A stretch of DNA of 64,000 bases from Candidatus Aenigmatarchaeota archaeon (lineage in GTDB: Archaea; Aenigmatarchaeota; Aenigmatarchaeia; JACPZZ01): NCBI GenBank assembly GCA_016195275.1, contig JACPZZ010000017.1, positions 21,581-85,580 of the forward strand, read 5' to 3'. Below are positions 1 through 64,000 of this stretch, in pieces. The position numbers were made by a program, and so were the translations under genes. Within the stretch, counting starts at the first letter, position 1, and each line of letters opens with the position of its first letter. The notes beneath the pieces were generated by a model. It did no database searches. It was given only the letters and a program-made list of their open reading frames with translations, and had not been told where the DNA came from.

Positions 1-335
1 TTTTTTGACTGTAACACATCCCATGAAATTAGCTCTTTCTTCGCGGCCGGAAATCTTTTTGTGAATATTGCATACGCCTTTTTTAATTCTTCCCCATGCA
101 GCATTTTCGCACTGCCGGCGAACTGCAAACCCATTGTCGGAGCGCCGAATGTTTTGTGCTGTTTTGCTATTGTTCCGGCCACGCTGTTATTTTTTTCTAT
201 GTGCCTGCTGTGGTTCCGGTAATACCTGGACAGGAAATAAATATCGAAATTTTCATCGAATGCGTAAAATATTGTAGCACACCATGGTTTATTTTTGCTG
301 ACGGTCGCCATGGACATCAGCTTTACGTTTTCCAT
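1..335 (-). CDS. PNPOx-like (pyridoxamine 5'-phosphate oxidase family) FMN-binding protein, partial; C-terminus lies beyond the window edge
   Basis: Minus-strand ORF from ATG at 333-335 running off the left edge; translation MENVKLMSMATVSKNKPWCATIFYAFDENFDIYFLS...TMGLQFAGSAKM resembles the general stress protein 26 / PNPOx fold. Absent from the ORF track because it is truncated. Confidence 0.4.
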   Translation of the reverse strand, partial: MENVKLMSMATVSKNKPWCATIFYAFDENFDIYFLSRYYRNHSRHIEKNNSVAGTIAKQHKTFGAPTMGLQFAGSAKMLHGEELKKAYAIFTKRFPAAKKELISWDVLQSK

Positions 336-354
336 GTAACTTTTTGCCAGTTTT

Positions 355-1434
355 TTAGGATTTTGCCTCATCTTGATGCTCCAATGATTTTTGCTGATTT
401 TTTAAGTTCTCAGTCATTTCTGCGTAAACGTATTCGAATATTTTTCCAGGCTCTTCCGCAGGTACGGACTCGTATTTTTTTACGGCATCCTCAACCTTTT
501 TACCCAGTTTTGCAAGCAGCTTTTCTTCGTCAGCCTTTGACCATAATTTTTTTGATTCCATGTATTTTCTCAGCCGTTCTATGGGATCTTTTTTTACCCA
601 TTCGTCCACTTCGGATTTTTTCCTGTACTTCGATGCGTCGTCGGCTGTGGTGTGGTCGCCCATTCTATATGTAAACAATTCTATCAACGTGGGTCCGCCG
701 CCGGAACGGGCTTTTTCCAATGCGCTTTTGGTTGCGCTGTAAACCGCGAAAACGTCGTTGCCGTCGACCTGTACGCCCTCAAAACCGAAAGCGACTGCCT
801 TCTGCGCTATTGTCTGCGACGCGGTTTGTCTGCTTCTTGGCACAGAGATGGCCCATTGGTTGTTCTCGCAAACAAAAACCAAAGGAAGGCTGAACACGCC
901 CGCAAAATTCATAGCCTCGTTGGTGTCGCCTTCCGAAGTCGCCCCGTCTCCGAAATAAACAAGGGACGCGGTTTTTTCGCCCATTATTTTCATAGCCAGC
1001 GCAATGCCTGCTGCGTGCAACGGCTGCGTGCCCACCGGAATTGCAAACGTCAGATCATTTTCCCCGGAAGGAATTTTTTGGCCGCGTTCGTCTCCTCCCC
1101 AGTACTGCAATATCATTTCCATAGACAACCCCCGGAGAATCATGGAAGCGTGCTCCCTGAAAGCCGGTATCATCCAATCGTTTTTACCCAGCGCGTAGGC
1201 TGATGCGATTTGCGCAGCCTCCTGGCCTTTCAATGGCGGATATGTTCCTAAACGGCCCTCGCGCTGCAGTTTTATTGACCGCTCATCGAAAATTCTTGCC
1301 AATACCATCGACTCATAAATTTCTTTTATTTGCTTCTGTGTTAACCCAGGCTGCTCGGCGCATTTTCCGTTTTCATCCAGAATTTGCAGATAATTGACGG
1401 AAAATTTCGCTATTTCCTTTTCCATGATCCACAC
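355..1434 (-). CDS. pdhA: 2-oxoacid (pyruvate) dehydrogenase E1 component alpha subunit, TPP-dependent
   Basis: 359 aa; YRMGDHTTADDASKYR and GDGATSEGD motifs typical of E1 alpha TPP-binding subunits. Confidence 0.85.
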   Translation of the reverse strand: MWIMEKEIAKFSVNYLQILDENGKCAEQPGLTQKQIKEIYESMVLARIFDERSIKLQREGRLGTYPPLKGQEAAQIASAYALGKNDWMIPAFREHASMILRGLSMEMILQYWGGDERGQKIPSGENDLTFAIPVGTQPLHAAGIALAMKIMGEKTASLVYFGDGATSEGDTNEAMNFAGVFSLPLVFVCENNQWAISVPRSRQTASQTIAQKAVAFGFEGVQVDGNDVFAVYSATKSALEKARSGGGPTLIELFTYRMGDHTTADDASKYRKKSEVDEWVKKDPIERLRKYMESKKLWSKADEEKLLAKLGKKVEDAVKKYESVPAEEPGKIFEYVYAEMTENLKNQQKSLEHQDEAKS

Positions 1435-1458
1435 CCTAAAATAAGTTGCACTTTATTA

Positions 1459-2364
1459 TTAGATATCATTTTCGACCGCCTTGCTTTCCTTTTGCAACAC
1501 CGATTTTACAAAAAGCTCGCCTGCCCTGTACGATGAACGGATAAACGGGCCTGATGCAACGTAAAGGAAACCTTTTTGTTTACCGGCTAATTTTAACCTT
1601 TCAAAGACTTCCGGGTGGACGTATTTTTCCGCGGCCATTTGCTTCTTGGTAGGCCTTAGGTACTGCCCTATGGTAAAGAAATCAGCGCCTGCGTTACGCA
1701 GGTCGTCCATGGCCTCGCACACCTCCTGTTCCGTTTCGCCCAAACCCAGCATTATAGAGGATTTCGTGCGCATTTTCGGATCCAATTTTTTTGCGATCTT
1801 CAAAACTTCCAGCGACTGGCCATAATTTGCCCTGCGATCACGGACGAAAGGCTGCAGCCTTCTAACGGTTTCTATGTTATGCGCGATTACGTCTGGTTTT
1901 GCGTCGGTGATGTTTTTTATCAGGTCTTCGCGCCCCTGAAAATCCGGGATAAGAACCTCGACCAGTATTCCGGGATTCATCTTTTTTACAGCCCTGATGC
2001 AGGCTGCGAAATGCGACGAGCCCTGGTCAGGCAAATCATCACGATCAACGGAAGTTATTACAACATAATCCAGGTTAAACTCTTTCACGGCTCTGGCCAA
2101 TTTAACAGGCTCGAATATATCAACCTCTTTCGCCTTGCCATGGGACACTTCGCAGAAACGACAACCACGGGTACAGGTATCGCCCATGACCATGAACGTG
2201 GCTGTCCCTCCGGACCAGCATTCGGATATGTTCGGGCAGTGCGCGGATTCACACACCGTGTTTAACCCAAGGCCTTTCACTGTTTCGCGAACTTTGGCAA
2301 AAGAACCCATGGTCTGCAGTTTTGTTTTCAGCCATTCGGGCTTGTCAACTGAAACCAACGACAT
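1459..2364 (-). CDS. lipA: lipoyl synthase (radical SAM)
   Basis: 301 aa; CPNISECW and CTRGCRFC cysteine clusters diagnostic of LipA; adjacent to pdhA. Confidence 0.9.
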   Translation of the reverse strand: MSLVSVDKPEWLKTKLQTMGSFAKVRETVKGLGLNTVCESAHCPNISECWSGGTATFMVMGDTCTRGCRFCEVSHGKAKEVDIFEPVKLARAVKEFNLDYVVITSVDRDDLPDQGSSHFAACIRAVKKMNPGILVEVLIPDFQGREDLIKNITDAKPDVIAHNIETVRRLQPFVRDRRANYGQSLEVLKIAKKLDPKMRTKSSIMLGLGETEQEVCEAMDDLRNAGADFFTIGQYLRPTKKQMAAEKYVHPEVFERLKLAGKQKGFLYVASGPFIRSSYRAGELFVKSVLQKESKAVENDI

Positions 2365-2400
2365 GATTAGTAATCGAAAAGCAGAATAAAATACTTAGCG

Positions 2401-3462
2401 TCAGTTTCTTTTTACCCGTTTGAACCCGGATATCTCGACTATTTTCAATTTAAATTTCTTATCCAATTTATCGAGAACCAAGTTCATGCCCAGCGAATCC
2501 GAAGACATGTGGCCTGCCGCAACAACGTTGATATTGTGCGATTTCGCCTCTTCGTATTGGTCCTTTGACATGTGCATAGCGACGATAGTATTGATTCCGG
2601 ATTCGGCCATGACCTTCATTCTTGACTTATCCAATTCGGTGCCTCCGGTCATGTCAAATGTTATTTTACCGCATTCGTTTTCCGGGCTGCCTGTAAAAAT
2701 CGTAGGGCCCATTCCATGGGACGCGGCCCACTGGTATTCAGGTATTTTGTAAAGTATGTCGACCAGGTTCTTGATTGTCCTAGGTTTTTCCTTTTCCAAG
2801 AGTTTTTGCAAAAACATGTGTACATGGTTGTCTGCAACGGTGTGCATTGACATGAACGGAATGCCAAGCAGGCGCGCAGCGTCTATGGCGCGCGTATGGT
2901 TAAAAGGGTGCAAACCCCTTCTCACTTCGTCAACACGCGGCCGCACAACGGCTTCGGCCTGGGAAATGGGAACGCCTGCCTTATGAAGTATCCTTATCTG
3001 CATGTCCATTACCTGGTGCAACGCTGCCAGCGCGCGGCCTTCCGGGTGATGGGTTATTATGGCGTCAATTTTCGTTCCTTTCTGCTTCAGGCGGTCGACT
3101 AAAAGCATTTCCTGGCTTTCTATGTCTATACCGACTGCGACCGCTTCGATGTTTTTAGCGTCTTCACCGTTCAGGATAAGGCTGTCTGCAAAAGGGTTTT
3201 GCAGCCTTTCCCTGTCAAAATACTCTTTCTGGTAGCCTTTTAATTCACTGTAGCGTTCCTTTGCTTCCACAAGCAGCCTTTTTATCTCTTCTTCGCCCCG
3301 GGGATCCTCTTTTACCCCTTCCTTTATCGAGAATTCGTAAATTTCTTTCAGCGAAGGCATGAAATCACTTAATAATATGTAAATTTGTGTATAAATCTTC
3401 CGCGTATCGCCAGTCATAGACTGGCGGTATTGCCTTGACAACTCTTTGCCATAAAAACCCAA
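2401..3462 (-). CDS. Nif3-family (DUF34) dinuclear metal centre protein with N-terminal extension
   Basis: 353 aa; AIITHHP motif mid-protein and C-terminal VVAAGHMSSDSLGMN resembling the Nif3 AGHYxTExxG motif. Confidence 0.5.
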   Translation of the reverse strand: MGFYGKELSRQYRQSMTGDTRKIYTQIYILLSDFMPSLKEIYEFSIKEGVKEDPRGEEEIKRLLVEAKERYSELKGYQKEYFDRERLQNPFADSLILNGEDAKNIEAVAVGIDIESQEMLLVDRLKQKGTKIDAIITHHPEGRALAALHQVMDMQIRILHKAGVPISQAEAVVRPRVDEVRRGLHPFNHTRAIDAARLLGIPFMSMHTVADNHVHMFLQKLLEKEKPRTIKNLVDILYKIPEYQWAASHGMGPTIFTGSPENECGKITFDMTGGTELDKSRMKVMAESGINTIVAMHMSKDQYEEAKSHNINVVAAGHMSSDSLGMNLVLDKLDKKFKLKIVEISGFKRVKRN

Positions 3463-3475
3463 AACTAATTATTGG

Positions 3476-3487
3476 GATTGGTATATA
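3476..3487. promoter_or_regulatory. TATA-box-like element (ggtatataaatc) in a divergent intergenic region
   Basis: AT-rich TATA-like hexamer about 30 nt upstream of the start at 3517 (+) and about 16-24 nt from the minus-strand start at 3462; archaeal promoter architecture inferred. Confidence 0.25.
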
Positions 3488-3516
3488 AATCATACGGACA
3501 AATTTAACTTGATTAA

Positions 3517-4188
3517 ATGGAAGATCACAAATGCCCTGACTGCGGGAAAAATTTTGATTCTGCCGAAGCATTAAACCAGCACAAAGAGGCAAAACACACA
3601 ACCGAAATAAAAGCAGAAGAACAAAAAAATAACGCCAGAAGTTTTAACTTTGACAAAACTAAAGCTGTGCTTTACGCCTTGATTTTAATCGCAGGTGTTG
3701 CAGCGGCTTATGCGATAATGTCATCGCTATCAACCGGTCCGCGCATAGGCAGCGTTGGTTCGACACACGAGCACGTCGATTTCAAGATATACATCGAGGG
3801 CAAGCCGATAGATTTCTCCCAACAGAAATACCAGGTTGCAGCGCAATACGTTCATGTGGAAGGCGGTGTCGGCGGTGTCGTACACAAGCACGCAACAGGC
3901 GTCACGTTCCGCGATTTTCTTAAGACTGTGAACATGGATATGGAAAGCAAATGCTTCAAATCGGACAACAATAAAAATTACTGCGACGAAAACGGCGAAA
4001 CCCTGAAATTCTACCTGAACGGCAAGCTTAATGATAAGTTTGAAAGCTACGAGTTGCGCGATTTGGACAAAGTTTTGATAAGCTACGGCAATGAAACTGA
4101 AGACGAAATCAGACAGCAGCTTGCCGGCATAACCGATTTGGCAAAGATAGAATCCGGAAAACAAGGGGTTCCGAAACGTCTGGGATAA
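3517..4188 (+). CDS. membrane-anchored protein with N-terminal C2H2 zinc finger
   Basis: 223 aa; CPDCGKNFDSAEALNQHKEAKH C2H2 finger, then a hydrophobic helix (AVLYALILIAGVAAAYAIM) and a His-rich outer domain. Confidence 0.5.
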   Translation: MEDHKCPDCGKNFDSAEALNQHKEAKHTTEIKAEEQKNNARSFNFDKTKAVLYALILIAGVAAAYAIMSSLSTGPRIGSVGSTHEHVDFKIYIEGKPIDFSQQKYQVAAQYVHVEGGVGGVVHKHATGVTFRDFLKTVNMDMESKCFKSDNNKNYCDENGETLKFYLNGKLNDKFESYELRDLDKVLISYGNETEDEIRQQLAGITDLAKIESGKQGVPKRLG

Positions 4189-4238
4189 CCGCTGAATATC
4201 GGTATTATTACCGCAAACGCGGTTCCCTGTTTAATCTG

Positions 4239-5402
4239 CTAGATAACAAACAATCCGGTCGCGTACATCACGAAAAGTCCGGCGAAAAACCCGCCCACGT
4301 TGGTGAAGGTAAATATCGTTGTTGCCGTTTCTTTTTTCATGTATTTTATTATTTCAACCACAACGTGAAAAATCGCGCCCACCCCAACCGAGAGAAATAT
4401 CAAAGACCATAATTGGGAAAACGCGAAACCCCCTATCCATGCACCGATTATGGTAGGCCCGCCTGCTATTAGACCAAGCGTTATCAAATGCCGCAGGATA
4501 TTGTCTTCTTTATGCCTTGTTATCGGCGCAACTATCGCAATGCCCTCGGTAAGGTTGTGCATCATGAAACCGATGACCAACAACGACCCTAATGTTATTT
4601 CGCCCACAGAGAACGCGCTGCCTATCGCCAGGCCTTCGCCCATGTTGTGAAGCCCTATACCAAGCGCTATCATGTATGAAAGCCGCAGCGTGTGGCCAAT
4701 GACTCCTTTCTTTGTCACGTCTATCGAGCCGCGTTTGCTTATCGCCAGCAGCGTGAGATAAGGCAGGAAAAATCCTATGGTTATCAGGCTGACGCCCTGC
4801 AATGTCTGCGGTATTTCCGACGTCAACTCCAAAGCGCCTTCTAACGCATCTATCAGCAAGAAAACCAGCAAACCTACTGTTAGCGAAAGAAAAAAGTCGT
4901 ACCATCTCCTGCTTAAATTTCTCAGGAACGGCAGCCAAAGCAAACCTAGAAAAACCGGTATCACGCCGACGTAAAGTCCTATCACTGCAAAACTCAGTAT
5001 GTACCGTGCGTCAGGCACAGGCGTAGGCGTGGCGACTTTAATCTCCTTTTCAAAAGTCAGGCCGCTTGACGAAACAAGCTTGATGCTTAACGGCAGTGTT
5101 TCAAACCATGGATAATCCATACGAACAACAGCTTTTTCCAGATGCTTTAGCGTGCTTTGCGTTATACGGAACTGGTTGTAAGCGTCATTGATTAACACCT
5201 GCGACACCGTAACCTCACCAGGCCCGTCGTTGATTATGTACGCTGTTATTTTATCTTTTTCAAGGACGACCCTCTCAAACGCGATGGTTTCGACAGGTGG
5301 GAAAGCGGTTTTTAACAGGCCTAGCGGGCCAAACTGCAAAAACGACGCTATCAGAACCAGCAGCAAAACAACCGGAAGCGCTCCTGTGATCAGCTTTTTC
5401 AT
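4239..5402 (-). CDS. ZIP-family divalent metal transporter with N-terminal extra domain
   Basis: 387 aa; GLHNMGEGLAIG and MMHNLTEGIAIV signatures (HNxxEG) of ZIP/ZupT transporters; multi-TM; preceded by a non-TM N-terminal region of about 150 aa. Confidence 0.75.
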   Translation of the reverse strand: MKKLITGALPVVLLLVLIASFLQFGPLGLLKTAFPPVETIAFERVVLEKDKITAYIINDGPGEVTVSQVLINDAYNQFRITQSTLKHLEKAVVRMDYPWFETLPLSIKLVSSSGLTFEKEIKVATPTPVPDARYILSFAVIGLYVGVIPVFLGLLWLPFLRNLSRRWYDFFLSLTVGLLVFLLIDALEGALELTSEIPQTLQGVSLITIGFFLPYLTLLAISKRGSIDVTKKGVIGHTLRLSYMIALGIGLHNMGEGLAIGSAFSVGEITLGSLLVIGFMMHNLTEGIAIVAPITRHKEDNILRHLITLGLIAGGPTIIGAWIGGFAFSQLWSLIFLSVGVGAIFHVVVEIIKYMKKETATTIFTFTNVGGFFAGLFVMYATGLFVI

Positions 5403-6424
5403 GGTTCAACCTCGAAGAATCCCATCCAACCCAGCTCGGAAAACTCGGTCTGATGCGCATGGAACATGTACTTGCCCGGGAATTTGAACCGTAACTCGAG
5501 TATAGATCGTTCGGCCTGCCCAAGTTGGATAATATCTGTAAAAGCGCTTGGCGTGCTTAATGTTCCTGTCTGATACTCATTGAAAAAGTTTCCGTGTATG
5601 TGAATGGAATTGACCGGATCGAATTCGACCATATTTGCAACGTATATCCTTACAAGCTCACCCACTTTGGCCTTTATCGTGTTGTTAACGTAATAAAAGG
5701 CCTTTGTGTTGACCGCGTAAACTTCATTCTCGCCGTCAAAATTCGTATCAAAGGCGTTCATCATCATTATTAATTCATTGGCCGGTTCCCTTCTTTCAAC
5801 CGGATCCACTATAAACATTGCGTACATGCCCTGAGCTATGTGAGCCTTCAAAGGTGTCACATGGCAATGATAAAGATGCAAACCCACAGGCCCCGCCTTG
5901 AATTCATAAATAAAACTTTCACCAGGCTGAACAAACTGCTCTGGCATCGCGCCGTCCATGGAAGCTTCGTGATAACCGTGGAAATGCGCTGTGTGCGCAT
6001 GTGACCCCTGGTTTATCAGATGCACGCGTATTGTGTCGCCTTCTGTGGCGCGTATCGTCGGACCTGGAACTTTTCCGCTGTAGGTCCACGCATCAAAAAA
6101 AACACCGGGTGCAACCTCTATCTTTTTATCTATAGCGTATATCCAATACTCACGCAGCATTGTACCGTCGGACAGGTTCTGTTCTTTGTAAAATTTTTCA
6201 CGCTCTTTTTCAGGCAGGTCGTTGAAGTTCCAGGACTTCAAGTACGACATGGGATCGAAGTCGTCGAACGTGTATTCACCTACAACGCCGGTGTGTCCGT
6301 GCTTCGCCTGTGCGGCTTGCCCTGTCAAATTGCCTACTGTCTGAACCGGGAAAACCGAATAAAATACTGACAGCACAAAAACCGCTGCCAATATAGCTGC
6401 TGCATTCTTCGGCAAATTTATCAT
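5399..6424 (-). CDS. multicopper oxidase (two-domain cupredoxin, NirK/small-laccase-like)
   Basis: 341 aa with signal-like N-terminus; copper ligand motifs HLINQGSHAHTAHFHGYH and HCHVTPLKAHIAQGM (HCH...H....M); 4-nt overlap with the downstream ZIP gene (operon). Confidence 0.75.
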   Translation of the reverse strand: MINLPKNAAAILAAVFVLSVFYSVFPVQTVGNLTGQAAQAKHGHTGVVGEYTFDDFDPMSYLKSWNFNDLPEKEREKFYKEQNLSDGTMLREYWIYAIDKKIEVAPGVFFDAWTYSGKVPGPTIRATEGDTIRVHLINQGSHAHTAHFHGYHEASMDGAMPEQFVQPGESFIYEFKAGPVGLHLYHCHVTPLKAHIAQGMYAMFIVDPVERREPANELIMMMNAFDTNFDGENEVYAVNTKAFYYVNNTIKAKVGELVRIYVANMVEFDPVNSIHIHGNFFNEYQTGTLSTPSAFTDIIQLGQAERSILELRFKFPGKYMFHAHQTEFSELGWMGFFEVEP

Positions 6425-6511
6425 AAGTACGCCTTATTTTAGAGTAGATTAACAAATTTAGATACATCTAACATTATTAATCTTATATTTAAGCGTGGCC
6501 AATCGTGTAAT

Positions 6512-6928
6512 ATGGAAAAAATCAACACCCCCACTGTCGAGGATTACCTTGAAACTGTCTACAAGCTGACCAGGTCCAAGGGTTATGCCAAGGTCGTTGA
6601 CATATCGGAACGCCTCAATGTACGGCCCCCAACAGTAACGAGTATGATACAAAAGCTCGACAAAAAAGGTTTCATAAAATACGAGAAATACCGTGAAATA
6701 TCACTGACCGAAGCCGGGGAAAAGGTGGCTAAACAGGTCTCTGACACGCATTCAAAGATAATGAAATTCCTGACTATGATAGGTGTGGACGAGAAAACGG
6801 CCTACGCGGACACCGAAGGGATAGAGCATCACGTCCACCCGTCCACAATAAGGAAGATCGACAGCCTGGTTTTGTTCGCGGAAAAAAACCCGAAATGGGT
6901 AAAAAGACTGAAAAGGTTCACAAAATAG
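6512..6928 (+). CDS. DtxR/MntR-family metal-dependent transcriptional regulator
   Basis: 138 aa; N-terminal TVEDYLETVYKL...ISERLNVRPPTVTSMIQKLDKKGFI matches DtxR HTH; divergent from the metal transporter/oxidase operon. Confidence 0.8.
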   Translation: MEKINTPTVEDYLETVYKLTRSKGYAKVVDISERLNVRPPTVTSMIQKLDKKGFIKYEKYREISLTEAGEKVAKQVSDTHSKIMKFLTMIGVDEKTAYADTEGIEHHVHPSTIRKIDSLVLFAEKNPKWVKRLKRFTK

Positions 6929-6969
6929 GTCAATATTAAATACGGAAACCCACCAAATAGAGTTGACGT

Positions 6970-7881
6970 ATGTACGATCTCGTTATTGTAGGAGGCGGCG
7001 TTGTCGGTCTTGGCGCGGCGATGTACGCCGGCCGGCTTAATTTAAAAACTGCCATGATCGGCGACAACATAGGCGGAACGATAACTTTAACTGATATAGT
7101 CGAGAATTATCCCGGTTTCGAAAGGTTAACCGGGCTGGAACTTGCGGAAAAACTGCGCAAGCACGCCGAAAATTACGATGTGGCACTTGTGGAGAGCAAG
7201 GTTACAGACATAGAAAAAAAGGGCAGTTCTTTTGTTATAAAAACCGAGGAAAAATCGTATGAAGCAAAATCGATCCTGATAGCAACCGGTTCCAAGCACC
7301 GGGAACTTGGCGTGCCCGGCGAAAAGGAGTTTGAAGGCAAAGGTGTCCATACTTGCGCTCTATGCGATGGATACTATTATCGGGACAAAATCATAGCCGT
7401 TGTAGGAGGCTCTGACAGCGCAGGCAAAGAGGCCTTGCTTTTGACGCAATGGGGTAAAAAAGTTTACATTATATACCGCGGCGAAACAATACGTCCCGAA
7501 CCTGTGAATATGAAAAGGATAGAGGCAAACAAAAAAATCGAAATAATAAACAATACCAATGTCAAGGAAATAAAAGGGGATAAAATGGTAAAAAGCGTTG
7601 TTCTTGACAAGCCGTACAACGGGAAAAACGAGCTTGCGCTTGATGCCGTGTTCGTTGAGATAGGTGCGACGCCCATGTCTTACCTTGCAGAGAAACTGGG
7701 TGTTAAATTGAGCGAAAAAAAAGAAATAATCATTGACCGCGAATCGAAAACGAACGTGCCGGGCATTTTTGCCGCAGGCGATGTTGTTGACACTAAATTC
7801 AAGCAGGCCATAACAGGCGTTGGCGAGGCTGTATCCGCTGTATACTCGGCATACAAGTATGTGAACGAAAACGGGCTTTAG
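6970..7881 (+). CDS. trxB: thioredoxin-disulfide reductase
   Basis: 303 aa; FAD motif VIVGGGVVGLGAA, redox-active CALCDG, second NAD(P)H GG motif (AVVGGSDSAGKEA). Confidence 0.85.
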   Translation: MYDLVIVGGGVVGLGAAMYAGRLNLKTAMIGDNIGGTITLTDIVENYPGFERLTGLELAEKLRKHAENYDVALVESKVTDIEKKGSSFVIKTEEKSYEAKSILIATGSKHRELGVPGEKEFEGKGVHTCALCDGYYYRDKIIAVVGGSDSAGKEALLLTQWGKKVYIIYRGETIRPEPVNMKRIEANKKIEIINNTNVKEIKGDKMVKSVVLDKPYNGKNELALDAVFVEIGATPMSYLAEKLGVKLSEKKEIIIDRESKTNVPGIFAAGDVVDTKFKQAITGVGEAVSAVYSAYKYVNENGL

Positions 7882-7889
7882 GTGTCTTC

Positions 7890-8519
7890 ATGGCCGATGG
7901 AATTGTGAAATTGCTTGAATCCGTCAAAAATCCGGAACATCCTATGCTGAAGGTCATGAAAGCTGCCTGCGACAAGGCGAAACTCGCGGATAAAAACGGC
8001 AATTACAAGGTATACTCTGATGAAATCGGGGAAAAATATCCGCCGCATTTCAGCGCAACTATACAGAAACAAGGCGGTAAATATTCGTTCCTGGAAATAA
8101 AGAACATAAGCAACGGGGTCGTGTTTTCGGAAAAGGCTGCCCATAACATAATAATTTCCGAAATGGAACTGTCCAAATATCCGGACCAGATTCCGACAGA
8201 AGACGCTTTCAAAATAGCGCAAAAAATAACAACGCACGGGAAAATAATCCGCCTGGCAAAAGAGGACAGGCAAAAAGCCATGGAGAATGCAAAAAGGATC
8301 GTAGTTACGGAAAAATTGCCGGACATGCCAAAGGCTGTAAAGAATGAAATAATCAATGCAGCGCAATGGGATTTGCTGAGTGACGGCGCCAAATCCCTGA
8401 TAGCCGCGCAATGGGCAAGAAAAATCGGAGGAAAAACAATGGTCGTTGTCAACGACGATGAAACTACAGACAAGGAAAAATTGCGCGCTCTGATATTATA
8501 CATACAGAAGGAAGCCTGA
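7890..8519 (+). CDS. hypothetical protein
   Basis: 209-aa ORF with coding-like composition, no recognisable motif; stop overlaps start of next small ORF. Confidence 0.5.
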   Translation: MADGIVKLLESVKNPEHPMLKVMKAACDKAKLADKNGNYKVYSDEIGEKYPPHFSATIQKQGGKYSFLEIKNISNGVVFSEKAAHNIIISEMELSKYPDQIPTEDAFKIAQKITTHGKIIRLAKEDRQKAMENAKRIVVTEKLPDMPKAVKNEIINAAQWDLLSDGAKSLIAAQWARKIGGKTMVVVNDDETTDKEKLRALILYIQKEA

Positions 8520-8671
8520 TGAGGTCACTGAAACAAAACGATCGCATTGATGTGACCAGGGATTTTCGCAGAAGGGTTTGCCCGGAATGCGGATCCAACA
8601 AACTGATGGAAGACCCTTCGCACGGACGCGCCATGTGCGCAAAATGCGGGCATGTAATAAGGGAATAATAA
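8519..8671 (+). CDS. small zinc-ribbon protein (50 aa)
   Basis: ATG overlaps the upstream stop (TGATG); CPECGSNKL...CAKCGHV two CxxC pairs; below the ORF-track length cutoff. Confidence 0.4.
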
Positions 8672-8672
8672 T

Positions 8673-9215
8673 TTACTTAACCCAGCCTTTCCACTTCACC
8701 GAGCAGCCCACAGGCGTAGTTTCCGTTGTTGCAATCTCCTTGTTGGAAAGTATAGCATCAAGCGATTCCCTTAGGTATTTTCTTTTTGCTGCATTAGCGT
8801 TTTCCCAGTTGTCATCTATCGCGCCGACGTACCTTAACTTTCTGGAAGCATCGAAAACAAAAACATGCGGTGTAACCTTCGCCCCATAAACTCTTGCAAC
8901 GTCCTGAGATTCGTCCCTCAGGTATGGGAAATCAAATCTTTTCTCCTTTGCGCGTATTTTCATGTTTTCAAAGCTGTCTTCCGTGTATTTGGAGTCTTCA
9001 TTCGAATTAATCGCAACAACCTGCACGCCTTTCGCTGCGTAATCTTTTTGCACAGCCATTATTCTACCCTGATACGCCTTTGCATAAGGGCAATGATTGC
9101 ATGTGAAGATAACAACCAGTATTTTTTTGTCTGCAAATTCGCTGGTGGAATGTATTTTGTCATCTACGCCTTTCAGGCCAAATTCTGCAATTGAATCACC
9201 TATTTTCAACGGCAT
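8673..9215 (-). CDS. thioredoxin-fold thiol-disulfide oxidoreductase (redoxin/TlpA-like)
   Basis: CNHCPYAK CxxC motif in a redoxin-like context; start moved to the internal Met (MPLKIG) because the ORF-track start at 9263 would overlap the tRNA-Tyr 3' end. Confidence 0.7.
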   Translation of the reverse strand: MPLKIGDSIAEFGLKGVDDKIHSTSEFADKKILVVIFTCNHCPYAKAYQGRIMAVQKDYAAKGVQVVAINSNEDSKYTEDSFENMKIRAKEKRFDFPYLRDESQDVARVYGAKVTPHVFVFDASRKLRYVGAIDDNWENANAAKRKYLRESLDAILSNKEIATTETTPVGCSVKWKGWVK

Positions 9216-9241
9216 TTCAATTCCTCCAATGATCAAAAATG

Positions 9242-9550
9242 TCCCCCGGGGGCGAGTTTCCAAACGTTTTCTTTTGCCTTAAGGCTTTTCTTTTTCAAAA
9301 GAAAAGGCTTATTTGAACGCCCAACACTCCGGTTTCTGAGCAACGAAAACCGTAAGGTTTCGACGGAAAGCCGAAGCTTTCCGTGCACAGAAAACTAATG
9401 TGTTTTCTGTGTCGTGCATGGAAAATCAACGATTTTCTATGCAATAGCCAAATCTTGATGCAATAGCAGACCGACATATGCATTGCATATGTCAGCTTAT
9501 TACGGCACCAAACTACAGCCGGATACTCTACCGAGTTGAGCTACCGGGGG
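9242..9550 (-). tRNA. tRNA-Tyr(GUA) with two introns (about 179 nt at 37/38 and 56 nt at 59/60)
   Basis: Hand-folded: acceptor CCCCCGG/CCGGGGG with C1:G72 (archaeal Tyr identity), D-arm GCTC-AACTCGGTA-GAGT, anticodon stem TCCGG/CCGGA with loop CTGTAG|intron|A giving anticodon GTA, variable GTGTT, T-stem GGGCG/CGCCC, T-loop TTCAAA|intron|T, discriminator A. Mature length 74 nt. Confidence 0.7.
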
Positions 9551-9610
9551 TTAAACTAAATTCCTATTTACCCGATTACCTTATTAAGTTAATTTTTACC
9601 GGATATTATC

Positions 9611-10243
9611 ATGAATCTGGAATCCTTAAAAATTTTTTATGGTTCAAAAAAGGACGAGATTCACTCGCGCCTTGCGGAATTCTCGGAAAACGGCAAAAAC
9701 GATGAGAAAATTTTCCTCGAGCTTTGTTTTTGCCTGTGTACGCCCCGTTCTTCGGCAATAAAATGCGATCGCATCGTAAGACAGCTCGCAAGCAACAGGC
9801 TCCTTTTCACCGCCAACGCAGACCAGATAAAAAGGTACATGGACGAAATAAGTTTCCCGGATGAAAAATCCCGTTACATAGAAGAGGCCAGAAAAGTGTT
9901 TCTCGAAAGAAAAGTCGATTTCAGGGAATTCTTCAAGAGATTCCTGTCGCCAGCCGGGGCGCGGGAATGGTTTCTGAGAAACGTAAACGGCCTGGGCCGC
10001 AAGGAGGCTTCACATTTCCTGAGGAACATAGGAATGGGCAAAGAGTTCGCAATACTGGACGTCCATATACTGAAAAACCTGAAAGAATTCGGCGTTATAG
10101 AAGAAATTCCTGCCAGGCTCGACGACAAAAAATACCTGGAGATAGAGGCTAAAATGAAAAAATTCTCGGATAGTGCGGGCATACCGATGGACGAGCTTGA
10201 TTTGCTGTTATGGTCAAAGGAAACAGGCTTTATTTTCAAATAA
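9611..10243 (+). CDS. ogg: N-glycosylase/DNA lyase, HhH-GPD superfamily (archaeal Ogg2-type 8-oxoguanine glycosylase)
   Basis: 210 aa; HhH-GPD hairpin GLGRKEASHFLRNIG with catalytic Lys and downstream Asp (AILDVH); size and layout as archaeal Ogg2. Confidence 0.65.
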   Translation: MNLESLKIFYGSKKDEIHSRLAEFSENGKNDEKIFLELCFCLCTPRSSAIKCDRIVRQLASNRLLFTANADQIKRYMDEISFPDEKSRYIEEARKVFLERKVDFREFFKRFLSPAGAREWFLRNVNGLGRKEASHFLRNIGMGKEFAILDVHILKNLKEFGVIEEIPARLDDKKYLEIEAKMKKFSDSAGIPMDELDLLLWSKETGFIFK

Positions 10244-10284
10244 TCATACCGGCATTTGCCGACCAGCGTTTGATTGTTAAAACT

Positions 10285-11733
10285 TCACTCGTCGCGCTTT
10301 ACCCTTGCAACCTCGCCCAATTCGGCATAATTCGAGTCTACTCTCATGGAATTTTCGTTGGCGTCCCTGTATCTCAGGTAAGCCTTTGGCAGCGAAACAG
10401 TTCCCAAAACACCCATAACAGGGGACAATTTATAGGTTATTATCCTCTCTTCCTGGGGCTTGACATCGCCGATCTTCCATATCATTTCCGTGCCCACTGC
10501 AGTCTTCTTTACCAGTGGTTTTAAGGTGTCGTGGTGCGGCAACAGCTTCATCACTGGTGGTATCAGATCGCGTACAACGGCCGCATTCAACGTATTGCGT
10601 GAAGAGTTCTTGACAATTACCGTAACAGCAAATTCCCTTCCTATCTGGGCAGGACCGGAATGAAGCACGCGCTTGTATATCCTGGGCTTCTGGAGTTGTA
10701 TCAGTACAACAACGCTTCCGACAACCAGGAATGCAAGAATAACATAGGCGGGTGTGTAGGAAATCCTGTAAACGAAACTCGCAGTCTCTCCCGGGGTTAA
10801 CTCATCAACGGCCCAGAAATAAGAAACGTCTCCGCCGGACGAGGTCGTATAATTCGGTTTCGTGTCCGGCGATGCCAACCAGGAAACAACGCTGGAAAGG
10901 TCTTCGCGCACGGTTATGTTCCTTCCAACCAAATTACCTTCGTTGGACAATTTTATCGTGACAGTCTTGCCTGAAGATGTTTTTTGCTCGTCCTTTGTCT
11001 GCAATACGTTATAGTAAGTGTTTACAACAAATGAAGTCTGGTTCTGCGATACTTGCTCTCCGCTTTGTGACCTTAATCTGGCAGAAGCCTTGTAATCGCC
11101 GGCCATAGCATGCTTGTCTAACGCAATCGGTTTTTGTACTGTCTTTTCTTCAAGTCCTCCCACTCCCACAGGAACTGTTAATCCGGTCTGCCTGTTTAAC
11201 GGGTCTGTTATTGTTATTTCAAGCGAAAAGCCTTCCAGATCTGTAACAGCCAGGTTCGCGACCTTTATCACCGCGTTTATGTCCGTGCCCGGATTATACG
11301 CAGAATTATCGAGTTTAAAATCCCTGATTACAAGGGGGTATTTGAAATAAACCGTGAAAAAGAATTCCGCAGTGTCGAAAATGGTAGCGTCGTTAGCCGA
11401 GTCTGCGCGCACCACATAACGGTAAACCGACGGGTTTATCCCCACAGGTGGATTAACGGAAAGGTAAACAGTCTCCTCTCCGCCGGCCGGTATGACAACG
11501 CTGCTTTTTTCCAGTGTAACCCAGGAAGAGAATGTTCCCGAATATGACAATAGAAACTGGTCCGCCTTGTTTTCCATATTTTTTATTATAACGGCGTATT
11601 TGGTTGCGGATCCGCTGAAACCTTCGGCCTGTGACGGCGTAACGCTGACATCAACGCCTGCTGCCGAGACAAAAGATGATATGACAACCAGGGAAACAAA
11701 AACTGACAAAAACAGGCTTTTGCGCGCAAACAC
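10285..11733 (-). CDS. secreted/membrane-anchored surface protein, hypothetical
   Basis: 482 aa; N-terminal signal-like segment (LFLSVFVSLVVISSFVSAAG), long Ser/Thr/Val-rich beta-type ectodomain, single TM (AYVILAFLVVGSVVVLI), cytoplasmic tail. Confidence 0.55.
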   Translation of the reverse strand: MFARKSLFLSVFVSLVVISSFVSAAGVDVSVTPSQAEGFSGSATKYAVIIKNMENKADQFLLSYSGTFSSWVTLEKSSVVIPAGGEETVYLSVNPPVGINPSVYRYVVRADSANDATIFDTAEFFFTVYFKYPLVIRDFKLDNSAYNPGTDINAVIKVANLAVTDLEGFSLEITITDPLNRQTGLTVPVGVGGLEEKTVQKPIALDKHAMAGDYKASARLRSQSGEQVSQNQTSFVVNTYYNVLQTKDEQKTSSGKTVTIKLSNEGNLVGRNITVREDLSSVVSWLASPDTKPNYTTSSGGDVSYFWAVDELTPGETASFVYRISYTPAYVILAFLVVGSVVVLIQLQKPRIYKRVLHSGPAQIGREFAVTVIVKNSSRNTLNAAVVRDLIPPVMKLLPHHDTLKPLVKKTAVGTEMIWKIGDVKPQEERIITYKLSPVMGVLGTVSLPKAYLRYRDANENSMRVDSNYAELGEVARVKRDE

Positions 11734-11776
11734 AGAAACACCTATGTTTTCTTGGCTTTTTTGCCATATAAGTTTT

Positions 11777-12769
11777 CTAACCCAGCATCAGGGAAGCCAC
11801 GACAAAATAGATCACTATGGTAAGCATATCCGAAACAACCGTGGCTATCGGACCGCTGCCGATTGCAGGATCGACGCCCATCCTATAGAACCAGTAGACA
11901 ACCGCCAAAGACGAAAACGCGGAAAACATAAAGGAAACGATCATCGAGCTTGCGATCACAAACCCTATGAAAGGCTGGTTCCACAAAATGGAAACCGCAC
12001 CCAAGGTCAGCACTCCGCAAATCAGGCTTATTACCGTGGAAACGAACATCTGCCTTGAAAGGTAATTAAAAAATCTGAGATTTTTCCCAAGTATGGCGAT
12101 ATCACGCACCATGAGCGTCTGCAGTTGTGTTCCGATTGCATCGCTCATATACACCACGGTGGGCAGGAAAAAAGCAAGTATTAAGTGCCTTTCCACGGTT
12201 TTTTCAAGCGCGTTGATAAAAATAGCCGTAATCATCATCGAAACAAGACCGACAAGGAGCCACGGCAACCGGCTTTCAATGCTTTTGTAATACGGAACTT
12301 CAAGCGTGTTTTCAAACTCAAGGTGGGATTTATGAATACCTGCAAAATGCAATATGTCTTCCTGCAAAGACCTGTTGAGTATTGCCATTATCTTATGATT
12401 CGGGACAACGCCCAAGAACCTGCCTTTGCTTACAACAGGCACGTCCTTGATCTTGTGCTTTAAGGCGAGGTCCGAAACCTTTTCCTGGTCTGTTTCCGGC
12501 AATACGGTTATCAGGCTTGTTTTCATCAGCCTGTCGACCCTGGTCTTCCTGGGCGTGGAAAAAAGGTATTTCACTGAAAACACGCCGACGAGTTTTCCCC
12601 TTTTATCGACCACATAAATGTAATCAACCGTTTCCAGGTTTTTGCTTTCAGCGGCAAGCCTTTGGACAACACCTCCGACAGTCTCGCCCAAGCGTGCAAT
12701 GGGAACATTTGTTACCATCCTTCTTCCGGCAGAGTTGTGTGAATATCGCTCAACAGCAGAAGGCTGCAT
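11777..12769 (-). CDS. mgtE: magnesium transporter MgtE (CBS pair plus MgtE membrane domain)
   Basis: 330 aa; CBS-domain region (VVSKGRFLGVV) followed by a 5-TM MgtE-type domain. Confidence 0.8.
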   Translation of the reverse strand: MQPSAVERYSHNSAGRRMVTNVPIARLGETVGGVVQRLAAESKNLETVDYIYVVDKRGKLVGVFSVKYLFSTPRKTRVDRLMKTSLITVLPETDQEKVSDLALKHKIKDVPVVSKGRFLGVVPNHKIMAILNRSLQEDILHFAGIHKSHLEFENTLEVPYYKSIESRLPWLLVGLVSMMITAIFINALEKTVERHLILAFFLPTVVYMSDAIGTQLQTLMVRDIAILGKNLRFFNYLSRQMFVSTVISLICGVLTLGAVSILWNQPFIGFVIASSMIVSFMFSAFSSLAVVYWFYRMGVDPAIGSGPIATVVSDMLTIVIYFVVASLMLG

Positions 12770-12798
12770 GTGAATAATTTGATTTTCGGGATAAAAAA

Positions 12799-12931
12799 GG
12801 TGGGGTTAGGGTGATTTGAACACCCATATGAAGCTCTTTCTAAACCTTTCTTTTTCCCTTGAGGCTTTTTCTTTGGAAAGAAAAAGGCTCACCCAAAGCT
12901 CCTATGCTAAACCAGGTTACATCATAACCCC
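12799..12931 (-). tRNA. tRNA-Pro(UGG) with 56-nt canonical-position intron
   Basis: Hand-folded: acceptor GGGGTTA/TAACCCC, D-stem ATGT/GCAT, anticodon stem GGAGC/GCTTC, loop TTTGGG|intron|A giving anticodon TGG, variable ATAT, T-arm GGGTG-TTCAAAT-CACCC, discriminator A then CC. Confidence 0.7.
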
Positions 12932-13222
12932 GATTGTAAAATCAGATTGTCTGCATTACTTAAAAATAGATGTTTACCCTTCCCTGAACAGCCACTTAGG
13001 CAGCGGGACAGGTGAGAACTGGTTTTTCTTCGAAAGCTTCAATTGATATCGCGCATTTGAATGCGAATGCCTAATCTGCGCGAGTAACCGCATAGTCCTT
13101 ATGTACCGTGTCGCATCCGCAAGATTAGCCACAATATATTATTATCAGAGGTGGTTAAAATTTTTAACTATTTGGCTTGTTAACCGCTACAATTTGTCTG
13201 TAACGATACAAATGACTGCCAA

Positions 13223-13705
13223 CTACGATTCTATCGTTGCACCCTCAAATAATCTTTCTATCTGCCGTGCTATCGTGGACAACCTCAGGTTTATCCCGGT
13301 TTGATCAAAAACCGCTTTAGCTATGTCTTCAGGCAAGGTCGGACTATCCTGATATTGTTCAAACAACTCGGTTATCATACTGTCTATAAGAGGACGAATT
13401 TTAAGATACGATACGATATAAGCCTGACGCGATTCCTGAACTCCAGGCCTATCCCTATACTTTCGGTAGGATTGCAAGCGCCGCGCTCGGGCTTCTGGCG
13501 TTAATTCTTCCACCCTGTCTTTTCTACGCCTCTCCTCAAGATATCCGGGCGTCAATCTGCGGTATACAGTAAACATCCTGACTCCGTAAATATTGGCAAT
13601 GCTTTTGTGTATCTGAGCGCGCGACATGCCCGTTGATGAATATCGCCTTTCAAGATCAGCCCATTCCTCTACCATTGAATCTGGGATTTTCAAACCAGTC
13701 GGCAT
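13223..13705 (-). CDS. hypothetical HTH-containing protein
   Basis: 160 aa; putative HTH (MSRAQIHKSIANIYGVRMFTVYRRL); basic; located between tRNA-Pro and a toxin-antitoxin patch. Confidence 0.45.
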   Translation of the reverse strand: MPTGLKIPDSMVEEWADLERRYSSTGMSRAQIHKSIANIYGVRMFTVYRRLTPGYLEERRRKDRVEELTPEARARRLQSYRKYRDRPGVQESRQAYIVSYLKIRPLIDSMITELFEQYQDSPTLPEDIAKAVFDQTGINLRLSTIARQIERLFEGATIES

Positions 13706-13738
13706 AACCGCTTTTGGGAATAATAGAAATTTAAGGCC

Positions 13739-13882
13739 ATGTCATTGTTTTTGGATGGCAACAAACGCACAGCTTACGTTCTAGCCAAAACTCTGATACT
13801 TCAGAATGGGGTAGAACTGAAACCAAACTGCGAAAATGAAGGCAGAGCTTCCACAAAATCTTGTAAAGTGGTGTGTTGATAT
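13739..13882 (+). pseudogene. Doc (Fic/Doc family) toxin remnant, 47-aa fragment
   Basis: Translation MSLFLDGNKRTAYVLAKTLILQNGVELKPNCENEG parallels the HYFWDGNKRTAYVIAKTILL core of the intact Doc gene 100 bp downstream; lacks the N-terminal half. Confidence 0.5.
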
Positions 13883-13957
13883 ACGATATCGTTCACTTAG
13901 ATATAGAGAAACGTTGTCTACCACACTACAATTTACGGAAACGCCAAATAGGTTTTA

Positions 13958-14398
13958 GTGATTCGGATGGTTGTGACGAAAGAAGAAACGGAAAATCTGG
14001 TCAAAGTCTTTATAGACATACACAATGACATACTTCAAGTAACAGGACAACGTTCTAACCCTGAATTGCACGAAGAAGTACCAGCTGGCGGAGAATCGGG
14101 TGTAAGAGATCCTGGAGGACTACATGTATTGGCTTACAAAATACTATCGTTAGAAAGCGATCCAACAAAAATAACAGCTGATGTAGCGACTGAAGCATTG
14201 TATGATATCGCAACAAAACACTACTTTTGGGACGGGAACAAAAGAACTGCATACGTAATTGCAAAAACCATATTGTTAAGGGAGGACATGGTCTTGCTGC
14301 CTATTTATAAAGATGCTCTCGAATTTATTATCAGGGTAGCTGACAAAAAGATTCCCAAAAAAGAAATAAAAACATGGATTGAAGGTATGATCTTGTAA
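13958..14398 (+). CDS. doc: Doc (death-on-curing) toxin, Fic/Doc family
   Basis: 146 aa; HYFWDGNKRTAYV Fic/Doc active-site motif (HxFxDGNKR); no obvious Phd antitoxin upstream. Confidence 0.75.
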   Translation: MIRMVVTKEETENLVKVFIDIHNDILQVTGQRSNPELHEEVPAGGESGVRDPGGLHVLAYKILSLESDPTKITADVATEALYDIATKHYFWDGNKRTAYVIAKTILLREDMVLLPIYKDALEFIIRVADKKIPKKEIKTWIEGMIL

Positions 14399-14678
14399 AA
14401 GGGTGTTAGGGTGACTATTAAAGACATTAAAAGATGGCGTCAACAAGCAAAGAAGGTTATAGAAGAAGATATAGAGCTACTCAGGGAACTGGCGAAACGT
14501 TGATATTAATTCTAGATAGCCTCAGGCGGGCTCGGGAGAACAGTCAATAACACCAACTGTTGGAATATTATTTTTTAACACGATATATTAGCTTTTACAA
14601 CTTACACACAATCCATATGCTTTGAATATGCGGCACTATCCAGCCTTTTGCATCGTCTTTGAATATTTGTTTCCTGTA

Positions 14679-15098
14679 TTAACCTTTCAACAAGCCCGTT
14701 TTAATTTCTTTAATTATTCTTTTGCACTTTTCTATTGCGTGCAAAGCAGTCTCAAAATCCATTCTTTTGCCATAATAGGTCAGAGAATTTCGTTTGTATC
14801 TTACATCGCCGAAAAGGACATACAAATCAGTTCTTTTGAGAACATCCCTGATATAATAGCCAAGGCATACGTGGTTGCTTATCTTGTAACCATTTGATAA
14901 AACAATTGCCTGCAACATTTCCATAATTGAAGTATAATAATCCTCGAAAACGAAATTGCAGTTTTTCTCGTTTATTTCGCTTGTTAGTTTTATCCTTTCG
15001 GCTGCGGTTTCAACCAATGATTTTGCTCTTGCTCTATCTGGAGAAATTTTTACCGCTGTGTTCCCCTCTACGCAGTCGTTCCACGAGCTTTCTTTCAT
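14679..15098 (-). CDS. HEPN-domain protein (toxin component of HEPN/MNT module)
   Basis: 139 aa; helical HEPN-like protein immediately downstream of and overlapping (4 nt) the MNT gene; R...H-type motif near the C-terminus. Confidence 0.65.
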   Translation of the reverse strand: MKESSWNDCVEGNTAVKISPDRARAKSLVETAAERIKLTSEINEKNCNFVFEDYYTSIMEMLQAIVLSNGYKISNHVCLGYYIRDVLKRTDLYVLFGDVRYKRNSLTYYGKRMDFETALHAIEKCKRIIKEIKTGLLKG

Positions 15099-15628
15099 TT
15101 GAACACCTCAATAAATCCATTAAGCACAATACCGTTTACTATGTTGTTCACCAAACCGGTGTTTCCTATCTCCCTGATATTTTTATGCCGAAAAACTTGT
15201 ATCTTTCTTTGCAGAATCTTTTCAAATTTCTCAACGTTAATGTTTTTTTTGGAAGGCGTTTCCAAGTATAAATCTATGTCGCTGTTTTCTGTATCCTCCC
15301 CTTTCGAGTAAGAACCGAACAAAATTATAGTCGGGTTGCTTAATTCGTCTCTCAGCCAATCAACAATTCCGGATGCATGGATCTGTTTTAGATTAAAAAG
15401 CTTTTTCTCCATCAAGAAGTCCTCGTTCGTCCTGTTGGAAGTGTAAAAGACGACGTCGCCCGTCTTTGTTGTCGTTAGTATCCCCTCTTCCTTCAAATCC
15501 TTGCAATATCTGATCACAGAAGGCAACGGCAGTTTCAGTGTTTTTTCTATCTGCCTTACCCTCAATTTAGAGCCCGGATTGATAAAAAAATAACCCCTGA
15601 TCGTTTCCTTGATATCTTTTCTTATCAT
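15095..15628 (-). CDS. minimal nucleotidyltransferase (MNT) with N-terminal wHTH (antitoxin component of HEPN/MNT module)
   Basis: 177 aa; LFGSYSKGEDTENSDIDL nucleotidyltransferase motif (GS...DxD); N-terminal winged-helix-like region. Confidence 0.75.
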   Translation of the reverse strand: MIRKDIKETIRGYFFINPGSKLRVRQIEKTLKLPLPSVIRYCKDLKEEGILTTTKTGDVVFYTSNRTNEDFLMEKKLFNLKQIHASGIVDWLRDELSNPTIILFGSYSKGEDTENSDIDLYLETPSKKNINVEKFEKILQRKIQVFRHKNIREIGNTGLVNNIVNGIVLNGFIEVFK

Positions 15629-15727
15629 ATGATAATTTATATTATCAATTGATACTTAAAGTTATCATTTATGATCCGACCCAACGATAACACAGATTTT
15701 ATCCGGCGTTAGCCTTGGTAAAATAGG

Positions 15728-15748
15728 TTCTTGAATAAGCCTCAGGCG
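15728..15748. repeat. attL: 21-bp direct repeat agcctcaggcgagaattgaac (copy of tRNA-Thr 3' end)
   Basis: Identical 21-mer occurs at 56631-56651, where it forms the T-loop/acceptor 3' end of tRNA-Thr. Confidence 0.75.
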
Positions 15749-15850
15749 AGAATTGAACAATTGTCTACCTTACGTGCGTACTTGCTTGAGCAAGTCGCGT
15801 AGGAGGCGAGGTAGAGTCATCATTCCTATTGGCGCTGTCGGCTCATAAGT

Positions 15851-16597
15851 TTGATGCTCAAACCCTTGCATCCACAAAGCGGCAATCGTCCAAGACCGGA
15901 AGCGACGCCTACCAGCCAGGTAGGAGATGACGGTTCGAATCCGCCTTGCCGCATTTCTCTGCGTCTCTGTTCTGACAGGCAGGACTTCGAGGCGTTCCGC
16001 TGGATCATCGACACGTACCACACTTACAAGCCTTGGAAGCCTTCTCCCGGCAGGAAGATCTGCTGGCTTATTGAACGCGAAGGCGAGACCATCGGCTCCA
16101 TCGCAGTCCATAGCGCCGTGCTCACAATCAAGCCGAGAGAAGACTTCATTGGATGGGACCAGAGACAAAAGCTTGTCAACTTGAACAAAGTAGCCAACAA
16201 CTATCGTTTTGCACTCATTGAGCGGGGCGTTGGCTCTCGTGTGCTATCCGAGCTGGAACGTGAGGCCAAACGGGAATGGAAACGGAAATACGGCGATCCG
16301 CTCGTCCTGTTGGAAACTTTTGTCCAGCCGCCCTATGAAGGCACATCGTACAAAGCCGCGAACTGGACCTACATCGGTATGACCAAGGGCTTTGCTGTGA
16401 GGCGCGCCCCCGTCTCATTGTGGAAACGCGCGGGGGGCGAGAGAAAGAAGTTGTGGGAGTCCGATCCACATGCTGCGGCGAAACTGTACGCGGGCTGGAA
16501 TGGCGGCCAGCTTGTCAAAGTCACTCCGACTCCGAAGAAGCACATCTTCGCGCGCCCGCTGCATCGGTATTGGAGACGAGAGTTGCTGCGCGTCTAA
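15851..16597 (+). CDS. hypothetical GNAT-like protein (possibly DUF4338-like), likely 5'-truncated or with mis-assigned start
   Basis: 248-aa ORF; ERGVGSRVLSELEREA resembles GNAT motif A (RxxGxG); the annotated N-terminus overlaps a tRNA-like sequence (15879-15953) and has no in-frame alternative start until far downstream. Confidence 0.4.
   Translation: MMLKPLHPQSGNRPRPEATPTSQVGDDGSNPPCRISLRLCSDRQDFEAFRWIIDTYHTYKPWKPSPGRKICWLIEREGETIGSIAVHSAVLTIKPREDFIGWDQRQKLVNLNKVANNYRFALIERGVGSRVLSELEREAKREWKRKYGDPLVLLETFVQPPYEGTSYKAANWTYIGMTKGFAVRRAPVSLWKRAGGERKKLWESDPHAAAKLYAGWNGGQLVKVTPTPKKHIFARPLHRYWRRELLRV
15879..15953 (+). other. degenerate tRNA-like sequence (Gly-GCC-like) just inside attL
   Basis: 7-bp perfect acceptor stem GCGGCAA/TTGCCGC, anticodon hairpin CCTAC-CAGCCAG-GTAGG, T-arm GACGG-TTCGAAT-CCGCC, discriminator A; mismatches in the D and T stems and A33 suggest a pseudo-tRNA or element-borne tRNA. 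Confidence 0.45.
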
Positions 16598-16635
16598 CTC
16601 ACTGTGCTTATGAATCTGACGGCTCAATATCAATA

Positions 16636-16914
16636 ATGCCAAATCCAACTTTGTACTGGCTTGTCGGCCTGTTCTTGGCCGGAGTCTTGATTGTCGCTGT
16701 TGTCGCTGCGTTGAAGGGTATTTTCTCCGTTGCAATTGCAAGCGTTTCACTGGGTGGCACGATCCTGCTCGCCTATATCCTGATAATACCGGGTGTGCGT
16801 AACATCGCCCTTTATGTCCTCACGTTTCTGCTTGCGGCCATTACAGCGTGGATTGTGCCTCAAGCTCTGAGTGACCTGGTCACGATAGCCACAATTCTAC
16901 CTAAGACACTATAG
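16636..16914 (+). CDS. small membrane protein (about 92 aa, 3 TM)
   Basis: MPNPTLYWLVGLFLAGVLIVAVVAALKG...; strongly hydrophobic; nested in the 3' part of the longer ORF-track ORF 16420-16914. Confidence 0.4.
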   Translation: MPNPTLYWLVGLFLAGVLIVAVVAALKGIFSVAIASVSLGGTILLAYILIIPGVRNIALYVLTFLLAAITAWIVPQALSDLVTIATILPKTL

Positions 16915-16962
16915 GGGATGTTTTACCCATCGCCTGTCGAGGTAATTCCGATTCGCTTTCGT

Positions 16963-17334
16963 TCATGCCACTAATCTATTGATAATCTCTTCGAGGCCAT
17001 TTAGTCCAACTGGTTTCCTTAGCACATGATCGATCCCGGACTTTGAAAGCGCTTCATCGTCGAAGTCTATTAGCCATCCTGTGATCAAAACAATGGGAAG
17101 GTGAGGCATCGTCTCGTGGATTCTCGCAGCGCCCTCGATCCCGTTTTCTCCAGGGAGTCCAAAATTTATGACCACCAGGTCAAACCGCTCTTGTGAAAGC
17201 AGGGTGAAACCCTCATCGGTGTTATGGCACAGGGCAGCATAGGAACCCAAAGAACGAACAGCTTCGCACAGGGTCTCGCCTACTTCCTGGTTATCCTCTA
17301 TTACAAGTATTCTAGCTACCTGTCTGGAACCCAT
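16963..17334 (-). CDS. response regulator, stand-alone receiver (CheY-like) domain
   Basis: 123 aa; VIEDN, DLVVINFGLPGENG (phospho-Asp), VLITG, LRKP, the conserved REC residues; no output domain. Confidence 0.8.
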   Translation of the reverse strand: MGSRQVARILVIEDNQEVGETLCEAVRSLGSYAALCHNTDEGFTLLSQERFDLVVINFGLPGENGIEGAARIHETMPHLPIVLITGWLIDFDDEALSKSGIDHVLRKPVGLNGLEEIINRLVA

Positions 17335-17335
17335 G

Positions 17336-18178
17336 TCACTTGGGTATACAGCCAGATTCCTGGGCTAACGGCAGTGAGATCGTAAAGGCCGAGCCCTGGC
17401 CTGGCACGCTGTTTACCTCTATCTTGCCTCCAAACCTCTCCACCACTTCTCGTGCCAGTGTCAGCCCCAGACCTGTCCCCCGGTTTCCTTTGGTAGTGAA
17501 GAAGGGGTCAAAGATTTTATAGAGCAGCTCCTGGGGAATCCCTATGCCCGTGTCGGATACAACAATTCTCCTAACTGTGCCCCCTATTTCTGTGCTAATA
17601 GTGACGGTCCCCCCTTGGGATGTCAGCGCATCGAAAGCGTTCATGACGATGTTGGCCAAAGCGGTACGAAGTTCGGTTGCTTTCCCTTTTACCAGGCCCT
17701 GGCCTCCCAGGCTGACCTTTAGCTCAACGGGCCTACCCACCACCTCGGTCATCTCCTGGCGGTGAGGCTCGAAGAATTCAGCTACTTCCAGCACGAGCGA
17801 GTCCAGGTCAAGCAGCCCACCGGTCTCATCAAACCGGATATCACCGGATTGCCGCAAACGATTGACGACCTCTGCTGCGCCCAGGGTAGCAGTCCTCGCT
17901 AACTCAAGGTGCCGAAACTCTTTCCAGTCCAAATCGACTCCCATGGCCATGTCTATCCTGGCTAGTATGATGGTCAAGAGGTTATTTAGGTCATGGACTA
18001 CGCCATAGGATATATAGCCCAGATTATAGACTCGGTTTGCCTGTAAGAGTTCCCAGTATAAGGTATCCGAAATCGCTTGCTGTTGGTTCCACAACGATTC
18101 ACCGGGTTCAACGGTTTCCATGTGAATCTTCCCCGCGATGAACAAATTCCTGGCAGACGAACGATACCCAACAGCCAC
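17336..18178 (-). CDS. sensor histidine kinase (HisKA plus HATPase_c), soluble
   Basis: 280 aa; H-box VVHDLNNLL, N/G boxes (GTGLGLTLAREVVERFGGKIEV); no TM segments; 1-nt gap to the downstream receiver gene. Confidence 0.8.
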   Translation of the reverse strand: MAVGYRSSARNLFIAGKIHMETVEPGESLWNQQQAISDTLYWELLQANRVYNLGYISYGVVHDLNNLLTIILARIDMAMGVDLDWKEFRHLELARTATLGAAEVVNRLRQSGDIRFDETGGLLDLDSLVLEVAEFFEPHRQEMTEVVGRPVELKVSLGGQGLVKGKATELRTALANIVMNAFDALTSQGGTVTISTEIGGTVRRIVVSDTGIGIPQELLYKIFDPFFTTKGNRGTGLGLTLAREVVERFGGKIEVNSVPGQGSAFTISLPLAQESGCIPK

Positions 18179-18850
18179 CAGAGAACAGTGTCATGTCTCT
18201 AGACGACGATGTCCGTGGTGTTGGGTATGGGAGCACCAACCGAACCTTGTTATCACACTCCACGGGACCTATTTTACCCAGGGACGCCGGGCTTATCAGC
18301 ATGAGCCCATCATTGGCAATGATGACACTGGAGTTCAAAACCGTACTAACGGTCCCAACTCGACTCCTCAGCAATCTTAAGCCATTCGCGGTGACGCCGA
18401 ACAAGGTTAGGTACGCAAGGATTGACCCTTAGCAGCATTTCTACTGTGGATATACAACGTTCTCAGCAAAGACAACCGCCGTACCAGCAAGGGCTAGCAG
18501 AGCGGCAGTAGCGATGGCAATCCACTTTACGACAACCGGACGAACTTTGCGCATTTGGTTACACCTCCTAATGTTCTTAGGCAAAAACTAACAGGAGGCA
18601 GTAACCATTCGGTAACCAGGTTCAAAGGACAGTCGTGTGCGGAGAGGGCGCAGAATAGGGATTTAGCGGTCCAGACTGCGCCTTACGGTCTCCATAGGTG
18701 ACCACAGAGGCGGTTGGCAAAAAGGCAGGTGTCATGAAGCTCTACTATCTGATAACTGCCGCAAGGAGGAGACTGTGAAACGACCCAAGATAGATAGCCA
18801 AAGGAAATGAAAGTGGAGGATGTACAAGGAGGTCTGTGAACGCAGTCTAG

Positions 18851-21800
18851 CTACGCGGGTGGGGCTTTTGTTAATGCCTGATTGTAGAGGGACAGAAAAT
18901 GGGCTGGGACACTGATACCCAGCTCTGTACGGGCAGCCTTAATGTAGCGCTCCAGATATTTCAGTGATCCGAACCGGTCTCCTAATTTCAGACAAGTCTC
19001 TGCTAGTAGATAATTTGCTTCCTCATTATAGGGGTCCGACTCGACGAGCTTTTCCAGTACCTCAACAGATCGACCCAACTCACCTCTAGCGGTATAGTAT
19101 TTGGCAACGTTCATAAGTGCACGAATGTATTTTATCTCTAGAGAAGTACGTAAACTTTGACACCAGTCTGAGTAGAATTCATTCAGGAAAGGACCTATGT
19201 ACATCTCCATTGCCCTGAGCAGATTCTCCTCTTTGACAGGGCTTTCTTCCTCACATCGCTCAGCAGTCCTTAGGCTTTCTTCAAAGACCTCAAGGTCGAA
19301 ATCTACAGGGCTCTCGGGATTGAAGCAGTATCCATCACCTTTTGAGAGCACGCACCCTGGATAAAGAGCTTGTCTAAGGCGATAGATATTCATCTTTGAT
19401 GCAGCCGCAAAGTTCTCAAGGGTAACATCCGGCCATAGAGCTTCGATGATCTCCTCCTTGGTCACCACTCTTTTGGTACAAAGGAGAAAGTAGAAGAGTT
19501 CCTTGGCCTTGCGGCTTCTCCATTCGGAATCTGTTACCTCGTGTTTGCCCAGGAAAACACTGGCTTGCCCAAAGCTAAAGACCTTCAACGGAGGCAGCGA
19601 TCTCTGAGCAGGAGACGTAGTTCTGTCCGGCTCTGTCAGTTGTGCTCTTTCACTCATTCGTCTCGCTAGTCTCGTGAAAACTCCACCTGCCCCCTTTGCT
19701 GCACCGAATTGAACAAGCTCTGAAACCTGAGCACCATCTGCCAAAAGGAAACCCTCGTAACCGAGTCTTTGCGTGATGTGGTCAAGTTCTCGTAGGCAGA
19801 CTAGGGCTTCCCGAACTTGAGTCAGTTTATAAAAGACAAGTCCCTGGTGCAGTTTTGCCTCTGCCAGGCCCCTTTGACTTCCTACCTCACCGAACATCGC
19901 CTTTGCATCCCCTAGATGCTCTGTAGCCTCTTCAAACGAGCCCATCTGGCAATACACTTTGCCAAGCGAGAGGTGATAGCGAGCGCAGATGTATCTTTCC
20001 CCCGATTGCTCGGCATCGGGAATAGCTTGTTGTAATAACGCCTCAGCTTTGGATAACTCGCCTAAATCTCGATAAGTGTTTCCAAGGCCGTTCACAGCTT
20101 CAGCGATAAGTCGCTGGTCAAGAATGCTCCGGGCCATCTCTAGCCCTTCCAGGAGGCTCGTCAAGGCATCATGGTGGAGCCCGTTAGCTCTCTGCATGAT
20201 CCCTCTGGTGATCAGGACAAAAGCCTGCGTCCAACGTTCTCCAACGGCACGCGCTACTTTGAGAGCTTCGGTAATCTCATCGAGGGCAATATCGAAGTCC
20301 CCTAAATAGTAGTAGACATTGGCGAGGTTATTAAGGGTTAACGGCAAAGCGGTGTTGTTCTCCAGCTTCAACCAGCCCTGTCGTGCCTTCTCTAGATACA
20401 TAGATGCTTTATTCAGTTCTCCTGTCTCGATGTGTACAGCAGCTAGGCCATCATTTATCGTAGAAATGAGCGGCAGATTCTGCTGCGGAGCAATGTTTGA
20501 GGCCAACTCGAAATATTCTTTCGCTCGTTGAAATTCGCCTAGGCCAGCCAGGGCGCTGGCGAGCTGGCGATACGCTTCCGACAGATCCTCTGCCCTTGCA
20601 TTATGTGATCTCAGCACTGCGATGCCCTGCTCCGCTATTTTGACGGCAGCATCAAGCCTTCCCAGAGCCCTGGAAGCAGACGCCTTGTGGACCAGCACCC
20701 GTCCGGCGGTTGCCCAATCGTTTCCCTCTGCTATTGCAGTAGCTTTATCGAATTCTTCCATTGCCCGGGCAGGGTCGCCTGACCTGAGTAACACTGCCCC
20801 TCTAACCATCAGGATATGGGGGTCCCTCTCAGACAACTCGCGAGGAAGGAGATCTAGCCAGGCAGTCAGGGTCTGCCACTTTCGTTCCTGAAGGTATCTG
20901 TCAGCCACCTGTCTGATTATTTGGGCCGCCCCTTCTGCTTCGCCAGCCTTTGTCAGATGTCTGATAGCTGCATCGTGGTTTCCCACCTGCTGGAACAGGG
21001 AGCCTGCTCTCTGGTTAAACGCCTTATATGACTCAGGTTTCTCACTACTGAACTTCCTTTCCAGATATTCCCTGAAAAGGTCATGGTACCTGTAAACCGA
21101 GTCTTCACTGCCACGTTCCTCAAGGAACAGGCCTCTCTCTTTTATCTCGTGGATCAACTGACTGGAATGAGCTAGGTTAAGCAGATTGTCACAGAGCCTC
21201 ACACTGAACTCTTTCAGGATGGACGTTTGCAGAAGGAAAGATTTGAGACGTTCGGGAAGCCCATTGAAAACTTCCTGGGTCAAGTAATCGAAGAAGACAC
21301 TTTCATTGAGGCTGGCTAAAGTCGGCGATAGAGCGTCTCTTGAGCGTGTCCTGGCGGTCAGCAATACACCTGTGACCCAGCCACCAGTACGCGTGGCTAC
21401 TTCTTGAGCTTCTTCTGTTGGCACGGACCTTTCCCAGACACTGGATAGGGCTTCAGCGATTTCTTCCACAGAAAGGCGCAGAGTCTCGTTATCAAGCCAG
21501 GAGACGTCATCTTGGGCTACAAGTTTAGGTAGACAACTAATAGACGGCTTTGTTCTGCTTGCAATGAGGAAGTGGACATTGGACGGGGAACGCTCTATGA
21601 GTAAAGACAGAGCTTCTTTCAATGCTGACTTTGTATCTATGTGGTGTACGTCATCAAATATGAAGAGTAATTTGCCCTCAACCTTGTTATGAAACGCAGT
21701 TACCAGCAGGCCAACCAGGGTGCGCCAATCTGCCGTGGACGTTCGTATGAGCCAATTCACATCCCCTTTATTACCATCCTTAAACCGACTTTCAAGGGTT

Positions 21801-22057
21801 CTTACACAATATCGGAGAAACTCTAGAGGTTCATTGTCTTCAGGAGTAAAGGAGTACCAGCACACCGGAAAATCTGAATCTGAGATAAAGTCCACGAGTA
21901 GAGTTGTTTTTCCGTAGCCAGCAGGTGCCCAGAGAATCTGAACTCTTCTGTCGAGACCTGATTTTACAATATCAAGCGGCTTCGTCCGGCGGATAATACC
22001 TTCCCGCCGCTTCGGTATAAGGATCTTCGTGATGAACGGTAAATCAGTGGTTATCAA
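18851..22057 (-). CDS. MalT-like STAND ATPase - TPR repeats - C-terminal SARP module (OmpR-type wHTH plus BTAD)
   Basis: 1068 aa; N-terminal Walker A ILWAPAGYGKTTLL as in MalT/LAL regulators; extensive TPR-like helical repeats; C-terminal LKVFSFGQASVFLGKHEVTDSEW...LWPD (trans_reg_C) plus a BTAD-like helical tail. Confidence 0.75.
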   Translation of the reverse strand: MITTDLPFITKILIPKRREGIIRRTKPLDIVKSGLDRRVQILWAPAGYGKTTLLVDFISDSDFPVCWYSFTPEDNEPLEFLRYCVRTLESRFKDGNKGDVNWLIRTSTADWRTLVGLLVTAFHNKVEGKLLFIFDDVHHIDTKSALKEALSLLIERSPSNVHFLIASRTKPSISCLPKLVAQDDVSWLDNETLRLSVEEIAEALSSVWERSVPTEEAQEVATRTGGWVTGVLLTARTRSRDALSPTLASLNESVFFDYLTQEVFNGLPERLKSFLLQTSILKEFSVRLCDNLLNLAHSSQLIHEIKERGLFLEERGSEDSVYRYHDLFREYLERKFSSEKPESYKAFNQRAGSLFQQVGNHDAAIRHLTKAGEAEGAAQIIRQVADRYLQERKWQTLTAWLDLLPRELSERDPHILMVRGAVLLRSGDPARAMEEFDKATAIAEGNDWATAGRVLVHKASASRALGRLDAAVKIAEQGIAVLRSHNARAEDLSEAYRQLASALAGLGEFQRAKEYFELASNIAPQQNLPLISTINDGLAAVHIETGELNKASMYLEKARQGWLKLENNTALPLTLNNLANVYYYLGDFDIALDEITEALKVARAVGERWTQAFVLITRGIMQRANGLHHDALTSLLEGLEMARSILDQRLIAEAVNGLGNTYRDLGELSKAEALLQQAIPDAEQSGERYICARYHLSLGKVYCQMGSFEEATEHLGDAKAMFGEVGSQRGLAEAKLHQGLVFYKLTQVREALVCLRELDHITQRLGYEGFLLADGAQVSELVQFGAAKGAGGVFTRLARRMSERAQLTEPDRTTSPAQRSLPPLKVFSFGQASVFLGKHEVTDSEWRSRKAKELFYFLLCTKRVVTKEEIIEALWPDVTLENFAAASKMNIYRLRQALYPGCVLSKGDGYCFNPESPVDFDLEVFEESLRTAERCEEESPVKEENLLRAMEMYIGPFLNEFYSDWCQSLRTSLEIKYIRALMNVAKYYTARGELGRSVEVLEKLVESDPYNEEANYLLAETCLKLGDRFGSLKYLERYIKAARTELGISVPAHFLSLYNQALTKAPPA

Positions 22058-22342
22058 ATTTACCTACCACGCCTGGATGGTAAAATCTCTGCCACGGCTG
22101 ACTCACAATTGCAGGACTGCTTCAGGAAGCCACGTACATGCTGGATGTACTCTATCACAGTCAATTCTTAGACTCACCTGTGGCAGCAGGTCTAACGAGA
22201 TTATAGCATTTCAGGAACAGCCGTTGTGACACAAAACCTATGTACACGTCGCCCAGCGAGGCGTACAGGAGCTTCACCGGAACATCCCGCTCGGCAAGGT
22301 CCCGCCGCCACCTGTATAAGCCGTCCGTGTCATTGATTATGT

Positions 22343-22849
22343 ATGAACTACCAAAACGACTTCACCCAAAAAATCTCGCAATACCTGGAGCAGCTTAGGA
22401 ACGAATTGAATGAGGACGTTCCTAGGCTCGGAGAGCTGGTTGGGGACCTAACGCTTTCTCAGGCTGACATCTACGTTGAGCAGGCCAGCGAACTTCTCGA
22501 CAATTATCATAGCATGTTCCGCCCTGACGCCGAATCCGGTGAGGCCGGTAAAACGCGAACCAACTGGTATCAGCGTCGCAAAGTCCTTCAGGAATACGAC
22601 GCCAAGATAGAGGCTGCACTCCCAGAGATATTCGAGAAGGACGGTTATGTGACGGCAGCGATTATTGAGAGCCAAGTTGGAATTGAGTCGAAAGAGGCGG
22701 AGAAGCGGTTGAGAATCCTGTCAAAGAAATACAAATGGAGAACGAGGCAGGACCCAGAGCACCCGGAGTCGATCCGTTATCTCGCGTCCCGCCTATCGAG
22801 ACAAAGCTCCGAAACGCAGCCTACCCCTGGTAAGGGAGAGCAGGGTTAG
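22343..22849 (+). CDS. hypothetical protein
   Basis: 168-aa acidic/helical ORF, no motif recognised. Confidence 0.45.
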   Translation: MNYQNDFTQKISQYLEQLRNELNEDVPRLGELVGDLTLSQADIYVEQASELLDNYHSMFRPDAESGEAGKTRTNWYQRRKVLQEYDAKIEAALPEIFEKDGYVTAAIIESQVGIESKEAEKRLRILSKKYKWRTRQDPEHPESIRYLASRLSRQSSETQPTPGKGEQG

Positions 22850-23286
22850 ACTCCTGGCCGGTTTTTTCTCCAAGTCGGCTGCCAAGGCGAAGTTCTTCAG
22901 GTGATCTGTAACTCTGCTTTTGATCCGCGCAATTCACAATCGTCATCTCATCCACCCCCTCCACCCTAGCCACCTATACATGCTTCAGTCCTTTCTCCAG
23001 GCGAGCTTTCTTGATATAATCTCCGAAAGTAGTCGGCTCACCATAGCGAGATGTGCTGAATGACAGGACAAGCGGCTTCACAAACACTTGTGCCGAATCT
23101 GCATATTGATTGTGGATTGATGCTGAACGGTTGAGTGATCATGGAGATTGCTATCATGAAGATAGGATGGCTGCGGTCTCTCGCATAACAACTAGCCGAC
23201 TGGCATCGCTCTCCACCGCCTCTCAGCTATGAGAGCCGGGTTGCCATCATAGAATTGAGGACTTCCTCACATGGCCCAAACCTGTT

Positions 23287-24996
23287 TTACCTGGCTGACA
23301 ACTTCAGCGGCAGGAAACTAACCGCATCACTCTTCACTTCAGTTAAAGTTGCGTCCATTCTATCAGGATAGTGTGAACTCAATTGATCCCTTGCCAATAT
23401 AGGCAGGATTGCTTCCAGCTCAACACTATCTCCATCTATCCAAACCTTAAGCTGGAGAGTTTCTAATAAAAGACGCCTGGCTTCAAAGCTGAATTCCTGC
23501 AATCTCCTTAACACCAGATTACAGAGTGATTTGATGCCTTCTTCGTCTAATTGCCATCGTCGCAGGTTCTTGAGACGTTGTTCAAACACCTCTTTCTCGC
23601 TGAGGAGGCGCTTGCGTTCAATTTCAATACTCGCTTTCTCTCTTTGCAGCAAGTCGTCATCGAATTCTCCAAACGAGTAAAGCCGTATTAGGCGTACCTC
23701 CCTATTGCGAAGCTTGTCAAGCATAGCATCAATTGTCTTGAGATCCTCTTCTGCTGAATCTCCGGACAAAAGGGTCTCCTGCCTTCTTCTTAGCAGCTCA
23801 TAGACAAAATCAGGGTTGGTCATGGCTTCTTCGAGTCGTTCCCAAACCAATCTCTCTAATCTTGCGGCACTATAGGTACGGTTCCTGCACTTTGTAGGGA
23901 AGTCGATGTGTTGTTTGGCTGCACAAGCATAGCTGGGAACCTTCTTCTTCGGCATTCCCCAATATCTTCTACCGCACCATTTACAGTATACGTAGCCGCT
24001 AAACAGGTATTGATGCTTGCTGTTTCTTTTGGCTAGTTCGCTATTCCTCTGAAGCTGCTTCTGGACACTGTTGAACAGTTCTTCAGTGATAATAGCTGGT
24101 GTTGCACCAGGAACTTCGATCCATTCGTCCCGCGGCCTCCAGGCCCTGCTGGTTAGTAGGCGCGAGGGATTTGACTTCAAACGCCTCTTTGGTTCTGCTG
24201 GCGTCATGGTGAATGCGTATGTCTTGCCTGTGTAAGCAGGGTTGGTGAGAACCCTGTGGACTGTGCTCTTTATCCATGTTTCCTTGCCTGAGGGACTTGG
24301 AATCCCAAGATCTCGTAGTCTCCGAACAATAGCGTTGAGAGTCAACCCTTCTTCCACAAGCCAACTGTATATTTTCTTCACGACCTCGGCGTTCTCTGGA
24401 ACGATTGCTCTGATTCCTTCTCCGTCTCCTCTGCCTGGAATATAGCGATACCCATAGGGAGAGGTATGTCCAGCGCTAGGGATTTTACCGCGCAAGGCCC
24501 GCATCTTCTTGCCGCGCGTTGTGCGCTCAAGGATTTTCTCCTTTTCTATCTGGGCAGCGTAGCCAATGACATAACGGATTAGCTGACCTTCAGGGGTATT
24601 ATCCAAAGGCTCAGTCACGAAGATCAACTCAACCTTTCTCTTTTCGCACTCCTCAGCAATGATAGCAATATGTATTGGATTCCTCGCCAGCCTGTCAGTG
24701 GAGTGTACAATGAACGCATCAATCTTCTTCTCCTTAAGAAGAAGGCGCGCGTGCATCAGTAATGGCCTGTCCAGGGTCGCGCCTGAATAATCCTCCTTAA
24801 AGATGAACTCGTCTGGGACCTCGTATCCTTTTGCCTTTGCCAGCGCCAAGCATCGCTCAAGCTGCGTCTCCAGGCTCGTGCCTTCTTCCTTTTGTCTCGT
24901 GGTGCTTACACGAGTGTAAATTGCCGCGGTTTTCATGCGTGCCTCCTTGCCGAAGTTCTCAATGGGTTTACTTCGGCTCTTGTTTTTCCAGATCAC
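23287..24996 (-). CDS. large serine recombinase (resolvase/invertase catalytic domain plus recombinase domain plus zinc ribbon plus coiled coil)
   Basis: 569 aa; N-terminal AAIYTRVSTTRQ catalytic-Ser motif; CKWCGRRY...CAAK zinc ribbon; long C-terminal coiled coil typical of large serine recombinases. Confidence 0.85.
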   Translation of the reverse strand: MIWKNKSRSKPIENFGKEARMKTAAIYTRVSTTRQKEEGTSLETQLERCLALAKAKGYEVPDEFIFKEDYSGATLDRPLLMHARLLLKEKKIDAFIVHSTDRLARNPIHIAIIAEECEKRKVELIFVTEPLDNTPEGQLIRYVIGYAAQIEKEKILERTTRGKKMRALRGKIPSAGHTSPYGYRYIPGRGDGEGIRAIVPENAEVVKKIYSWLVEEGLTLNAIVRRLRDLGIPSPSGKETWIKSTVHRVLTNPAYTGKTYAFTMTPAEPKRRLKSNPSRLLTSRAWRPRDEWIEVPGATPAIITEELFNSVQKQLQRNSELAKRNSKHQYLFSGYVYCKWCGRRYWGMPKKKVPSYACAAKQHIDFPTKCRNRTYSAARLERLVWERLEEAMTNPDFVYELLRRRQETLLSGDSAEEDLKTIDAMLDKLRNREVRLIRLYSFGEFDDDLLQREKASIEIERKRLLSEKEVFEQRLKNLRRWQLDEEGIKSLCNLVLRRLQEFSFEARRLLLETLQLKVWIDGDSVELEAILPILARDQLSSHYPDRMDATLTEVKSDAVSFLPLKLSAR

Positions 24997-25540
24997 TCAA
25001 GAGCAGTCTCGCCAACTTATCCAAAACAGGATCGAGTCCAACAAATGCGCGTGCTTCACCCATGCGCAAAACCTCTTGCGGCTCCGCTACCCTGTCAACA
25101 CTATGCACCGAGTCCGGCTCATCGAGGACCCGTTCATCTTCGCCTGGCTCCTGGAAAAGCGCAGGAAGCTCTCCTTCTTCGCTTTCCGCTCTCCCAACAC
25201 GTCTGGGTCCAGCTTTCTGTTCATTTTCTCTATGGAGGCCCTGGGATAACTGGGCATCCTCGTCTGCTTCACGACTTCCCTCAAGCTTGGGCTTCGGGGT
25301 AGGCTGGGTGGGACAGCCTACGGCATCAGCCCGTTCCTCGTCAATAGGGATAGCAGTATTGCTTTCTCTTTCTACTTCCACTTTCTCAGAGGAACTCTCC
25401 CCGGCTGGCCAGAGGGAAAGTTGCATAGCCCTGATTTGCTTCTTGCCAAGGCGTTGTGCCCGGCTTTCAAGCTGGCCCTCCTCTGTTTTCCCGACTCGCC
25501 GCCGGGTGTCCGTCTTGCGCTCTTTCATTCTCTGTTTCAC
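24968..25540 (-). CDS. hypothetical acidic protein
   Basis: 190-aa Glu/Arg-rich ORF immediately upstream of, and overlapping, the serine recombinase start; low complexity. Confidence 0.35.
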   Translation of the reverse strand: MKQRMKERKTDTRRRVGKTEEGQLESRAQRLGKKQIRAMQLSLWPAGESSSEKVEVERESNTAIPIDEERADAVGCPTQPTPKPKLEGSREADEDAQLSQGLHRENEQKAGPRRVGRAESEEGELPALFQEPGEDERVLDEPDSVHSVDRVAEPQEVLRMGEARAFVGLDPVLDKLARLLLSDLEKQEPK

Positions 25541-25557
25541 GCCGACCTGTTTCTGGT

Positions 25558-26830
25558 TTAGCCCTCATTAAGGCGTTGCCAATTACACTGCGTCACTGAA
25601 ACGAAATAGAACGCAGTCAGGGGTCTTGGGGAAGGCTTGCCTGCGCATAGGGCGATGGATGCCGGACCGGAGCGATTCGCAGAGAAGCGAGGGAAGAAAG
25701 GCATCGCTCGTTTGCGCTCTCCACATCGGACGACACTGTGGCGATGCCCTGACACAAATCGGCGGCGGTCTAAGCCCGACGCCATAAATGAATGTGAGCC
25801 GCATTGCGACCCAGAGTCTTTGTTCCGATCATTAACCATGTCTCTTACATCTTTCCGACCTGTTTCATCCCTGAAACTGATCGCGTAAGGGGATGGGTTC
25901 GGGAAACCGCGAGAGGTTTTCCGATAGGGCTTCCGAGTGAGCGCAAGCGAGCTCGCCGAGCGGAGCGAGGGGAGAAGCCCGTGAGGGTTACGGGAGCGCA
26001 GTCTCCCGATTACAAAATGGGCGGCGTCCGCCCCAATTACGCCACGGTTAGAGGGCAACAGGTGTCCCCACCGTTGCCTCTCTTTCCGATACCAGGCGTC
26101 ATCGATTGAGCCTGCAATCGCTCTGGCGATGTCCAGGCCGAACTTGCTGTCGAACCGGACGACCTGAACCTCGTCGGGTTCGTCCCAGTACAGTCGGAAT
26201 TCCTCCTCTTGGAAATCGACCAGCACTTTGGGAAGTCCTCCCTTCGATTTCGTTTGTCTGCAATTTCACAGACACCACCTCCACACACCTATTCGCGAAT
26301 CCCCGCTTGAAGCTTTCATCAGAAAGATTCAAGAACGGGGATGAGCGGTCACTTGTGGAGGTGGTGTGAAATACAGACTGAAATTGCAAGAGGGGAAGGT
26401 TTGCGAACCTTGCCCGGTCTTCCACGTCCTCGCCCGCTATCCCTTCGCCTTCCGCCCAGAGGATACGATCCGAGTAGCCCGCACCATACGAGGGATACTT
26501 TGGCTCGCGTATCCGGTAGGAGCTTCTCTCACGCCTATACGAGAGCCACAGGTTCTCGATCAGGTGGTAGGCTCTTGGCCGCCACATTCGGTATCCGGTC
26601 ATTCCGTTCGCCCTGCCTTCCTCAGCTCGCGCAGCAGTAGCTTTCCTTTCGGGCTGTCGAACGGCACGAACTCAAGAGGTCTGTCCCAACAGAACTTTCG
26701 GAACGTCCTGAGCCGAAAGTCCACGTTGTACCCATTCCACTTCAGAAACCGCCTCATACGCTCACCCCTGTTTAGGGAGAGGAACGGGGCTTCTTCCCCT
26801 TCCTTCTTTTCTTTTCAATCAACCAGATGC
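25558..26830 (-). other. decayed coding region (broken ORFs, frameshifted fragments)
   Basis: Minus-strand translations give conserved-looking stretches (MRRFLKWNGYNVDFRLRTFRKF...; MWRPRAYHLIENLWLSYRRERSSY...; MLVDFQEEEFRLYWDEPDEVQVVRF...) interrupted by stops or frame changes; also contains a degenerate copy of the island repeat at 25891-25928. Confidence 0.35.
25891..25928 (+). repeat. island repeat element, degenerate copy f
   Basis: gggttcgggaaaccgcgagaggttttccgatagg aligns to the CGGGAAACCG...AGGTTTCCGG core of copy a. Confidence 0.4.
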
Positions 26831-26833
26831 GGG

Positions 26834-27319
26834 TCATGCTTTCACCGCCGCTGCGGATTGCGAAGAAGAGGGCGCATCCTCCTTCTCCGTCTCCACCGTG
26901 CTACAGGTGGATGGCTTGGCATTTACTTTGCCGAGCAGCCACTCGGCGAAGTTGTCAGCCAACTTCTTCACACCGTCCGATGACAGCCCAGTCGGTGCCC
27001 AGCACGTTGCTGCGGCTTTCAAAGCGACTGAGTAGACCATCAAGGTCTCCCGTTCGTAGAGGCCGAAGCCCCTTGGAACGGTGTCCGACAGCTTGGCAGT
27101 CGGGGTCTCCACGACCTCAATCGCCTTAATGTTTCGGAACTTCCCGTTCTCCACATAGGCGATGGCCACCTGCTGTCCTTCTTTCACCGGACACTCTTTC
27201 TCGAAGGCGCTGTAATACTCGCCCCCGACCCTGACGGCGTACCGGTCTGGGTTTCTCCAGACCAACTCCACGCGGCCTGCCGTCAGCCGCATCCCCCTTT
27301 TTTCTTCTTTCCCTGACAT
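26834..27319 (-). CDS. hypothetical protein
   Basis: 161-aa ORF with coding-like composition (MSGKEEKRGMRLTAGRVELVWRNPDRYAVRVGGEYY...). Confidence 0.4.
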   Translation of the reverse strand: MSGKEEKRGMRLTAGRVELVWRNPDRYAVRVGGEYYSAFEKECPVKEGQQVAIAYVENGKFRNIKAIEVVETPTAKLSDTVPRGFGLYERETLMVYSVALKAAATCWAPTGLSSDGVKKLADNFAEWLLGKVNAKPSTCSTVETEKEDAPSSSQSAAAVKA

Positions 27320-27450
27320 GTTCTCTCAACTCCTTGGGATGGCTTCTTTTCGAGCCACCCCTGCTTTTTCGTTTACTTCAGTCGTGGTCGGCGCAGGCGA
27401 GGCGACCCTCACACTGAGTGCAGAGAGGAGAAACCGAGAATATGCCCAGC

Positions 27451-27521
27451 GGGGCTTATCTCGGTTTAGCCCGCCTGCGCGAGGGAAGGCCGAGCACGGG
27501 AAACCGTAGGTTTCCGGTGCC
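27451..27521 (+). repeat. island repeat element copy a (extended about 70 nt; core 27481-27521)
   Basis: ggggcttatctcggtttagccc...gagggaaggccgagcacgggaaaccgtaggtttccggtgcc; the core is nested in an outer inverted repeat CCTGCGCG...CGCGgagCGCAGG. Confidence 0.6.
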
Positions 27522-27739
27522 TTCGCGCGGAGCGCAGGTTGACCTCTAGCTGACTCTTCATCCCTCTTTCTCCGAATTGAGGAACCTGACAAGGGTGGAC
27601 GGCGCGACTTTTTCCCTGTCCGCTCTCCCAAGCTCACTCCTTACGAGTTCCTCGATCTGCCCGAGATGGGTCTTGCTCTCGCTCAGGACGATCACGCTCG
27701 CGCAGCCCAGGTTTTGGATGTTCCTCTGGTTCTCTCTTG

Positions 27740-29899
27740 TCACAGAAGGCTCACATTGAAGGGTGGCGGCGAGAGGTAGAAATCGAGAAGCGTGCTGAAC
27801 CGCACGTGGCGCAAGTCCTCGCCGCTGAGACGCTTGCTGGCAAGCTCCTTGATGGACTGCAAGTGCTTTTCGCCCTCGGCCAGGACGAACACGACATCGC
27901 AGAACTTCAAGTCAGCCTGGATGTTGCGCAGCTCGTCCTCTGGCCGGGTCGTCTCGGAAATCTCGGTGCCGATCACTTGGTTCTCAATCCGAGCCAGCAC
28001 GTCAACAGCCTTCCCTGTCGTCTGGTCCTCGATAGTGACGTTGGCGTTCGGCAGCGACGCGGTGATGCGTTCCGCGATCTTGTGCTGCCAGAACTGATGG
28101 ATGAAGGAACCGCGGCCTGATGGCCGTTTAGCCTTGCGCTTGTACTGCTCAAGCAGCGCCCATCCCTTGTCTGTGACTTCGATCAGCTTGGTCGGGCTGC
28201 CACGCCTCACCAAACGGACCTGGTACTCTCGGATCAGGCCCAACTTACCCAGCTTGTCGCGCCGGCCATTGCCTGCCCCATGAGAAACACCTAGTCTCGT
28301 GTCTCTATCTGTGGCCGCTTCGAATGGGGTTGCTGCTATGTCTTGAAGATAGTCGAGCAAGGTGGAATCCATCGACCGGTCTACGTATTGGCTCTCCTGT
28401 TCGCCTTTCTCGTCGCGCGCAGGCTCTCCGTTGACCGCAGCATCGCCTTCCTTATGGTGTGCTTCGTTGCGTGCAGCAGGCGTGGTTCCGTTTCGGGCTG
28501 ACGCTGGTGTCCACTTCAAGGCCGCGAGTATGGCTTTCATCATTTCGGCGATCTGCTCCTCTGTGACAGGAATGTTGAAGCTAATTTCCGGCATCCTGAC
28601 CAGGAAAGGCTTCGCGACCTCCGGGTGGCGCATCATCGCAAATCTCATAGGTAGTTCTTGAAACAGCCGCGCCTGCTCCAACGTCAGCGAGTGGTCGCTG
28701 GCGATCCGCTTGATTGACTCCCCATCTGTTGTGCCGTAATACAAATGGGTCGCCGAGTTGCCGCTAATTACCGAAGGAAGGTCCTTCGCCTCCTGGGTCG
28801 TTGTGACAACCCCCAGTTTGCGTTTCCGGCCCGTACGAACCGTGTCAAAAAGCAGCGGCTCCCCAAGGATCGTCTCAGCATGTCCCGCTGATTTCACGAA
28901 GCGATGCCCTTCCTCCAGGAAGAGGACGTTGCGAAGGTCCGCGTCGCCGAGCTTGGCCTTGTAGTCATCGAACGCAGTGAGCAGCTCAATCGGAAAGAAC
29001 ACTCTGGTGTCCGAAGCCATGCCTTGAAGGTTGAACACCCATGAGCGGTGCGCAAGCTCTCCGAACGAAAAACCCTCAAGCGCGTCGTAAGTTCCGGCCA
29101 GGTGAAGCACTAACCCCGTGAAGCGGTTGATAAGTCCTTCGAGATATTGCGCACGTCGCATGTCAACGGCCCGGTTCATCTTCGCCCGGCGACGCACCAG
29201 TTCCTCGTGGAACTCCCTCACTGTGAATACGCCCTGCCGCTGGTACATCTCGAACCCGATCTCAGTCCCCAGGTTGACGCCACCGTCCCCTACCCAGACC
29301 TCCCTGTCGATGTCCCGCATCCGCGCATCCACATCCGCAAACGATTCGCCAGGCAAAGGCTCGAACAGGTTGCGCTTGAACTGGCCCTCTTTGATCGTGC
29401 AGCGCACAATTCGGCCAGGTGGGGCGTAGGCCGGCAGGTCCCAGACCTCGTTCTCCGAGTCAAGGAAAATGAAATGGTCGCCAAGCTGCTCAAGCTGTAG
29501 CGCCAACGACCTATTCGTAACGGACTTCCCAGTGCCGGGCGCACCCACGTTCACAACGTGGCGGTCGAAATGCTCTCGCTTAAGAAAGACCGGAAAGCCA
29601 AGGGACCAGTCCGGGTTGACGACATAGCCGACCAGAATGTCCCCGACCACGGCTTCGGGCGGCGGCACATCAAAGGGATGAGGCGGTCGATCCGAATTAA
29701 ACGGGCGCATCATATTGACCACCTGAATGACTGGTCTCCAGTTGCCCGTTCTGAGCGCAAGGTTGAAGAACGAGAGGACGCGCGGGTCATGGTCCAGGCC
29801 AGCAACGTGGATGAGCTCCATGACTTGCTGCACGTCGTTGTGTTGGGGTGCATGACCGACGCTCCTCAAAGTAGCCATCAGTCGCAACGTCCTTTGCAA
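27740..29899 (-). CDS. FtsK/HerA/TraG-superfamily P-loop ATPase (DUF87-like) with C-terminal wHTH and additional domain
   Basis: 719 aa; Walker A VNVGAPGTGKSV, Walker B-like FIFLDSEN, VVTTTQEAKDL...HLYYGTTD region as in HerA/VirD4-type ATPases; C-terminal LGKLGLIREYQVRLVRRG wHTH-like segment; last gene of a 7-gene operon. Confidence 0.7.
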   Translation of the reverse strand: MQRTLRLMATLRSVGHAPQHNDVQQVMELIHVAGLDHDPRVLSFFNLALRTGNWRPVIQVVNMMRPFNSDRPPHPFDVPPPEAVVGDILVGYVVNPDWSLGFPVFLKREHFDRHVVNVGAPGTGKSVTNRSLALQLEQLGDHFIFLDSENEVWDLPAYAPPGRIVRCTIKEGQFKRNLFEPLPGESFADVDARMRDIDREVWVGDGGVNLGTEIGFEMYQRQGVFTVREFHEELVRRRAKMNRAVDMRRAQYLEGLINRFTGLVLHLAGTYDALEGFSFGELAHRSWVFNLQGMASDTRVFFPIELLTAFDDYKAKLGDADLRNVLFLEEGHRFVKSAGHAETILGEPLLFDTVRTGRKRKLGVVTTTQEAKDLPSVISGNSATHLYYGTTDGESIKRIASDHSLTLEQARLFQELPMRFAMMRHPEVAKPFLVRMPEISFNIPVTEEQIAEMMKAILAALKWTPASARNGTTPAARNEAHHKEGDAAVNGEPARDEKGEQESQYVDRSMDSTLLDYLQDIAATPFEAATDRDTRLGVSHGAGNGRRDKLGKLGLIREYQVRLVRRGSPTKLIEVTDKGWALLEQYKRKAKRPSGRGSFIHQFWQHKIAERITASLPNANVTIEDQTTGKAVDVLARIENQVIGTEISETTRPEDELRNIQADLKFCDVVFVLAEGEKHLQSIKELASKRLSGEDLRHVRFSTLLDFYLSPPPFNVSLL

Positions 29900-30255
29900 T
29901 TCCAGCCCGCGTTAAGGAACCCCGGGTGCCCGCATTCAGCGCAGACCGGGCGATGGCACTTCCCGCATTCCTTGCTGGTCGCGCAATCTCCGCACATGAC
30001 ATGCAGGCACCTGTAGCAGGCGCACGTCGCGATCTCGGGAGATCGAAAGACCTTTTGGCACCCTTTGCAAAGCCCGGCGCGTATGGTTGTGGTGAAGCCG
30101 TTCTTCGCTGTGGGAGCCTCGACCTCGAAGACTCGCTGGCCCAATTTCACGTGGTCGAGCAGGATCCAGGCCGAATTGCCACCAGCAGACTGCGGGTCTG
30201 CTGGAAAGTTGGGCCGCATCCCCGTACCCCCCTGGCCGGACTCAGTAGCACTCAT
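29878..30255 (-). CDS. Cys-rich small protein, paralog 1 (6 CxxC pairs)
   Basis: 125 aa; N-terminal VKLGQRVFEVEAPTAKNGFTTTIRAGLCKGC then CxxC repeats; paralogous to the next gene (VKVGQKVFEVEEPSARNGFTRTIKAGICKGC); overlaps the ATPase start. Confidence 0.55.
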   Translation of the reverse strand: MSATESGQGGTGMRPNFPADPQSAGGNSAWILLDHVKLGQRVFEVEAPTAKNGFTTTIRAGLCKGCQKVFRSPEIATCACYRCLHVMCGDCATSKECGKCHRPVCAECGHPGFLNAGWNCKGRCD

Positions 30256-30607
30256 TGCAGTGCCACTCCTCTGTCAGGCCATCTTCACCACCACAATCCG
30301 GGCACACCGGCCGTCGGCATATCGCGCATCTCTTCTGCTCTTTGCACTCCGAACACATCACATAATGGCAGCGGCAGCATGAAGTCCTGGCCGCGTTCGC
30401 GGACTGGAAGATGTCTTCGCAGCCCTTGCAAATCCCGGCCTTGATAGTCCTCGTGAAGCCGTTCCTGGCAGAAGGCTCCTCGACCTCGAAGACCTTCTGA
30501 CCGACCTTCACGTAGTCCATCGTGAGGTAGACTGTGTTGTCTGCCACGTTGGGACTGACCATGCCTGGTTGCCCGGACCCAGTGCCCATCCTCGTGTCGA
30601 GTTCCAT
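30242..30607 (-). CDS. Cys-rich small protein, paralog 2
   Basis: 121 aa; same two-domain layout as paralog 1; 14-nt overlap with paralog 1. Confidence 0.55.
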   Translation of the reverse strand: MELDTRMGTGSGQPGMVSPNVADNTVYLTMDYVKVGQKVFEVEEPSARNGFTRTIKAGICKGCEDIFQSANAARTSCCRCHYVMCSECKEQKRCAICRRPVCPDCGGEDGLTEEWHCNECY

Positions 30608-31017
30608 GCTGAACCTCCTATCTGGCTCTTACCTTGGCAAATTGGGCAAACTGCTGACCCTCCGCTCATTTGGGCGCAGCGTGAGCAGGCCTGGCGGCCG
30701 CACACGCATCTGAAACGGGGTGCGCAGTACGTGCAGAGAATGAAGCCGTCGAACATGCACATCGACCCGGCTTCAGCCTCGGACTTTATGAGATCGCCCG
30801 TCCCGGCGCACGTCGCCACCTGAATCTGGGTCTCGTTGATGAGCACTCCGTCTTCGCGGAGGTCAACGACCTGCACCTCCGCGTACGGTGATCTGCCGAT
30901 ACCTGCCGGCCCAATCGGCACCATTCGTCGCACAGTTACGGTTCGCACTGGCTGTGTCACTTCGCTAGGTCTTCCGAAACTCACCCCTGGCACGTTGTTG
31001 GGGTTTGGCGTTACCAT
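30508..31017 (-). CDS. Cys-rich small protein, paralog 3 (divergent)
   Basis: 169 aa; preceded by AGGAGGTG RBS; central Cys cluster CTYCAPRFRCVCGRQACSRCAQ...CPICQG. Confidence 0.5.
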   Translation of the reverse strand: MVTPNPNNVPGVSFGRPSEVTQPVRTVTVRRMVPIGPAGIGRSPYAEVQVVDLREDGVLINETQIQVATCAGTGDLIKSEAEAGSMCMFDGFILCTYCAPRFRCVCGRQACSRCAQMSGGSAVCPICQGKSQIGGSAWNSTRGWALGPGNQAWSVPTWQTTQSTSRWTT

Positions 31018-31027
31018 CGTTCACCTC

Positions 31028-31354
31028 CTAGTAATGGTCCATCTCAGGTGTTCGGCCCGGATTCAACAATCGCTGCATCGAGACGTGGTCAGGCACGAAC
31101 TCTGGGATGCTGCTAGTCAATCGCGGCGACTGAAGCACTGGCGAAAGCGGCGGACGCCTGGTGGGTGACACGCGCCGATTCAGCATACCTTCGAGCGAGT
31201 TCCTATAAAGCGCCCTCGCTTCAAAATCTCGGTTCGGATAGACCCTGTTCCTGTTCGGCCTGTTGGCGTACGAGACCTTATGAGCTTGTCTCGCCTTAGC
31301 TGCCTTCGCTCTCTGCTTCTTGTAGACCCACCACGGGACTTTTCGGTTGGACAT
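31028..31354 (-). CDS. basic low-complexity protein
   Basis: 108 aa, Lys/Arg/Pro-rich; AGGAGGTGAAGG 8 nt upstream of the ATG. Confidence 0.45.
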   Translation of the reverse strand: MSNRKVPWWVYKKQRAKAAKARQAHKVSYANRPNRNRVYPNRDFEARALYRNSLEGMLNRRVSPTRRPPLSPVLQSPRLTSSIPEFVPDHVSMQRLLNPGRTPEMDHY

Positions 31355-31364
31355 CCTTCACCTC

Positions 31365-31598
31365 CTAGAATCCGTCGCATGACTTGTATCCGGACCTGAC
31401 GCAGAACACGCACGCCCTAGCCTTGACCATCTGCTCGCCGCAGCCAGGACAAGCCTCGCCATCGCCAGACGCAACGCCGACATCTACACGAGGTCCGCCA
31501 CCATCGCCACCCTCGGTAGGGAGACGAACGTTGCTGTTGCGGATGCCAATACTGGAAATCCTCGTCCCTTCCTTTTGAGCCTCCATAGGCGTCTCCAA
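31365..31598 (-). CDS. small zinc-ribbon protein
   Basis: 77 aa; CPGCGEQ...CVFC ribbon; same strand and spacing as the operon. Confidence 0.4.
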   Translation of the reverse strand: METPMEAQKEGTRISSIGIRNSNVRLPTEGGDGGGPRVDVGVASGDGEACPGCGEQMVKARACVFCVRSGYKSCDGF

Positions 31599-31608
31599 TC
31601 CGAACCGT

Positions 31609-31980
31609 TCAGAAAGGCGGTCTTATTAATCGATGCCATCGCCGTCTCCCCTTGCGCGCTGGGCCCATCAGGTTTGTCGTACGGCCCGCTAGCTCCTTGT
31701 TTCTCCACAGCAGAATCAGGGCAATCCCGTACAAAGGTGTCATAACGCCGAGCGTCGCGCTCCCGGCAATGAAGAGAGCAGTGGCCGACCTGTCACCCGC
31801 GGCGTCCAATATTGCGGTCGCGAGAAAAAGACAGAGCGGCACACAAAACGCGCAAAACCCAAGACCCCATATCCGCCAGCTTCTTCTCAGGGCTGGCAGA
31901 CCAATAGGCAGCAGGCTCATCAGCGCAAACGGAATCGCCGTGAGCGTTACAGCGTTATTGCCTATACAATCCTGTGCCAT
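31609..31980 (-). CDS. small membrane protein (3-4 TM)
   Basis: 123 aa, hydrophobic segments LTAIPFALMSLLPIGL, LGFCAFCVPLCLFLATAIL, GVMTPLYGIALILL. Confidence 0.45.
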   Translation of the reverse strand: MAQDCIGNNAVTLTAIPFALMSLLPIGLPALRRSWRIWGLGFCAFCVPLCLFLATAILDAAGDRSATALFIAGSATLGVMTPLYGIALILLWRNKELAGRTTNLMGPARKGRRRWHRLIRPPF

Positions 31981-32206
31981 TCCGCTCTCTTACCGGCTGC
32001 GGTTGTTCCACGCCTAGTCTTCTCAGATACACGCGCCCGATAACCTGGTCCTCTGGCGAAAGTCCCTCTGGCAGGCCGTGGTCTGTCACGTACGCACTCC
32101 ACTTCGAGAACTCGCGCGGTCGAGTCGTCTTGAAGTCGTCGAACTCCCACTCCGCCGCAGTCTCCAGAAGCCATCTTTTTACGAAGTTCACAACCCATCG
32201 CCGCAT
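31955..32206 (-). CDS. hypothetical protein, first gene of the operon
   Basis: 83-aa ORF overlapping the next gene by 26 nt. Confidence 0.35.
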   Translation of the reverse strand: MRRWVVNFVKRWLLETAAEWEFDDFKTTRPREFSKWSAYVTDHGLPEGLSPEDQVIGRVYLRRLGVEQPQPVRERNGTGLYRQ

Positions 32207-32408
32207 ATATTTGTCCTCGGGGGTTCTTATGCATTACGGTCCCTGTTGCTTGACACTCTTGGTCGTGGGGGGTAGCATAGATTTGGCTTCTCCGACTCGG
32301 CATTGTCGCCGAAAACTTGTCCACGCCACCACTATAATCTGAAGTGCCTGCTGCGGTGCCGCAGGAAAACCGCAGACCGCCGCAAAACAACCGCAAAAGA
32401 GGTCGAGC

Positions 32409-35400
32409 ATGGCAAGCCAAGGTCGTCCTCACACCAGAGCTCCGTGGAAAGACAAGATCCTGATTTGGCAGGAATACTATAGGAACCGAGTCATTAAACG
32501 AGTGGCTGAGGACCTCAGCTTCCAAAAGGCGGATGGCGAATGGTATGGCTATAGCGAGGACACCGTAGCAAGAATAATCAAGGAGTTGGACTACATCTCC
32601 GAAGAAGATGCGGCGAGTCTGTCATCAGAGATTCAAGAACTCAGACGTAGCCGTACACAGGCACCAAACCAACAGGCGTCGCCACAACAAATCGGTCAAC
32701 AATCAGACTACAAAGTTGATTTGCAAGCACTCCGGCAGTCTTGTTCGGATGGGCTCAGGGCTCACCTTGATCGGCATTCGGTAGAGTTTAATAGCAAAAG
32801 CTACGTACCACGCGCCGCCATTGAAGGGGAATTCCGCGAGTTCTTAGATTCGACAAAGCTTTGTTTTCCCATCATTGGCGAAGCAGGCATGGGCAAGACA
32901 ACTTTGCTTTGCCATTTAGCAGACGAGTACTCGCATAGAACCGAACAGCACCCAGACCATTTAGTTTGGGTGTTGTCCGCGAGACCGCTGGCCAATATTC
33001 GCGATCACCCGTTGCGTACGGCGGTAGGCGAGGAAGCGACGGACGTGGGAGCTGCGATCAAGAGCCACCTCTCACGGCACCTCAGCATGGTCGATGTCAC
33101 TAAGAGATCAGAGGTTGACTTCACGGAGGTCGTGGAAGCTCTCTATCGTGAGTTAAGAGACACCGGCGACAAGAAGTTCATCGTGTTAATCGACGCGCTG
33201 AACGAACACCCCCAGGCTGACAAGCTAATTGCATCGCTGGACTCAGCGGTGGCAAGCCTCGCGGACCTCTCCGATGAACTCGATGGCCTCTCAAGGCGCT
33301 TCAAGATCTGTGTGACGTGCCGACCATATTCGTGGCACCGGGCTATCAGCGAAGAACTCCATAGCAGGATCAGGTATTCCCATTATCATGCCCTGCAAGA
33401 GCAGAACTTATTGCCCCAAGTGACTCTTGGAGAATACTCAGAGCAGGAGCTTCAAACGATTTACGAAGGGACAAAGGTTATCACAGACGATGGGAGACGA
33501 TCGGAGTTGCGCCCGGAGTTCACAGCCTTGAAAAGGGACGCCCCCAAGTGGATCAATCGACTATCCGACCCCTACCTGTTCGCCTGCGCGATAGAGGTGG
33601 CAAGGAAGAATGACGGTTATATCCCTCTAGGCTTAACCAAGGCTCAAATGCTGAGAGCCTATATCGACCGGCTGACCAACAATGACAAAGTAGCGCAGAG
33701 ACTCCTCGCGGAAATAACAGAGCGCATGCGGGTGACCATGAGTCCCCAACTGACTCGGCGCGAATTGGAGAGTTGCGCGCAAAGGCTCACCTTGGACCTC
33801 GATGCTCCTGACTCCCCCTATAACCGTCTGATAGATGCAGGAATTCTCCAAGAGTTGAACGATGCGACGAACGACCCGACCCAACTAGCGGTGGGTATCC
33901 GCAACGACCGCATCCTGGAGTACCTCTTGTATGAGCGTCTCAAGCTGCTTCAGCAAGATGTTACGCACATCCGCGATACGCTGATACAAGCGGAATTGTA
34001 CCCTCAGTTGTGGGCTGCCTTGCATACCCTATTCGTTGAAGACTGGGATCAAGCCACCGTTAGTCAACTGGCCGCCATCCGCAACGAGGACCAAACGGCC
34101 CCCGTCGTTGTTCGGGCCTTTATTCCAGGCGTATGTCGCGAAGTGTACAAAGACCGGCCGAAGGAGGTGAATGACCTCGTCCAGACTCTCTTGAAGTCGA
34201 GCGACAATGTGGCATTGATGATGGCAGTGGCGGTTGCCTATACTGTCAAGGACACGGACGGTCTGCTTCAAGCGTTGCAAAACAAGAGCTTAGTTGCACA
34301 GAGACTGGCCATCCAATACTCGTATCTTTTTTGGCGGGCTCACCGTAAGAATGGCTACGCCCTGTTAAACAGATTAAGTGACCGAATATCCGTGGCACCT
34401 GATAGGAAAACAATCCAAGCGTTCGTTGACCTTAGCGTGGCGATCGGAACCAAGCATTTTCGACAACCAGAAATCCGAGAGGAAATTATTGCACTGGCAC
34501 AACGCACGGCTCACGGGTTGATGCACCCCGATCTGAGGAAATCCGGGTTGAATCCCGCCCAGAGGATGAAGAGGCGAGCCGCTAGCTTAATCCTTCGAGC
34601 ATCAACGTCGTTTGCCGGTGGTCCTCTCGTCAATGCAGCGGCTGTTTACTTGGAGAAAACGCTCCGTGTCGCCGAGGACAACAACACCATAGGTAACTAT
34701 TCGGACGTAGCCGCCTTCTTCAAACACGTGCCGCCCCGCGATAGACACCCATATAAAGTGCTGTTGAATTTTTGGGGGCCAGAAGAAGCCAATCTCGTTA
34801 AATTGCGAAACATCATTTGTGATTTGGCGCACAGGCAAGATGGTGTGTTCTACTCCCTCGCAGCCGGGGCTTTGGTCATCCAAGCCTACTATCGACCCGA
34901 AGCTGCACTCAAGATGTTCAATGAGGTTTACGATAGTGCCGAGCAGAATGCGCTTCAAAAACGGCTGGTGCTACGGGCGTCCGATGTCTTGTCTCCACTG
35001 GCCAGCGGAAAGCATCTGAACTCCCAACTCCGGTCCCACAGCGACCTAGTCCGGAGGTTCATCGATGAAACAGCAGGCCGGTGCACCGTGGCAGGCCACA
35101 ATCGGACCATGTGCGGAGTACCGCTTTATCACACTTCGTTAGTAGAAGTTTCTTCACGCGGTAGCTTGACTATCCTGCCCGACGCTATTACTAAAGCTCT
35201 GGTACGGAATGACCCCGAGCTGCTCGTGTCATTAGCTGAAGTTATTAACCAAATGGTCTGGTATATTGAGCCAGAACGCGTCCTCTCACTCAGGGAGTCA
35301 CTGCTTTGGCTACTCGCTTACGGGGACAATCCCCAAGGGAACGTGTACCAAGCTGCGCTGCGCACCGTTGCCACCTTAGCTCTGATATATCCGGATGCAG

Positions 35401-35675
35401 GTGAAGACGTCATTGCAGCAATCGCCAACAAAGAGGAACGGCAACGAGTCAGGAGCGGACTCAAACGCATTGCGGCGGACGAATTGGTCACCCCCGTGAG
35501 CGTTTACTTGGGCGGGATGCACGATGCGGGCATATATACGCTGCTTTCGTCTGACGGTGACGCAGTACGACGATTAGTCGTCGAGATATTGAACGCCGGA
35601 TTGAACGAGAAAACCGTACATGGTCTCATGCGGCTAGTTGCGCGTAGGAGCCTTAAACTATTGCAAGCTACGTAG
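32409..35675 (+). CDS. NACHT-like STAND NTPase with long C-terminal HEAT/ARM-like helical repeat region
   Basis: 1088 aa; about 150-aa N-terminal region, Walker A CFPIIGEAGMGKTTLLCHL, Walker B FIVLIDALNE; more than 600 aa of helical repeats. Confidence 0.75.
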   Translation: MASQGRPHTRAPWKDKILIWQEYYRNRVIKRVAEDLSFQKADGEWYGYSEDTVARIIKELDYISEEDAASLSSEIQELRRSRTQAPNQQASPQQIGQQSDYKVDLQALRQSCSDGLRAHLDRHSVEFNSKSYVPRAAIEGEFREFLDSTKLCFPIIGEAGMGKTTLLCHLADEYSHRTEQHPDHLVWVLSARPLANIRDHPLRTAVGEEATDVGAAIKSHLSRHLSMVDVTKRSEVDFTEVVEALYRELRDTGDKKFIVLIDALNEHPQADKLIASLDSAVASLADLSDELDGLSRRFKICVTCRPYSWHRAISEELHSRIRYSHYHALQEQNLLPQVTLGEYSEQELQTIYEGTKVITDDGRRSELRPEFTALKRDAPKWINRLSDPYLFACAIEVARKNDGYIPLGLTKAQMLRAYIDRLTNNDKVAQRLLAEITERMRVTMSPQLTRRELESCAQRLTLDLDAPDSPYNRLIDAGILQELNDATNDPTQLAVGIRNDRILEYLLYERLKLLQQDVTHIRDTLIQAELYPQLWAALHTLFVEDWDQATVSQLAAIRNEDQTAPVVVRAFIPGVCREVYKDRPKEVNDLVQTLLKSSDNVALMMAVAVAYTVKDTDGLLQALQNKSLVAQRLAIQYSYLFWRAHRKNGYALLNRLSDRISVAPDRKTIQAFVDLSVAIGTKHFRQPEIREEIIALAQRTAHGLMHPDLRKSGLNPAQRMKRRAASLILRASTSFAGGPLVNAAAVYLEKTLRVAEDNNTIGNYSDVAAFFKHVPPRDRHPYKVLLNFWGPEEANLVKLRNIICDLAHRQDGVFYSLAAGALVIQAYYRPEAALKMFNEVYDSAEQNALQKRLVLRASDVLSPLASGKHLNSQLRSHSDLVRRFIDETAGRCTVAGHNRTMCGVPLYHTSLVEVSSRGSLTILPDAITKALVRNDPELLVSLAEVINQMVWYIEPERVLSLRESLLWLLAYGDNPQGNVYQAALRTVATLALIYPDAGEDVIAAIANKEERQRVRSGLKRIAADELVTPVSVYLGGMHDAGIYTLLSSDGDAVRRLVVEILNAGLNEKTVHGLMRLVARRSLKLLQAT

Positions 35676-35723
35676 GTCCATAGAAGCTGCTTCTATCCAA
35701 AGGAGGAATAGGCGTATAAACAA

Positions 35724-36083
35724 CTATGAAATCTCCTGCACGTTTATTCGAAATCTCCTCTCACCAGTTTCTCTACCCTGCCGGTCAATTGCTTCAAGGC
35801 GACCTAGTAAATACTCCGCCCTTTCAAAGTTTACCGGATAGACTGGCCTTCGATATCCTCTAGCATCATTCGGGTAATAGTCTCGCATCCTCATTTTTAC
35901 CACTGGTTCCCCGATCACGCCTAACTGTCTCAGGTACTTGATTCCCTCTTCGGTAACAGGCTCCCTCCGCATGTAATAAAGGTCTCTGGTTGGCCGCGAA
36001 GATAATCTTCGTGATTCGTTCACTACGTGACGTAATGCCTTGTTGATAGTCGTCAAATACATCTGCTTGAGTTCCCGCTTCAT
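35724..36083 (-). CDS. hypothetical protein
   Basis: 119-aa basic ORF. Confidence 0.4.
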   Translation of the reverse strand: MKRELKQMYLTTINKALRHVVNESRRLSSRPTRDLYYMRREPVTEEGIKYLRQLGVIGEPVVKMRMRDYYPNDARGYRRPVYPVNFERAEYLLGRLEAIDRQGRETGERRFRINVQEIS

Positions 36084-36340
36084 AATTTACTTCATTATGG
36101 GTGCCACCTTAAATAGATTGACTGGTTTGTTGGTGCCAATGTTTTCTACCTTATAACCTCTCAGTCGATAGCTTTCTGCCATGACTCACTTCAGCTTGTA
36201 TTATCCTCATGCATTTTCGCCTCCTTCGCCTTTTCGTAGGCTTCATGGATTTCACGTATCGTGTCCTCAAAAACTGAATCAAACCCCATGCGCAAGCTGC
36301 TCTCTGCGCTGTAACGACCTGTCGGAATTTTTTTGAGTAG

Positions 36341-36577
36341 CTAACATCGGCCTGAACAATTCTCAGAAGTGTGCACCCTGGCCCGGCCACAACACACAAA
36401 CTGCAAAATGCCGCAGTGCTCAACGAGCGTTGCGTTGTGTGCGGAGCTGAACACCAATCGCAGGCCCGCCGTCTCCTTGCAGAAACCGCACATCGGATGA
36501 CCGTCCTGAGTCCACTTGCACCTCGGCAGGACCTGGACCATCGCCTGCCCGTTGATTGTGACAACGCCGTCTCTCAT
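36341..36577 (-). CDS. small Cys-containing protein (cassette copy 1, gene B)
   Basis: About 78 aa from MRDGVVTINGQAMVQVLPRCKWTQDGHPMCGFC...; conserved in copy 2 with conservative substitutions; start overlaps the stop of gene A (ATGA). Confidence 0.45.
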   Translation of the reverse strand: MRDGVVTINGQAMVQVLPRCKWTQDGHPMCGFCKETAGLRLVFSSAHNATLVEHCGILQFVCCGRARVHTSENCSGRC

Positions 36578-36939
36578 ACGGTGCGACCCCCGCACGTCAC
36601 GCACGTCATCGGAATCGCTTCCCCCGTACCTTTGATCTTCGGACACCTGCAATGTTCGCAGTCGCACAGTTCGTCGGCCGGGCGACGTCTCCCCGACCAA
36701 ACGAGCGCCCGCTTTGGTATCTCCCAAATCCGACCGCCGAGAGACGTTAGCTCAGACTCGCGGAAGTATCCCAACTCTTCATCGAAGCCTTGGTCCAACC
36801 CGAAGTACAAGACATCTGCGTCTGTCTTTTCTGTGACCTCAGTCGCGAACCAAAACCAGCCAATGTAGCTTTCGAAGCCCTTGATAACCTCCTTGCCGTC
36901 GATGTACAACTTCCCGTCCCTTTCCTCAAACTTTGCCAT
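36574..36939 (-). CDS. conserved hypothetical protein with C-terminal zinc ribbon (cassette copy 1, gene A)
   Basis: About 121 aa from MAKFEERDGKLYIDGKEVIKGFESYIGWFWFATE...ADELCDCEHCRCPKIKGTGEAIPMTCVTCGG; start trimmed from the ORF-track start (37083) to the Met conserved in copy 2. Confidence 0.55.
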   Translation of the reverse strand: MAKFEERDGKLYIDGKEVIKGFESYIGWFWFATEVTEKTDADVLYFGLDQGFDEELGYFRESELTSLGGRIWEIPKRALVWSGRRRPADELCDCEHCRCPKIKGTGEAIPMTCVTCGGRTV

Positions 36940-37112
36940 GTTGATCCCCCCCCCCTTGGCGATGCTCTTTGGCACCACCCTACTTGCTGGCTTACCAGTT
37001 CCCCCATGCTGAGGGGGATAGGGGGTGCAGGGATCGCACCGTATCCACACTGCGACCCGCACACCCACGACAAAGCGGGGCAAGCCAGAATAACCCTAGC
37101 GGGAGGACCGAG

Positions 37113-37183
37113 CGCGGGTTATCTGGATTGAGCACTACACTGGAGGGAAAGCCGAGCACGGAAAACCGAAGGTTGTCGGTGCC
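37113..37183 (+). repeat. island repeat element copy b (core 37142-37183)
   Basis: gcgggttatctggattgagcac...ggagggaaagccgagcacggaaaaccgaaggttgtcggtgcc. Confidence 0.6.
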
Positions 37184-37235
37184 AATTACAACTCTATCTT
37201 TGCAGTTTTGCCTGGCCAGATACGGTTTTTAGGGC

Positions 37236-38288
37236 TTGTCGGGTGTAACTGCCAGATACGGGAATTCAAAAAGCGCAAAGATGGAGTACAAAACTGTAAG
37301 GGACAACAGGACACATAACCCAATAGGTCGGTTAGGGTATAATGTTAGTAACAAGTTGAACTTTGAGATTGTGTTGTCGGGAGTGGCAGCCGCCGTAAGG
37401 CGAATGGAGATCAGGTTGACGATGCCTGCTCAAACGGAGGGGGTCAATTTGATACATCATCTGACCCTTACTGGTCTACTTGTTCTATTTTTTCTCATTG
37501 CATCGGCTTGTGCTCAGCCTACGCCCACCACAGCACCTACACTTACTCCGGCACCTGTACTGACCCCACCCCCTATCCCTAGCCCAACTTCTCCACCCAT
37601 GCCTGGTCCGACACTAACAGGACCTACATTTACCCCATCACCTACCCTGACCCCTACTCCCACTTTGACACCTACAGTTACATCAGCCCCTACTCCCACC
37701 CCTACTACCAAGGCACCAGGTGTAGTCTCTGGTTCATCAGGGGAAGTTTCGGCGGACGGCAAGGTACTAGCAGCCTTGATAGGTGCTCTCGGAGCGGGAG
37801 GAGCTGCTTTGATCGTAGGCGCAGTCAACTTTTTCATGAACAGGAGAGCACTACGCCAGCAAGCTGAGGCGCTGAAGAAAACACTGGATCACCAAGAAAA
37901 GGTTCTGGCTCTACAGGAGAAGGCCTTGGAAAGAACATCGAACCAAGAAACGGCTGCATTAAGGGCTGAATATACGAAATTACATACTGAAAATGTCCTG
38001 AAGGTATATCAGGATGTTTCTAAGCAATTAGCTCTTTTCCGTGCTTATTTGGAGGGAAAGGAGCCTGCTTCAAGTCTACTAGGCGTAATTGAGACCTTTT
38101 ATTGGGCTTATCCCTTCTTAGGTCAAGATACCATTAACGAATTTGACACGAAAATCGTCCCACTAGCCTTAGACCCAGAGAAGCTTCGAGACCTTGACTA
38201 TCCTCGACTTCAGTTACTCCTAGCCGATGTCCTTGAAAAGGTGCGGAGCGATGTGGATGCTATCAAGAGAGGAGAACCGAAAATATGA
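37236..38288 (+). CDS. Pro/Thr-rich membrane-anchored protein with C-terminal coiled coil
   Basis: 350 aa; TM (LTGLLVLFFLIASACA), about 100-aa PT-rich linker (PTPTTAPTLTPAPVLTPPP...), second TM, helical C-terminal domain; the true start may be the internal MEYKTV. Confidence 0.55.
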   Translation: MSGVTARYGNSKSAKMEYKTVRDNRTHNPIGRLGYNVSNKLNFEIVLSGVAAAVRRMEIRLTMPAQTEGVNLIHHLTLTGLLVLFFLIASACAQPTPTTAPTLTPAPVLTPPPIPSPTSPPMPGPTLTGPTFTPSPTLTPTPTLTPTVTSAPTPTPTTKAPGVVSGSSGEVSADGKVLAALIGALGAGGAALIVGAVNFFMNRRALRQQAEALKKTLDHQEKVLALQEKALERTSNQETAALRAEYTKLHTENVLKVYQDVSKQLALFRAYLEGKEPASSLLGVIETFYWAYPFLGQDTINEFDTKIVPLALDPEKLRDLDYPRLQLLLADVLEKVRSDVDAIKRGEPKI

Positions 38289-38767
38289 CTGAACTAAAAG
38301 TCACGCTGGAACATGAAGGAGATCAATCACTAGCTACAGTCGCCCGCCCTTTAGTATCCCTATCTCAGTTGTATTATTTCCTTTGGCTGGTCGACCACGG
38401 TAAGCGTGAAAACTGGGATGCTTGGCTTCAAGGATTTCGTGAATGGATTGGGGAAGATGGCTTAAAACTTAAAACATTCCACTACGGTTCTATTTGTGAG
38501 GCTACTCTTGAAGTCAAGAAAGAGAATGAGTCCACGGCCCGCAGACTGGCTGAGGCAGCCATGAAGGTGGTAGAACGCCTGCGGGACATCGGACAAAAAC
38601 CAGAGCAACAACGTCGAGAACAAATCAGCGACCAAGTTGTTATTCAACTCCTTCCTGAAATTGATAAAGTCCCAAATGATCTACGTTCACCAGTGATTGG
38701 CCAATTGCGGTTTACCTTATTCGGACTAAGCAGAATAAAACTGATGGGCTTTGAAATAGGTGAATAA
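38285..38767 (+). CDS. hypothetical protein
   Basis: 160 aa; start overlaps the upstream stop (ATGA), suggesting co-translation. Confidence 0.5.
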   Translation: MTELKVTLEHEGDQSLATVARPLVSLSQLYYFLWLVDHGKRENWDAWLQGFREWIGEDGLKLKTFHYGSICEATLEVKKENESTARRLAEAAMKVVERLRDIGQKPEQQRREQISDQVVIQLLPEIDKVPNDLRSPVIGQLRFTLFGLSRIKLMGFEIGE

Positions 38768-38853
38768 ATGACGAATCTGTAAAGGCAACCTAGAGGCGAT
38801 TGCGGTTACGTGATAGTTGATGATATGCAAGACATTTCCCCACCCTTTGAGAC

Positions 38854-39198
38854 TCAATAATCCTCTGGAAACATAATCGTCCTGCCGCCCGTCTCGTTGT
38901 CCATCATCCAGAAGCGGTTTCCTTTGTACGTGAACTCGACTAAGTCCTTGTCCTTAGCCCGGTTGTAAGCGGCTCTGGCAGAATCTTCCAGCTCTCTGTA
39001 CGGTTTGGAAATGTCAGCGTCATTTTCCAGGCCGCCCAAGAAAGCGTACACGGCACTGGTCACGCGATTCACGTCGTGCCGCGAAAGTTTAGCCACGTCA
39101 TGCAGCACGCCGTCGGCCAGAGCCATTTCGTCGGTGTAGCTGAAGATCACATTGCCGAATAACTCAGCCTCATAATCCTTTCGTTCCTTGTCGTTCAA
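38854..39198 (-). CDS. hypothetical protein
   Basis: 114-aa acidic ORF. Confidence 0.4.
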   Translation of the reverse strand: MNDKERKDYEAELFGNVIFSYTDEMALADGVLHDVAKLSRHDVNRVTSAVYAFLGGLENDADISKPYRELEDSARAAYNRAKDKDLVEFTYKGNRFWMMDNETGGRTIMFPEDY

Positions 39199-39264
39199 TT
39201 CTAGTCACTACCAAGAATCGGTCCCTCGCCCAGATAAAGATTCCTTCAACGCTCTGCCTTTCAT

Positions 39265-40769
39265 GCCTGTAAACACGACTTGGAGGGTTATTGCCTGGGA
39301 AGGTTCAAAGGGTGAAAATGATAGGCATCAGTGAAGGAGAGGGAAGGTGTGACTCATGCTCCCCATTGTGGAAGTCCCAGAGTCCATCCGACGTGGTATG
39401 GAGCGCTACCGCTCCATTTTCTGCCGCCAGGAAGGCTTCGACCATGTCTGCCGCTATGTCACAGGTTTGATAGTCTTACCCAATAAAACCCTCCAGGGCA
39501 TCCATGACCTCCAGGTCTGGGAGGACCACACCCCCAGTAGAAGGTCTATGCATGAAGCAGTTTTCGAGGCCCACTGGGATGACGATCAATTGATGAAGGA
39601 TCATCGCAAGGCAGTGAGCCAGGACCACCATGGGCTGGGACGTGAGGTGATCGGTCTGGATTGGACTTTCTCTCATCATGAGCGGGGGCCAAAAATATAC
39701 GCCACCACTCGGGCCTGGGACTACGTGAATAACCTCTATAGCAGGTTCCAGACGGTAGTCACCGCTTCCATTGCCAACCGCCAGCTCATCGATGGCCTTG
39801 AGGTGAAGGTCCAAGAGCCTAAGCTCTGGAAGAAGGAGCTAGAGGCCCTCAAAGTCACTGCCCAGGAGGACTACAACCAGTTGGAAGATGCACGCAGCCG
39901 GCTACTGGAACTCCTGAGGTATCGGCTACATAGGAAACAGTATCGTAAGAGGACAGAGATAGCAGTGGAGATAGCAAAACAGATAGAGGAAGAAGGCCAC
40001 TTCCCCCAGGCCAGCTATGCCTTTGATAGTGCAGTGCTGACCCCGGAGTTGGCACGGCTGATAGAAGGAGCTGGCAAGCACTGGGTGAGTGAACTTCAGA
40101 GCAACCGTCAGATCCAATGGCGTGGCGAGTGGAAGCGGGTGGATGAGGTGGATAAGGAGCTGAGGGAGCAGCACCCTGAGAGCTTCAGGGAGGTAAGGGC
40201 TCGCTGCCGTAATGGAGAGGAAAAGACCCACTTTGCCTTTACCAAGGTAGTGCGCCTGAGAAGGTATGGACGCAAGCGGTTGGTGATAGTCCATGAAAAG
40301 GAAGATTTGAAAGACGAGCCTCGCTTCTTGCTCACCGATGCCCTTCATTGGGAAAGCAAGCGGGTGATAGAGAACTGGAACTTTCGCTGGCCTATAGAGG
40401 TCTTTCATGAGTTCAGCAAGCAGGTGACGGGGCTGGAGTCGGCTCAGGTACGCAAGGAGGAAGCGGTTAAACGCCACTTCCGATTGAGTTGTGTAGCGCA
40501 GTCGCTGGTACAGCGGGCACCTGTGAGTGGGACGACATCGGAAAGATTTGCCTTTGTGACAAACCAGCAAGGGAGCATAGGTCAGCGGTGCAGGAGCATC
40601 ATGCGAGAAGTGTTGAAGGGAGTGTTACAGCTTGCGAAGAACCTGTTTGAGCAAGGGCGCTCATGTGATGAGGTGCTGGAGGTGCTGATGCCAGCCTGAT
40701 GAGTAGTAGCACAGATATTCTCAAAATTAATCAACCCTCCAAGTCGTGTGTAAACAGGGAGCTAGAGAT
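39265..40769. mobile_element. insertion sequence (about 1.5 kb) with about 24-bp imperfect terminal inverted repeats, IS4/IS701-like
   Basis: IRL cctgtaaacacgacttggagggtt (39265-39288) versus the reverse complement of IRR aaccctccaagtcgtgtgtaaacaggg (40743-40769): 16/16 core identity plus flanking matches; single transposase ORF inside. Confidence 0.65.
39356..40699 (+). CDS. DDE transposase (IS4/IS701-like)
   Basis: 447 aa; layout and segments (VIGLDWTFSHHERGPKIYATT..., ...LTDALHWESKRVIENWNFRWPIEVFHEFSKQ) reminiscent of IS701/IS4-family transposases; bounded by IRs. Confidence 0.6.
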   Translation: MLPIVEVPESIRRGMERYRSIFCRQEGFDHVCRYVTGLIVLPNKTLQGIHDLQVWEDHTPSRRSMHEAVFEAHWDDDQLMKDHRKAVSQDHHGLGREVIGLDWTFSHHERGPKIYATTRAWDYVNNLYSRFQTVVTASIANRQLIDGLEVKVQEPKLWKKELEALKVTAQEDYNQLEDARSRLLELLRYRLHRKQYRKRTEIAVEIAKQIEEEGHFPQASYAFDSAVLTPELARLIEGAGKHWVSELQSNRQIQWRGEWKRVDEVDKELREQHPESFREVRARCRNGEEKTHFAFTKVVRLRRYGRKRLVIVHEKEDLKDEPRFLLTDALHWESKRVIENWNFRWPIEVFHEFSKQVTGLESAQVRKEEAVKRHFRLSCVAQSLVQRAPVSGTTSERFAFVTNQQGSIGQRCRSIMREVLKGVLQLAKNLFEQGRSCDEVLEVLMPA

Positions 40770-40983
40770 TCACTTCCCGCCAGCTTTCAAATACCAGGGT
40801 GGAGCCCATCGTCCGCACGACCTACAAGTACCGCTATCTCGGCCAGGAAGACCAGTCCCAGTGGGAGCCAGACCCACAGGTAAACCAGGATTGAAAGCCT
40901 GGCGTTTGTTCTGAGAGGTAACCTGGATTTCAACTGCTCAGCAACTACCAACCTTTATATACTTTGCCATATAATATAAAAAG

Positions 40984-41664
40984 GTGATTGTCATGAAATT
41001 GAGGCAGTTTTACGAGGATTTGCAGGACAGATGGGCAGGCAGCCTGGTCAAAGTTCAGTATTTGGACCATCCTCACGCCAAGGAATACATGTACCGGTTA
41101 GCTAGAGAAGGCTTGGTGGAAAATGTTGCATGGGGCTGGTACTGGGTGCCAGCTCAGTTGGAAGATGTTTGGGACTTTCTCGCCAACGATAAAAACTTCA
41201 AAGTGATTGCTGGCCAGACTGCTGCCTCTCTCTGGAATGGAGACTTTGTTCACCGCGAGCTCTATCTGGTAAAGGTTAAGGATCGCTCTTACGGCCAAGC
41301 ATTAAAGGCCTTTGGTGAAGGAAAGGGCTGGGACCTTGAGGTAGAAGTAGCCCGCAAACCTCCAGCCTACACCAAGATTGACGGCCTGCTGGTCGAGACC
41401 ATCGACGAGACTATCCTGGACTGCCTGAGCAGGTGGGCTTTTCTGGATGCCTTTGCCATTCTGCATGAACATCCGGAGATAGATTTCAGAACAGTGGCAA
41501 AACAGGGCTACTGGCAACGCTTGCCCGGCACACACATCAGGCTGAAACCGGTGCTGGAATACGGGTATTCCAGACTCACAGGACGCAAGAGTAGACCGCT
41601 GGCAGACCCATTCGTGGCGAGGGAAGTGGAAGAAGCGGTGGAAAAGGTGATGGAGATTGGCTAG
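40984..41664 (+). CDS. AbiEi-like antitoxin / transcriptional regulator (type IV TA, abortive infection)
   Basis: 226 aa; N-terminal wHTH-like region; immediately upstream of, and overlapping (8 nt), an AbiEii-type nucleotidyltransferase. Confidence 0.55.
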   Translation: MIVMKLRQFYEDLQDRWAGSLVKVQYLDHPHAKEYMYRLAREGLVENVAWGWYWVPAQLEDVWDFLANDKNFKVIAGQTAASLWNGDFVHRELYLVKVKDRSYGQALKAFGEGKGWDLEVEVARKPPAYTKIDGLLVETIDETILDCLSRWAFLDAFAILHEHPEIDFRTVAKQGYWQRLPGTHIRLKPVLEYGYSRLTGRKSRPLADPFVAREVEEAVEKVMEIG

Positions 41665-42394
41665 ACAGCTCAGGCTTGCCCATGCCCGGGAAGAGGTGAT
41701 TGCCGACCTTCTTAACAGGTTGGCCGAAAAGTCGCATGGCTTCAGTTCACCTAAACTGGTCCTCATCGGCGGATATGCCTTGAGGGCGTTTGTGCCCTTG
41801 TCCAGGTCCACCCGGGATTGCGACTTTGCCCTGCGGAAAGGACAGGATTGGCAGATTGACAGAATCCGCACATGGTTCTCAGACCTTGAGGTGCTCACTC
41901 TAGAGAAAAGGGATGACCATGGCTTTATGCGCTGCTTGAAGCTGATCAGAATCAATGACAGTACAGCCAGGGTCTCATTGGACTTCATGGAAGACAAAGT
42001 GGTGGGCAGAGATATGGAAGAGGTCATCAACTTGGATGCGAGGTTTGAAGGGGATGCCCAGAATGTGCGTATTACCATTGCCAACCAGCCAATTGATGTG
42101 GTGGTGCCATGCTACCGCGACTATTTCATACTGAAGGCCGTATCTGCCAGAAGAAGCGATATCCGTGATATAGCTGCGCTGGTGTGGAAGCTGGGCGTGC
42201 CTGAAGTGAAGCCAAGGTTAGAGGAGATACTGCCTTATCCCGATGTTTTTTACCGGAAGGTCAGGGAGGTCATCATTCCCGACATCGAGGATACCAGATT
42301 TATCCACTCGTGGCGCGGCACGTTTGTCACGACTGCGTTCTCTGAACAAGATAAACAAAATGTGATTGATGAGCTGAGGGAATTGTGCGGGTGA
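41657..42394 (+). CDS. AbiEii/AbiGii-family nucleotidyltransferase toxin (DUF1814-like)
   Basis: 245 aa; VLIGGYALRAF...TRDCDF polymerase-beta-type NTase motif (GG...DxD) in the position typical of AbiEii. Confidence 0.65.
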   Translation: MARQLRLAHAREEVIADLLNRLAEKSHGFSSPKLVLIGGYALRAFVPLSRSTRDCDFALRKGQDWQIDRIRTWFSDLEVLTLEKRDDHGFMRCLKLIRINDSTARVSLDFMEDKVVGRDMEEVINLDARFEGDAQNVRITIANQPIDVVVPCYRDYFILKAVSARRSDIRDIAALVWKLGVPEVKPRLEEILPYPDVFYRKVREVIIPDIEDTRFIHSWRGTFVTTAFSEQDKQNVIDELRELCG

Positions 42395-42418
42395 CTTTGA
42401 GGGCAGTGTGGTAAGCTG

Positions 42419-42739
42419 ATGGAAAATGAAGTGTTAATAGAATTGAAAGTGCCGCTTGATATGGTGGACGACCTGCGGAAGCTGGAACAGGTAGAGCACA
42501 TAGACAGGTCTACGGCAGTACGAAAGCTGCTTTACTCAGGTCTTCGTGAATGGAAACTCGAACATGCAGCTACGCTTTATAGGGATAACAGGGTGACCCT
42601 TGCGCGGGCAGCCGAAGAGGCAGGCGTCCCGGTGAGGGAGATGATGGAGTATTTCAGGCAGAAGAAAGTGCCCATGCAATATGACATGGACGATTTCGAG
42701 AAGGACCTGAAAGGGATTTACGAGCGACTCGGAAAATGA
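42419..42739 (+). CDS. small HTH protein, UPF0175-like putative antitoxin
   Basis: 106 aa; helical, C-terminal HTH-like TLARAAEEAGVPVREMMEYFRQ; weak assignment. Confidence 0.35.
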   Translation: MENEVLIELKVPLDMVDDLRKLEQVEHIDRSTAVRKLLYSGLREWKLEHAATLYRDNRVTLARAAEEAGVPVREMMEYFRQKKVPMQYDMDDFEKDLKGIYERLGK

Positions 42740-42794
42740 ACAGCCTCAGGTCAGCGGAGTGAATATCAACCTGCCATGCTCTGGTTTCACTGTT

Positions 42795-43643
42795 TCAATG
42801 CCCTAGCTGAACCTCCTCATCTGCAACGGACACCCATTCAAACCACGAGGAAACTCCAAGCTCCTCTGCCCACCGGTTGACAGTCTCTATGTCCTGCTGC
42901 TGGCCGCCATCAGGCGACGACCAGATTGACCTCGCCATCCGCTCCCCGCGTCGATAGTAGGGAGTCCTGACGTACGGCTGCCTCATTCTCCTATCATCCA
43001 GCAGCCAACCGAGATACGAAGCAAAGGCTGAGTTCATGGTCACGGAAGCGTCGTACACCTTCTTCGGAGTGAACGCCTGAACTGCTGGCTTCAACCCCTC
43101 GGCATTCTGCTCTACTTGCCTCCTGAGAGCGCGTCTCTGCGCTGGCCGCAAACCTTCGTAGCTCTCATACATCCATCGTTCGATACGCATGTCCACAGGC
43201 ATGTTGTTGACCTGGCGAACTACGCCATCATGCCACATCTTCAGGACATGGCCCAAAGCCTCTTCGGGCATACCTCTATCGGCCAGCCGGAAAAGGTGGT
43301 CCTTCAGCTCGTAGCCAACCGAACGACGCTGCTCGTTGGTGACGGTGGGAAGTCTGCGCATATCCTCCGGCCCTCGGAAAAAGCGCAGAATGTGACCGGC
43401 TTCATGAGCGAGGTAATAGGGAAGGTGCTCCTCAAGATGCGGCGAATATCGGACGACGTGCAACGGATCGCCGGGCCCTGCCAGCCTCACAGTTGCGTTG
43501 GCGTACTCTTCAATGCGGGCATCTGGCACCAACAAGAAGCCTTTCCCTGTGAGGTCCTCCACTTCCTGCCAGATGCGATTGACATCATCCGGCAAGCGTA
43601 GCAGGTAGTTCTGTGCCCTACAGATCACCTTGTAATCTGTCAA
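42795..43643 (-). CDS. HExxH-motif protein, putative zinc metallopeptidase
   Basis: 282 aa; YYLAHEAGHILRF (HExxH); no other recognised domain. Confidence 0.45.
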   Translation of the reverse strand: MTDYKVICRAQNYLLRLPDDVNRIWQEVEDLTGKGFLLVPDARIEEYANATVRLAGPGDPLHVVRYSPHLEEHLPYYLAHEAGHILRFFRGPEDMRRLPTVTNEQRRSVGYELKDHLFRLADRGMPEEALGHVLKMWHDGVVRQVNNMPVDMRIERWMYESYEGLRPAQRRALRRQVEQNAEGLKPAVQAFTPKKVYDASVTMNSAFASYLGWLLDDRRMRQPYVRTPYYRRGERMARSIWSSPDGGQQQDIETVNRWAEELGVSSWFEWVSVADEEVQLGH

Positions 43644-43899
43644 AGGCGTGAGGGGCTTTGGCTAAGATTTCATCGCGAGAAAAAGGAGTGACCGGGAACA
43701 TCTCAAAAGGAGTGGGGTCAAAGCCTCGCAGCCCTGCGTCCACGGCGTCTCTAAGGCTCTTGAATTCCCCTGAGTCGTAATGACAGTATCGCTTGCGGTC
43801 TGTGCCAACGTAAAGGCGGTACGATCCTGGGGCTGCTTCTAAAAAGAGCAGGTGGTATTTGCCCATTCTCGTTTCTATGTATGGAAGCGCCCGAGACAC
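43618..43899 (-). CDS. hypothetical protein
   Basis: 93-aa ORF overlapping the downstream gene by 26 nt. Confidence 0.35.
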   Translation of the reverse strand: MSRALPYIETRMGKYHLLFLEAAPGSYRLYVGTDRKRYCHYDSGEFKSLRDAVDAGLRGFDPTPFEMFPVTPFSRDEILAKAPHAFDRLQGDL

Positions 43900-43968
43900 A
43901 CAATGATTTGCCCAGCAGGGACTTATAAAGTCTCGGACGAAGGCTTGCCAGCCTTGCGGGTGAGATTC

Positions 43969-45015
43969 TCACCCTTCCTTCTTAACTCTCAACAGCCTGA
44001 TGTTACCCCTCATGTCCGCGCGCTCGCTCTCGATCAGTCCCACCGAGATTAAAGTTGCCACATACGCGGAAAATGTGCGCGAGGCGACCGGCCTCTTGCC
44101 AATATCCGAGCAATGCCTCAAGTAACCTTGCCACAACGTGTTGGAAAGCATACCTTCAGATCCTGAACCTTTGATTAGCTCGAATATGGCCCTGTGGTGC
44201 TCGGTCAGGCTCTGGAGCAGGTAACGCTGCTCCAGTTCTCTGGCAGACGTGAATCCTGACTCAACGTGTTGCGCCAGGATGACCCGGCTTCTGTCGGATT
44301 CAGCCAGCTCCGCAGCGTTGTTCAAGGTTTGAATCGCTACTCTGGCATCGCCGTCGGATAGCGATGCGATCCTGCCCAGCGTTTCCTGATCCCAGGAACC
44401 GGAAACAAGCGCTTCCCTTGCCCTCTGCTCAACCATGCCTACAAGCTCTTCGGCACTGTACGGCTCGAAAGCGATCTGCCTTAACGCAACCCTTGATAAA
44501 ACCCTCGGGTCCACATTCATCAAAAAGTAGCGCGAATTACAGATGGCGACCAACCCTACGCTGCCGATCCTTGCAAGGTTGTAGAGAATGGCATTTCTCT
44601 CTTTCGGGGCGGGTTTGTCTATCTCGTCCAGGACGATGACGAAAGGTTTGTTGCCGATGCTCCTTTCAAAGCGTTCCAGCTTCAAAGCCGCCTCGGTTTT
44701 GTCGGCGAACATGATGCGAAGCTCTTTGACAATCTCATCAGCCACCAGGTACAGGGAGTTGTGCTTCCACCAGTTTATGTAAACAGATTGGATAGGAGAC
44801 TCTCGCCTCAGGCGTTGCAGGGCCCACCGGGCCACAGCGGTCTTGCCTGTTCCAGGATTACCGTACAGCCAGATATTAACAGGCTTCCGGTGTTTCAATG
44901 CCGGAGCGAGGCGTAGATTAAGCTGATGGATTTGCTCCTCCCTGCCTGACAAGGACGCCGGCATATATTCTTCTGAAAGGACCGCAGGCTCCCTGATGAT
45001 GCGAATCTCTTCCAT
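43969..45015 (-). CDS. Orc1/Cdc6-family AAA+ replication initiator with C-terminal winged helix
   Basis: 348 aa; Walker A LYGNPGTGKTAVA, Walker B VVLDEIDK, sensor ICNSRYF, C-terminal wH; archaeal plasmid/virus-type initiator. Confidence 0.85.
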   Translation of the reverse strand: MEEIRIIREPAVLSEEYMPASLSGREEQIHQLNLRLAPALKHRKPVNIWLYGNPGTGKTAVARWALQRLRRESPIQSVYINWWKHNSLYLVADEIVKELRIMFADKTEAALKLERFERSIGNKPFVIVLDEIDKPAPKERNAILYNLARIGSVGLVAICNSRYFLMNVDPRVLSRVALRQIAFEPYSAEELVGMVEQRAREALVSGSWDQETLGRIASLSDGDARVAIQTLNNAAELAESDRSRVILAQHVESGFTSARELEQRYLLQSLTEHHRAIFELIKGSGSEGMLSNTLWQGYLRHCSDIGKRPVASRTFSAYVATLISVGLIESERADMRGNIRLLRVKKEG

Positions 45016-45083
45016 ACTTATCTTTAGTAGTCCAAACTTTAATCGACGGGCGGGAGCGATCTGCGGGTTATGCGCTTAACCGC

Positions 45084-45302
45084 TCACTTGAAATTCTCAA
45101 CGCGCCACCTCACGCGGTTCATCTTCATTTCCCGATGCGCACTCACCAGGTACTCCGGTATGTGGTACTGGGCCAAATAATCACGCCTGACCCGGTAAAG
45201 CTCGTTAGCTACGTGTTCGGCCTGCTGCGCCAACTCCGCAAACCTGTACTTCAACTGCTCCACCGATGACTGCACAGCTTCCACGCCAGAGAGCTTGTTC
45301 AA
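45084..45302 (-). CDS. hypothetical protein
   Basis: 72-aa helical ORF; start overlaps the upstream stop. Confidence 0.35.
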   Translation of the reverse strand: MNKLSGVEAVQSSVEQLKYRFAELAQQAEHVANELYRVRRDYLAQYHIPEYLVSAHREMKMNRVRWRVENFK

Positions 45303-45988
45303 GAACGTCGCATTGAGCTCAACCCTGCATCCCTGGCTCGCTGCATCTCGTCGTTGCGCACGAACGCATCGAGAAACTTGCTGCTGTCTGTCGCCTCCAT
45401 CAACAGCTTGTTCAGAGTCAGATGCACCAGATAGGGCTGCTGAGTTGAAGTGGGTAGATTGGTAAACCTTTGAGGGTTCATGAAACTCGCCACCCGGACC
45501 GCCAGGCTTCGGACAGATCTGGTCAACGGCGGCAGTCTTTTCTCAAGCTCTCGGATCTCCTGCGTGATTTCTGGATGCTGCTGTTCAAACTCCACAAATC
45601 TCCCAGGCTCGAAAATGGTAGAGTAGCCGTCCAACAAGGGCTTGAGTATTCCAAGAAACGGTGCCGGATAGTAGAACCGATCCTGGCTGATCTGGAATAG
45701 CTCCAGTTGCTCTTTCTGGATCTCCCTGGCCGCGAATTCTTCATCGCTGACTGCCCAGGCGTGGCTTCTGGTTTTCACAGCATGTTCAAGATCCTTCAGC
45801 CGGTCCGATAGAGGGTCGATAACAGTGACAATCTCCTCCACCACACGGTCTCGCGATGCCAGTGTTCGGTTTTGGTTTATCAGGGTGCGGTTTTGAAGCG
45901 CCAGCCAAAGTGTGATAGTGGCCAGCAGCGTTGTGGAAATGGCGCTGAGCCAGGGGGCGTTGATCTGCAAAAACTCTAAAACCCCCAT
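45299..45988 (-). CDS. membrane-anchored hypothetical protein
   Basis: 229 aa; N-terminal TM (WLSAISTTLLATITLWLAL) followed by a helical domain. Confidence 0.45.
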   Translation of the reverse strand: MGVLEFLQINAPWLSAISTTLLATITLWLALQNRTLINQNRTLASRDRVVEEIVTVIDPLSDRLKDLEHAVKTRSHAWAVSDEEFAAREIQKEQLELFQISQDRFYYPAPFLGILKPLLDGYSTIFEPGRFVEFEQQHPEITQEIRELEKRLPPLTRSVRSLAVRVASFMNPQRFTNLPTSTQQPYLVHLTLNKLLMEATDSSKFLDAFVRNDEMQRARDAGLSSMRRS

Positions 45989-46253
45989 AGTCGGTCACAC
46001 GCCAATCCTTCATACCAACGCGAAGGGTCCTACTTATTTTCGGCGGCTGGCGAGATAAGGTTGTGCCTGTGGTCAGGCGATAAAAAAGCAGGTGGTATCC
46101 CAGGATAATCGCAGCCACCCTGCCAGACATAGGAACCACTCCTGAGGTGGTCGGTAGAGGCTCTCCTCCCAAATAGGGGGTTCATAATGCTTGGTTTATA
46201 TTTAGCTTATGTGTGATTATTCTAGGACACTACCAAAAAGCATTGACGATAAA

Positions 46254-46281
46254 GAAATGGAAAACCGAAGGTTGTTGGTGC
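46254..46281 (+). repeat. island repeat element copy c (3' half only)
   Basis: aaatggaaaaccgaaggttgttggtgcg matches the GGAAAACCGAAGGTTGTCGGTGCC half of copy b. Confidence 0.5.
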
Positions 46282-46453
46282 GTGTTCTTATTTCGGTCAC
46301 AAGCCGGGGGCAGATCAAGTAGCAAGATCCAGGATGGACTGCCGCATGACATAGGAGGTTGGCTTTGTTGAAACCCAAGAATGGAAATCGCGCTGAGTCC
46401 CGTTTGAACTATCCCCTCAGCGATCAGGGCCGCTTACCTGCTGATTCGAGCAG

Positions 46454-46861
46454 CTAGCCATCATACGCCATACCAAACCAGAGGTCGAATGAATTGGCAC
46501 TTGGAAGCTTCATCCCCAGAGTCATCAGGAAGTCATTGAGGAAGTCTCTGCCCAGTACCACGACCCTCCGGTCTCTGGGTTGGGGATCCTCCATGACACG
46601 TATAGGAAAATAGTGCGAGAAGCCAGAGATTTTAATGTCTGCATCGTATATAGAAGAACCAGATAAAACTCCGACGGGTGCCCACGGCCGAAGTTGGGCA
46701 AACACAAACGCCGGGATCCTCGAATAGTCTGCACTGGTATCGATCCTGGCCACCAAACCCCCAGCCGCCATTTTGGACCGCGACGAGCGAATCGCCTCTA
46801 CATTAACGATTAACTCTGGCGGAAGTGCAGACAACGCATATGAGTATAAAAACCCTGGCAT
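46454..46861 (-). CDS. retropepsin-like (clan AA) aspartic protease domain protein
   Basis: 135 aa; ARIDTSADYSRIP resembles the D(T/S)GA active-site loop of retropepsin-like proteases; 3-nt gap to the upstream gene. Confidence 0.45.
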   Translation of the reverse strand: MPGFLYSYALSALPPELIVNVEAIRSSRSKMAAGGLVARIDTSADYSRIPAFVFAQLRPWAPVGVLSGSSIYDADIKISGFSHYFPIRVMEDPQPRDRRVVVLGRDFLNDFLMTLGMKLPSANSFDLWFGMAYDG

Positions 46862-46863
46862 TG

Positions 46864-48534
46864 CTATTCGTCCTCATGCCAGAACTCCAGATCCGGAATA
46901 TGCGAAAGCTCTGCTTCCGTCAGTAGTACTGTAAATAGCGGTCGTCCCCGATATTCTGGAGGTAATTTTCGGGTGAGTTGACCCGATGTAGGCGCCACGG
47001 CTATAACCGACTCTCCACTGATGGCCACATATTGTCTAGGGTAAGTCTTCAATAACCGATCTTTGTCCCTGAGATAAAATCGCCATCCGGTGAGAAAATC
47101 CATCCCACCTTTGTCCTCGGCCAACGAGCGGAGTGCTTCGCGCGGCAACTCTGGAACTCCGTATTCTGTGACTAGCTCTCTATATAATTTCCACCATTCT
47201 GCGGCTCCCACTATGCCACCCTCTTGATCTATATTATGGGATCGCGGACTGATAAATCTATCTGGTATCTCTTTCCCAAACATCGCCTCGTGCTGGTAGG
47301 GAAACGCCATGTATAACCCAGAATCGGGTAATTTGCACGTTGCAAGGAACTGGGTTACGTTAGGCAACACTTCCTGCACCAGTGATGAGACGAGGCCCAG
47401 GTACTCCGGTGATGAGCCTAACCCCTTCCCCTCTACTAGCAGATAAATTACTTTGAGAGTGTTCAACCCGAAGCGTTCTGAGCACACACTCGGCAGTGAG
47501 TCAACTGTGGAGAAATTAGTTACGGCCCCGTCAGAGAGACATGAGTGTAAGAATCTCAGTGGTCCTGCTGAGTCGAGCCACGCGAGATCATCGCCATTTG
47601 GCTTAATTGCCTCCATGCTAAGTAGCGCACGCACTAGCTGAAGAGCATATCTAGTGTGTAACAAATCCGGGATCTGGTCGTCTTTACGGTTCCTCCTGAA
47701 TCCCCCGCTGTTCTTGTCCCAGCAGTATTGGAGTAATCTCGCCACCTTGGGACCCTTAGCCCGCAACTGCGCTAGCAGGTTCCGGTACGAAGGGTTATCT
47801 TTACCCAGCAACTCTCCCAAAATAATGCAGACTCTATACGCCTGTTCAGTCACGGATAGGCAAGGCTCCTCTGCGCCAGTGTCCCGGAACCCGAATGTCA
47901 CCGAATCTTCATAAGTGAAATCCTGGCGGAGCAATGTATCTGCTACGGTCTCTAATGGGAATTCGATATTAGGGAGCACACTAAAGTGCTCACGGGCTTG
48001 ATTGTATGTGCGGATGGCCGAGACACTAGAAAATATGCCGAAAACACCTGGGTTCCGCCACTCCGACAGACTATAAGCCTTCTCGGGTTCGATATATGCC
48101 TTCCGGACAAACTGCCCACACGCAGCCAGGATGGAATGAAAGTCTGAACTCACTATTTGAGGCCGCTGTGCAGAGTTTACGAACAGAAGGCGCAGACCAA
48201 GGTCAATTGCCTGTACAGAAGGGGTATCCCCCTCGTACATCCGAAAAACTTTTCGGTCGGGGTCTATGAATTCTCTGCTTATGCAGCCGGTGTTTTGGGG
48301 AACCGACGGTCCTTCTTCGATTGGCTGGTTGTAGAAGAACCTATCCTCACTTCTTGACCCTTGAAGGAGCTGTGCCAGTTCTTGGGCGTAGTTTTGGGTG
48401 GTTCTAGCGAAGTATAGAGCGTCCAGAGCGGGCGCTACCGCCCACACATAGTAAAGCTCAGCAATCTCCTTGGATGGGGCAGTTGCTCTCCAATACCGTA
48501 TGGTCTCATTGAGGAGTTCTTGATAGAAAGTCAC
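46864..48534 (-). CDS. large hypothetical protein with one prenyltransferase/squalene-oxidase-type repeat match (possible alpha/alpha-toroid domain; assignment weak)
   Basis: 556 aa; DKNSGGFRRNRKDDQIPDLLHTRYALQLVRALL fits the QxxDGGF...D...T..AL repeat of terpenoid cyclase/prenyltransferase barrels; otherwise unassigned. Confidence 0.45.
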   Translation of the reverse strand: MTFYQELLNETIRYWRATAPSKEIAELYYVWAVAPALDALYFARTTQNYAQELAQLLQGSRSEDRFFYNQPIEEGPSVPQNTGCISREFIDPDRKVFRMYEGDTPSVQAIDLGLRLLFVNSAQRPQIVSSDFHSILAACGQFVRKAYIEPEKAYSLSEWRNPGVFGIFSSVSAIRTYNQAREHFSVLPNIEFPLETVADTLLRQDFTYEDSVTFGFRDTGAEEPCLSVTEQAYRVCIILGELLGKDNPSYRNLLAQLRAKGPKVARLLQYCWDKNSGGFRRNRKDDQIPDLLHTRYALQLVRALLSMEAIKPNGDDLAWLDSAGPLRFLHSCLSDGAVTNFSTVDSLPSVCSERFGLNTLKVIYLLVEGKGLGSSPEYLGLVSSLVQEVLPNVTQFLATCKLPDSGLYMAFPYQHEAMFGKEIPDRFISPRSHNIDQEGGIVGAAEWWKLYRELVTEYGVPELPREALRSLAEDKGGMDFLTGWRFYLRDKDRLLKTYPRQYVAISGESVIAVAPTSGQLTRKLPPEYRGRPLFTVLLTEAELSHIPDLEFWHEDE

Positions 48535-49109
48535 GCGTTACACTCCGATGGCTTAGAGTCCTCCCTCGCCCACGCCGCGGTCTATGGACCGCCCTTTAGA
48601 GTAAAGACTAGGCGACCCACAGTCCGGTGAACGAACACAACCTTGAGACAGTAACGTTCGGTGTGGAAAACACCACCACCCTTAACTGATACGCTCAACT
48701 GTCTGCCTCCCGTTGTTCTTCCCAGAGTACCCTAATAAACGAGGGAGAAGCCCTTCTCATGCGGTACATTGCTCTCCCAAAACTATCGCGTCTGGTAGGT
48801 CACTATGGCAACTCACTAAAGTTGCTCCAACAGAAATATCTGGAGCGGATTGGCACTGTCACGATCCTGGCCTGACCGTCACCTCTGTAAAACACGCCAG
48901 GGCCGGAACCTTGCGTCGTGTGACACCTCAGCGCCAGCCCGCGTTCGCCCCCAAGCCCACTATTGTCGTCCAAGTACCCCACCTTAGTATAGTCGACCAG
49001 TATTTCCGTGTCAATACTTTGAATCTCCCCTAATGATACATTGGTGCAATTCTCACGGAACACCAGATGCAACCCCGAGGCAACAATAGTGTTCTAACCT
49101 GCTGGATCA

Positions 49110-50372
49110 TCAACTTGCAAATGCCACAGTGAACATGTCGGATTGGAAACTACGACTTCCAACCCACGCTCGAATGCACACTTTTTGCTCCCCTATGGCA
49201 AGTCTTTTCGGTATCTGGAAGTAAACCGTGTGAGTCTCAACGTCGCTTATCACATAAGTAGGCAAGGCCAATGTGTCCAGCCAGTTTCCCCTAATGAAGA
49301 CCTGTACCCTTTGCAGTTGCGATGGCTGCGATACCCTAAAGGTCACTACCACCGCCAAGTTTATGTCATGGGTGGTCTCACTAAGACCGCCAATGGCTGG
49401 GTTCCCGCCCGAAAGCAGCATATATCTTTGAACTTCGACCTCCAGAGAGCCTTGTTCCCGGTCCGCCAATTCTTCATTGGGCGGCCGAAGAATTTGTCGT
49501 GTTACCCTGCCTCCAGGCAACACTCTAACCTTGTCACCAGTGTCTTCCTGCATTCCATCGGGGAACTTACCTCGCAATGTTAGCTTCGTAAGAAACACCC
49601 GGACGAAAGTCGCTGCTACACCCGCCGCGTAGTGTCTCCATAGAGCCCTCTGTTCAGACGCGCCCAAGCCTGCTCCGTCAGACGTCAAACCGGGCACGTC
49701 AGAAATACCACGTATCATCAGGGCTCCGATCGACTGCTTTGACTGAGTAAGACGTATCGCTGAACCTACGCCAGTACCCTCCATCTCGATCGCGTCGGCT
49801 TCAGGAATCCCCTTCCTCAGATCCTGAACAAGGGGATAGTTAAGGTCGTCGACAGTTGCGTTGATGGAAACTACATATCCACTGTCTACTTTGGGAGTTC
49901 GCTTTTCTTCCGGCTTCGGCCAAGCTATCCCCACGTTATCCACCCATTCCGGACTCATTTTAGCTATGAGCTCCGCGTGTTCTAGCAGAGTTCTGTCAGG
50001 CCTCCAATCTTGGTCAGGCCTTCTCTTGAAGCTCCCGCCAATTATTTTCCCGACCACGCCATACACATTGCTGGCGATTATAACGTCCCCATGACGAAAT
50101 TTACCATCTGGAAAGCCTCCAGCGATACCGACGATGAGCACCCACCTGGGTTCAAACGTTGTGATAACCTGTTGCAATGACGACGCGGCGTTCTCCTGAT
50201 ATTTACCCACCTGCACACAGACTACCTGGAACTTCCCAATTTGGCCTCGCTTGGCGGGGAGGAGTTGATCTATAGGATCGAATGAATGGCCTAGTTGGCT
50301 AGCCATCGCAGCCCATTCCTCAGGCAAAGGGCACGCGAGCAAGAAGTCCACTGAGCTATGATCACTGCTCAT
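49110..50372 (-). CDS. PNP/MTAN-family (PNP_UDP_1) nucleosidase/phosphorylase domain fused to about 180-aa unknown C-terminal domain
   Basis: 420 aa; LIVGIAGGFPDG, AIEMEGTGVG, MIRGISDVPG, the three signature blocks of the MTA/SAH nucleosidase/purine nucleoside phosphorylase fold; C-terminal beta-rich domain without matches. Confidence 0.7.
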   Translation of the reverse strand: MSSDHSSVDFLLACPLPEEWAAMASQLGHSFDPIDQLLPAKRGQIGKFQVVCVQVGKYQENAASSLQQVITTFEPRWVLIVGIAGGFPDGKFRHGDVIIASNVYGVVGKIIGGSFKRRPDQDWRPDRTLLEHAELIAKMSPEWVDNVGIAWPKPEEKRTPKVDSGYVVSINATVDDLNYPLVQDLRKGIPEADAIEMEGTGVGSAIRLTQSKQSIGALMIRGISDVPGLTSDGAGLGASEQRALWRHYAAGVAATFVRVFLTKLTLRGKFPDGMQEDTGDKVRVLPGGRVTRQILRPPNEELADREQGSLEVEVQRYMLLSGGNPAIGGLSETTHDINLAVVVTFRVSQPSQLQRVQVFIRGNWLDTLALPTYVISDVETHTVYFQIPKRLAIGEQKVCIRAWVGSRSFQSDMFTVAFAS

Positions 50373-50701
50373 AGGGACACCTCCTAATGTTCGCTACGCT
50401 ACTGGTGGCCCAATCCTACATGTGGCCTGGCTCCGAGTCAAGAATCCTGGCCTGGAGTGCGTCTCACCATTCGATGACAAAATACCCAACTGGAGCGGCG
50501 TCAGTAGTTACCTCGTGCCCAACTGCATTCACCCTGATGGCGATCTCAGCGGCAAACCGAGAGCCCGATGCAGTTGTGGCTGACCGCACGTGGGGCTAGT
50601 TAGAAAGTCCCCTTCGTCTTCGGATCAGCCATATCTTCCTCTGCCGCATGAAATAGTCGATTGCGGCAATTATACTCTCTCTGGCCTGCGGCTTCATCAC
50701 C

Positions 50702-50920
50702 TCAACCACTACAACCCCCTGCCTCTGCCCAGCCGCAACGCACAAACTGCACGATCCCGCAATGCTCCAACAGCGTCGCATCGTGCGCACTGCTGTAAAC
50801 GAGTCGTATTCCGGCGGCACCGCAGAAACCGCACCACACCCGACCGTCTCCGGTCCTCTTGCACCTCGGCAATACCTGAACCATCGCCCGGCCGTTGATC
50901 GTGACCACGCTGTCGCTCAT
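50702..50920 (-). CDS. small Cys-containing protein (cassette copy 2, gene B)
   Basis: About 72 aa from MSDSVVTINGRAMVQVLPRCKRTGDGRVWCGFC...; paralog of 36341-36577. Confidence 0.45.
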   Translation of the reverse strand: MSDSVVTINGRAMVQVLPRCKRTGDGRVWCGFCGAAGIRLVYSSAHDATLLEHCGIVQFVRCGWAEAGGCSG

Positions 50921-51282
50921 ACGTTGCAGCCACCGCAGGACACACACGTCGTCGGGATCGCTTCTCTTGTGCCGCTTATCTTGGGACACCTGCAATGTTC
51001 GCAGTCGCACAGTTCGTCGGCCGGGCGGCGTCTCCCCGACCATACGAGCGCCCGCTTTGGTATCTCCCAAATCCGACCGCCAAGAGACTTTAGCTCGGAC
51101 TCACGGAAGTAACCCCACTTCTCCTCGAAGCCCTGCACGAACCCGAAGTACAAGACATCGGCGTCTGTCTTCTCAGTGATCTCGGTTGCAAACCAGTACC
51201 AGCCGCCGAAGCTCTCGAAGCCTTTGATGACCTCCTCGCCGTCGATGTACAGCTTTCCATCTTTGTCCTCAAACTTTGGCAT
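50917..51282 (-). CDS. conserved hypothetical protein with C-terminal zinc ribbon (cassette copy 2, gene A)
   Basis: About 121 aa from MPKFEDKDGKLYIDGEEVIKGFESFGGWYWFATE...ADELCDCEHCRCPKISGTREAIPTTCVSCGG; about 80% identical to copy 1. Confidence 0.55.
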   Translation of the reverse strand: MPKFEDKDGKLYIDGEEVIKGFESFGGWYWFATEITEKTDADVLYFGFVQGFEEKWGYFRESELKSLGGRIWEIPKRALVWSGRRRPADELCDCEHCRCPKISGTREAIPTTCVSCGGCNV

Positions 51283-51461
51283 TCCTAACACGCTCCTTAG
51301 GCGACCTTCTTCGAGGCCACCTCTACTTGCGTGCTTACTTCTTGATCGTTGCCCCCTGCGGGGGCCAGGGGCGGAGTGGGGGTATTGGCCTTGATGGTGT
51401 GAACGCACAATATGCCTAGCTCGACGAAGGAGAGCGGCTTATGTGCGTTCAGCACGACGCA

Positions 51462-51498
51462 TGGAAAGGCGACATGGGAAACAGCAGGTTTCCGGTAG
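51462..51498 (+). repeat. island repeat element copy e
   Basis: ggaaaggcgacatgggaaacagcaggtttccggtagc, preceded by gcggcttatgtgcgttcagcac matching the extended 5' part of copies a and b. Confidence 0.5.
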
Positions 51499-51505
51499 CT
51501 CCAAG

Positions 51506-52852
51506 CTATTCAGTTGTCCGACCGCAGGTCGACACTTCGACATCGCTTCTCTTCTCACTGATCCTTTTGGCCGCCATCTGCACGTATTCCGGCTTGAGGT
51601 CCACGCCCCCGAAGTTACGGCCAAGCGCGGCTGCCACAACACCGACTGTTCCAGACCCCATGAACGGGTCGAGCACCAGCGCGGGCGCAATTTCCGAACC
51701 TGAGCATTGGCAGGTAGCCTGCCATCCCAGGGTGCGCGTCGTCCTGAGTCTTCTCACTTCATAAGGCCGGGCAGCACCCCCCAGAAGCGGCACGCCTTTT
51801 CGAGTCATGTTGTTGTTCCCCCGGCCAGCGTCCACATAAGAGACGGAAACTTTTCGGCGCCGGGGAGCGCCACATGAAGAACAGCATCCTGCCTCGCTGC
51901 TGCCAGTCAGGATGCACCGCCTTGCCAGCGCCTCCGGAAACGTTGCGAAATGCGCACCAGGAAAGGGCTGTGTCGGAATGGTCCACACGCTACGAATGTT
52001 CCTGCCCCGACCGTCGTCCGACCACGGTACGCAGCTCGCGATGTGGCGGTTCGTTCTCGACCGCTCCCCAAGTTTGGCAACGAAGCGCCGAACATTCCCG
52101 CTGCTTTTGTCCTTCTCTACGACAGGCTCCCTGGCAGCCTCCTGGTCGAACAGATAGGTCGCGCTTTTGGTCAGCAAGAAAACGTACTCGTGCGCCTTGG
52201 TGGGTCTGTCGCGCACGCTCTCCGGCATGGGATTCGGTTTTGCCCAAATGACATCGGATCGAAGCCACCACCTGTCCGCCTGCAAAGCGAACGCAACACG
52301 CCAGGGCATACCCACAAGGTCCTTCGGCTTGAGGCCGGAACCTTTGCGGTTGTACGGCCTGAGATAGGTATCGCCTTTCTTCCCGTCCCTGAAGTCGCCG
52401 CCAGGAGAACCGCTGCCCGCGTAGCAGTCACCCAGGTTCAGCCAGAACGTCCCGTCGCTTCTGAGAACCCGCCAGACTTCCCTGGCCACCTCGGTGATGT
52501 GCTGGACGTACATCTCCGGTGTATGCTCCAACCCAAGCGATCCTCGCCACGCAGTGCAGAGCGAGCAGAAAGCACTGGGTTGTGGCGCACACGCGGTAGC
52601 ATGGACCTTGCCAGGATCAAATCGGCCTCCACTGTACCAACCGTTCGTATTTCCTCCGCTTCCTAACTTCGTGGACGGAGGCTTACCATTGCCCCATTGA
52701 TGAACGCATCCGGCATCGCCTCCCCAAACGCTCGGCGGCAGACCGTAATCGCGCAACCCCCAATACGGCGGGCTGGTTACCACGCAATGGACGCTTCCAT
52801 CTTTGAGAGGGAGGTGACGAGCGTCACCGACATATAGTTGGCTCCGGAGCAA
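51506..52852 (-). CDS. DNA methyltransferase, N6-adenine/N4-cytosine type (beta class; motif IV before motif I)
   Basis: 448 aa; VVTSPPYWGLRDY (motif IV, SPPY) near the N-terminus and LDPFMGSGTVGVVA (motif I) near the C-terminus; no adjacent restriction endonuclease recognised. Confidence 0.8.
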   Translation of the reverse strand: MLRSQLYVGDARHLPLKDGSVHCVVTSPPYWGLRDYGLPPSVWGGDAGCVHQWGNGKPPSTKLGSGGNTNGWYSGGRFDPGKVHATACAPQPSAFCSLCTAWRGSLGLEHTPEMYVQHITEVAREVWRVLRSDGTFWLNLGDCYAGSGSPGGDFRDGKKGDTYLRPYNRKGSGLKPKDLVGMPWRVAFALQADRWWLRSDVIWAKPNPMPESVRDRPTKAHEYVFLLTKSATYLFDQEAAREPVVEKDKSSGNVRRFVAKLGERSRTNRHIASCVPWSDDGRGRNIRSVWTIPTQPFPGAHFATFPEALARRCILTGSSEAGCCSSCGAPRRRKVSVSYVDAGRGNNNMTRKGVPLLGGAARPYEVRRLRTTRTLGWQATCQCSGSEIAPALVLDPFMGSGTVGVVAAALGRNFGGVDLKPEYVQMAAKRISEKRSDVEVSTCGRTTE

Positions 52853-52895
52853 GGCAATCCCTTAGAGAATCGGCCTGACAGCAGAAAGCCCTTGC

Positions 52896-52937
52896 GGGGA
52901 GGGAAAGCCGAGCACAGAAACTGTGGGTGTCGGCACC
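52896..52937 (+). repeat. island repeat element copy d
   Basis: ggggagggaaagccgagcacagaaactgtgggtgtcggcacc; carries compensatory changes relative to copy b (CGG/CCG to CAG/CTG; TCGGT to TCGGC). Confidence 0.6.
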
Positions 52938-52974
52938 TACTCAATAGCGTTCATCAGGCCAACATTGTACAATC

Positions 52975-53335
52975 GATGACGATGACAATTGCTAAGCAAG
53001 CAACGTGCGGCCCGGTCGAAAGAGACGCCCTCATCGAGTATCTAATGGCTACGCCGGTTCGATGGGCGGCTGATCTCATACGGGGTGGCGCTCAACTATC
53101 AAAGGGAGAAGTCAACTCTCGCGAGTTCCTTGGATCGCTTGAAACTATCTTTGAGAACCTGGGCGGGCGTCACCCCCGAGGCGTGGACGGCAGAAAGCGA
53201 TTTCTGGTTCGAGAGGTCCTTCCTGCCCTCCAGGACCCCCAATGCACGGACAAGGCTTCGTTGGAAAGGCTCTTGCTCTACATGAAGCTCGACGCCGCGA
53301 ATACCCTGGAGATCAAGATAACTATCGTCCAGTAA
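52975..53335 (+). CDS. hypothetical protein
   Basis: About 120 aa from MTMTIAKQATCGP...; start trimmed from 52838 because the upstream part is occupied by repeat copy d. Confidence 0.4.
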
Positions 53336-53718
53336 GGCGGTGAACTCATGATTGTAGACGGGAACAAGCGGGCCGCTGCTTGCTACGAAAGACGCCGGAC
53401 CGCCTCCTTCGGCAGGATCCCAGTGTATGTCATCTCTTTGTGACATAGGGGAGCGTCAAGTGGCTAAGGTCCTCCAGTACGGTTCGAACTGTGATGAACG
53501 GCGCGCCTTAACTCTCCTGACCGGCTAGACGGTGCTGCGACGCCCATTGGAAAGGCGCAGACCGTCGACCAATAACTACATCGCGTGGGGCAAGTCGGTA
53601 ACTTGAAGCATCTGAGCTTGTGCCACAGCAGATTTCGAGTTCCAGTCAGCTAAAAAGTGCTGAATTGTGTATTTCAATCTATGGTTCCTATTCGGTCCTT
53701 AGAACTCTGTGAAGGAGA

Positions 53719-54714
53719 ATGCTTATGGACGCAGCAAGTGCTCTCAAACTCTTTAATGAGAAGGCAAAGAAGTTAGAAGGCCTCAGCTTCACAAAAATGC
53801 TGGCTGAACAGAAAACAGGCGTCACGCTCTCAGGGAAACAAGGGCATCCTTTAACCATAGAGCGCTCCGGCCCCGGCGATGAAGCCATAGATGCTTTCGT
53901 ACTTACACTGAGATTCTTCGTCCAGGACAACGAAAGTATATCACTGAGGAATTTCGCACATCTTTACGCGGGTCTACCTGTTGATCAGGAACTGATTGAC
54001 AACTTCAACGCTGCCAGGGACGCCTTGAACAGCTTTCTCGACAACAAGCCGCTCGTCGTTGTCCTTGATGAGATCGACAAGGCCCAGCCCAAGGACCAGA
54101 GCTCCATCCTCTACACGCTTTCGGAGCTTGAGAACGCAGGAGTCGTTTGCATTTCCAACAGCCGCGCGACCCTTCTGTCTCTTGATGACAGGGTGAAGTC
54201 GCGGCTGAACTCAGTCTTCATCGGCTTCGACCCGTACAACAATGATGAACTTCGACGCATCCTCGAGGCCAGGGCAGGGCACGCGCTCTTTCCTGGCTGT
54301 TTTGTGCCGGAGATTCTTGACCGGATTGCCGGACTTTCTGGTGGCGATGCCCGTGTCGCAATTCAAACGCTGAGACAGGCCGCGCAGCTAGCCGAGGTCC
54401 AGGGCACCCGCACCATCGCTGCTGACCACATCGAGCACGGCGTTGTCACCGTGCGCACCCTGCGGACCCAGTATGCCCTGAACAAGCTGACTGAGCATCA
54501 CCGCATACTGTTCACTATCGTCTCCTCTGCCCGTGAGATCACGAACATCGCGCTGTGGGTAGCCTACATCGAGAAATGCAAGGAGACGAGCAAGACTCCG
54601 ATTGCTGATCGCACGTTTCGGGCCTATCTGAATACCCTGGTCTCGCAGGGCCTCGTGTTGAGGGAGCGCTTGGCCGAGCCTGGCGCTCTGTTCCGTTTCC
54701 GGCCGTGCGCGTGA
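53719..54714 (+). CDS. Orc1/Cdc6-like protein lacking the Walker A P-loop (degenerate paralog)
   Basis: 331 aa; Walker B VVVLDEIDKAQPKDQSSILYTL, sensor ISNSRATLL, GGDARVAIQTL and C-terminal wH all align to Cdc6; no GxxGxGKT, and an in-frame stop lies just upstream of the ATG. Confidence 0.6.
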   Translation: MLMDAASALKLFNEKAKKLEGLSFTKMLAEQKTGVTLSGKQGHPLTIERSGPGDEAIDAFVLTLRFFVQDNESISLRNFAHLYAGLPVDQELIDNFNAARDALNSFLDNKPLVVVLDEIDKAQPKDQSSILYTLSELENAGVVCISNSRATLLSLDDRVKSRLNSVFIGFDPYNNDELRRILEARAGHALFPGCFVPEILDRIAGLSGGDARVAIQTLRQAAQLAEVQGTRTIAADHIEHGVVTVRTLRTQYALNKLTEHHRILFTIVSSAREITNIALWVAYIEKCKETSKTPIADRTFRAYLNTLVSQGLVLRERLAEPGALFRFRPCA

Positions 54715-55016
54715 GTCGGCAAGGTCGCTTGCCAGCGGTTATTAGCCAGCGCGGGCGAATCTCTGCCGTGACAAAAGAATCGTCTCGTTCCGATGATGCG
54801 TCGATCAACTCGCTGGCATTGAGCATCCTCGCTCGGCTGGCAGCTAGGCTACCCTGCCAAGGGTGCGTACCCTTCCCGGTGGTGTTCAGCAGGATATGCC
54901 CTGAGCTTTGTATCAAGAAGTCCGAGGCCTGGGCTGTACTGAAGAGCCTCAGGGCTTCAGGCTCGATAGAAATCGTTCCGTTCCACGGGATCCGCATCAA
55001 AGGTGATCGGGGTTGA
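54705..55016 (+). CDS. small wHTH-like protein
   Basis: 103 aa; C-terminal AWAVLKSLRASGSIEIVPFHGIRIK resembles a winged-helix; overlaps the Cdc6-like gene end. Confidence 0.4.
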   Translation: MRVSRQGRLPAVISQRGRISAVTKESSRSDDASINSLALSILARLAARLPCQGCVPFPVVFSRICPELCIKKSEAWAVLKSLRASGSIEIVPFHGIRIKGDRG

Positions 55017-55294
55017 GGAAAGAGGACCTCGTTAATGAACTGAACGATCTGTTGGAAATGGAACACCCGATCAGCGTGTGGCAGTGTTTGCAGATCAGGA
55101 AATACGAACTCGAGGAGATTGTTTCAAAGGTGAGGCTCCTCCATGACTCCTCGCGCGGGTATTCAAGGAGCGCCGGCATTGACACTCCTGTGGATGACCA
55201 AGCGTATCGGCAGCCCCGTGCCTTAACGCAAGTCCAATACAACGCGGCTCCGACGCCGTACAGGCGTAGACCCAAAGGTGGGGACGGCCTATGA
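55013..55294 (+). CDS. hypothetical protein
   Basis: 93-aa ORF, start overlaps the upstream stop. Confidence 0.3.
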   Translation: MRKEDLVNELNDLLEMEHPISVWQCLQIRKYELEEIVSKVRLLHDSSRGYSRSAGIDTPVDDQAYRQPRALTQVQYNAAPTPYRRRPKGGDGL

Positions 55295-55382
55295 ACGATG
55301 TCGGCGTGAAGAAATTCTCCACGATGAAAGAGCTTCTCGAATACATTGAAACGGAAGCGAAGAGGCGCGCTGCACAGCAAGC

Positions 55383-56582
55383 TTAAGCCTTCAACAGTTT
55401 CGTCTTCAGAATCTCTTCTACGCGCACCTCTATCATCTTGTCGATCATTTCGGGTGTCAGGAGTTTTAGCACCTGCTGCTCTCTGTCCTCCAACTCAAAC
55501 AGACCCTTCACCGAGATCGCTCTGCTGCACTGGACACAAAAATCCGCACTTAGCGAGTTTTCAGTTTTGCAGAACGTGCAAACCGTAGTGCTAACGACCC
55601 CGAGGGCACGCTTCTCTCGCTGTTCGATTGAGTGCTGTTTCAATACATACTCCTCAACTTGCTTCTCTGCCAGGTGTTCATAGAATCTGAATGCCTTGCT
55701 TTCTACCGAGTGCCCTACGAGTTTCTTTATCATTATCTCGTTCCATCCAGCTTCGAGCAGATGTGTGATCCTGCTGTGCCGTAGAAGATAGGAGTACACT
55801 CGCTTCTCCATACCTAACTTTTTGGCCGTCCTCTTGAGAGTGACGTTGAATCCCTCCGGTTGTAGAAACTGCTTGGTTAGGTAGCTCACATAGCTTGACG
55901 GAAAGAGAGGCGCATTCTGATCGCGCCTCAATGGGTGGACGTTGAGCCAAGCCCTCAAATAGCGATCAGAGTCCATTGCGAAGATCGTCCTCGTGAAAGT
56001 CTTGCTCTCCCGCAAGAAAATCCTTGTGTACCCTTCTGTGGATTTGAGACTTCCAACAGTAAGGGTGAGCAACTCCGATGGTCTTGCTGCGGTTTCATAC
56101 GCAAGCGCAAAAAGACATTTGTACATCGGACTGTGGACCGCGTTAACAAGTTGTTCCACTTCATCCTTGGTTAGCAGGTCGTTGTAGGTGATATCGAATT
56201 TCCTCGGCCCGTTTCTTTTCGTCTTGATCCAACGATATTTCTCAGGATTGAAGCTGTCACCCAGAACAAATTTCAGGAGTCGCTTCACCGCAATCTTGTA
56301 GTCATTCATTGTCCATGCCGCAAGACCTCGCGCGGTGATTTGCGCGAGTGCCGCCTCAATATCTCGGTTGTCGAGGTCGGCGTAGTCTTTCTTCATGGCA
56401 ATGGTGAGGTCGCGTAGGAGGATCAGATACTTCTTGATGCGGCCAAGAGAGATGCCTTCGGCGCGGAGCCTCTGTGCAAAGGCTGCCAGGGTCTCTGCGT
56501 TGTTGGGCGAGATTTCCGGCATGACGCGAATCTGGCACAGCACACGCTCGTAATCCTTGTTGCTCCTATAGAACGAATCCAT
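55383..56582 (-). CDS. int: tyrosine recombinase / integrase with C-terminal zinc ribbon
   Basis: 399 aa; N-terminal SAM-like core-binding domain, catalytic region with LRHSRITHLL (HxxR) and downstream Tyr; C-terminal CTFCKTEN...CVQC; adjacent to tRNA-Thr/attR. Confidence 0.85.
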   Translation of the reverse strand: MDSFYRSNKDYERVLCQIRVMPEISPNNAETLAAFAQRLRAEGISLGRIKKYLILLRDLTIAMKKDYADLDNRDIEAALAQITARGLAAWTMNDYKIAVKRLLKFVLGDSFNPEKYRWIKTKRNGPRKFDITYNDLLTKDEVEQLVNAVHSPMYKCLFALAYETAARPSELLTLTVGSLKSTEGYTRIFLRESKTFTRTIFAMDSDRYLRAWLNVHPLRRDQNAPLFPSSYVSYLTKQFLQPEGFNVTLKRTAKKLGMEKRVYSYLLRHSRITHLLEAGWNEIMIKKLVGHSVESKAFRFYEHLAEKQVEEYVLKQHSIEQREKRALGVVSTTVCTFCKTENSLSADFCVQCSRAISVKGLFELEDREQQVLKLLTPEMIDKMIEVRVEEILKTKLLKA

Positions 56583-56630
56583 GCAATTACATGGGTCAGT
56601 CTGCTAATAAAAGATATACACTTGTTCAAA

Positions 56631-56651
56631 GCCTCAGGCGAGAATTGAACT
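56631..56651. repeat. attR: 21-bp direct repeat agcctcaggcgagaattgaac within the tRNA-Thr 3' end
   Basis: Identical to 15728-15748. Confidence 0.75.
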
Positions 56652-56733
56652 CGCGACCTTTACCTTACCAAGGTTTAGCGACAAACTTCGCTTGGAAATT
56701 CGTTAACGCTCTACCAACTGAGCTACTGAGGCG
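56631..56733 (-). tRNA. tRNA-Thr(GGU) with about 30-nt non-canonical intron in the 5' strand of the anticodon stem
   Basis: Hand-folded: acceptor GCCTCAG/CTGAGGC, D-arm GCTC-AGTTGGTA-GAGC, exon junction TTA|...|CC restoring anticodon stem TTACC/GGTAA, loop TTGGTAA (anticodon GGT), variable AGGTC, T-arm GCGAG-TTCAATT-CTCGC, discriminator U. Intron position 28/29 or 29/30, ambiguous by one A. Confidence 0.65.
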
Positions 56734-56867
56734 ATTACAACCAGAAACAGACATTTCGTAAACTGAAGCATACCGATACACCATACGGTATGCTTCTAGC
56801 TGAACGTCTGTTTCAGTTTACTGTTTGTTTTCTCACTCTTAAATCTTATCGGATTATTATCAACCAT

Positions 56868-58157
56868 ATGAAAGTCCTCGTTGTAGGCGGCGGCGGGCGA
56901 GAGGATGCGATTGCACGGAAGTTCAGGGAGGAGCTTCGCGGCGCGATGGACGAGCTTTACGTTGCGCCCGGTAACGCAGGCACCGGCATAATTGCGCAGA
57001 ACGTGCCTATAGAAGCCGACAATATAAACGCGCTCGCTGAATTTGCCGAAGAAAAAAGGATCGATCTTACTTTTGTCGGACCGGAAAAGCCTCTAGTTTT
57101 GGGCATCGTAGACGAGTTTAATCGCAATGGTTTGCCGATAGTAGGCCCGACAAAAGCTGCTGCAGAATTGGAAGGCAGCAAAATATTTTCATACCAATTC
57201 ATGGAAAACTACGGAATACCGTGCCCGGAATCCTACGTGGCCGATACCGCGAGACAAGCTTTTGAACTGGGCAAACGATTTCTCAAGTCAGACGACATAG
57301 GTGTAATAAAGCTGGATGGCTTGGCTTTGGGCAAAGGCGTGGCGGTTTATCATAACGAAAAGGAACTCGAACAATCTATAGACGAGTTGATGGTCAAAAG
57401 TCCGTACAGAGGGCGTGCATTAATGCAAAAATTCCTGCCTGGCCAGGAAGCGTCTTTCATAATTTTCACAGACGGTGAAAATACCGTACCGACACCTCAC
57501 ACCAAAGACTATAAGCCTGTTTATAATAATGACAAAGGCCCGAACACGGGCGGAATGGGAGCGTATGCCCGCGCCCCTGTCATCACACCTGAAATCGAAA
57601 AGAAGGTGATGCGCGAGATAATAATGCCAACTCTAAACGGCATCAACCGGGAGGGCGCAAGGTATAGGGGAATATTGTACGCAGGCCTTATGATTGTCGA
57701 CGGCGAACCTTATGTTTTGGAATACAATTGCCGTGGCGGCGATCCGGAAACGCAATCTTCGATACCCCTGTTAAAATCCAGCCTTCTTGAAATTGGTTAT
57801 GGTATAACCGAAAATAATTTGAAGGGTGTAAATCCTGTATGGTCGCCCCAATCTGCGGTTACTGTTGTGTTAGCGTCGCAAGGCTACCCGTCCGACGAAT
57901 ACAGAAAACATTTGGATAAAGAGATATACGGCCTAGGCAGGAATGATGTGATGATTTCCCATGCCGGCACAAAAAGATTGCCGGATGGCAGAATCGTAAC
58001 TTCGGGCGGCCGTGTTCTTGCCGTGACAGCATTAGGCAATGATACAACAGAAGCGAGAAACACGGGATATTCAGCGATCGGCCAAAAAAACAACGGAATT
58101 TATTTCGAGGGTATGTTGTACAGAACTGATATAGCAGCCAAACCTCTTCAAATCTAA
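56868..58157 (+). CDS. purD: phosphoribosylamine--glycine ligase
   Basis: MKVLVVGGGGREDAIARKF N-terminus and ATP-grasp body typical of PurD; start trimmed to this Met (ORF-track start 56790). Confidence 0.85.
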   Translation: MKVLVVGGGGREDAIARKFREELRGAMDELYVAPGNAGTGIIAQNVPIEADNINALAEFAEEKRIDLTFVGPEKPLVLGIVDEFNRNGLPIVGPTKAAAELEGSKIFSYQFMENYGIPCPESYVADTARQAFELGKRFLKSDDIGVIKLDGLALGKGVAVYHNEKELEQSIDELMVKSPYRGRALMQKFLPGQEASFIIFTDGENTVPTPHTKDYKPVYNNDKGPNTGGMGAYARAPVITPEIEKKVMREIIMPTLNGINREGARYRGILYAGLMIVDGEPYVLEYNCRGGDPETQSSIPLLKSSLLEIGYGITENNLKGVNPVWSPQSAVTVVLASQGYPSDEYRKHLDKEIYGLGRNDVMISHAGTKRLPDGRIVTSGGRVLAVTALGNDTTEARNTGYSAIGQKNNGIYFEGMLYRTDIAAKPLQI

Positions 58158-58423
58158 CCGCCTTTAGCCAAGGCGGCTTTCTTTTCTTTCTTGAACTGGG
58201 CCAATAGATTAGATAATTTCATAGTATGCCCGCAGAAGCCGCATTTCACAGAAAAGGGTTTTTTCCATTCCTCGGTTGTTTCTGCGCCTTTTACGCACAT
58301 AGGGCACACATACTTCACTTTGGCGTCGTTGCTGTCTTTTGGGACCAAGACTTTTATCATACCTGTTACTTTGCCTTCGTCGTTCTGCAATTCTCTCGTC
58401 GTAAGGTATTTTACGTTGCTCAA
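58154..58423 (-). CDS. small zinc-ribbon protein, hypothetical
   Basis: 89 aa; CPMC...CGFCGH ribbon; Lys-rich tail. Confidence 0.4.
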   Translation of the reverse strand: MSNVKYLTTRELQNDEGKVTGMIKVLVPKDSNDAKVKYVCPMCVKGAETTEEWKKPFSVKCGFCGHTMKLSNLLAQFKKEKKAALAKGG

Positions 58424-59265
58424 ACCAAAACACCTGCTAAAAATGCTATAATCGCTGTCAGCATATTTATTTTTATTAATTCGTCCGTTTTCGCCAGCCG
58501 CACCGCGTTTTTGCCGTTTTTAACAATGTTGAACAGCGCAACAAACGCCACAAGGGAACTTATCGTTATCAGCGCCAAGTAACTGATTGAAACCAATCCC
58601 AATAGATAAGGCACGGGACTGAGGATTATGAATATCGCCAGCGACGCTGCCGCCGCCTTCCTCGTTCTGTCTGCATCGAATCTGATGTAAGATGAAAAAT
58701 GCTTCAGCAGGCTTATCAAGAAACTCGTCCTGTCTTTCATCTCCTCTGTTATGCTCTTCACCATGTCGCCCGCAGCGTTTGAAAAGAAAAGCAGCAACGC
58801 CATAAAATAGGCGGTGTACGAGAGTCCTGCAACATCCGAGCCTAAAATTACGGCAACAGACGCAGCCGCGCTGGTTATGATACTTCTTACGAAGCGCACG
58901 TTCCTGAGGTATTGGATATTAACCCACAAAAGTAACGCGGCCAAAGCGTAAAGCGACGCCGTATAAACGCTGATGCCATAGGAAACTGCAAAACCGGCTG
59001 CCAGTAAAATCGTGGAAATTAACAGCGAATTTCTCGATTCGCCGCCGCTCTTCCGGTAAATTTTTTTTATGATATTATAAACTTTATTTCTGGAAAATCC
59101 GCTGAACGTGTTTGCAGCCGCTGTCAGGAAAAACATGGACAACAGCGTTTTGGCCAGCTCCATTGTTACGTCCACCGAACCGGCCGATACGAAATAAGCG
59201 CTCGCTGACAGTATTGCAAAGAAAAAGAAATTCATAGGGCGTAAAAAATCTAAGCGTGGCATCAT
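58420..59265 (-). CDS. polytopic membrane protein (7-8 TM), family unassigned
   Basis: 281 aa, almost entirely hydrophobic helices; no D-rich prenyltransferase motifs seen. Confidence 0.5.
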   Translation of the reverse strand: MMPRLDFLRPMNFFFFAILSASAYFVSAGSVDVTMELAKTLLSMFFLTAAANTFSGFSRNKVYNIIKKIYRKSGGESRNSLLISTILLAAGFAVSYGISVYTASLYALAALLLWVNIQYLRNVRFVRSIITSAAASVAVILGSDVAGLSYTAYFMALLLFFSNAAGDMVKSITEEMKDRTSFLISLLKHFSSYIRFDADRTRKAAAASLAIFIILSPVPYLLGLVSISYLALITISSLVAFVALFNIVKNGKNAVRLAKTDELIKINMLTAIIAFLAGVLV

Positions 59266-59268
59266 GCG

Positions 59269-59445
59269 TCACACTTTAATGTCCTTGTTCTTTAACCTCA
59301 GGAAAGCGTAGCCGCATCTCCTGCACTGGACCTTGCCGCCCGCTATTTTCTTCAGGTTTGTTCGCAGTTTGGCGTTGCAACGCATGCAAACGTAAACGTT
59401 CTTGAAAAGCCTCTGTTCGATCTCCGGGAATTTCTTCTTTGCCAT
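59269..59445 (-). CDS. rpl40e: 50S ribosomal protein L40e
   Basis: 58 aa: MAKKKFPEIEQRLFKNVYVCMRCNAKLRTNLKKIAGGKVQCRRCGYAFLRLKNKDIKV, the F..K..CMRCNA...KC(R)RCGY..LR.K pattern of archaeal L40e; below the ORF-track cutoff. Confidence 0.7.
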   Translation of the reverse strand: MAKKKFPEIEQRLFKNVYVCMRCNAKLRTNLKKIAGGKVQCRRCGYAFLRLKNKDIKV

Positions 59446-59498
59446 GCCATATTTTAATTTCTTGGATTTAATAACATTAACATGGTATAAAATACCAT

Positions 59499-60566
59499 CT
59501 ATAAAGCACGTTTGATTCTGTCTTTCAAGTTCCGATTCAAATCGAAAAATCCCTCTTCGAAGAGTCTTCTGGTAGCGTCCGGCGGCATGTGAACCCTGTA
59601 ATTGCCTGTCCTTCTATCCTGCCGGGGTCTTAGCCCTGTTACCCCAATTCCGGATATCATCCCTGTTAGATCTTCGGCAAATTGCCTAGAGCCTGTATAT
59701 ACAGATGATATGCGCTCCGTTTTATCGAAATAGGTAGCAGACGGCAAAAAATACATTAGAAATTCCAGCTGTTTAACCGGAGCCATCCCCTTTATTTTTT
59801 CAGGCACGCCTGAATGCAATGCCACATCGTCAGTCCTTGCCAAACCTATATAGTCTATCAAATATGACGCTAGTGCCTTTGAACAGATTATCAGGTAATG
59901 CGAATAGCCTCTGCTATTTTTATTTTCTAAAGGTTTGGTCCGGATATTAAATGCATCTTCGATTGCGGGTATGCCGGAATGTTCATAAAATCCCAATTCT
60001 TCATGCTGAAAATGAAAAATACTATAGCTGCCCTGATTAAACACAAAACTATATTGGGCAAGAATAACCCCCAAGGCGCGGGCTGCTTGTGCGTCTATTT
60101 CAATTGGCAGATATAGACCTCTCAGAATATCACGGGTGCTAAACCGTATGTCCGTAAATTCCTCCGGGTTGGAAGCAGTAAAGCCAAGATCTGTAACAAG
60201 CTGTTCGGTGCTGCCAAAATGTTTCCTTAACCTTTTCTCACCGTTTAGCGCAGCGTTCTCTGTAGGCGCACCGCAAAGCTCAGTGATATTTTTACCTGTT
60301 ACTAGGATAGGCCTTCTTCCTCTGGGACCTTGCTCAAGAGGTCTCCCGGATACATAAAAATCAGAAGCATCCGCCAACAGCCTGGCAGCCATTTTGTAGT
60401 TTTCGGGCTCGTTGTGACATCCTAGGTCTGCAAGTCTTTCTGCGGCCTCATTTTCAGGAATACCCAAGCCTTCGGATATTATGCGTTCCCATATTCCCAT
60501 ACGTTCCTGGTATGGTCTTCCCCAGCGTCCCTGCAATTCGGGCGGATAATATTTTATATAACCCAT
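59499..60566 (-). CDS. hypothetical protein
   Basis: 355-aa ORF with coding-like composition; no confident motif (weak LAGLIDADG-like stretches only). Confidence 0.5.
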   Translation of the reverse strand: MGYIKYYPPELQGRWGRPYQERMGIWERIISEGLGIPENEAAERLADLGCHNEPENYKMAARLLADASDFYVSGRPLEQGPRGRRPILVTGKNITELCGAPTENAALNGEKRLRKHFGSTEQLVTDLGFTASNPEEFTDIRFSTRDILRGLYLPIEIDAQAARALGVILAQYSFVFNQGSYSIFHFQHEELGFYEHSGIPAIEDAFNIRTKPLENKNSRGYSHYLIICSKALASYLIDYIGLARTDDVALHSGVPEKIKGMAPVKQLEFLMYFLPSATYFDKTERISSVYTGSRQFAEDLTGMISGIGVTGLRPRQDRRTGNYRVHMPPDATRRLFEEGFFDLNRNLKDRIKRAL

Positions 60567-60647
60567 ACGGTCTTATGTAAAATAAAACTACTTAAAAGTT
60601 TGCAAAACTTTAAAACCTCATCGACTTCAGATTCAAGTATATAAGAT

Positions 60648-61481
60648 TCAAAACTTCAACGCTTTTAAGTTCCTTATTCTTGCTTCTGTGCTTGGGTGCG
60701 TGGACAGCAAATTAATTAGAATATCCCCGCTGAAAGGGTTTATTATGAACATGTGCGACGTGGCAGGATTGCCTTTGAGATGAACGTGTTTTGATGCATC
60801 GGAAATTTTTGTTAAAGCGCTTGCCAGGCCGCTTGTTTCTTTGATTAGCGCAGCTCCGGTCCGGTCTGCTGAAAACTCCCTGCTGCGTGAAATCGCCAAC
60901 CGCACTATTGTAGCTGCCAGAGGCACGAAAATTATCATTAAAACGAGACCGATTGGATTGCGATTCCGATCACGTCCGCCGAAAAGCGCGCCGTAGTAAG
61001 CCATCTGGGCTATGAATGCCAAAGCGCCTGCGAACGTAGCGGCTAGCGTGGAAATCAGTGTGTCACGGTTCTTAATGTGCGCGATTTCATGGGCCAAAAC
61101 GCCTTTGATTTCATCATTATCTAAAATGTCCATCAAACCTGTCGTGACTGCCAAAGCCCCGTTTTTCGGGTCGCGGCCGGTTGCAAAGGCGTTGGGCGCT
61201 TTTTGGTCAACAATGTAAATTTTCGGTTTTGGTACGCCTGCCTTCTTTGTGATTTCTTCCACTATTTTGTGTATTCCGGGATTTTGAGCTTTGCTTACTT
61301 CCTTGGCGTTGTACATCTTCAGAACAATTTTATCAGAATACCAATAGGCCAAAAAGTTCATAGCTAGGGATAAGACCAACGCAATCGTCGCGCCGCCGCT
61401 GCCCCCCAGGTAATAACCGACGCCTAAAAACAGGCCTGTCAATAAACCTAACAACGCCACGGTTTTTATTGTCTCGAACAT
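60648..61481 (-). CDS. htpX: HtpX-like M48 zinc metalloprotease (membrane)
   Basis: TM helices flanking LAHEIAHIKNRD (HExxH) and a downstream Glu; start trimmed to MFETIKTVALLG to avoid overlap with the upstream gene. Confidence 0.8.
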   Translation of the reverse strand: MFETIKTVALLGLLTGLFLGVGYYLGGSGGATIALVLSLAMNFLAYWYSDKIVLKMYNAKEVSKAQNPGIHKIVEEITKKAGVPKPKIYIVDQKAPNAFATGRDPKNGALAVTTGLMDILDNDEIKGVLAHEIAHIKNRDTLISTLAATFAGALAFIAQMAYYGALFGGRDRNRNPIGLVLMIIFVPLAATIVRLAISRSREFSADRTGAALIKETSGLASALTKISDASKHVHLKGNPATSHMFIINPFSGDILINLLSTHPSTEARIRNLKALKF

Positions 61482-61515
61482 ACAAAGAATGAATTGAATA
61501 GCTATGATATAAATG

Positions 61516-62016
61516 TTATCGCAGCCTTTCAACGTGTCTAAACATCGTCCGGGCAACCGATTTTGGCGTTTTCCTGTAAGTGTCGATCTCAATGCACTTT
61601 TTACCGTGAATGTCCAAAGCCTCGCCCAATATCACATTCAATCTTTCCGCCTCAAGGTTTTCCTCGATTTTTCCGCCATTCCATCCACGGTTTTCCATCC
61701 GTTTTCTTAATTCGCCTATATTTGCGCGCAAAACAAAAACAACGTCGCCTTTGAAATAATGCGCAAGGTGGCTTTCAATTATCAAATCTTGGTTGTCCTT
61801 AACCTGCTCAGAAACGAATTTATTCAGTTTGCGCATATCCACATTTTTGGATTTTCTTTTTTTGTCAACAGAAGACCATAACCCGCGCCTTAAGATTTCA
61901 GTGTTGATGTGGAGCACCTTGAATTTTTTGCCCGTTTTCCTGTCAAGCGCCTTTGCCAATTCATTGGAAATTCTGGTCTTTCCTGTGGCTGGCGTGCCTG
62001 TAATAATGATTATCAT
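61516..62016 (-). CDS. AK6/Fap7-like nucleoside monophosphate kinase
   Basis: 166 aa from MIIIITGTPATGKT (P-loop); start trimmed from ORF-track 62391 (N-terminal extension has no coding signal). Confidence 0.7.
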   Translation of the reverse strand: MIIIITGTPATGKTRISNELAKALDRKTGKKFKVLHINTEILRRGLWSSVDKKRKSKNVDMRKLNKFVSEQVKDNQDLIIESHLAHYFKGDVVFVLRANIGELRKRMENRGWNGGKIEENLEAERLNVILGEALDIHGKKCIEIDTYRKTPKSVARTMFRHVERLR

Positions 62017-62074
62017 ACCAACACTCTGCCTCAATCCTTTATATTTCACGCACCCTTCTTCATATTGACCAGCC

Positions 62075-63037
62075 ATGCAGGAAAAACAGTTTGAAATGTG
62101 GACCGAAAAACACAGGCCCAAAGATTTTTCTGAATTGGCCGGCCAGGAGCAGATAACGAAAAGGCTTGCTGAATTCGCCAAAAATAAAAATCTGCCGCAC
62201 ATGATGTTCGCCGGTCCTGCCGGCTGCGGCAAAACAACAGCAGCGCTGGTAATGGCGCGCTCTTTGTTCGGCGATTCGTGGAAGCACAATTTCCTTGATC
62301 TCAATGCGTCTGATGAACGCGGGATAGACGTAATTCGCAACAAAGTAAAGGAATTTGCAAGGACAAAATCGCTGGGCAGCGCGCCTTTCAAGCTGGTTTT
62401 CCTCGACGAAGCCGATGCATTGACAACGGAAGCTCAAAACGCGTTGCGCAGGACAATGGAAAATTACACGAACACCGCCCGTTTCATCATAAGCTGCAAC
62501 TATTCCTCAAAAATCATCGAACCTATACAATCGAGATGCGCTGTTTTCCGCTTCAAACCGCTTGCCGCAGATCATATTGAAAAACAACTGTCCAAAATAG
62601 CGGCCAAAGAGAACCTGAAAACAACCAAAAGCGCGCTGCCGGCTGCTGCCAGCCTGGCCGAAGGCGACATGAGAAAGGCAATAAACATTTTGCAGGCCGC
62701 TGCCGCAGTCAAGGATGAAATATCCGAGGACGATATTTTCGAAATCGCGTCGAGCGCGAAGCCGAAAGAAGTTGAAGAAATGCTGGCTAATGCTGTTAAT
62801 GGTAATTTCAAGGCCGCCCGTGAAAATCTGAAAAAATTGGTTATCGAACAGGGCTTATCCGGAAAGGATGTAATTTCCGAACTCCACAGGCAGGTTTTCG
62901 ATCTGGATGTGGCGGAAAAAGCAAAAATCTCAATGCTTGAAAAAGTCGGCGAGTGCGAATTCCGCTTGTCAGAGGGCTGCGACGAAATAATACAGCTTGA
63001 ATCGCTTCTCGCCCAGTTTGCGCTCTATTCAAGATAG
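62075..63037 (+). CDS. rfcS: replication factor C small subunit
   Basis: 320 aa; WTEKHRPKDFSELAGQE (RFC box II), Walker A GPAGCGKTT, DEAD-like LDEAD, SRC motif. Confidence 0.85.
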   Translation: MQEKQFEMWTEKHRPKDFSELAGQEQITKRLAEFAKNKNLPHMMFAGPAGCGKTTAALVMARSLFGDSWKHNFLDLNASDERGIDVIRNKVKEFARTKSLGSAPFKLVFLDEADALTTEAQNALRRTMENYTNTARFIISCNYSSKIIEPIQSRCAVFRFKPLAADHIEKQLSKIAAKENLKTTKSALPAAASLAEGDMRKAINILQAAAAVKDEISEDDIFEIASSAKPKEVEEMLANAVNGNFKAARENLKKLVIEQGLSGKDVISELHRQVFDLDVAEKAKISMLEKVGECEFRLSEGCDEIIQLESLLAQFALYSR

Positions 63038-63157
63038 AAACCTGAATTAACCAGCGAATGTAAATCTTTAATACGTCTTTTATCGAATAGCGAAAGGCAT
63101 ATAAATAGGATAAAAGATAGTTTATATCCAGAAACCGAACGCCGGTTTAAAGGATAC

Positions 63158-63451
63158 TTGGTTCGCATGACATCAGGTGAAATGAGCAGATTTTTCGTTT
63201 TGTCCGAATTGATTACAAATTCCTCTGTACATTGTGTCAGATATCATGCCGCGAAAGAAGCAAGAATACTGAAGTCCATTTTATCCGGCGCGGGAATCAG
63301 AGTGGAAGAGTCGCATGAACGCGTCGCCGGGACCGGAATCATTAATCGCTATGCTCCGCGCATGATAACCGCGTACGGCGCGCCGGACCAATTTTCGATG
63401 TATTCTAAACAGATAGGCAACACTGTAAACTTCTATCACCTGAAAGATTAA
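63158..63451 (+). CDS. hypothetical protein
   Basis: 97-aa ORF, no motif. Confidence 0.35.
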   Translation: MVRMTSGEMSRFFVLSELITNSSVHCVRYHAAKEARILKSILSGAGIRVEESHERVAGTGIINRYAPRMITAYGAPDQFSMYSKQIGNTVNFYHLKD

Positions 63452-63492
63452 CCTTTTAAATCTTTGATAGCATGGTCATTTAACAGATCACT

Positions 63493-64000
63493 ATGGCAGA
63501 TCAGGAAAACATTTCCAGGCTTAGACAACGGCTTATAGAGTCTTTGTTTAATTGGGACGTGTTCGAATTCGATACGCGCCTGTCGCCGGACTGGGTAGTT
63601 CACCCATTTTTCATGAGGCTGGGAAGGGCGCTTGGAACAGGAAAAAGGTTAAGAACGCTGCGCGATGTTTACAGACAATTGGTTCTGGATAACATCCGCG
63701 AAGATCCTGATTTCGTTTACGGCCCAGCGTATAAGGGCATCCCTCTAGCAGCGCTGACAGCAATGGCTATTGGCGAAGACGATTCAACCAAACCGGTCAG
63801 CTACGGCTTTAATCTTCCGGGAGGCGCGACAAGAAGGGTACAAGATGTCATAACCGATGGAAATTACATTACCGATGTAAGCTCCACATTTCGTGCATGG
63901 GTGCCGTTTAGTGAAGTTGATAATTCCAAAAAACTGAGAGAATGGGCAACATACGCTGCGCAGACGTGGCACCACAATTACAACGTGGAACCTCACCACA
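63493..64000 (+). CDS. orotate phosphoribosyltransferase-like (type I PRTase) protein, partial (runs off window)
   Basis: VYGPAYKGIPLAA motif characteristic of OPRTase-like PRTases; C-terminus beyond the window. Confidence 0.5.
   Translation, partial: MADQENISRLRQRLIESLFNWDVFEFDTRLSPDWVVHPFFMRLGRALGTGKRLRTLRDVYRQLVLDNIREDPDFVYGPAYKGIPLAALTAMAIGEDDSTKPVSYGFNLPGGATRRVQDVITDGNYITDVSSTFRAWVPFSEVDNSKKLREWATYAAQTWHHNYNVEPHH

Follow-up and report, generated by a model that had tools for sequence, protein, structure and literature searches.

The gene considered here lies in a 64-kb window (the whole stretch of DNA that was analysed, to which all coordinates refer) from a Candidatus Aenigmarchaeota archaeon. 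It is a real, intact gene for an NLR-type ATPase with a HEAT-like repeat sensor, called the NACHT-HEAT protein below. The 1088-aa open reading frame claimed in the initial annotation was borne out exactly, opens with ATG and is uninterrupted (Table 1). An identical protein is found at NCBI as 'MAG: NACHT domain-containing protein [Candidatus Aenigmarchaeota archaeon]'. We found no in-frame start upstream of this ATG, which follows a Shine-Dalgarno-like motif; GGAGG/GGAGGTG motifs precede other genes of the island and are absent before the flanking host genes. The first 100 codons have the same GC pattern by codon position as the remainder of the gene. The gene is monocistronic, alone on its strand between divergent and convergent neighbours. 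A sigma-70-like promoter match at 32250-32278 was given no weight, since three such matches were found where 2.8 are expected by chance and the host is archaeal.

The gene is part of a 40.9-kb element with a 22-bp direct repeat at either end. The left repeat coincides with a step in GC content from 0.40 to 0.53, and the right one is the 3' end of an intron-containing tRNA, the target of integration, next to which lies a tyrosine integrase. ARAGORN misses this tRNA. The tRNA-Gly region was also considered as an att site and rejected, since it has no repeat elsewhere in the window and the att repeat belongs to the other, intron-containing tRNA. The repeats, the integrase, and the tRNA thus uphold the earlier placement of the gene on a mobile element. 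Its placement next to other defence-like cargo holds in part: the element does carry an AbiEii-like nucleotidyltransferase (6 kb from the gene), a match to the PNP-superfamily 'Effector' family (13.4 kb), and a type II methyltransferase (16 kb), but such genes lie 5-16 kb away and the immediate neighbours are small ORFs without annotation. The element also encodes an ATPase of 719 aa (27740-29899) and another large STAND protein (18851-22057). The latter had been taken for a first NACHT protein of the island; it matches MalT in NCBIfam (E 1.7e-69) and is MalT-like, not NACHT.

Table 1. Features of the gene, its product, and the surrounding element
Feature	Coordinates	Strand	Basis or remark
Left 22-bp direct repeat AAGCCTCAGGCGAGAATTGAAC, att site	15737..15758	.	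exact 22-nt match, blastn-short E 7e-7
Shine-Dalgarno-like GAGGT	32399..32403	+	5 nt before ATG; read from sequence
CDS, 1088-aa NACHT-HEAT STAND protein	32409..35675	+	ATG start; stop codon included
Orphan N-terminal helical module, aa 1-83	32409..32657	+	predicted helices, no homologue
Q/P-rich low-complexity linker QAPNQQASPQQIGQQSDYK, aa 84-104	32658..32720	+	read from sequence
Conserved helical extension before P-loop, aa 105-150	32721..32858	+	BLASTP with P0002 and P0003 starts here
Nucleotide-binding domain, aa 151-330	32859..33398	+	Pfam NACHT and motifs
Helical and winged-helix domains of STAND module, aa 331-512 (approximate boundaries)	33399..33944	+	AlphaFold2 secondary structure
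All-alpha HEAT/ARM-like solenoid, presumed ligand sensor, aa 513-1088	33945..35672	+	AlphaFold2 model, Foldseek
Tyrosine integrase	55383..56582	-	Pfam Phage_integrase, E 4.5e-22; 47 nt from tRNA 3' end
Right 22-bp repeat = 3' end of target tRNA	56629..56650	.	blastn-short repeat match
Intron-containing tRNA, 103 nt, integration target	56630..56732	-	Rfam RF00005, 52.9 bits

A NACHT module homologous to that of Avs2

The NACHT-type P-loop and Walker B of the initial annotation are intact. Pfam NACHT (PF05729) matches aa 155-322 with 33.5 bits (curated cut-off 26.7), and NPHP3_N is also above its cut-off (29.3 vs 24.8). The Walker A motif is GEAGMGKTTLL (aa 157-167, with GEAGMGKT at 157-164 fitting GxxxxGK[ST]), the Walker B motif FIVLIDALNE (aa 257-266, VLIDALNE at 259-266), and sensor-1 ICVTCRP (aa 300-306, TCRP at 303-306), with its arginine in the [ST]xRP context. 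Residues G160, G162, K163, D262, E266, and W309 are nearly invariant across the family, and R305 is part of a conserved family motif, SCRxxxW. The signature D[GAS]hDE has been described for the Walker B of NACHT proteins (Kibby et al., 10.1101/2022.07.19.500537). D262-A-L-N-E266 keeps the small residue and the final acidic one, and has an asparagine where the signature has its first acidic residue. This DAxNE form is the family consensus and is also present in Avs2.

The AlphaFold2 model of the protein (mean pLDDT 81.9, pTM 0.77) is confident over aa 105-1088. It has an alpha/beta NTPase, then modules of the helical and winged-helix types that end near aa 512 (helices at 371-443, then an alpha/beta unit at 447-513), and helices beyond. 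With Foldseek, the NTPase part matches NLRP3, NOD2, ORC/Cdc6, and Apaf-1, and the alignments to NLRP3 and NOD2 span 550-670 columns. The module is preceded by a helical extension at aa 105-150, modelled with a pLDDT of 82-95, in which Y132, R135, and F145 are nearly invariant in the family alignment.

Comparison with the Avs1-5 families, which the initial annotation had proposed, revealed that among solved structures the NTPase is closest to Avs2 at the profile level. The best match of the family profile is EcAvs2 (9o4e, E 3e-12), aligned from the pre-P-loop extension onward. When six aligned Avs2-like proteins, of which one is annotated as Avs2, were compared with it in hhalign, the probability was 99.7% and the E value 1.2e-25 over aa 140-512, and nothing of aa 513-1088 aligned. 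The two proteins share a homologous NTPase module, from the helical extension through NBD, HD1, and WHD, a Walker B of the form DA[IL]NE, and an architecture in which one polypeptide combines an output of variable type at the N-terminus with a large helical sensor at the C-terminus. They differ in length (1088 aa vs about 1500 aa in Avs2) and in their sensor. Avs2 has an elaborate TPR domain and a beta-rich 'C-terminal sensor' (PMC13601566; PMC13581612), whereas here the homology ends at the winged helix and is followed by a HEAT-like solenoid that lacks a beta-rich end. Because of this, the NACHT-HEAT protein is not a member of Avs2, and the sensing of terminase cannot be carried over to it. 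Nor did PADLOC assign it to Avs1-5: its only match to a defence model was a partial one, to Avs2, with 25.3 bits (E 7e-7) over aa 42-174 and positions 241-368 of the 1504 of the profile.

The protein also resembles the bNACHT systems in being a single-gene unit with an N-terminal output, a Pfam NACHT domain above cut-off, and a repeat sensor. It differs from them in its DALNE Walker B instead of D[GAS]hDE, in its archaeal host, and in an N-terminal module that is none of the domains listed for them. Single-gene Avs and bNACHT systems are known, and HEAT repeats and HTH domains occur among bacterial NACHT fusions (10.1101/2022.07.19.500537).

The HEAT-like solenoid and the N-terminal module

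The tripartite STAND layout of N-terminal part, NTPase, and repeat sensor is present, with different limits from those first given. The C-terminal part had been described as about 600 aa of HEAT/ARM-like repeats. The helical repeats are supported by the AlphaFold2 model and by Foldseek, and the length is rather about 575 aa (513-1088). Apart from one small hairpin, the model contains only helices over aa 513-1086, and its structural matches are karyopherins, PP2A PR65, AP2, MMS19, and CAND1 (Foldseek probability about 0.9-1.0 for karyopherins, PR65, AP2, and CAND1). Pfam detects no HEAT repeat in the protein itself and finds HEAT_2/HEAT repeats in 9 of 82 relatives, and designed HEAT-like proteins (alphaRep) are among the matches of the family profile. 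Solenoids of the HEAT type serve in general as scaffolds that bind proteins.

The N-terminal domain of about 150 aa proposed earlier does not stand as one unit. It splits into an orphan piece of about 83 aa, a Q/P-rich linker with pLDDT <50 at aa 83-98, and an extension of about 46 aa (105-150) that belongs to the NTPase module. Since homology to relatives starts at about aa 95-106, only aa 1-83 and the linker are private to this protein. The structure prediction suggested by the initial annotation was confident for aa 105-150 and gave no confident fold for aa 1-83, where pLDDT is <65 in both models; a single-sequence AlphaFold2 run on aa 1-152 was unusable (pLDDT 41). Helices are predicted at about aa 14-36, 50-59, and 65-83. 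The first 33 residues are basic (8 K/R, 2 D/E) and the following ones, aa 34-83, are net acidic (6 K/R, 13 D/E).

Searches with this piece found no homologue in a word-indexed set of 5.8e9 proteins, and none of the matches to the full-length protein among 1.84e9 representatives was anchored within aa 1-83. With E values of up to 10 allowed, Pfam returned only sub-cut-off matches for aa 1-83/102, and no match to EAD or Death-like families. DUF3574 (E 0.004), BT_3535-like, and HTH_36 (E 0.13, over 17 residues) were each below their own cut-off and were rejected. A single PHROGs family of unknown function, at E 0.005, was not significant. A match to PNPOx/PhzG in a phmmer search of the PDB (E 0.011) was attributed to chance, as the matched part is a stretch of strands from a split barrel, unable to fold by itself. 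Tblastn against the window found no paralogue, and hhalign no similarity between this N-terminus and those of the relatives, HTH ones included. We identified no catalytic motif in aa 1-83, and the output module is non-enzymatic as far as can be seen. The earlier proposal of a candidate novel effector thus seems overstated, for what is left of it is at most some 83 aa that lack a catalytic motif, a homologue, and a confident fold.

A rare protein in a family that swaps effectors

The protein has extremely few close relatives. Only three of the 1.84e9 representatives have E <1e-30, the query itself among them, and the close relatives are two fragments, P0005 (from SRR22388350, on a contig of 2.1 kb) and P0006, with 37% and 32% identity to the query over aa 447-1086. 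Scans of GTDB species genomes, JGI metagenomes, and IMG/VR with close-family patterns revealed no close relative, and neither megablast against plasmids nor an exact look-up of the protein in the contig index gave a match. The contigs of the relatives are too short to judge a defence-gene neighbourhood.

More distant relatives are informative on the N-terminus. Pfam identified TIR_2 in 13 of the 82 relatives, HD-CE in 5, DUF4062, HSDR_N_2, and CHAT in 3 each, Mrr_cat in 2, and a caspase, a trypsin, a SIR2, a REase_MTES_1575, and a metallophosphoesterase domain in one each. Assuming one per protein, at least about 34 of the 82 (about 40%) have immune-related effector domains. By eye, the nearest full-length neighbours have N-termini resembling HD, DUF4062, REase, trypsin, and TIR. 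Lee et al. (2026, PMC13581612) regard a STAND clade as defence-associated when a high share of its members have immune-related effector domains. Our set shows such a share, and it was defined by phmmer relatives rather than as a clade of their tree. As the relatives swap immune effectors at their N-terminus, the clade is, on this comparison of sequences, associated with conflict and is not one of housekeeping regulators.

Other relatives have DNA-binding N-termini. P0160 has an OmpR-type winged helix (by inspection; the JGI name is DNA-binding wHTH protein), P0161 has Pfam HTH_3/HTH_19 and HEAT, P0095 and P0151 have, by eye, an Xre-like N-terminus and a winged HTH, and one relative is a MraZ fusion. 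In other relatives the short N-terminus offers nothing but coiled coils, EAD-like adaptors, or TM helices. P0161 (HTH_3, NPHP3_N/NACHT, HEAT) and P0160 (OmpR-type wHTH, NACHT) share with the query the NTPase family, a helical C-terminus, and an N-terminus that is short (about 80-110 aa), non-enzymatic, and placed before the conserved helical extension. Their core identity to the query is 23-30%, over 16-30% of its length, and their N-termini are recognisable HTH domains, unlike that of the NACHT-HEAT protein, where none is detectable. Because some relatives have true HTH domains at this position, DNA binding or an adaptor output is as likely for the orphan piece as a novel effector.

A probable conflict sensor and alternative readings

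We consider it somewhat probable that the NACHT-HEAT protein, cargo of a tRNA-integrated element in a DPANN archaeon (Aenigmarchaeota), serves as an NLR-like conflict sensor encoded by a single gene and belonging to the NACHT branch of STAND ATPases. Within the known class of immune-type sensors it is a newcomer of very divergent sequence. If Avs2/3/4/7 and NLRs are a guide, the C-terminal solenoid (~575 aa), probably together with the helical extension at aa 105-150, would bind a protein of an invading virus or of a rival element, and this binding would relieve the autoinhibition of the protein. ATP-bound NACHT modules could then oligomerise and bring the N-terminal modules together, so that the output would be induced by proximity. 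As aa 1-83 are non-enzymatic as far as visible, the likeliest output would be a binding triggered by clustering, to DNA or to a partner protein, rather than the direct destruction of nucleic acids or NAD+. Several observations weigh against a conflict sensor. It has no recognised effector, and its first 83 residues lack a homologue, a motif, and model confidence. The match to Avs2 in PADLOC is partial, the adjacent ORFs cannot be annotated, and the defence-like genes are at a distance. The DNA-binding N-termini of several relatives fit a regulatory role equally well, and with two fragments as close relatives the conservation of the N-terminus cannot be checked.

To our knowledge, the class of Avs/bNACHT sensors has been characterised almost only in bacteria. 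If active, this protein would be an archaeal example borne by a mobile element, and would mean that an integrated element brought such immunity to a DPANN archaeon with a reduced genome. The new details would be the ligand and the output. Since the logic of sensor, NTPase, and output is already firmly known and the STAND clades on record exceed 500, the expected gain is incremental. One published STAND tree has 589 clades (PMC13581612).

The alternative that survives best, possible though unlikely, is that the element uses the protein as a STAND-type switch of transcription, comparable to MalT, AfsR, and other LAL regulators. Regulators of the MalT/AfsR type have a DNA-binding output and ligand-induced oligomerisation, and share with the NACHT-HEAT protein a STAND ATPase and a helical repeat sensor, which makes a functional analogy possible if the N-terminus binds DNA. 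Amino acids 1-83 would then be a divergent helix-turn-helix, and ligand-driven oligomerisation of NACHT would lead to DNA binding that switches genes of the element, such as those for maintenance or excision or for a toxic module, on or off. The genuine DNA-binding N-termini of P0160, P0161, P0095, P0151, and the MraZ fusion are consistent with this, as are the strongly basic aa 1-33 and the want of an enzymatic signature. The segment YSEDTVARIIKEL resembles a recognition helix and is where HTH_36 aligns, but that assignment is not significant and the putative helices 2 and 3 are some 12 residues apart, vs the usual 3-4. The net acidic aa 34-83, the lack of hhalign similarity to the HTH N-termini of relatives, and the low confidence of both models over the N-terminus also argue against such a switch. 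Unlike the known regulators, the protein has a NACHT-type NTPase and no LuxR/OmpR-type domain, and NCBIfam finds in it no MalT, AfsR, or SARP match, unlike in the neighbouring STAND protein at 18851-22057.

The orphan module might also be a new kind of NLR-like output in archaea activated by oligomerisation: a small helical module, previously undescribed, that is toxic or forms pores, or else one that binds DNA. It would switch the behaviour of the element carrying it when a rival virus is sensed. We hold this to be improbable; if true, a DPANN symbiont with a reduced genome would have a system of inter-element defence. A further reading, likewise improbable, is a sensor that has lost its effector and kept the N-terminus as a leftover tail or linker. 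Such a protein would act through a separate helper, with an adaptor-type output resembling sensor/helper NLR pairs or EAD adaptors, or would be non-functional. The short, orphan, partly low-complexity N-terminus with its low pLDDT points in this direction, as do the coiled coils, EAD-like adaptors, and TM helices of relatives with short N-termini and the second large STAND gene within the element. Against it, the reading frame is intact over 1088 codons, every NTPase motif is kept, and the first 100 codons look coding, downstream of a ribosome-binding site; the window has no paralogue of the N-terminal module as a possible partner, and EAD and Death-like Pfam families do not match.

It is very improbable that the protein is a STAND ATPase with a housekeeping or other role outside conflict, for instance a HEAT protein that works as a scaffold or like a chaperone and is on the element by chance. 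This reading would suit the generic scaffolding by such solenoids, and the STAND tree has its defence clades scattered among non-defence ones (PMC13581612). Against it, the protein is extremely rare, its gene lies on an integrated element of foreign GC content, and immune effectors dominate among its relatives.

Gene, fold and N-terminal region

The NACHT-HEAT protein is encoded where the initial annotation had placed it, by an ORF of 1088 codons at 32409..35675 (+) that starts with ATG. No further in-frame start was found upstream, and a GAGGT motif lies 5 nt 5' of the ATG. Since codon-position GC in the first 100 codons follows the pattern seen in the remainder of the gene, the N-terminus is most likely translated. 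The gene is a lone transcription unit, and the adjoining small ORFs are on the opposite strand and could not be annotated. The Pfam NACHT profile matches the protein with 33.5 bits (curated cut-off of 26.7), and NPHP3_N is likewise above threshold. The Walker B motif has the core DALNE, which departs from the strict NACHT signature D[GAS]hDE; DAxNE is the form of its family and of Avs2 (AVAST type 2 antiviral STAND).

We built an AlphaFold2 model from an alignment of 41 relatives (pTM 0.77, mean pLDDT 81.9), in which confidence is good from aa 105 to the C-terminal end. It places a helical extension (aa 105-150) before an alpha/beta nucleotide-binding domain, a helical domain, and a small alpha/beta winged-helix unit that ends at about aa 512. 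The model then continues to aa 1086 with helical hairpins only, save for a short beta hairpin (891-900). Foldseek searches of the PDB support both halves of the predicted fold: the NTPase half resembles NLRP3, NOD2, ORC/Cdc6, and Apaf-1, and the C-terminal half resembles karyopherins, PP2A PR65, AP2, MMS19, and CAND1, with probabilities of ~0.9-1.0, yet low TM-scores. The latter are expected with flexible solenoids. Pfam identified no HEAT repeat in the sequence itself, and HEAT_2/HEAT were hit by 9 of the 82 relatives scanned. The designed HEAT-like proteins alphaRep are matched by the family profile. The HEAT/ARM-like repeats proposed earlier are fairly described as a solenoid of ~575 aa.

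The single N-terminal domain of ~150 aa that had been proposed is instead made of three parts (Table). The shared core starts at aa 95-106 of the query in BLASTP comparisons with three word-index homologues, and at the same place in an exhaustive phmmer search of 1.84 billion representatives. The first 83 residues had no significant match in Pfam, PHROG, or the PDB, no homologue in a word index of 5.8 billion proteins, no paralogue within the window, and no similarity to the N-termini of relatives. Both structure predictions have low confidence here; they point to helices at about 14-36, 50-59, and 65-83. Residues 1-33 are basic (8 K/R vs 2 D/E) and residues 34-83 acidic (6 K/R vs 13 D/E). The Pfam profile HTH_36 aligns at YSEDTVARIIKEL, but with an E-value of only 0.13, and we regard the likeness of this segment to an HTH recognition helix as a lead, not a result.

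Table. Features of the NACHT-HEAT protein (aa) and of the window (nt).
Feature	Position	Strand	Details
NACHT-HEAT, N-terminal part	aa 1-83		private to the protein
NACHT-HEAT, linker	aa 84-104		Q/P-rich
NACHT-HEAT, extension	aa 105-150		conserved; belongs to NTPase module; Y132, R135, F145 nearly invariant
Walker A	aa 157-167		GEAGMGKTTLL
Walker B	aa 257-266		FIVLIDALNE
Sensor-1	aa 300-306		ICVTCRP, NACHT-typical
DPYLF motif	aa 387-391
22-bp direct repeat, exact	15737-15758 and 56629-56650		AAGCCTCAGGCGAGAATTGAAC on + strand; E 7e-7
tRNA-Gly(GCC)	15879-15953	+
MalT-like STAND with TPR repeats	18851-22057	-	NCBIfam MalT E 1.7e-69, aa 10-420
P-loop ATPase, 719 aa	27740-29899	-	AAA_10/HerA weak, aa 103-152; PHROG large terminase E 1.4e-10, aa 325-427
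17-nt repeat	31015-31031 and 31352-31368
350-aa protein	37236-38288	+	phrog_15511 (function-unknown PHROG) E 1.7e-8
Gene upstream of, and overlapping, AbiEii-like gene	40984-41664	+	marginal AbiEi match, E 0.009
AbiEii/DUF6036-like nucleotidyltransferase	41657-42394	+	Pfam E 1e-6; PADLOC E 3e-5
Orc1/Cdc6-type gene	43969-45015	-
PNP_UDP_1 phosphorylase-superfamily protein, 420 aa	49110-50372	-	PADLOC 'Effector PN-superfamily' E 2e-9; PDC-M60C
Type II N6/N4 DNA methyltransferase	51506-52852	-	E 3e-88; near PNP-superfamily gene
Orc1/Cdc6-type gene	53719-54714	+
Tyrosine integrase gene	55383-56582	-	start 47 nt from 3' end of intron-containing tRNA
Intron-containing tRNA, 103 nt	56630-56732	-	Rfam 52.9 bits; missed by ARAGORN
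Large serine recombinase			element-encoded
DDE transposase			element-encoded

Relatives, Avs2 and mode of action

Close relatives of the protein are extremely rare. An identical NCBI entry lies on a 123-kb contig ('MAG: NACHT domain-containing protein [Candidatus Aenigmarchaeota archaeon]'), and the flanking genes derive from the same MAG. Among 1.84e9 representatives, only two fragments were found at E < 1e-30, P0005 and P0006, the former on a contig of 2.1 kb and 37% identical across aa 447-1086. Pattern scans for close relatives in GTDB genomes, JGI metagenomes, and IMG/VR returned nothing. The wider family at E <= 1e-3 comprises 267 representatives with 25-30% identity, mostly 1000-1400 aa long, which have in common the NTPase and part of the solenoid.

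A Pfam scan of 82 members of this family identified these N-terminal domains: TIR_2 (13), HD-CE (5), DUF4062, HSDR_N_2, and CHAT (3 each), Mrr_cat and EAD7 (2 each), and caspase, trypsin, SIR2, REase_MTES_1575, metallophosphoesterase, protein kinase with TCAD9, and MraZ (1 each). Inspected by eye, the nearest full-length neighbours have N-termini resembling HD, DUF4062, REase, trypsin, and TIR, and several others have a common unannotated domain with a CxxC motif. Relatives with short N-termini carry coiled coils, EAD-like adaptors, TM helices, or HTH-like segments. Such an exchange of outputs while NTPase and sensor stay constant is the hallmark of conflict-type STANDs, and by the effector criterion of PMC13581612 the family would count as a defence-associated clade. 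As a separate observation, the closest full-length relatives (P0007, P0010, P0013, P0014, and P0019) have in common an apparently unannotated domain in their N-terminal ~190-340 aa, with the conserved motif P-F/L-x-h-F/Y-E-x-C-x-E-C; it is a candidate for an output or sensor domain not yet characterised in this STAND family.

The best solved relative of the family profile is EcAvs2 (PDB 9o4e; E 3.1e-12), matched from the pre-P-loop helix to the winged helix. Profile-profile comparison with six Avs2-like proteins gave a probability of 99.7% (E 1.2e-25) over query aa 140-512 only, and nothing aligned to the sensor. The beta-rich C-terminal sensor of Avs2 has no counterpart in the AlphaFold2 model, and the PADLOC Avs2 model scores a mere 25 bits, on aa 42-174 only. 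The Avs-like sensor of the initial annotation thus stands as regards an NTPase akin to that of Avs2; because the alignment stops at aa 512, the sensor differs, and the PADLOC match is partial, the protein is not Avs2, nor does it belong to Avs1-5 as PADLOC models them. By analogy, it would work like an Avs; its NTPase has a common ancestor with that of Avs2.

An NLR-like sensor is the best-supported reading. By analogy with Avs2/3/4/7 (PMC13601566, PMC13581612), the solenoid and the helical extension would bind a foreign protein, after which oligomerisation of the ATP-bound NACHT modules would bring the N-terminal modules together. The output is the least secure step: since the module is short and lacks a catalytic signature, it more plausibly acts by binding DNA or a partner than by killing enzymatically. 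The leading alternative is that the protein serves the element as a STAND-type transcription switch, as relatives bear HTH domains, including two added by profile search: P0160 (OmpR-type winged helix and NACHT) and P0161 (Pfam HTH_3/HTH_19, NACHT, and HEAT). However, the NACHT-HEAT protein itself has no significant HTH signal. That it is sensor-only or decayed, or has a non-conflict role, is less likely. The architecture, family type, and logic of this putative NLR-like sensor are known: bacterial NACHT proteins had already been listed with HEAT sensors and HTH fusions (10.1101/2022.07.19.500537), and the catalogued STAND clades number in the hundreds (PMC13581612). What is new is the very divergent, nearly singleton sequence, the orphan N-terminal module, and the location on an element integrated in a DPANN archaeon.

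The integrated element and its cargo

Between ~16 and 56 kb of the window the GC content is 0.49-0.59, up from 0.40-0.46, and the steps coincide with the ends of the element. The 22-bp repeat is the 3' end (last 22 nt) of the intron-containing tRNA. This tRNA-end repeat, the adjoining integrase, and the GC rise together show that the NACHT-HEAT gene sits in an integrated element of 40.9 kb whose att sites are defined. Some 120 bp inward of the left att copy is the tRNA-Gly(GCC) gene, which thus appears to be element-borne and not the target of integration; it is repeated nowhere else in the window. GGAGG/GGAGGTG-type ribosome-binding motifs precede many genes of the island (16000-56000) and not the flanking host genes (GC 0.40-0.47), which fits a foreign origin.

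The mobile element with defence-like cargo described earlier is thus confirmed, but its defence-like genes lie 5-16 kb from the NACHT-HEAT gene instead of adjoining it. The AbiEii-like gene and its overlapping neighbour are probably a type IV toxin-antitoxin pair, and the PNP-superfamily gene and the methyltransferase may form a defence module. The island's 'first' large STAND is MalT-like and not of the NACHT type; its P-loop is almost N-terminal, and no HTH or effector was detected in it. No portal or capsid gene was recognised in the element, and the small genes beside the 719-aa ATPase match nothing.

Among the other genes, the plus-strand Orc1/Cdc6 gene has a match confined to the lid and the back portion of the ATPase, and may be truncated or divergent. 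The 350-aa protein, in which a long Pro/Thr-rich tract and a hydrophobic segment are combined with a C-terminal coiled coil, probably serves the element as a surface or membrane protein. When reverse-complemented, the 17-nt repeat reads as a GGAGG-type motif plus start codon, and its copies precede two consecutive minus-strand genes.

Follow-up and report, generated by a model that had tools for sequence, protein, structure and literature searches.

A 40.9-kb tRNA-integrated element of a Candidatus Aenigmarchaeota MAG carries two copies of a small cassette in which gene A, a DUF2958-like head with a cysteine-rich tail, overlaps a second small gene, B, behind a conserved leader with a covarying hairpin. 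We tentatively regard this cassette as a coupled accessory operon of DPANN integrative elements, in which the zinc-ribbon tail of A docks onto B and which has a role in establishment or host interaction. As it stands, the cassette is a well-documented orphan module whose mechanism is not solved.

Within the window, the whole 64,000-nt stretch of DNA that was analysed, copy 1 occupies 36341-36939 and copy 2 occupies 50702-51282; the preliminary description had located both copies correctly, and the open reading frames sit there, with the correction that they run on the minus strand. Gene A of copy 1 (36574-36939, 121 aa) is identical to NCBI protein HY051_02880, and that of copy 2 (50917-51282, 121 aa; HY051_02950) shares 83% of its residues, the two genes differing at 56 of 363 nucleotides (84.6% identical). 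The B genes (36341-36577, 78 aa, and 50702-50920, 72 aa) differ at 61 of 216 aligned nucleotides, being 72% identical in DNA and 71% identical in protein, and for A and B taken together the DNA identity of about 80% given earlier was confirmed. In both copies the ATG of B overlaps the TGA of A as ATGA, again in agreement with the earlier account, and a built-in GGNGG precedes the start codon of B. The ribbon-encoding ORF likewise overlaps B in four to five other lineages (L001, L004/L005, L006 and L013), as GTGA in L006. A tblastn search of the window with A1 recovered copy 2 at E 1.6e-67, and in the tblastn inventory A and B are each present exactly twice, C and D once each; the resemblance of the copies is thus far beyond chance.

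Nei-Gojobori analysis yielded a dN/dS of 0.13 for gene A (dS 0.64; 9/10/37 differences at the three codon positions) and 0.23 for gene B (dS 1.03; 19/12/30). Neither frame comes near a ratio of 1, so the purifying selection proposed for both genes was borne out and A and B are both real genes. The B protein of copy 2 shares 80% of its residues with its counterpart on metagenomic contig L004, versus 71% with that of copy 1, and on this closer kinship together with the dS of 0.64-1.0 a recent tandem duplication was rejected; the two copies are paralogues or xenologues of ancient divergence.

B is predicted to be a small all-beta protein, in which C20, C30 and C33 (spaced C30-x2-C33) and H47 are invariant in nine lineages, and its ORF remains intact across these lineages down to 33-36% identity. 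The motif LPRC...CGxC...SxxH matches no curated family in Pfam, PHROGs, PADLOC or NCBIfam. An exhaustive HMM search of 1.84 billion representative proteins found four true relatives, a fifth match (P0038) being rejected as spurious because it is an ankyrin-repeat protein. B is a very rare CCCH family. It is missing from the GenBank annotation of the source genome and from a 15-billion-protein collection, and gene callers predicted it on other contigs (P0035-P0037, P0039 and P0040). The AF2 model of B is of low confidence, with a mean pLDDT of 60.

The earlier statement that neither protein belongs to a nameable family proved wrong for A, whose residues 1-88 (about 90) form a divergent DUF2958-like beta domain modelled by AF2 with pLDDT >90. 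In Pfam, PHROGs, PADLOC and NCBIfam, the proteins A, B, C and D gave nothing beyond a sub-threshold DUF2958 match: A1 scored 17.1 bits (E 0.007) against PF11171, under the gathering score of 21 bits, A2 had no match, and just 2 of 24 relatives matched at E <=1. In a profile comparison, hhalign of the A-head alignment with a Nostoc plasmid protein gave a probability of 97% and E 1.2e-10, and the latter is a bona fide DUF2958 protein with 68.6 bits on PF11171; tblastn lent further support at E 2e-4. By this comparison, the A head is remotely homologous to DUF2958. The motif FG.VQG.(E/D)EE.GYFS..EL is common to the A head and the bona fide member, and both belong to small proteins of about 95 aa borne by mobile elements, which for DUF2958 are bacterial plasmids, ICEs and phages, whereas the A head is hosted by archaeal (DPANN) elements and viruses. 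A further difference lies in the architecture: A is fused to a cysteine-rich zinc ribbon and coupled to B, whereas in the sole bacterial fusion seen the partner is a RadC-like JAB domain. Ribbon-less proteins of about 95 aa make up 29 of the 34 A homologs, and the two whose neighbours were read (L008 and L010) lack B. On two bacterial plasmids, DUF2958 homologs sit near MobF and adjoin MobC/relaxase genes; a functional study of DUF2958/PF11171 was not found in the literature.

The tail of A in copy 1 (36577-36672, minus strand; residues 90-121, CDCEHCRC...CVTCGG) follows the two-knuckle zinc-ribbon pattern C-x-C-x2-C-x-C, 14 residues, C-x2-C, and C15, C20, C34 and C37 are invariant in an alignment of eight sequences. 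Both the ribbon and B are predicted to bind zinc. AF2 modelled the tail with low confidence (pLDDT below 50-62), Foldseek returned the Elf1 and Rpb9 ribbons at a non-significant E >1, and no PDB sequence matched the ribbon or the profiles of A and B at E <=0.1. The motif CDCEHCxCPK...GTGE...CxxCGG is likewise without a match among the curated families of Pfam, PHROGs, PADLOC and NCBIfam, and a search with the 42-aa ribbon profile returned just a 56-aa protein of L013. Archaeal viruses and plasmids encode small zinc-ribbon and zinc-finger proteins in numbers; these resemble the cassette proteins in being short and cysteine-rich, but differ in that the ribbon and B motifs lie outside every curated family searched.

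The comparison of lineages revealed that these parts are recombined. In L013, the head is deleted and the 56-aa protein consists of 21 N-terminal residues plus the ribbon, followed by B and C; in L001, the ribbon stands as a lone 33-aa mini-ORF ahead of B, with the DUF2958 head absent; and in L026, the same ribbon is fused to the unrelated protein D, together with ATGA and a B remnant. D is an alternative cargo of the leader, encoded in the window at 26834-27319 (minus strand, 161 aa), and its L026 homolog bearing the A-type tail is 51% identical (BLASTP E 1e-48). Gene C (35724-36083, minus strand, 119 aa) lies downstream of B in copy 1 only, and no second C copy occurs within the window; it is homologous to the gene after B in L013 (BLASTP 29% identity, E 2e-10), in agreement with synteny, which adds a third conserved gene to a copy described as having two. 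L007 and L026 have the ribbon but lack B, and L016 has a B-like gene but lacks the ribbon, so the pairing is frequent but not obligatory, in a small sample of lineages with contigs mostly of 1-3 kb and some copies that may be decaying. The coupled A-B pair proposed earlier is real, but its composition is not fixed: as judged from these arrangements, the leader, a DUF2958-like or D head, the zinc-ribbon tail, B and C are shuffled as modules.

The upstream repeat that had been noted before each copy was recovered by nhmmer and a hairpin covariance model (CM) as part of a longer leader. The leader of copy 1 (36943-37198, minus strand, ~250 nt; nhmmer E 2e-50, CM 76 bits) comprises H1 (37160-37180), H2 (37076-37137), a G/C hairpin and hairpin H5, with a GGAGG-like Shine-Dalgarno sequence ahead of the ATG. 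That of copy 2 (51284-51509, minus strand; E 3e-43, 79.6 bits) begins at the stop codon of an N6/N4 DNA methylase gene (51506-52852) and contains H1 at 51476-51496 and H2 at 51396-51457. A third full leader (27342-27526, minus strand; E 5e-14, 51 bits), with H1 at 27498-27518 and H2 at 27426-27474, lies upstream of D instead of A. An H1-only fragment (46259-46279, minus strand) upstream of the ORF at 45299-45988 lacks the H2 hairpin, folds weakly and has no CM match. Every leader copy in the window is on one strand. When the co-occurrence of cassette and repeat was checked elsewhere, the leader preceded all cargoes in at least eight lineages; it also heads the A homolog of L008, which has neither ribbon nor B, and 20 kb of that element revealed no gene for either.

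H2 is a 17-bp hairpin in which nine pairs show double changes and thus covary, 99.4% of the cells being paired as compared with 26-45% in slid controls. Its pairs are all Watson-Crick, without G-U; it forms a stable fold in single-stranded DNA (z -2.7 to -4.6), and the spacing of its half-sites varies from 5 to ~20 nt. In Rfam, the only matches in the window that reached the gathering score were tRNAs, and the leader itself gave just chance-level matches (E >=3). The leader pattern had no match in viral contigs, four bacterial matches in genome contigs attributable to chance (about nine expected by a hand estimate) and six loci in metagenome contigs, two of them new. An integron attC hairpin would be expected 3' of promoterless cassettes, in a dense array beside an IntI integrase. 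Such a reading of the leader was rejected, as the hairpin is 5' of the genes in a leader with a Shine-Dalgarno site, the leader copies are 9.7 and 14.3 kb apart, and the sole tyrosine integrase gene adjoins the att site in the tRNA gene.

The boundaries of the element are set by a left att repeat (15737-15758, plus strand), whose 22 nt exactly match the 3' end of a tRNA, and a right att repeat (56629-56650, plus strand) inside that intron-containing tRNA gene (56630-56732, minus strand), next to the tyrosine integrase gene (55383-56582, minus strand). The element also encodes two Cdc6/Orc1 proteins and an ATPase that weakly matches AAA_10, HerA and VirB4-like models, and in three related elements the same ATPase module follows the cassette 2-3 kb downstream. 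Aenigmarchaeota have been reported to harbour inovirus-like proviruses (Roux et al. 2019, PMC6813254). Such a provirus, whose compact genome would hold short genes and a pI/Zot-type morphogenesis ATPase, was rejected here, the element being 40.9 kb long with no Zot match at E <=0.01. AbiEii, STAND NTPases and a PNP effector, defence- or toxin-antitoxin-like cargo, are also found on the island, as are at least four further cysteine-rich small proteins between 29878 and 31598. With a dedicated structured leader, selection and this mobile context, the earlier view of the cassette as a module of a mobile element and not junk was upheld.

The mechanism that we tentatively favour combines these features. 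The ~250-nt leader, with its 17-bp hairpin and Shine-Dalgarno site, would drive expression of the cassette, and B would be made in 1:1 coupling with A. The ribbon tail would then dock onto B and serve as an adaptor that brings alternative heads, DUF2958-like or D, to this common partner, and, as the element becomes established or is maintained, the complex would act on a host or nucleic-acid target. The folds of the tail and of B, to which AF2 gives low confidence, and the tail-B complex are predictions, and no homolog of known function was found for the cassette proteins. The establishment role is suggested by analogy with the DUF2958-type genes beside relaxase genes on the two bacterial plasmids. 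The function is probably host interaction rather than toxin-antitoxin, and from its context the cassette may have an anti-defence role.

An alternative that we consider rather unlikely is that the ribbon tail and/or B bind H2 in their own leader, as DNA or RNA, and form an autoregulatory transcription-factor pair that controls the leader-driven genes as an immunity or maintenance switch. The small zinc-ribbon proteins, with their weak matches to ribosomal and RNA-polymerase-associated ribbons such as those of S27e, bL32, Elf1 and Rpb9, the conserved inverted repeat upstream of every cassette, and the Watson-Crick pairs without G-U expected of a DNA-level element would all suit such a pair, and the three leaders within one element could form one regulon. 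However, the matches to known nucleic-acid binders are all non-significant (E >0.1), and the leader heads the L008 homolog that has neither candidate regulator in the 20 kb read. The variable spacing of the H2 half-sites also fits a hairpin and not a dimer on duplex DNA, so that H2 was judged unlikely to be a protein-dimer operator.

The toxin-antitoxin-like nature suggested in the preliminary description found no positive evidence. A and B as a type II toxin-antitoxin pair of addiction or abortive-infection type, autoregulated via the upstream palindrome, would account for a pair of small genes that run in one direction and overlap by 4 nt, the inverted repeat before them, the mobile location in more than one copy, and the company of other defence-like cargo, features that the cassette shares with such systems. 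Nevertheless, this is improbable: no toxin or antitoxin domain was matched by A or B in Pfam, NCBIfam, PADLOC or PHROGs, and A and B, as cysteine-rich, zinc-type proteins, are unlike known type II toxins. Moreover, most A homologs are ribbon-less, L008 and L010 are without B, and ribbon and B each occur alone, albeit in a small sample with possibly decaying copies; every part being found without its partner, neither behaves as a toxin that needs one. Unlike toxin-antitoxin genes, the components of the cassette are shuffled as domains, with the ribbon on A, on D or free.

A more far-reaching comparison concerns the Frpo/ssi single-strand promoters of conjugative plasmids, reportedly described by Masai and Arai in 1997. 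In such promoters, a long hairpin on the transferred strand precedes early genes, and its stem mimics a duplex promoter. Archaeal promoters rely on TATA/BRE and do not use -35/-10 elements, and sequence similarity of the leader to Frpo is not expected. On conjugative plasmids, Frpo/ssi hairpin elements precede small genes of the leading region that serve establishment and anti-defence (Samuel et al. 2024, PMC11541004). The leader is likewise a repeated hairpin-forming element of ~250-300 nt, on one strand and directly upstream of small accessory genes; H2 has the single-stranded stability and strict Watson-Crick pairing described above, and the archaeal element encodes a HerA/VirB4-like ATPase. 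Neither a relaxase nor an oriT was identified in it, and H2 may just as well belong to an RNA 5' UTR. By analogy, H2 might act in single-stranded DNA as the archaeal counterpart of the Frpo/ssi promoters or entry signals; the leader-driven A and D heads, ribbon, B and C would correspond to leading-region establishment and anti-defence genes of a conjugation-like DPANN element, and DUF2958 to an ancient establishment factor common to bacterial and archaeal mobile elements. We rate this as highly improbable; if true, DNA would have to pass in single-stranded form between DPANN cells or into them.

Finally, the view that A alone is real, and that B is a chance reading frame within conserved regulatory or 3' untranslated sequence, would suit the absence of B from the annotation and the protein collection and its low AF2 confidence, but is effectively refuted by the dN/dS of 0.23 with an excess of third-position changes at a dS of about 1, the ORF intact with conserved cysteines and histidine in nine lineages, the start overlap conserved in other lineages, and the gene predictions on other contigs.

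The mobile elements of DPANN archaea have hardly been characterised, and a recurring, testable module is now defined in one family of them. The leader represents a strongly covarying non-coding element outside Rfam, the zinc-ribbon tail is portable, occurring on two unrelated protein heads, and B is an unannotated partner family with very few relatives in collections of billions of proteins. The A head links archaeal elements and viruses to DUF2958, a neighbour of relaxase genes on plasmids of bacteria. Should the role of the hairpin and the interaction of the tail with B be confirmed, the accessory operon proposed here would offer a first handle on how such elements express and deploy their early and accessory genes, as well as a functional lead for DUF2958.

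The preliminary description held that a coupled two-gene cassette is duplicated in the window, which was confirmed. Copy 1 consists of gene A (A1, 36574-36939, minus strand, 121 aa) and gene B (B1, 36341-36577, minus, 78 aa), and copy 2 of A2 (50917-51282, minus, 121 aa) and B2 (50702-50920, minus, 72 aa). The TGA of A overlaps the ATG of B as ATGA in both copies, which share ~80% identity over A and B combined, and tblastn within the window found exactly two copies of each gene. A1 and A2 differ at 56 of 363 nt and B1 and B2 at 61 of 216 aligned nt, with third codon positions dominating in both genes (differences by codon position 9/10/37 for A and 19/12/30 for B). Nei-Gojobori comparison of the copies gave a dN/dS of 0.13 with a dS of 0.64 for gene A and a dN/dS of 0.23 with a dS of 1.03 for gene B, bearing out the purifying selection proposed for both genes; the A and B frames are both coding. 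A1 and A2 are identical to the NCBI proteins HY051_02880 and HY051_02950, respectively. No form of the window's B is present in a collection of 15 billion proteins, and B is therefore unannotated. Downstream of B, both copies have an ORF of ~34 aa (36191-36295 and about 50600-50700, both minus); the two are not obviously homologous.

Both cassette copies lie within one integrated element of 40.9 kb, as deduced from a perfect 22-nt direct repeat (left att, 15737-15758; right att, 56629-56650), of which the right copy coincides with the 3' end of a tRNA gene 103 nt long (56630-56732, minus), and from a tyrosine integrase gene (55383-56582, minus) adjoining it. The tRNA gene was matched by Rfam and not by ARAGORN, and its extra length is read as an intron. 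The element has raised G+C, with 50–58% in the core of the window against about 45% in its flanks. A tRNA-Gly(GCC) gene (15879-15953, plus) sits roughly 120 nt inward of the left att repeat and is apparently either carried by the element or the mark of an earlier, second site of integration.

A1 has its closest relative in A2, and A2 in A1 (83%), while B2 is nearer to the B of a related locus on another contig (L004, 80%) than to B1 (71%). Given dS values of 0.6–1.0 as well, the copies either diverged long ago as paralogues or were united by recombination between related elements. Two Cdc6/Orc1 paralogues (43969-45015, minus; 53719-54714, plus, in which the N-terminal Walker A region seems missing) share 47% identity over the C-terminal 213 aa and would fit the same history, and the pairing of both Cdc6/Orc1 genes and cassettes points to a composite formed from two related elements. 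Further cargo comprises a serine recombinase, a DDE transposase, and, as defence-like genes, a STAND-TPR/BTAD protein (18851-22057, minus) and an AbiEii nucleotidyltransferase (41657-42394, plus). The defence-like cargo also includes a NACHT/Avs2-like NTPase (32409-35675, plus), an insertion that separates cassette copy 1 from the module of a HerA/AAA_10/VirB4-like ATPase (27740-29899), and the two genes that flank copy 2, an N6/N4 methylase directly upstream (51506-52852, minus) and a PNP/PN-superfamily effector directly downstream (49110-50372, minus).

Comparison with the elements on contigs L008 and L013 showed that the ATPase (69–72% identity) and the Cys-rich small proteins before it are common to all three. 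In the window, four such proteins of 77, 169, 121 and 125 aa (29878-31598, minus), the 121- and 125-aa ones being paralogues, precede the ATPase, and they have conserved counterparts in L008 and L013; zinc-type small proteins are unusually numerous in this element family. A 114-aa protein (38854-39198, minus) is encoded upstream of the cassette in each of the three elements, with 60–63% identity to its L008 and L013 counterparts; it has no family match and is the best-conserved small backbone gene. The leader-A cassette stands 2–3 kb upstream of the ATPase module in three of three elements, and copy 1 is thus the backbone copy and copy 2, behind the methylase, an extra one.

Each cassette is preceded by a leader of about 230–260 nt, for which a profile was built from six leaders. 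With this profile, three full leaders were located in the window, at 37198-36943 (cassette 1), 51509-51284 (cassette 2) and 27526-27342 (all minus), the third upstream of gene D (26834-27319, minus), which encodes a 161-aa protein without a family match; a fragment that has H1 alone occurs at 46259-46279. The leader runs from H1 (consensus ACCGRMAACC-NNN-GGTTTYCC) through a GCTAAAC box, a long hairpin (H2), a variable G/C hairpin and a further hairpin (H5) to a GGAGG-type site ~10 nt before the ATG, and it has no match in Rfam. Among 10 sequences, nine of the 17 pairs of H2 show changes in both partners, pairing extends to 99.4% of cells and G-U pairs are absent; slid controls paired only 26–45% of cells, and the covariation score of 0.447 against 0.161 in shuffles was equalled by none of 500 shuffles. 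Because the conserved half-sites are 5 to about 20 nt apart, with an apical part of varying length, H2 fits a nucleic-acid hairpin rather than a dimer site on duplex DNA. H2 may act in RNA, as part of a 5' UTR, or in DNA; it folds stably with DNA parameters (z -2.7 to -4.6), and H5 contains G-U pairs on the gene-sense strand.

The H2 covariance model, which scored far lower on the reverse strand, found three copies in the window and one per related locus, in every case upstream of A, D, B or the ribbon (the Cys-rich C-terminal tail of A) except in L024. On that 26-kb metagenomic contig, a solitary H2 (5518-5586, 73 bits) stands without a recognisable leader remainder or A, B or D cargo downstream; the other strand encodes a MarR-like protein.

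When 1.84 billion representative proteins were searched exhaustively by HMM, four true relatives of B were recovered (P0035, P0037, P0039 and P0040); a fifth match, an ankyrin protein, was spurious and was rejected. Locus arrangements were read from the contigs of these relatives and of long A homologs; the related contigs come from groundwater and sediment, for instance PRJEB22302 and JGI 3300009444. The leader is followed by A with its ribbon and then B through ATGA in L004 and L005 and through GTGA in L006, by a free-standing 33-aa ribbon mini-ORF (MAELCDCEHYGCPKLTGTNEANALVCVSCGGEHL), ATGA and B in L001, and by a 56-aa protein, ATGA, B and a 124-aa gene in L013 and L022. The 56-aa protein consists of the first 21 residues of A plus the ribbon, with the DUF2958 core deleted, and window gene C (35724-36083) is a homolog of the 124-aa gene in L013 (E 2e-10). 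In L026 (627-1365), the leader precedes a D homolog, 51% identical to window D, that ends in the zinc-ribbon tail also present in gene A and leads through ATGA into a 10-codon B remnant. A ribbon-bearing A occurs without B in L007, a ribbon with fewer Cys is separated from B by a 12-nt gap in L015, the leader directly precedes a B-like gene without a ribbon in L016, and in L008 it precedes a short, ribbonless A followed by unrelated genes. A D homolog lies directly after the ATPase in L008, without a leader, and is absent from L013. In these arrangements the ribbon is attached to A or D, free, or joined to a core-deleted A; it is thus a portable tail shared by two unrelated heads and is in most cases, though not in every one, coupled to B. 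The ribbon has four invariant Cys, and B keeps C20, C30, C33 and H47 across nine lineages, with His or Cys at position 54. The AF2 model of B was weak (mean pLDDT 60) and all-beta, and ribbon-like matches to S27e, bL32, Elf1 and Rpb9 in sequence and fold searches were non-significant.

A search of 5.8 billion clusters gave only 34 relatives of gene A, most of them ~95 aa long and ending right after an SGRR motif; the Cys-rich tail is found in only five, A1 and A2 included. The head of A scored 17.1 bits against Pfam DUF2958, below the cut-off of 21 bits. A tblastn search with A retrieved a Nostoc plasmid 'DUF2958 domain-containing protein' (E 2e-4), which itself scores 68.6 bits against PF11171 and aligns with the A profile at an hhalign probability of 97% (E 1e-10). 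On these grounds, the homology of the head to DUF2958 is real despite the sub-threshold Pfam score. A MobF relaxase gene lies a few kb from the Nostoc gene, and a planctomycete plasmid carries a fusion of DUF2958 with a RadC-like JAB domain, located two genes away from the MobC/relaxase genes. AF2 predicted the head as a small beta domain with pLDDT above 90 and the tail poorly; the structure had no match among solved structures and matched an uncultured-virus protein (BFVD A0A516LHZ0, E 5e-9, TM 0.90). A short A homolog (94 aa) was also found on L010, a 40-kb Logan contig (SRR22808002) with the appearance of a virus genome, in a long same-strand run of dozens of small genes of 40–100 aa adjoining large Laminin_G-type proteins. 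Circulation of the DUF2958-like head in viruses is thus not tied to the leader, which L010 lacks. No functional study of DUF2958 was found in the literature.

These results suggest that the cassette is a genuine, coupled operon with an accessory role in a DPANN integrative element. The leader would provide dedicated expression control, and B would be the docking partner to which the ribbon tail brings its head domain, be it D or the DUF2958-like one. From the surroundings of DUF2958 genes on bacterial plasmids and the distribution of the family in viruses and mobile elements, we infer that the operon may serve a host-interaction or establishment-type function. A serious rival reading is that the ribbon or B is an autoregulatory nucleic-acid binder. 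The interpretation in the preliminary description is partly supported: the module is real, while a toxin-antitoxin or anti-defence role for it is only putative. The toxin-antitoxin reading is weakened, matching only the generic architecture while no toxin or antitoxin domain is present and every part occurs independently.

The accessory operon reading describes a variant of a mobile-element accessory operon with an orphan partner family and a previously undescribed structured leader. A tenuous analogy may further be drawn between H2, as a single-strand DNA hairpin, and the Frpo promoters, which belong to plasmid leading regions (PMC11541004), on the basis of the Watson-Crick-only covariation, the one-strand orientation and the VirB4/HerA-like ATPase. 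If H2 were Frpo-like, the leader-driven genes would represent an archaeal 'leading-region' gene set.

Follow-up and report, generated by a model that had tools for sequence, protein, structure and literature searches.

A gene of an Aenigmarchaeota archaeon, lying in the window analyzed here (the whole stretch of DNA, 64,000 nucleotides long), raises the question of what a PNP-type nucleosidase does when it is joined to a second, unfamiliar domain and carried by a mobile element. One subfamily of PNP_UDP_1 enzymes splits adenine off ATP and dATP, leaving (deoxy)ribose-5'-triphosphate, is toxic as an isolated domain, and is antiviral (Rousset et al. 2023, bioRxiv 10.1101/2023.01.24.525353). The published biochemistry spans CBASS, Detocs, fungal NLR, and sponge death-domain members, all of which cleave both ATP and dATP, and fusion of this effector to variable partners, in archaea as well, is likewise already on record (Table S4 of the same work). 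The first-pass annotation had set the gene beside these ATP-degrading effectors. Here we ask whether it belongs with them or with the housekeeping nucleosidases, and what its second domain may contribute.

The gene and its PNP domain

The gene is a single, uninterrupted ORF (Table 1), and its product is identical to the NCBI entry "hypothetical protein HY051_02945" of Candidatus Aenigmarchaeota archaeon. The ORF is real, and AGGAGGTG is the ribosome-binding site ahead of its ATG. The protein is a singleton, with one cluster member from one population. Non-coding spacers of ~550 bp, which are unusually long, lie on both sides of the gene, and the immediate flanking genes encode unknown proteins of 556 aa and 163 aa. 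Pfam scans of the short ORFs in both spacers returned no match. An ORF of 86/89 aa at 48803-49072 was considered as a gene and rejected: it was predicted by one gene caller, but had no Pfam match or upstream ribosome-binding site, and had no counterpart at any fetched locus. The spacers, together with the lack of conserved neighbors, fit a single-gene system and fit an orphaned fragment equally well.

Table 1. Positions in the window of the gene, its domains and key residues, and the features of the surrounding element.
Feature	Position	Strand	Basis or remark
Complete ORF	49110-50372	-	420 aa plus stop; NCBI identity
Shine-Dalgarno-like site, AGGAGGTG	50378-50385	-	5 nt upstream of ATG; read from the sequence
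PNP/MTAN-fold nucleosidase domain, aa 8-265	49578-50351	-	Pfam, AF2, Foldseek, PADLOC
Glu19 codon	50316-50318	-	counterpart of Glu12 in E. coli MtnN; 90/95 relatives have Glu, the remaining 5 are gaps
Loop aa 104-119, YGVVGKIIGGSFKRRP	50016-50063	-	alignment and column counts
Glu198 codon (IEMEG)	49779-49781	-	aligned with MtnN Glu174; invariant, 95/95 relatives
Asp225 codon (RGISD)	49698-49700	-	aligned with MtnN Asp197, Cap17 Asp472, DtcC Asp353
Linker, low-confidence, probably flexible, aa 266-283	49524-49577	-	AF2 pLDDT about 41
Orphan C-terminal domain, predicted all-beta, aa 284-420	49113-49523	-	8-10 predicted strands; weakly Ig-like sandwich
Left att copy, 22-nt direct repeat	15737-15758	.	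left end of the 40.9-kb element
MalT-like STAND	18851-22057		no recognized effector domain
NACHT STAND NTPase	32409-35675	opposite to PNP gene	no recognized effector domain
Tyrosine integrase of the element	55383-56582	-	Pfam Phage_integrase, E = 4.5e-22; adjoins the tRNA gene
Right att copy, 22-nt direct repeat, AAGCCTCAGGCGAGAATTGAAC	56629-56650	.	overlaps the tRNA 3' end
Intron-containing tRNA gene, integration target	56630-56732	-	Rfam RF00005, 52.9 bits

The N-terminal part of the protein matches Pfam PF01048 (PNP_UDP_1) over aa 13-243 at a level far beyond chance (E = 9e-10; 38.7 bits against a cut-off of 25.1 bits), and its AF2 model has a pLDDT above 90 across aa 10-265. Foldseek aligns this model with MTAN structures (E = 4e-17, TM 0.88 normalized to the target), which are the top matches among solved structures. 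The last helix of the fold (aa 238-263) falls outside the Pfam envelope. All three signature motifs quoted in the first-pass annotation are in place, as LIVGIAGG (aa 78-85), IEMEGTGVG (aa 195-203), and IRGISD (aa 220-225), and the comparison that it had proposed, of predicted structure and active site with MtnN and DtcC, yields a PNP/MTAN fold with aligned catalytic residues. As judged from the alignment, the catalytic Glu19, Glu198, and Asp225 are all intact and (near-)invariant; mutation of the Asp aligned with Asp225 abolishes activity in both Cap17 and DtcC (Rousset et al. 2023).

The loop at aa 104-119 occupies, in the alignment, the place of the 5'-alkylthio-binding loop of MtnN. Its pattern, Y-x-Y-x-x-G-K...F-x-x-R-P, is common to HY051_02945, Cap17, DtcC, and the relatives, whereas MtnN has a different loop, gapped at positions 115-118. 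Among 95 relatives, K109 is kept in 70, F115 in 65, R118 in 87, and P119 in 73. From this pattern we infer that the loop may have a triphosphate-binding role.

Placement among immune and housekeeping nucleosidases

We compared the protein with profiles of both classes of enzyme. The equivalog models for MtnN and futalosine hydrolase were all missed (44 vs 169, 18 vs 73.8, and 36 vs 124.7 bits), among them the curated MtnN/Pfs equivalogs NF004079 (44.1 vs 169 bits) and TIGR01704 (18 vs 73.8 bits), even though an MtnN equivalog is the top NCBIfam match below its cut-off. The PADLOC Cap17 model PDLC00759, which scores 854 bits against the real Cap17, matches HY051_02945 with E = 2e-9 and 34 bits over profile positions 303-479, corresponding to the PNP part only; PADLOC PDC-M60C matches as well. 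Because HY051_02945 scores similarly against the MtnN equivalog (44 bits) and the Cap17 profile (34 bits), the two cannot be told apart by such scores alone. The name "MTA/SAH nucleosidase" carries no weight either, since PGAP gives it to Cap17 itself.

Direct comparisons point to the immune side. In pairwise phmmer searches HY051_02945 scored 29.8 bits with Cap17, 12.1 bits with DtcC, and 8.2 bits with MtnN. In a neighbor-joining tree, a crude one whose five housekeeping outgroups all come from E. coli, the protein and Cap17 were separated from those five PNP-family enzymes in 89 of 100 replicates, and a subgroup of the protein with P0013 and P0008 was recovered in 93 of 100; support was weak at the deep nodes (48% for the clade as a whole with Cap17 in it, 46% for the grouping with DtcC of V. 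alginolyticus). By this tree and the phmmer scores the protein clusters with Cap17 and DtcC, apart from the housekeeping DeoD, Udp, XapA, and MtnN. Nor does it have the profile of a core or salvage MtnN, a single domain of ~230 aa: it has 420 aa and an extra domain, and its gene lies in an integrated element.

Closest to it, at 35-46% identity (E = 1e-32 to 1e-68), are fusion proteins with a PNP module. Their partners are NB-ARC or nSTAND plus TPR (P0008, L017, L018), AAA (P0014), an NBR1-type Ig domain (P0002), and a receiver domain (P0013), the last in a Detocs-like operon that encodes, in this order, a large HATPase_c protein, REC, and REC-PNP. In more distant relatives the PNP module is joined to TIR, EAD, and SAVED domains. 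All 20 of the genomic relatives are bacterial, most with long partner domains; IMG/VR held no viral relative, and there was no PHROG match.

The missed equivalogs and the fusions of the relatives both argue that the PNP domain sides with Cap17/DtcC-type nucleosidases and not with housekeeping MtnN/Pfs, so the nearness to ATP-degrading effectors first proposed for it holds. The outcome that had been named as refuting that proposal, firm placement with MtnN and an extension common to its clade, is not what we found: the cut-offs were missed and the extension is unique. On these sequence comparisons, HY051_02945 adds one more member, of unusual build, to the known clade of antiviral effectors that cleave ATP (Cap17/DtcC).

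An orphan C-terminal domain

The extra C-terminal part that the first-pass annotation had described is present, but its size, given there as ~180 aa, comes down to about 155 aa (the linker and an all-beta region of ~135 aa), because the last PNP helix lies past the Pfam envelope. Its beta-rich character is predicted as well, on the basis of low-confidence AF2 models alone (pLDDT 40-77). Modeled by itself, the domain has a mean pLDDT of 61 and a pTM of 0.58, and two independent AF2 runs predict a beta sandwich. Foldseek searches of the PDB and BFVD with this domain returned generic Ig-like sandwiches only (best E = 2e-3, TM ≤ 0.5), and the predicted fold is weakly Ig-like.

An exhaustive phmmer search of 1.84e9 representative proteins for a homolog of the domain returned only the protein itself. 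There was no Pfam match at E ≤ 10, sequence comparison with the PDB yielded noise only, the best tblastn match in the remainder of the window and in a set of fetched loci, 27 of them around PNP homologs, was no better than E = 0.3, and BLASTP detected no similarity to the NBR1-Ig tail of P0002. Neither a P-loop nor a TPR was detected by Pfam scans of aa 266-420. Across these searches the C-terminal extension is unique to HY051_02945. The C-terminal domain is genuine coding sequence, since its codon-position GC equals that of the PNP part, its frame is free of internal stops (the two alternative frames have 7 and 10), and AF2 predicted the beta sandwich twice.

The integrated element and its cargo

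That the gene is island-borne is borne out by a 22-nt direct repeat matching a tRNA 3' end, an adjoining integrase, and a 40.9-kb element of higher GC whose ends are formed by the repeat (Table 1). The target tRNA gene was missed by ARAGORN. The element had been called defense-rich, a description that stands in moderate form: it carries the NACHT STAND NTPase (a weak Avs2-like match), an AbiEii-like nucleotidyltransferase, and a type II-like methyltransferase, but the other cargo serves replication, recombination, and transposition. None of these defense-type genes is adjacent to the PNP gene. The element has a single HK/REC pair, at 16963-18178, which is 31 kb from the PNP gene.

Pfam scans of the neighboring ORFs agree with the first-pass annotation that the PNP gene does not sit among purine or methionine-salvage genes. 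The co-conserved neighbors that were also sought did not emerge: o89, the genes for 556, 135, 229, and 163 aa, and the spacer ORFs have no counterpart near any PNP homolog. The 556-aa and 135-aa genes are kept as a pair on the sole other contig carrying them (2.9 kb); no PNP gene lies on that contig, whose sequence upstream of the two genes is limited to about 620 nt. Around the PNP gene, a search for cassette-like repeats gave only 14-18-nt matches at chance level.

Comparison with characterized systems

Cap17 (TPALS-PNP, type III CBASS, E. coli KTE188; Rousset et al. 2023) belongs to the same PNP subfamily by pairwise score, neighbor-joining, and PADLOC, with the catalytic Glu/Glu/Asp (D225 corresponding to Cap17 D472) and the F-x-x-R-P loop in both proteins. 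Both have two domains; in the Cap17 type the enzymatic domain is toxic and joined to a controlling domain, and by analogy HY051_02945 may be built likewise. In Cap17 the PNP domain is C-terminal, the N-terminal TPALS/SLOG domain is predicted to bind a cyclic oligonucleotide, and a CD-NTase is adjacent, whereas in HY051_02945 the PNP domain is N-terminal and its partner is the orphan, predicted beta sandwich. Pfam scans detected no TPALS/SLOG or SAVED domain in the protein and no CD-NTase in any scanned ORF. DtcC, the receiver-PNP response regulator of Detocs in V. alginolyticus (Rousset et al. 2023), belongs to the same clade and keeps the catalytic Asp (D353), and the Detocs-like P0013 (REC-PNP) is among the closest relatives (E = 2e-32). 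Unlike DtcC, HY051_02945 has no Response_reg domain, and its gene has no adjacent kinase or buffer receiver.

NLR-like/Avs STAND proteins with an N-terminal PNP domain, found in bacteria, archaea, and fungi, share with HY051_02945 the order of a PNP domain followed by a variable part, and the closest proteins by sequence are of this type (L017 and L018, 39-41% identity, and P0008). HY051_02945 differs from them in being without an NB-ARC/NACHT NTPase and without a TPR sensor. We considered it as a truncated NLR and rejected this, as tblastn of full-length homologs against 44-53 kb of the window recovered no STAND or TPR remnants. The best full-length analog is the uncharacterized P0002 type (PNP plus NBR1-like Ig, from a Chlorobiaceae MAG), with about 400 aa, an N-terminal PNP domain (43-46% identity), a short linker, and a C-terminal beta-sandwich of ~110 aa. 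The two tails are without sequence similarity, however, and P0002 is bacterial, its gene being followed by one for an alpha/beta-hydrolase. E. coli MtnN/Pfs shares the fold (Foldseek TM 0.82-0.88) and has its catalytic triad at equivalent positions; it is set apart by only 16-20% identity, the missed equivalogs, another 5'-substituent loop, and, on the side of HY051_02945, the extra domain and the lack of salvage context.

Discussion

On balance, we consider it probable that the gene encodes a two-domain conflict-system PNP effector of the Cap17/DtcC clade, an autoinhibited (d)ATP nucleosidase carried as cargo on the 40.9-kb tRNA-integrated element of this Aenigmarchaeota archaeon. The best reading of the orphan domain would be a regulatory or sensor module of that enzyme, the sensor role being pure analogy. 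We infer substrate, autoinhibition, trigger, and defense role by analogy, as follows. The PNP domain (aa 8-265) would be an active N-glycosidase that, like the tested members of its clade, cleaves ATP and dATP, with adenine and, as the other product, (deoxy)ribose-5'-triphosphate set free. Since isolated PNP domains of the clade are toxic, the unique beta domain (aa 284-420) would act as a regulatory module that keeps the enzyme silent. A cue from a virus or rival element, either bound by the C-terminal domain or driving oligomerization, would cause that domain to free the enzyme, upon which the cell would lose its ATP pool and the invader's replication would be aborted. A bolder version, which we hold only tentatively and think rather unlikely, has the orphan beta-sandwich act as a receptor that directly recognizes some component of an archaeal virus or of a competing mobile element, and makes the protein a complete sense-and-kill system in one polypeptide, the first in a DPANN archaeon.

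It is improbable that the protein instead works in trans, as the effector of a multi-gene system recruited or activated by an element protein such as the NACHT or MalT-like STAND, with the beta domain serving as a docking adaptor; this would be a split version of the PNP-NB-ARC-TPR fusions of its closest bacterial relatives. The direct fusion of PNP to NB-ARC or nSTAND plus TPR in those relatives is consistent with such a partnership, as are the separate nSTAND/AAA_35 gene that P0014 precedes and the two STAND NTPases of the element, both of which are without a recognized effector domain. With the STAND genes 13 and 27 kb off, however, and the NACHT gene in the opposite orientation, neither forms an operon with the PNP gene; moreover, the C-terminal domain has no sequence motif in common with other parts of the window, and pairing with a STAND is not conserved at the loci of PNP homologs.

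We give little credence to a decaying remnant, that is, a PNP module that came from a bacterial fusion protein (NLR-like or other) and lost its partner, leaving the C-terminal 155 aa and the ~550-bp spacers as degenerate sequence. The wholly bacterial relatives with their mostly long partner domains, the absolute orphan status and low AF2 confidence of the C-terminal part, and the unusually long non-coding spacers beside the gene would suit such a history. Against it, the 420-codon frame is intact behind a strong ribosome-binding site, the catalytic and near-invariant residues are all kept, the C-terminal part has coding-like codon-position GC with other frames full of stops, and no trace of a STAND or other partner lies downstream. 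An unregulated PNP of this clade is toxic, and an intact catalytic domain should therefore not persist without control.

A metabolic role is very improbable. Dependence on salvage is presumed for DPANN archaea, and a nucleosidase carried as cargo could release adenine or ribose from MTA/SAH, adenosine, or AMP for a reduced cell, a reading with which the MTANs among solved structures and the MtnN equivalog as top NCBIfam match agree. Yet the protein scores far under every equivalog cut-off, has its affinities with Cap17 and with fusions built like immune proteins, and has a 5'-substituent loop unlike that of MtnN; its extra domain, mobile-element location, and lack of nearby salvage genes fit salvage poorly, and the PGAP name adds nothing. 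Scarcely any credence is due to a signal generator or counter-defense enzyme, whose released base or sugar-phosphate would be a second messenger, as predicted for the PNPase domains of ternary conflict systems by Kaur, Burroughs et al. (eLife 2020, with reference to Burroughs et al. 2015), or which would destroy adenine-containing immune signals of the host, as might suit a gene on a mobile element, for all tested clade members deplete ATP and dATP and are toxic by themselves, and Pfam scans detected no gene nearby whose product would receive such a signal or act on it.

If the reading as an autoinhibited effector is wrong, HY051_02945 is one more uncharacterized family member with a lineage-specific tail, as is common in the clade. 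If it is right, an ATP-nucleosidase immune effector reaches the DPANN archaea, probably from a bacterial origin by way of an integrating element, and is tied there to a small, wholly new partner in place of SLOG/SAVED, a receiver, a STAND NTPase, or pAgo. Were the bolder version true, this 420-aa receptor-effector would represent the smallest mode of activation yet in the ATP-nucleosidase clade, doing without a STAND NTPase, a second messenger, or a phosphorelay, and ATP depletion would strike a DPANN cell that is thought to depend on its host for much of its metabolism. A toxic enzyme gated by a domain of 135 aa would be a small model system for the silencing and activation of such effectors, and the ligand of the C-terminal domain would point to a little-known molecular pattern of archaeal viruses or plasmids.

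An intact nucleosidase domain joined to an orphan C-terminal domain

The gene is a single open frame (see table), preceded 5 nt 5' of its ATG by a ribosome-binding site, AGGAGGTG, read from the sequence. The encoded protein exactly matches NCBI "hypothetical protein HY051_02945" from a 123-kb contig of a Candidatus Aenigmarchaeota MAG and contains all three motifs quoted in the first-pass annotation. Pfam PNP_UDP_1 matches residues 13–243 over its gathering score (E = 9e-10), AlphaFold2 models residues 10–265 with pLDDT >90 from a 61-sequence alignment, and Foldseek aligns the model with crystal structures of MTA/SAH nucleosidases (E = 4e-17, TM 0.88 on target); on these grounds the nucleosidase domain is real and complete. 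Because the last helix (238–263) lies outside the Pfam envelope, we place the domain end at about residue 265, and the extra C-terminal part is therefore ~155 aa, not the ~180 aa originally proposed.

This part comprises a low-confidence linker (~266–283) and a ~135-aa region with 8–10 β strands predicted by AlphaFold2. When residues 270–420 were compared exhaustively by phmmer with 1.84 billion representative proteins, the query protein itself was the sole match, and the domain had no match in Pfam (E <= 10), among PDB sequences, or by tblastn elsewhere in the window or in loci surrounding PNP homologues. Its description as β-rich agrees with the all-β AlphaFold2 models, but these are of low confidence (pLDDT 40–77 at full length; mean 61, pTM 0.58 for the domain alone); Foldseek (PDB, BFVD) retrieved generic Ig-like sandwiches only (E >= 2e-3, TM <= 0.5). 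The region has the character of coding sequence: its codon-position GC (0.58/0.41/0.53) matches that of the PNP part (0.60/0.44/0.54), and translation in the two alternative frames meets 7 and 10 stops. We regard it as probably a β-sandwich domain that folds and is specific to this lineage.

Affinity of the PNP domain to ATP-cleaving effectors

A placement among housekeeping MtnN/Pfs enzymes, which would have counted against the first-pass annotation, is unsupported by equivalog scores, relatives, pairwise scores, tree or loop. The protein reaches 44 bits for the NCBIfam MtnN equivalog (169 needed), 18 for TIGR01704 (73.8 needed) and 36 for futalosine hydrolase (124.7 needed). Among 95 database relatives the match is confined to the PNP part (covering no more than 71% of the query), and these proteins are overwhelmingly multi-domain, carrying NACHT/NB-ARC, AAA_16/22, TIR, effector-associated domains and SAVED modules, as well as receiver, GUN4, CHASE2 and FGE-sulfatase modules. 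The closest share 35–46% identity; close relatives include a PNP-NB-ARC protein (P0008), PNP-NB-ARC/nSTAND-TPR proteins of Acidobacteriota (loci L017 and L018), a PNP-AAA protein followed by an nSTAND gene (P0014), a PNP protein with an NBR1-type Ig domain (P0002), and a receiver-PNP protein (P0013) whose operon has a Detocs-like layout (large HATPase_c protein, stand-alone receiver, receiver-PNP).

Pairwise phmmer scores were 29.8 bits to the CBASS effector Cap17, 12.1 to the Detocs effector DtcC and 8.2 to MtnN. In a crude neighbour-joining tree of 103 PNP domains (100 bootstrap replicates; few outgroups, all from E. coli), the query and Cap17 split from E. coli MtnN, DeoD, Udp, XapA and Amn in 89/100 replicates, and the query grouped with Detocs-like P0013 and NLR-like P0008 in 93/100; deep nodes were weak, at 48% for the whole clade and 46% for the grouping with V. 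alginolyticus DtcC. The PADLOC models for Cap17 (which gives 854 bits with real Cap17) and PDC-M60C both match the query, which reaches profile scores of comparable size with the MtnN and Cap17 models. RefSeq/PGAP names the characterised Cap17 (L008 2498–4015, E. coli EcPF14, NZ_CP054230.1) "5'-methylthioadenosine/S-adenosylhomocysteine nucleosidase"; this name is thus uninformative, and misleading on clade members, including several relatives of the query.

We aligned the PNP domain with E. coli MtnN (NC_000913), V. alginolyticus DtcC (Table S1 of Rousset et al.) and Cap17 of E. coli EcPF14, recovered via the cloned sequence in Table S8 of the same study. The catalytic residues all have counterparts: Glu19, Glu198 and Asp225 align with MtnN Glu12, Glu174 and Asp197, and Asp225 also with Cap17 Asp472 and DtcC Asp353, mutation of which abolishes ATP cleavage and defence (Rousset et al. 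2023). All three positions are invariant or nearly so among the 95 relatives. Past the GDV strand the query has a loop, Y-x-Y-x-x-G-K-...-F-x-x-R-P, found in most relatives (K109 in 70/95, F115 in 65/95, R118 in 87/95); Cap17 keeps its F, R and P, and DtcC its G-K, F and P, whereas MtnN has a different loop here, which holds the 5'-alkylthio group. The basic residues of the query loop may accommodate a triphosphate.

The gene lies on an integrated mobile element

The 22-nt sequence AAGCCTCAGGCGAGAATTGAAC occurs twice, and the two copies are the att sites bounding an integrated element of 40.9 kb (GC 50–60%, against 43–47% in the flanks). The right copy coincides with the 3' terminus of a tRNA that contains an intron and is directly adjoined by a tyrosine integrase. 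These features and the cargo confirm the proposed mobile element. Another tRNA-like gene, with a weaker score, is found within the element close to its left end.

Features of the nucleosidase gene, its surroundings and the element (window coordinates)
Feature	Position	Strand	Details
Nucleosidase gene	49110–50372	-	420 codons, uninterrupted
Left 22-nt repeat	15737–15758
Right 22-nt repeat	56629–56650
Intron-containing tRNA	56630–56732	-	Rfam 52.9 bits; missed by ARAGORN
tRNA-like gene (Gly-GCC)	15879–15953		Rfam 35.6 bits
Receiver + HATPase_c histidine kinase pair, MalT-like protein	16963–22057	-
HerA/VirB4-like ATPase	27740–29899	-	719 aa; weak AAA_10, HerA, mad8 matches
NACHT STAND NTPase	32409–35675	+	1088 aa; weak Avs2-like match
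Orc1/Cdc6-like gene	43969–45015	-
Orc1/Cdc6-like gene	53719–54714	+
Gene pair, 556 and 135 aa	46454–48534	-	2 nt apart; next downstream of nucleosidase gene
Downstream spacer	48535–49109		575 bp
Upstream spacer	50373–50916		544 bp
Large serine recombinase
DDE transposase
AbiEii-like nucleotidyltransferase
N4/N6 DNA methyltransferase

The label "defence-rich" is only moderately true: the NACHT STAND, AbiEii-like and methyltransferase genes fit it, but other cargo is of recombination or replication type. The NACHT protein is without recognised effector or sensor domains; the MalT-like STAND (1068 aa, ATPase-TPR-BTAD) scores 235 bits to the MalT model across its first 420 aa. The receiver/kinase pair and STAND genes on this archaeal element are bacterial-type. 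The HerA/VirB4-like ATPase also weakly matches a PHROG terminase large subunit and could serve as a motor for conjugation or packaging; no capsid gene was found among the proteins scanned. The 331-aa Orc1/Cdc6-like protein matches the lid and distal AAA part only; since no match precedes ~aa 88, its N-terminal part may have diverged, or a normal Walker A region may be missing.

Close relatives of the PNP module occur at 20 genome loci (L016–L035), all of them bacterial and none archaeal (Chlorobiaceae, Acidobacteriota, Chloroflexota, Gammaproteobacteria, Actinomycetota). Together with the GC difference between element and flanks, this suggests that the PNP module reached the Aenigmarchaeota element by inter-domain transfer.

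Neighbours and proposed mechanism

The spacers flanking the gene are unusually long and apparently non-coding: Rfam gave no match at its gathering threshold, repeats were not significant, and none of the ORFs has a domain or a homologue. Promoter or regulatory sequence could be located there, as could decayed genes or an unannotated RNA. An 86/89-aa ORF just 3' of the gene, called by one gene caller, has no Pfam match, upstream ribosome-binding site or counterpart in the loci compared. The downstream gene pair recurs on the sole other contig with a homologue (L036 622–2702; 44% and 30% identity); the PNP gene is absent from that 2.9-kb contig, which spans only ~620 nt upstream of the pair. Both proteins lack known domains, save that the larger one (556 aa) ends in a sub-threshold DUF5678 match, and no link to the PNP gene was found. 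The co-conserved neighbours sought after the first-pass annotation did not emerge: none of the gene's neighbours in the window recurs in the vicinity of a PNP homologue. Co-conservation therefore yields no partner, nor can it, because the query protein is a singleton.

That the protein acts in trans, as effector for either STAND NTPase of the element, is plausible but of low probability, those genes being unlinked to it. Less probable still is that a larger fusion is decaying and has left this remnant: the frame, ribosome-binding site and catalytic residues are intact, the coding signature persists, and no STAND or TPR partner remnants were found downstream. A salvage enzyme is quite improbable, opposed by clade placement and context, and least probable is a signal generator or counter-defence enzyme, as predicted by Kaur et al. 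(2020), which has no local support.

Rousset et al. (2023) tested PNP domains of four proteins: CBASS Cap17, Detocs DtcC, an NLR from a fungus and a death-domain protein from a sponge. All of these cleave ATP and dATP, and in isolation their PNP domains are toxic. Given clade membership and intact catalytic residues, our best guess is that the query shares their chemistry and would cleave ATP/dATP. The C-terminal domain is the best candidate for restraining the enzyme until a cue triggers it, and the protein would then have a putative antiviral role.

Relation to known PNP effectors

PNPase effectors with many fused partner domains have been described since 2015–2020 (Kaur et al. 2020), and Rousset et al. 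(2023) demonstrated that they act as ATP nucleosidases. Cap17 proper, DtcC and the PNP-NLR proteins each have the effector domain in common with the query, which lacks their defining architectures. The sole parallel to its compact ~400-aa layout of PNP plus one β-sandwich is the P0002 type, of putative function, whose Ig domain shows no similarity to the C-terminal domain by BLASTP. In the accessible part of Table S4 of Rousset et al., at least about 13 members are archaeal; they belong to Euryarchaeota and Crenarchaeota, many lack an assigned context, and no DPANN member is among these entries. New in the query are the absolute-orphan partner domain, this compact layout and the DPANN host. 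Specialists would expect fusions of this sort to exist; this one makes testable how a toxic enzyme could be gated by a small domain that is neither an NTPase nor signal-binding.
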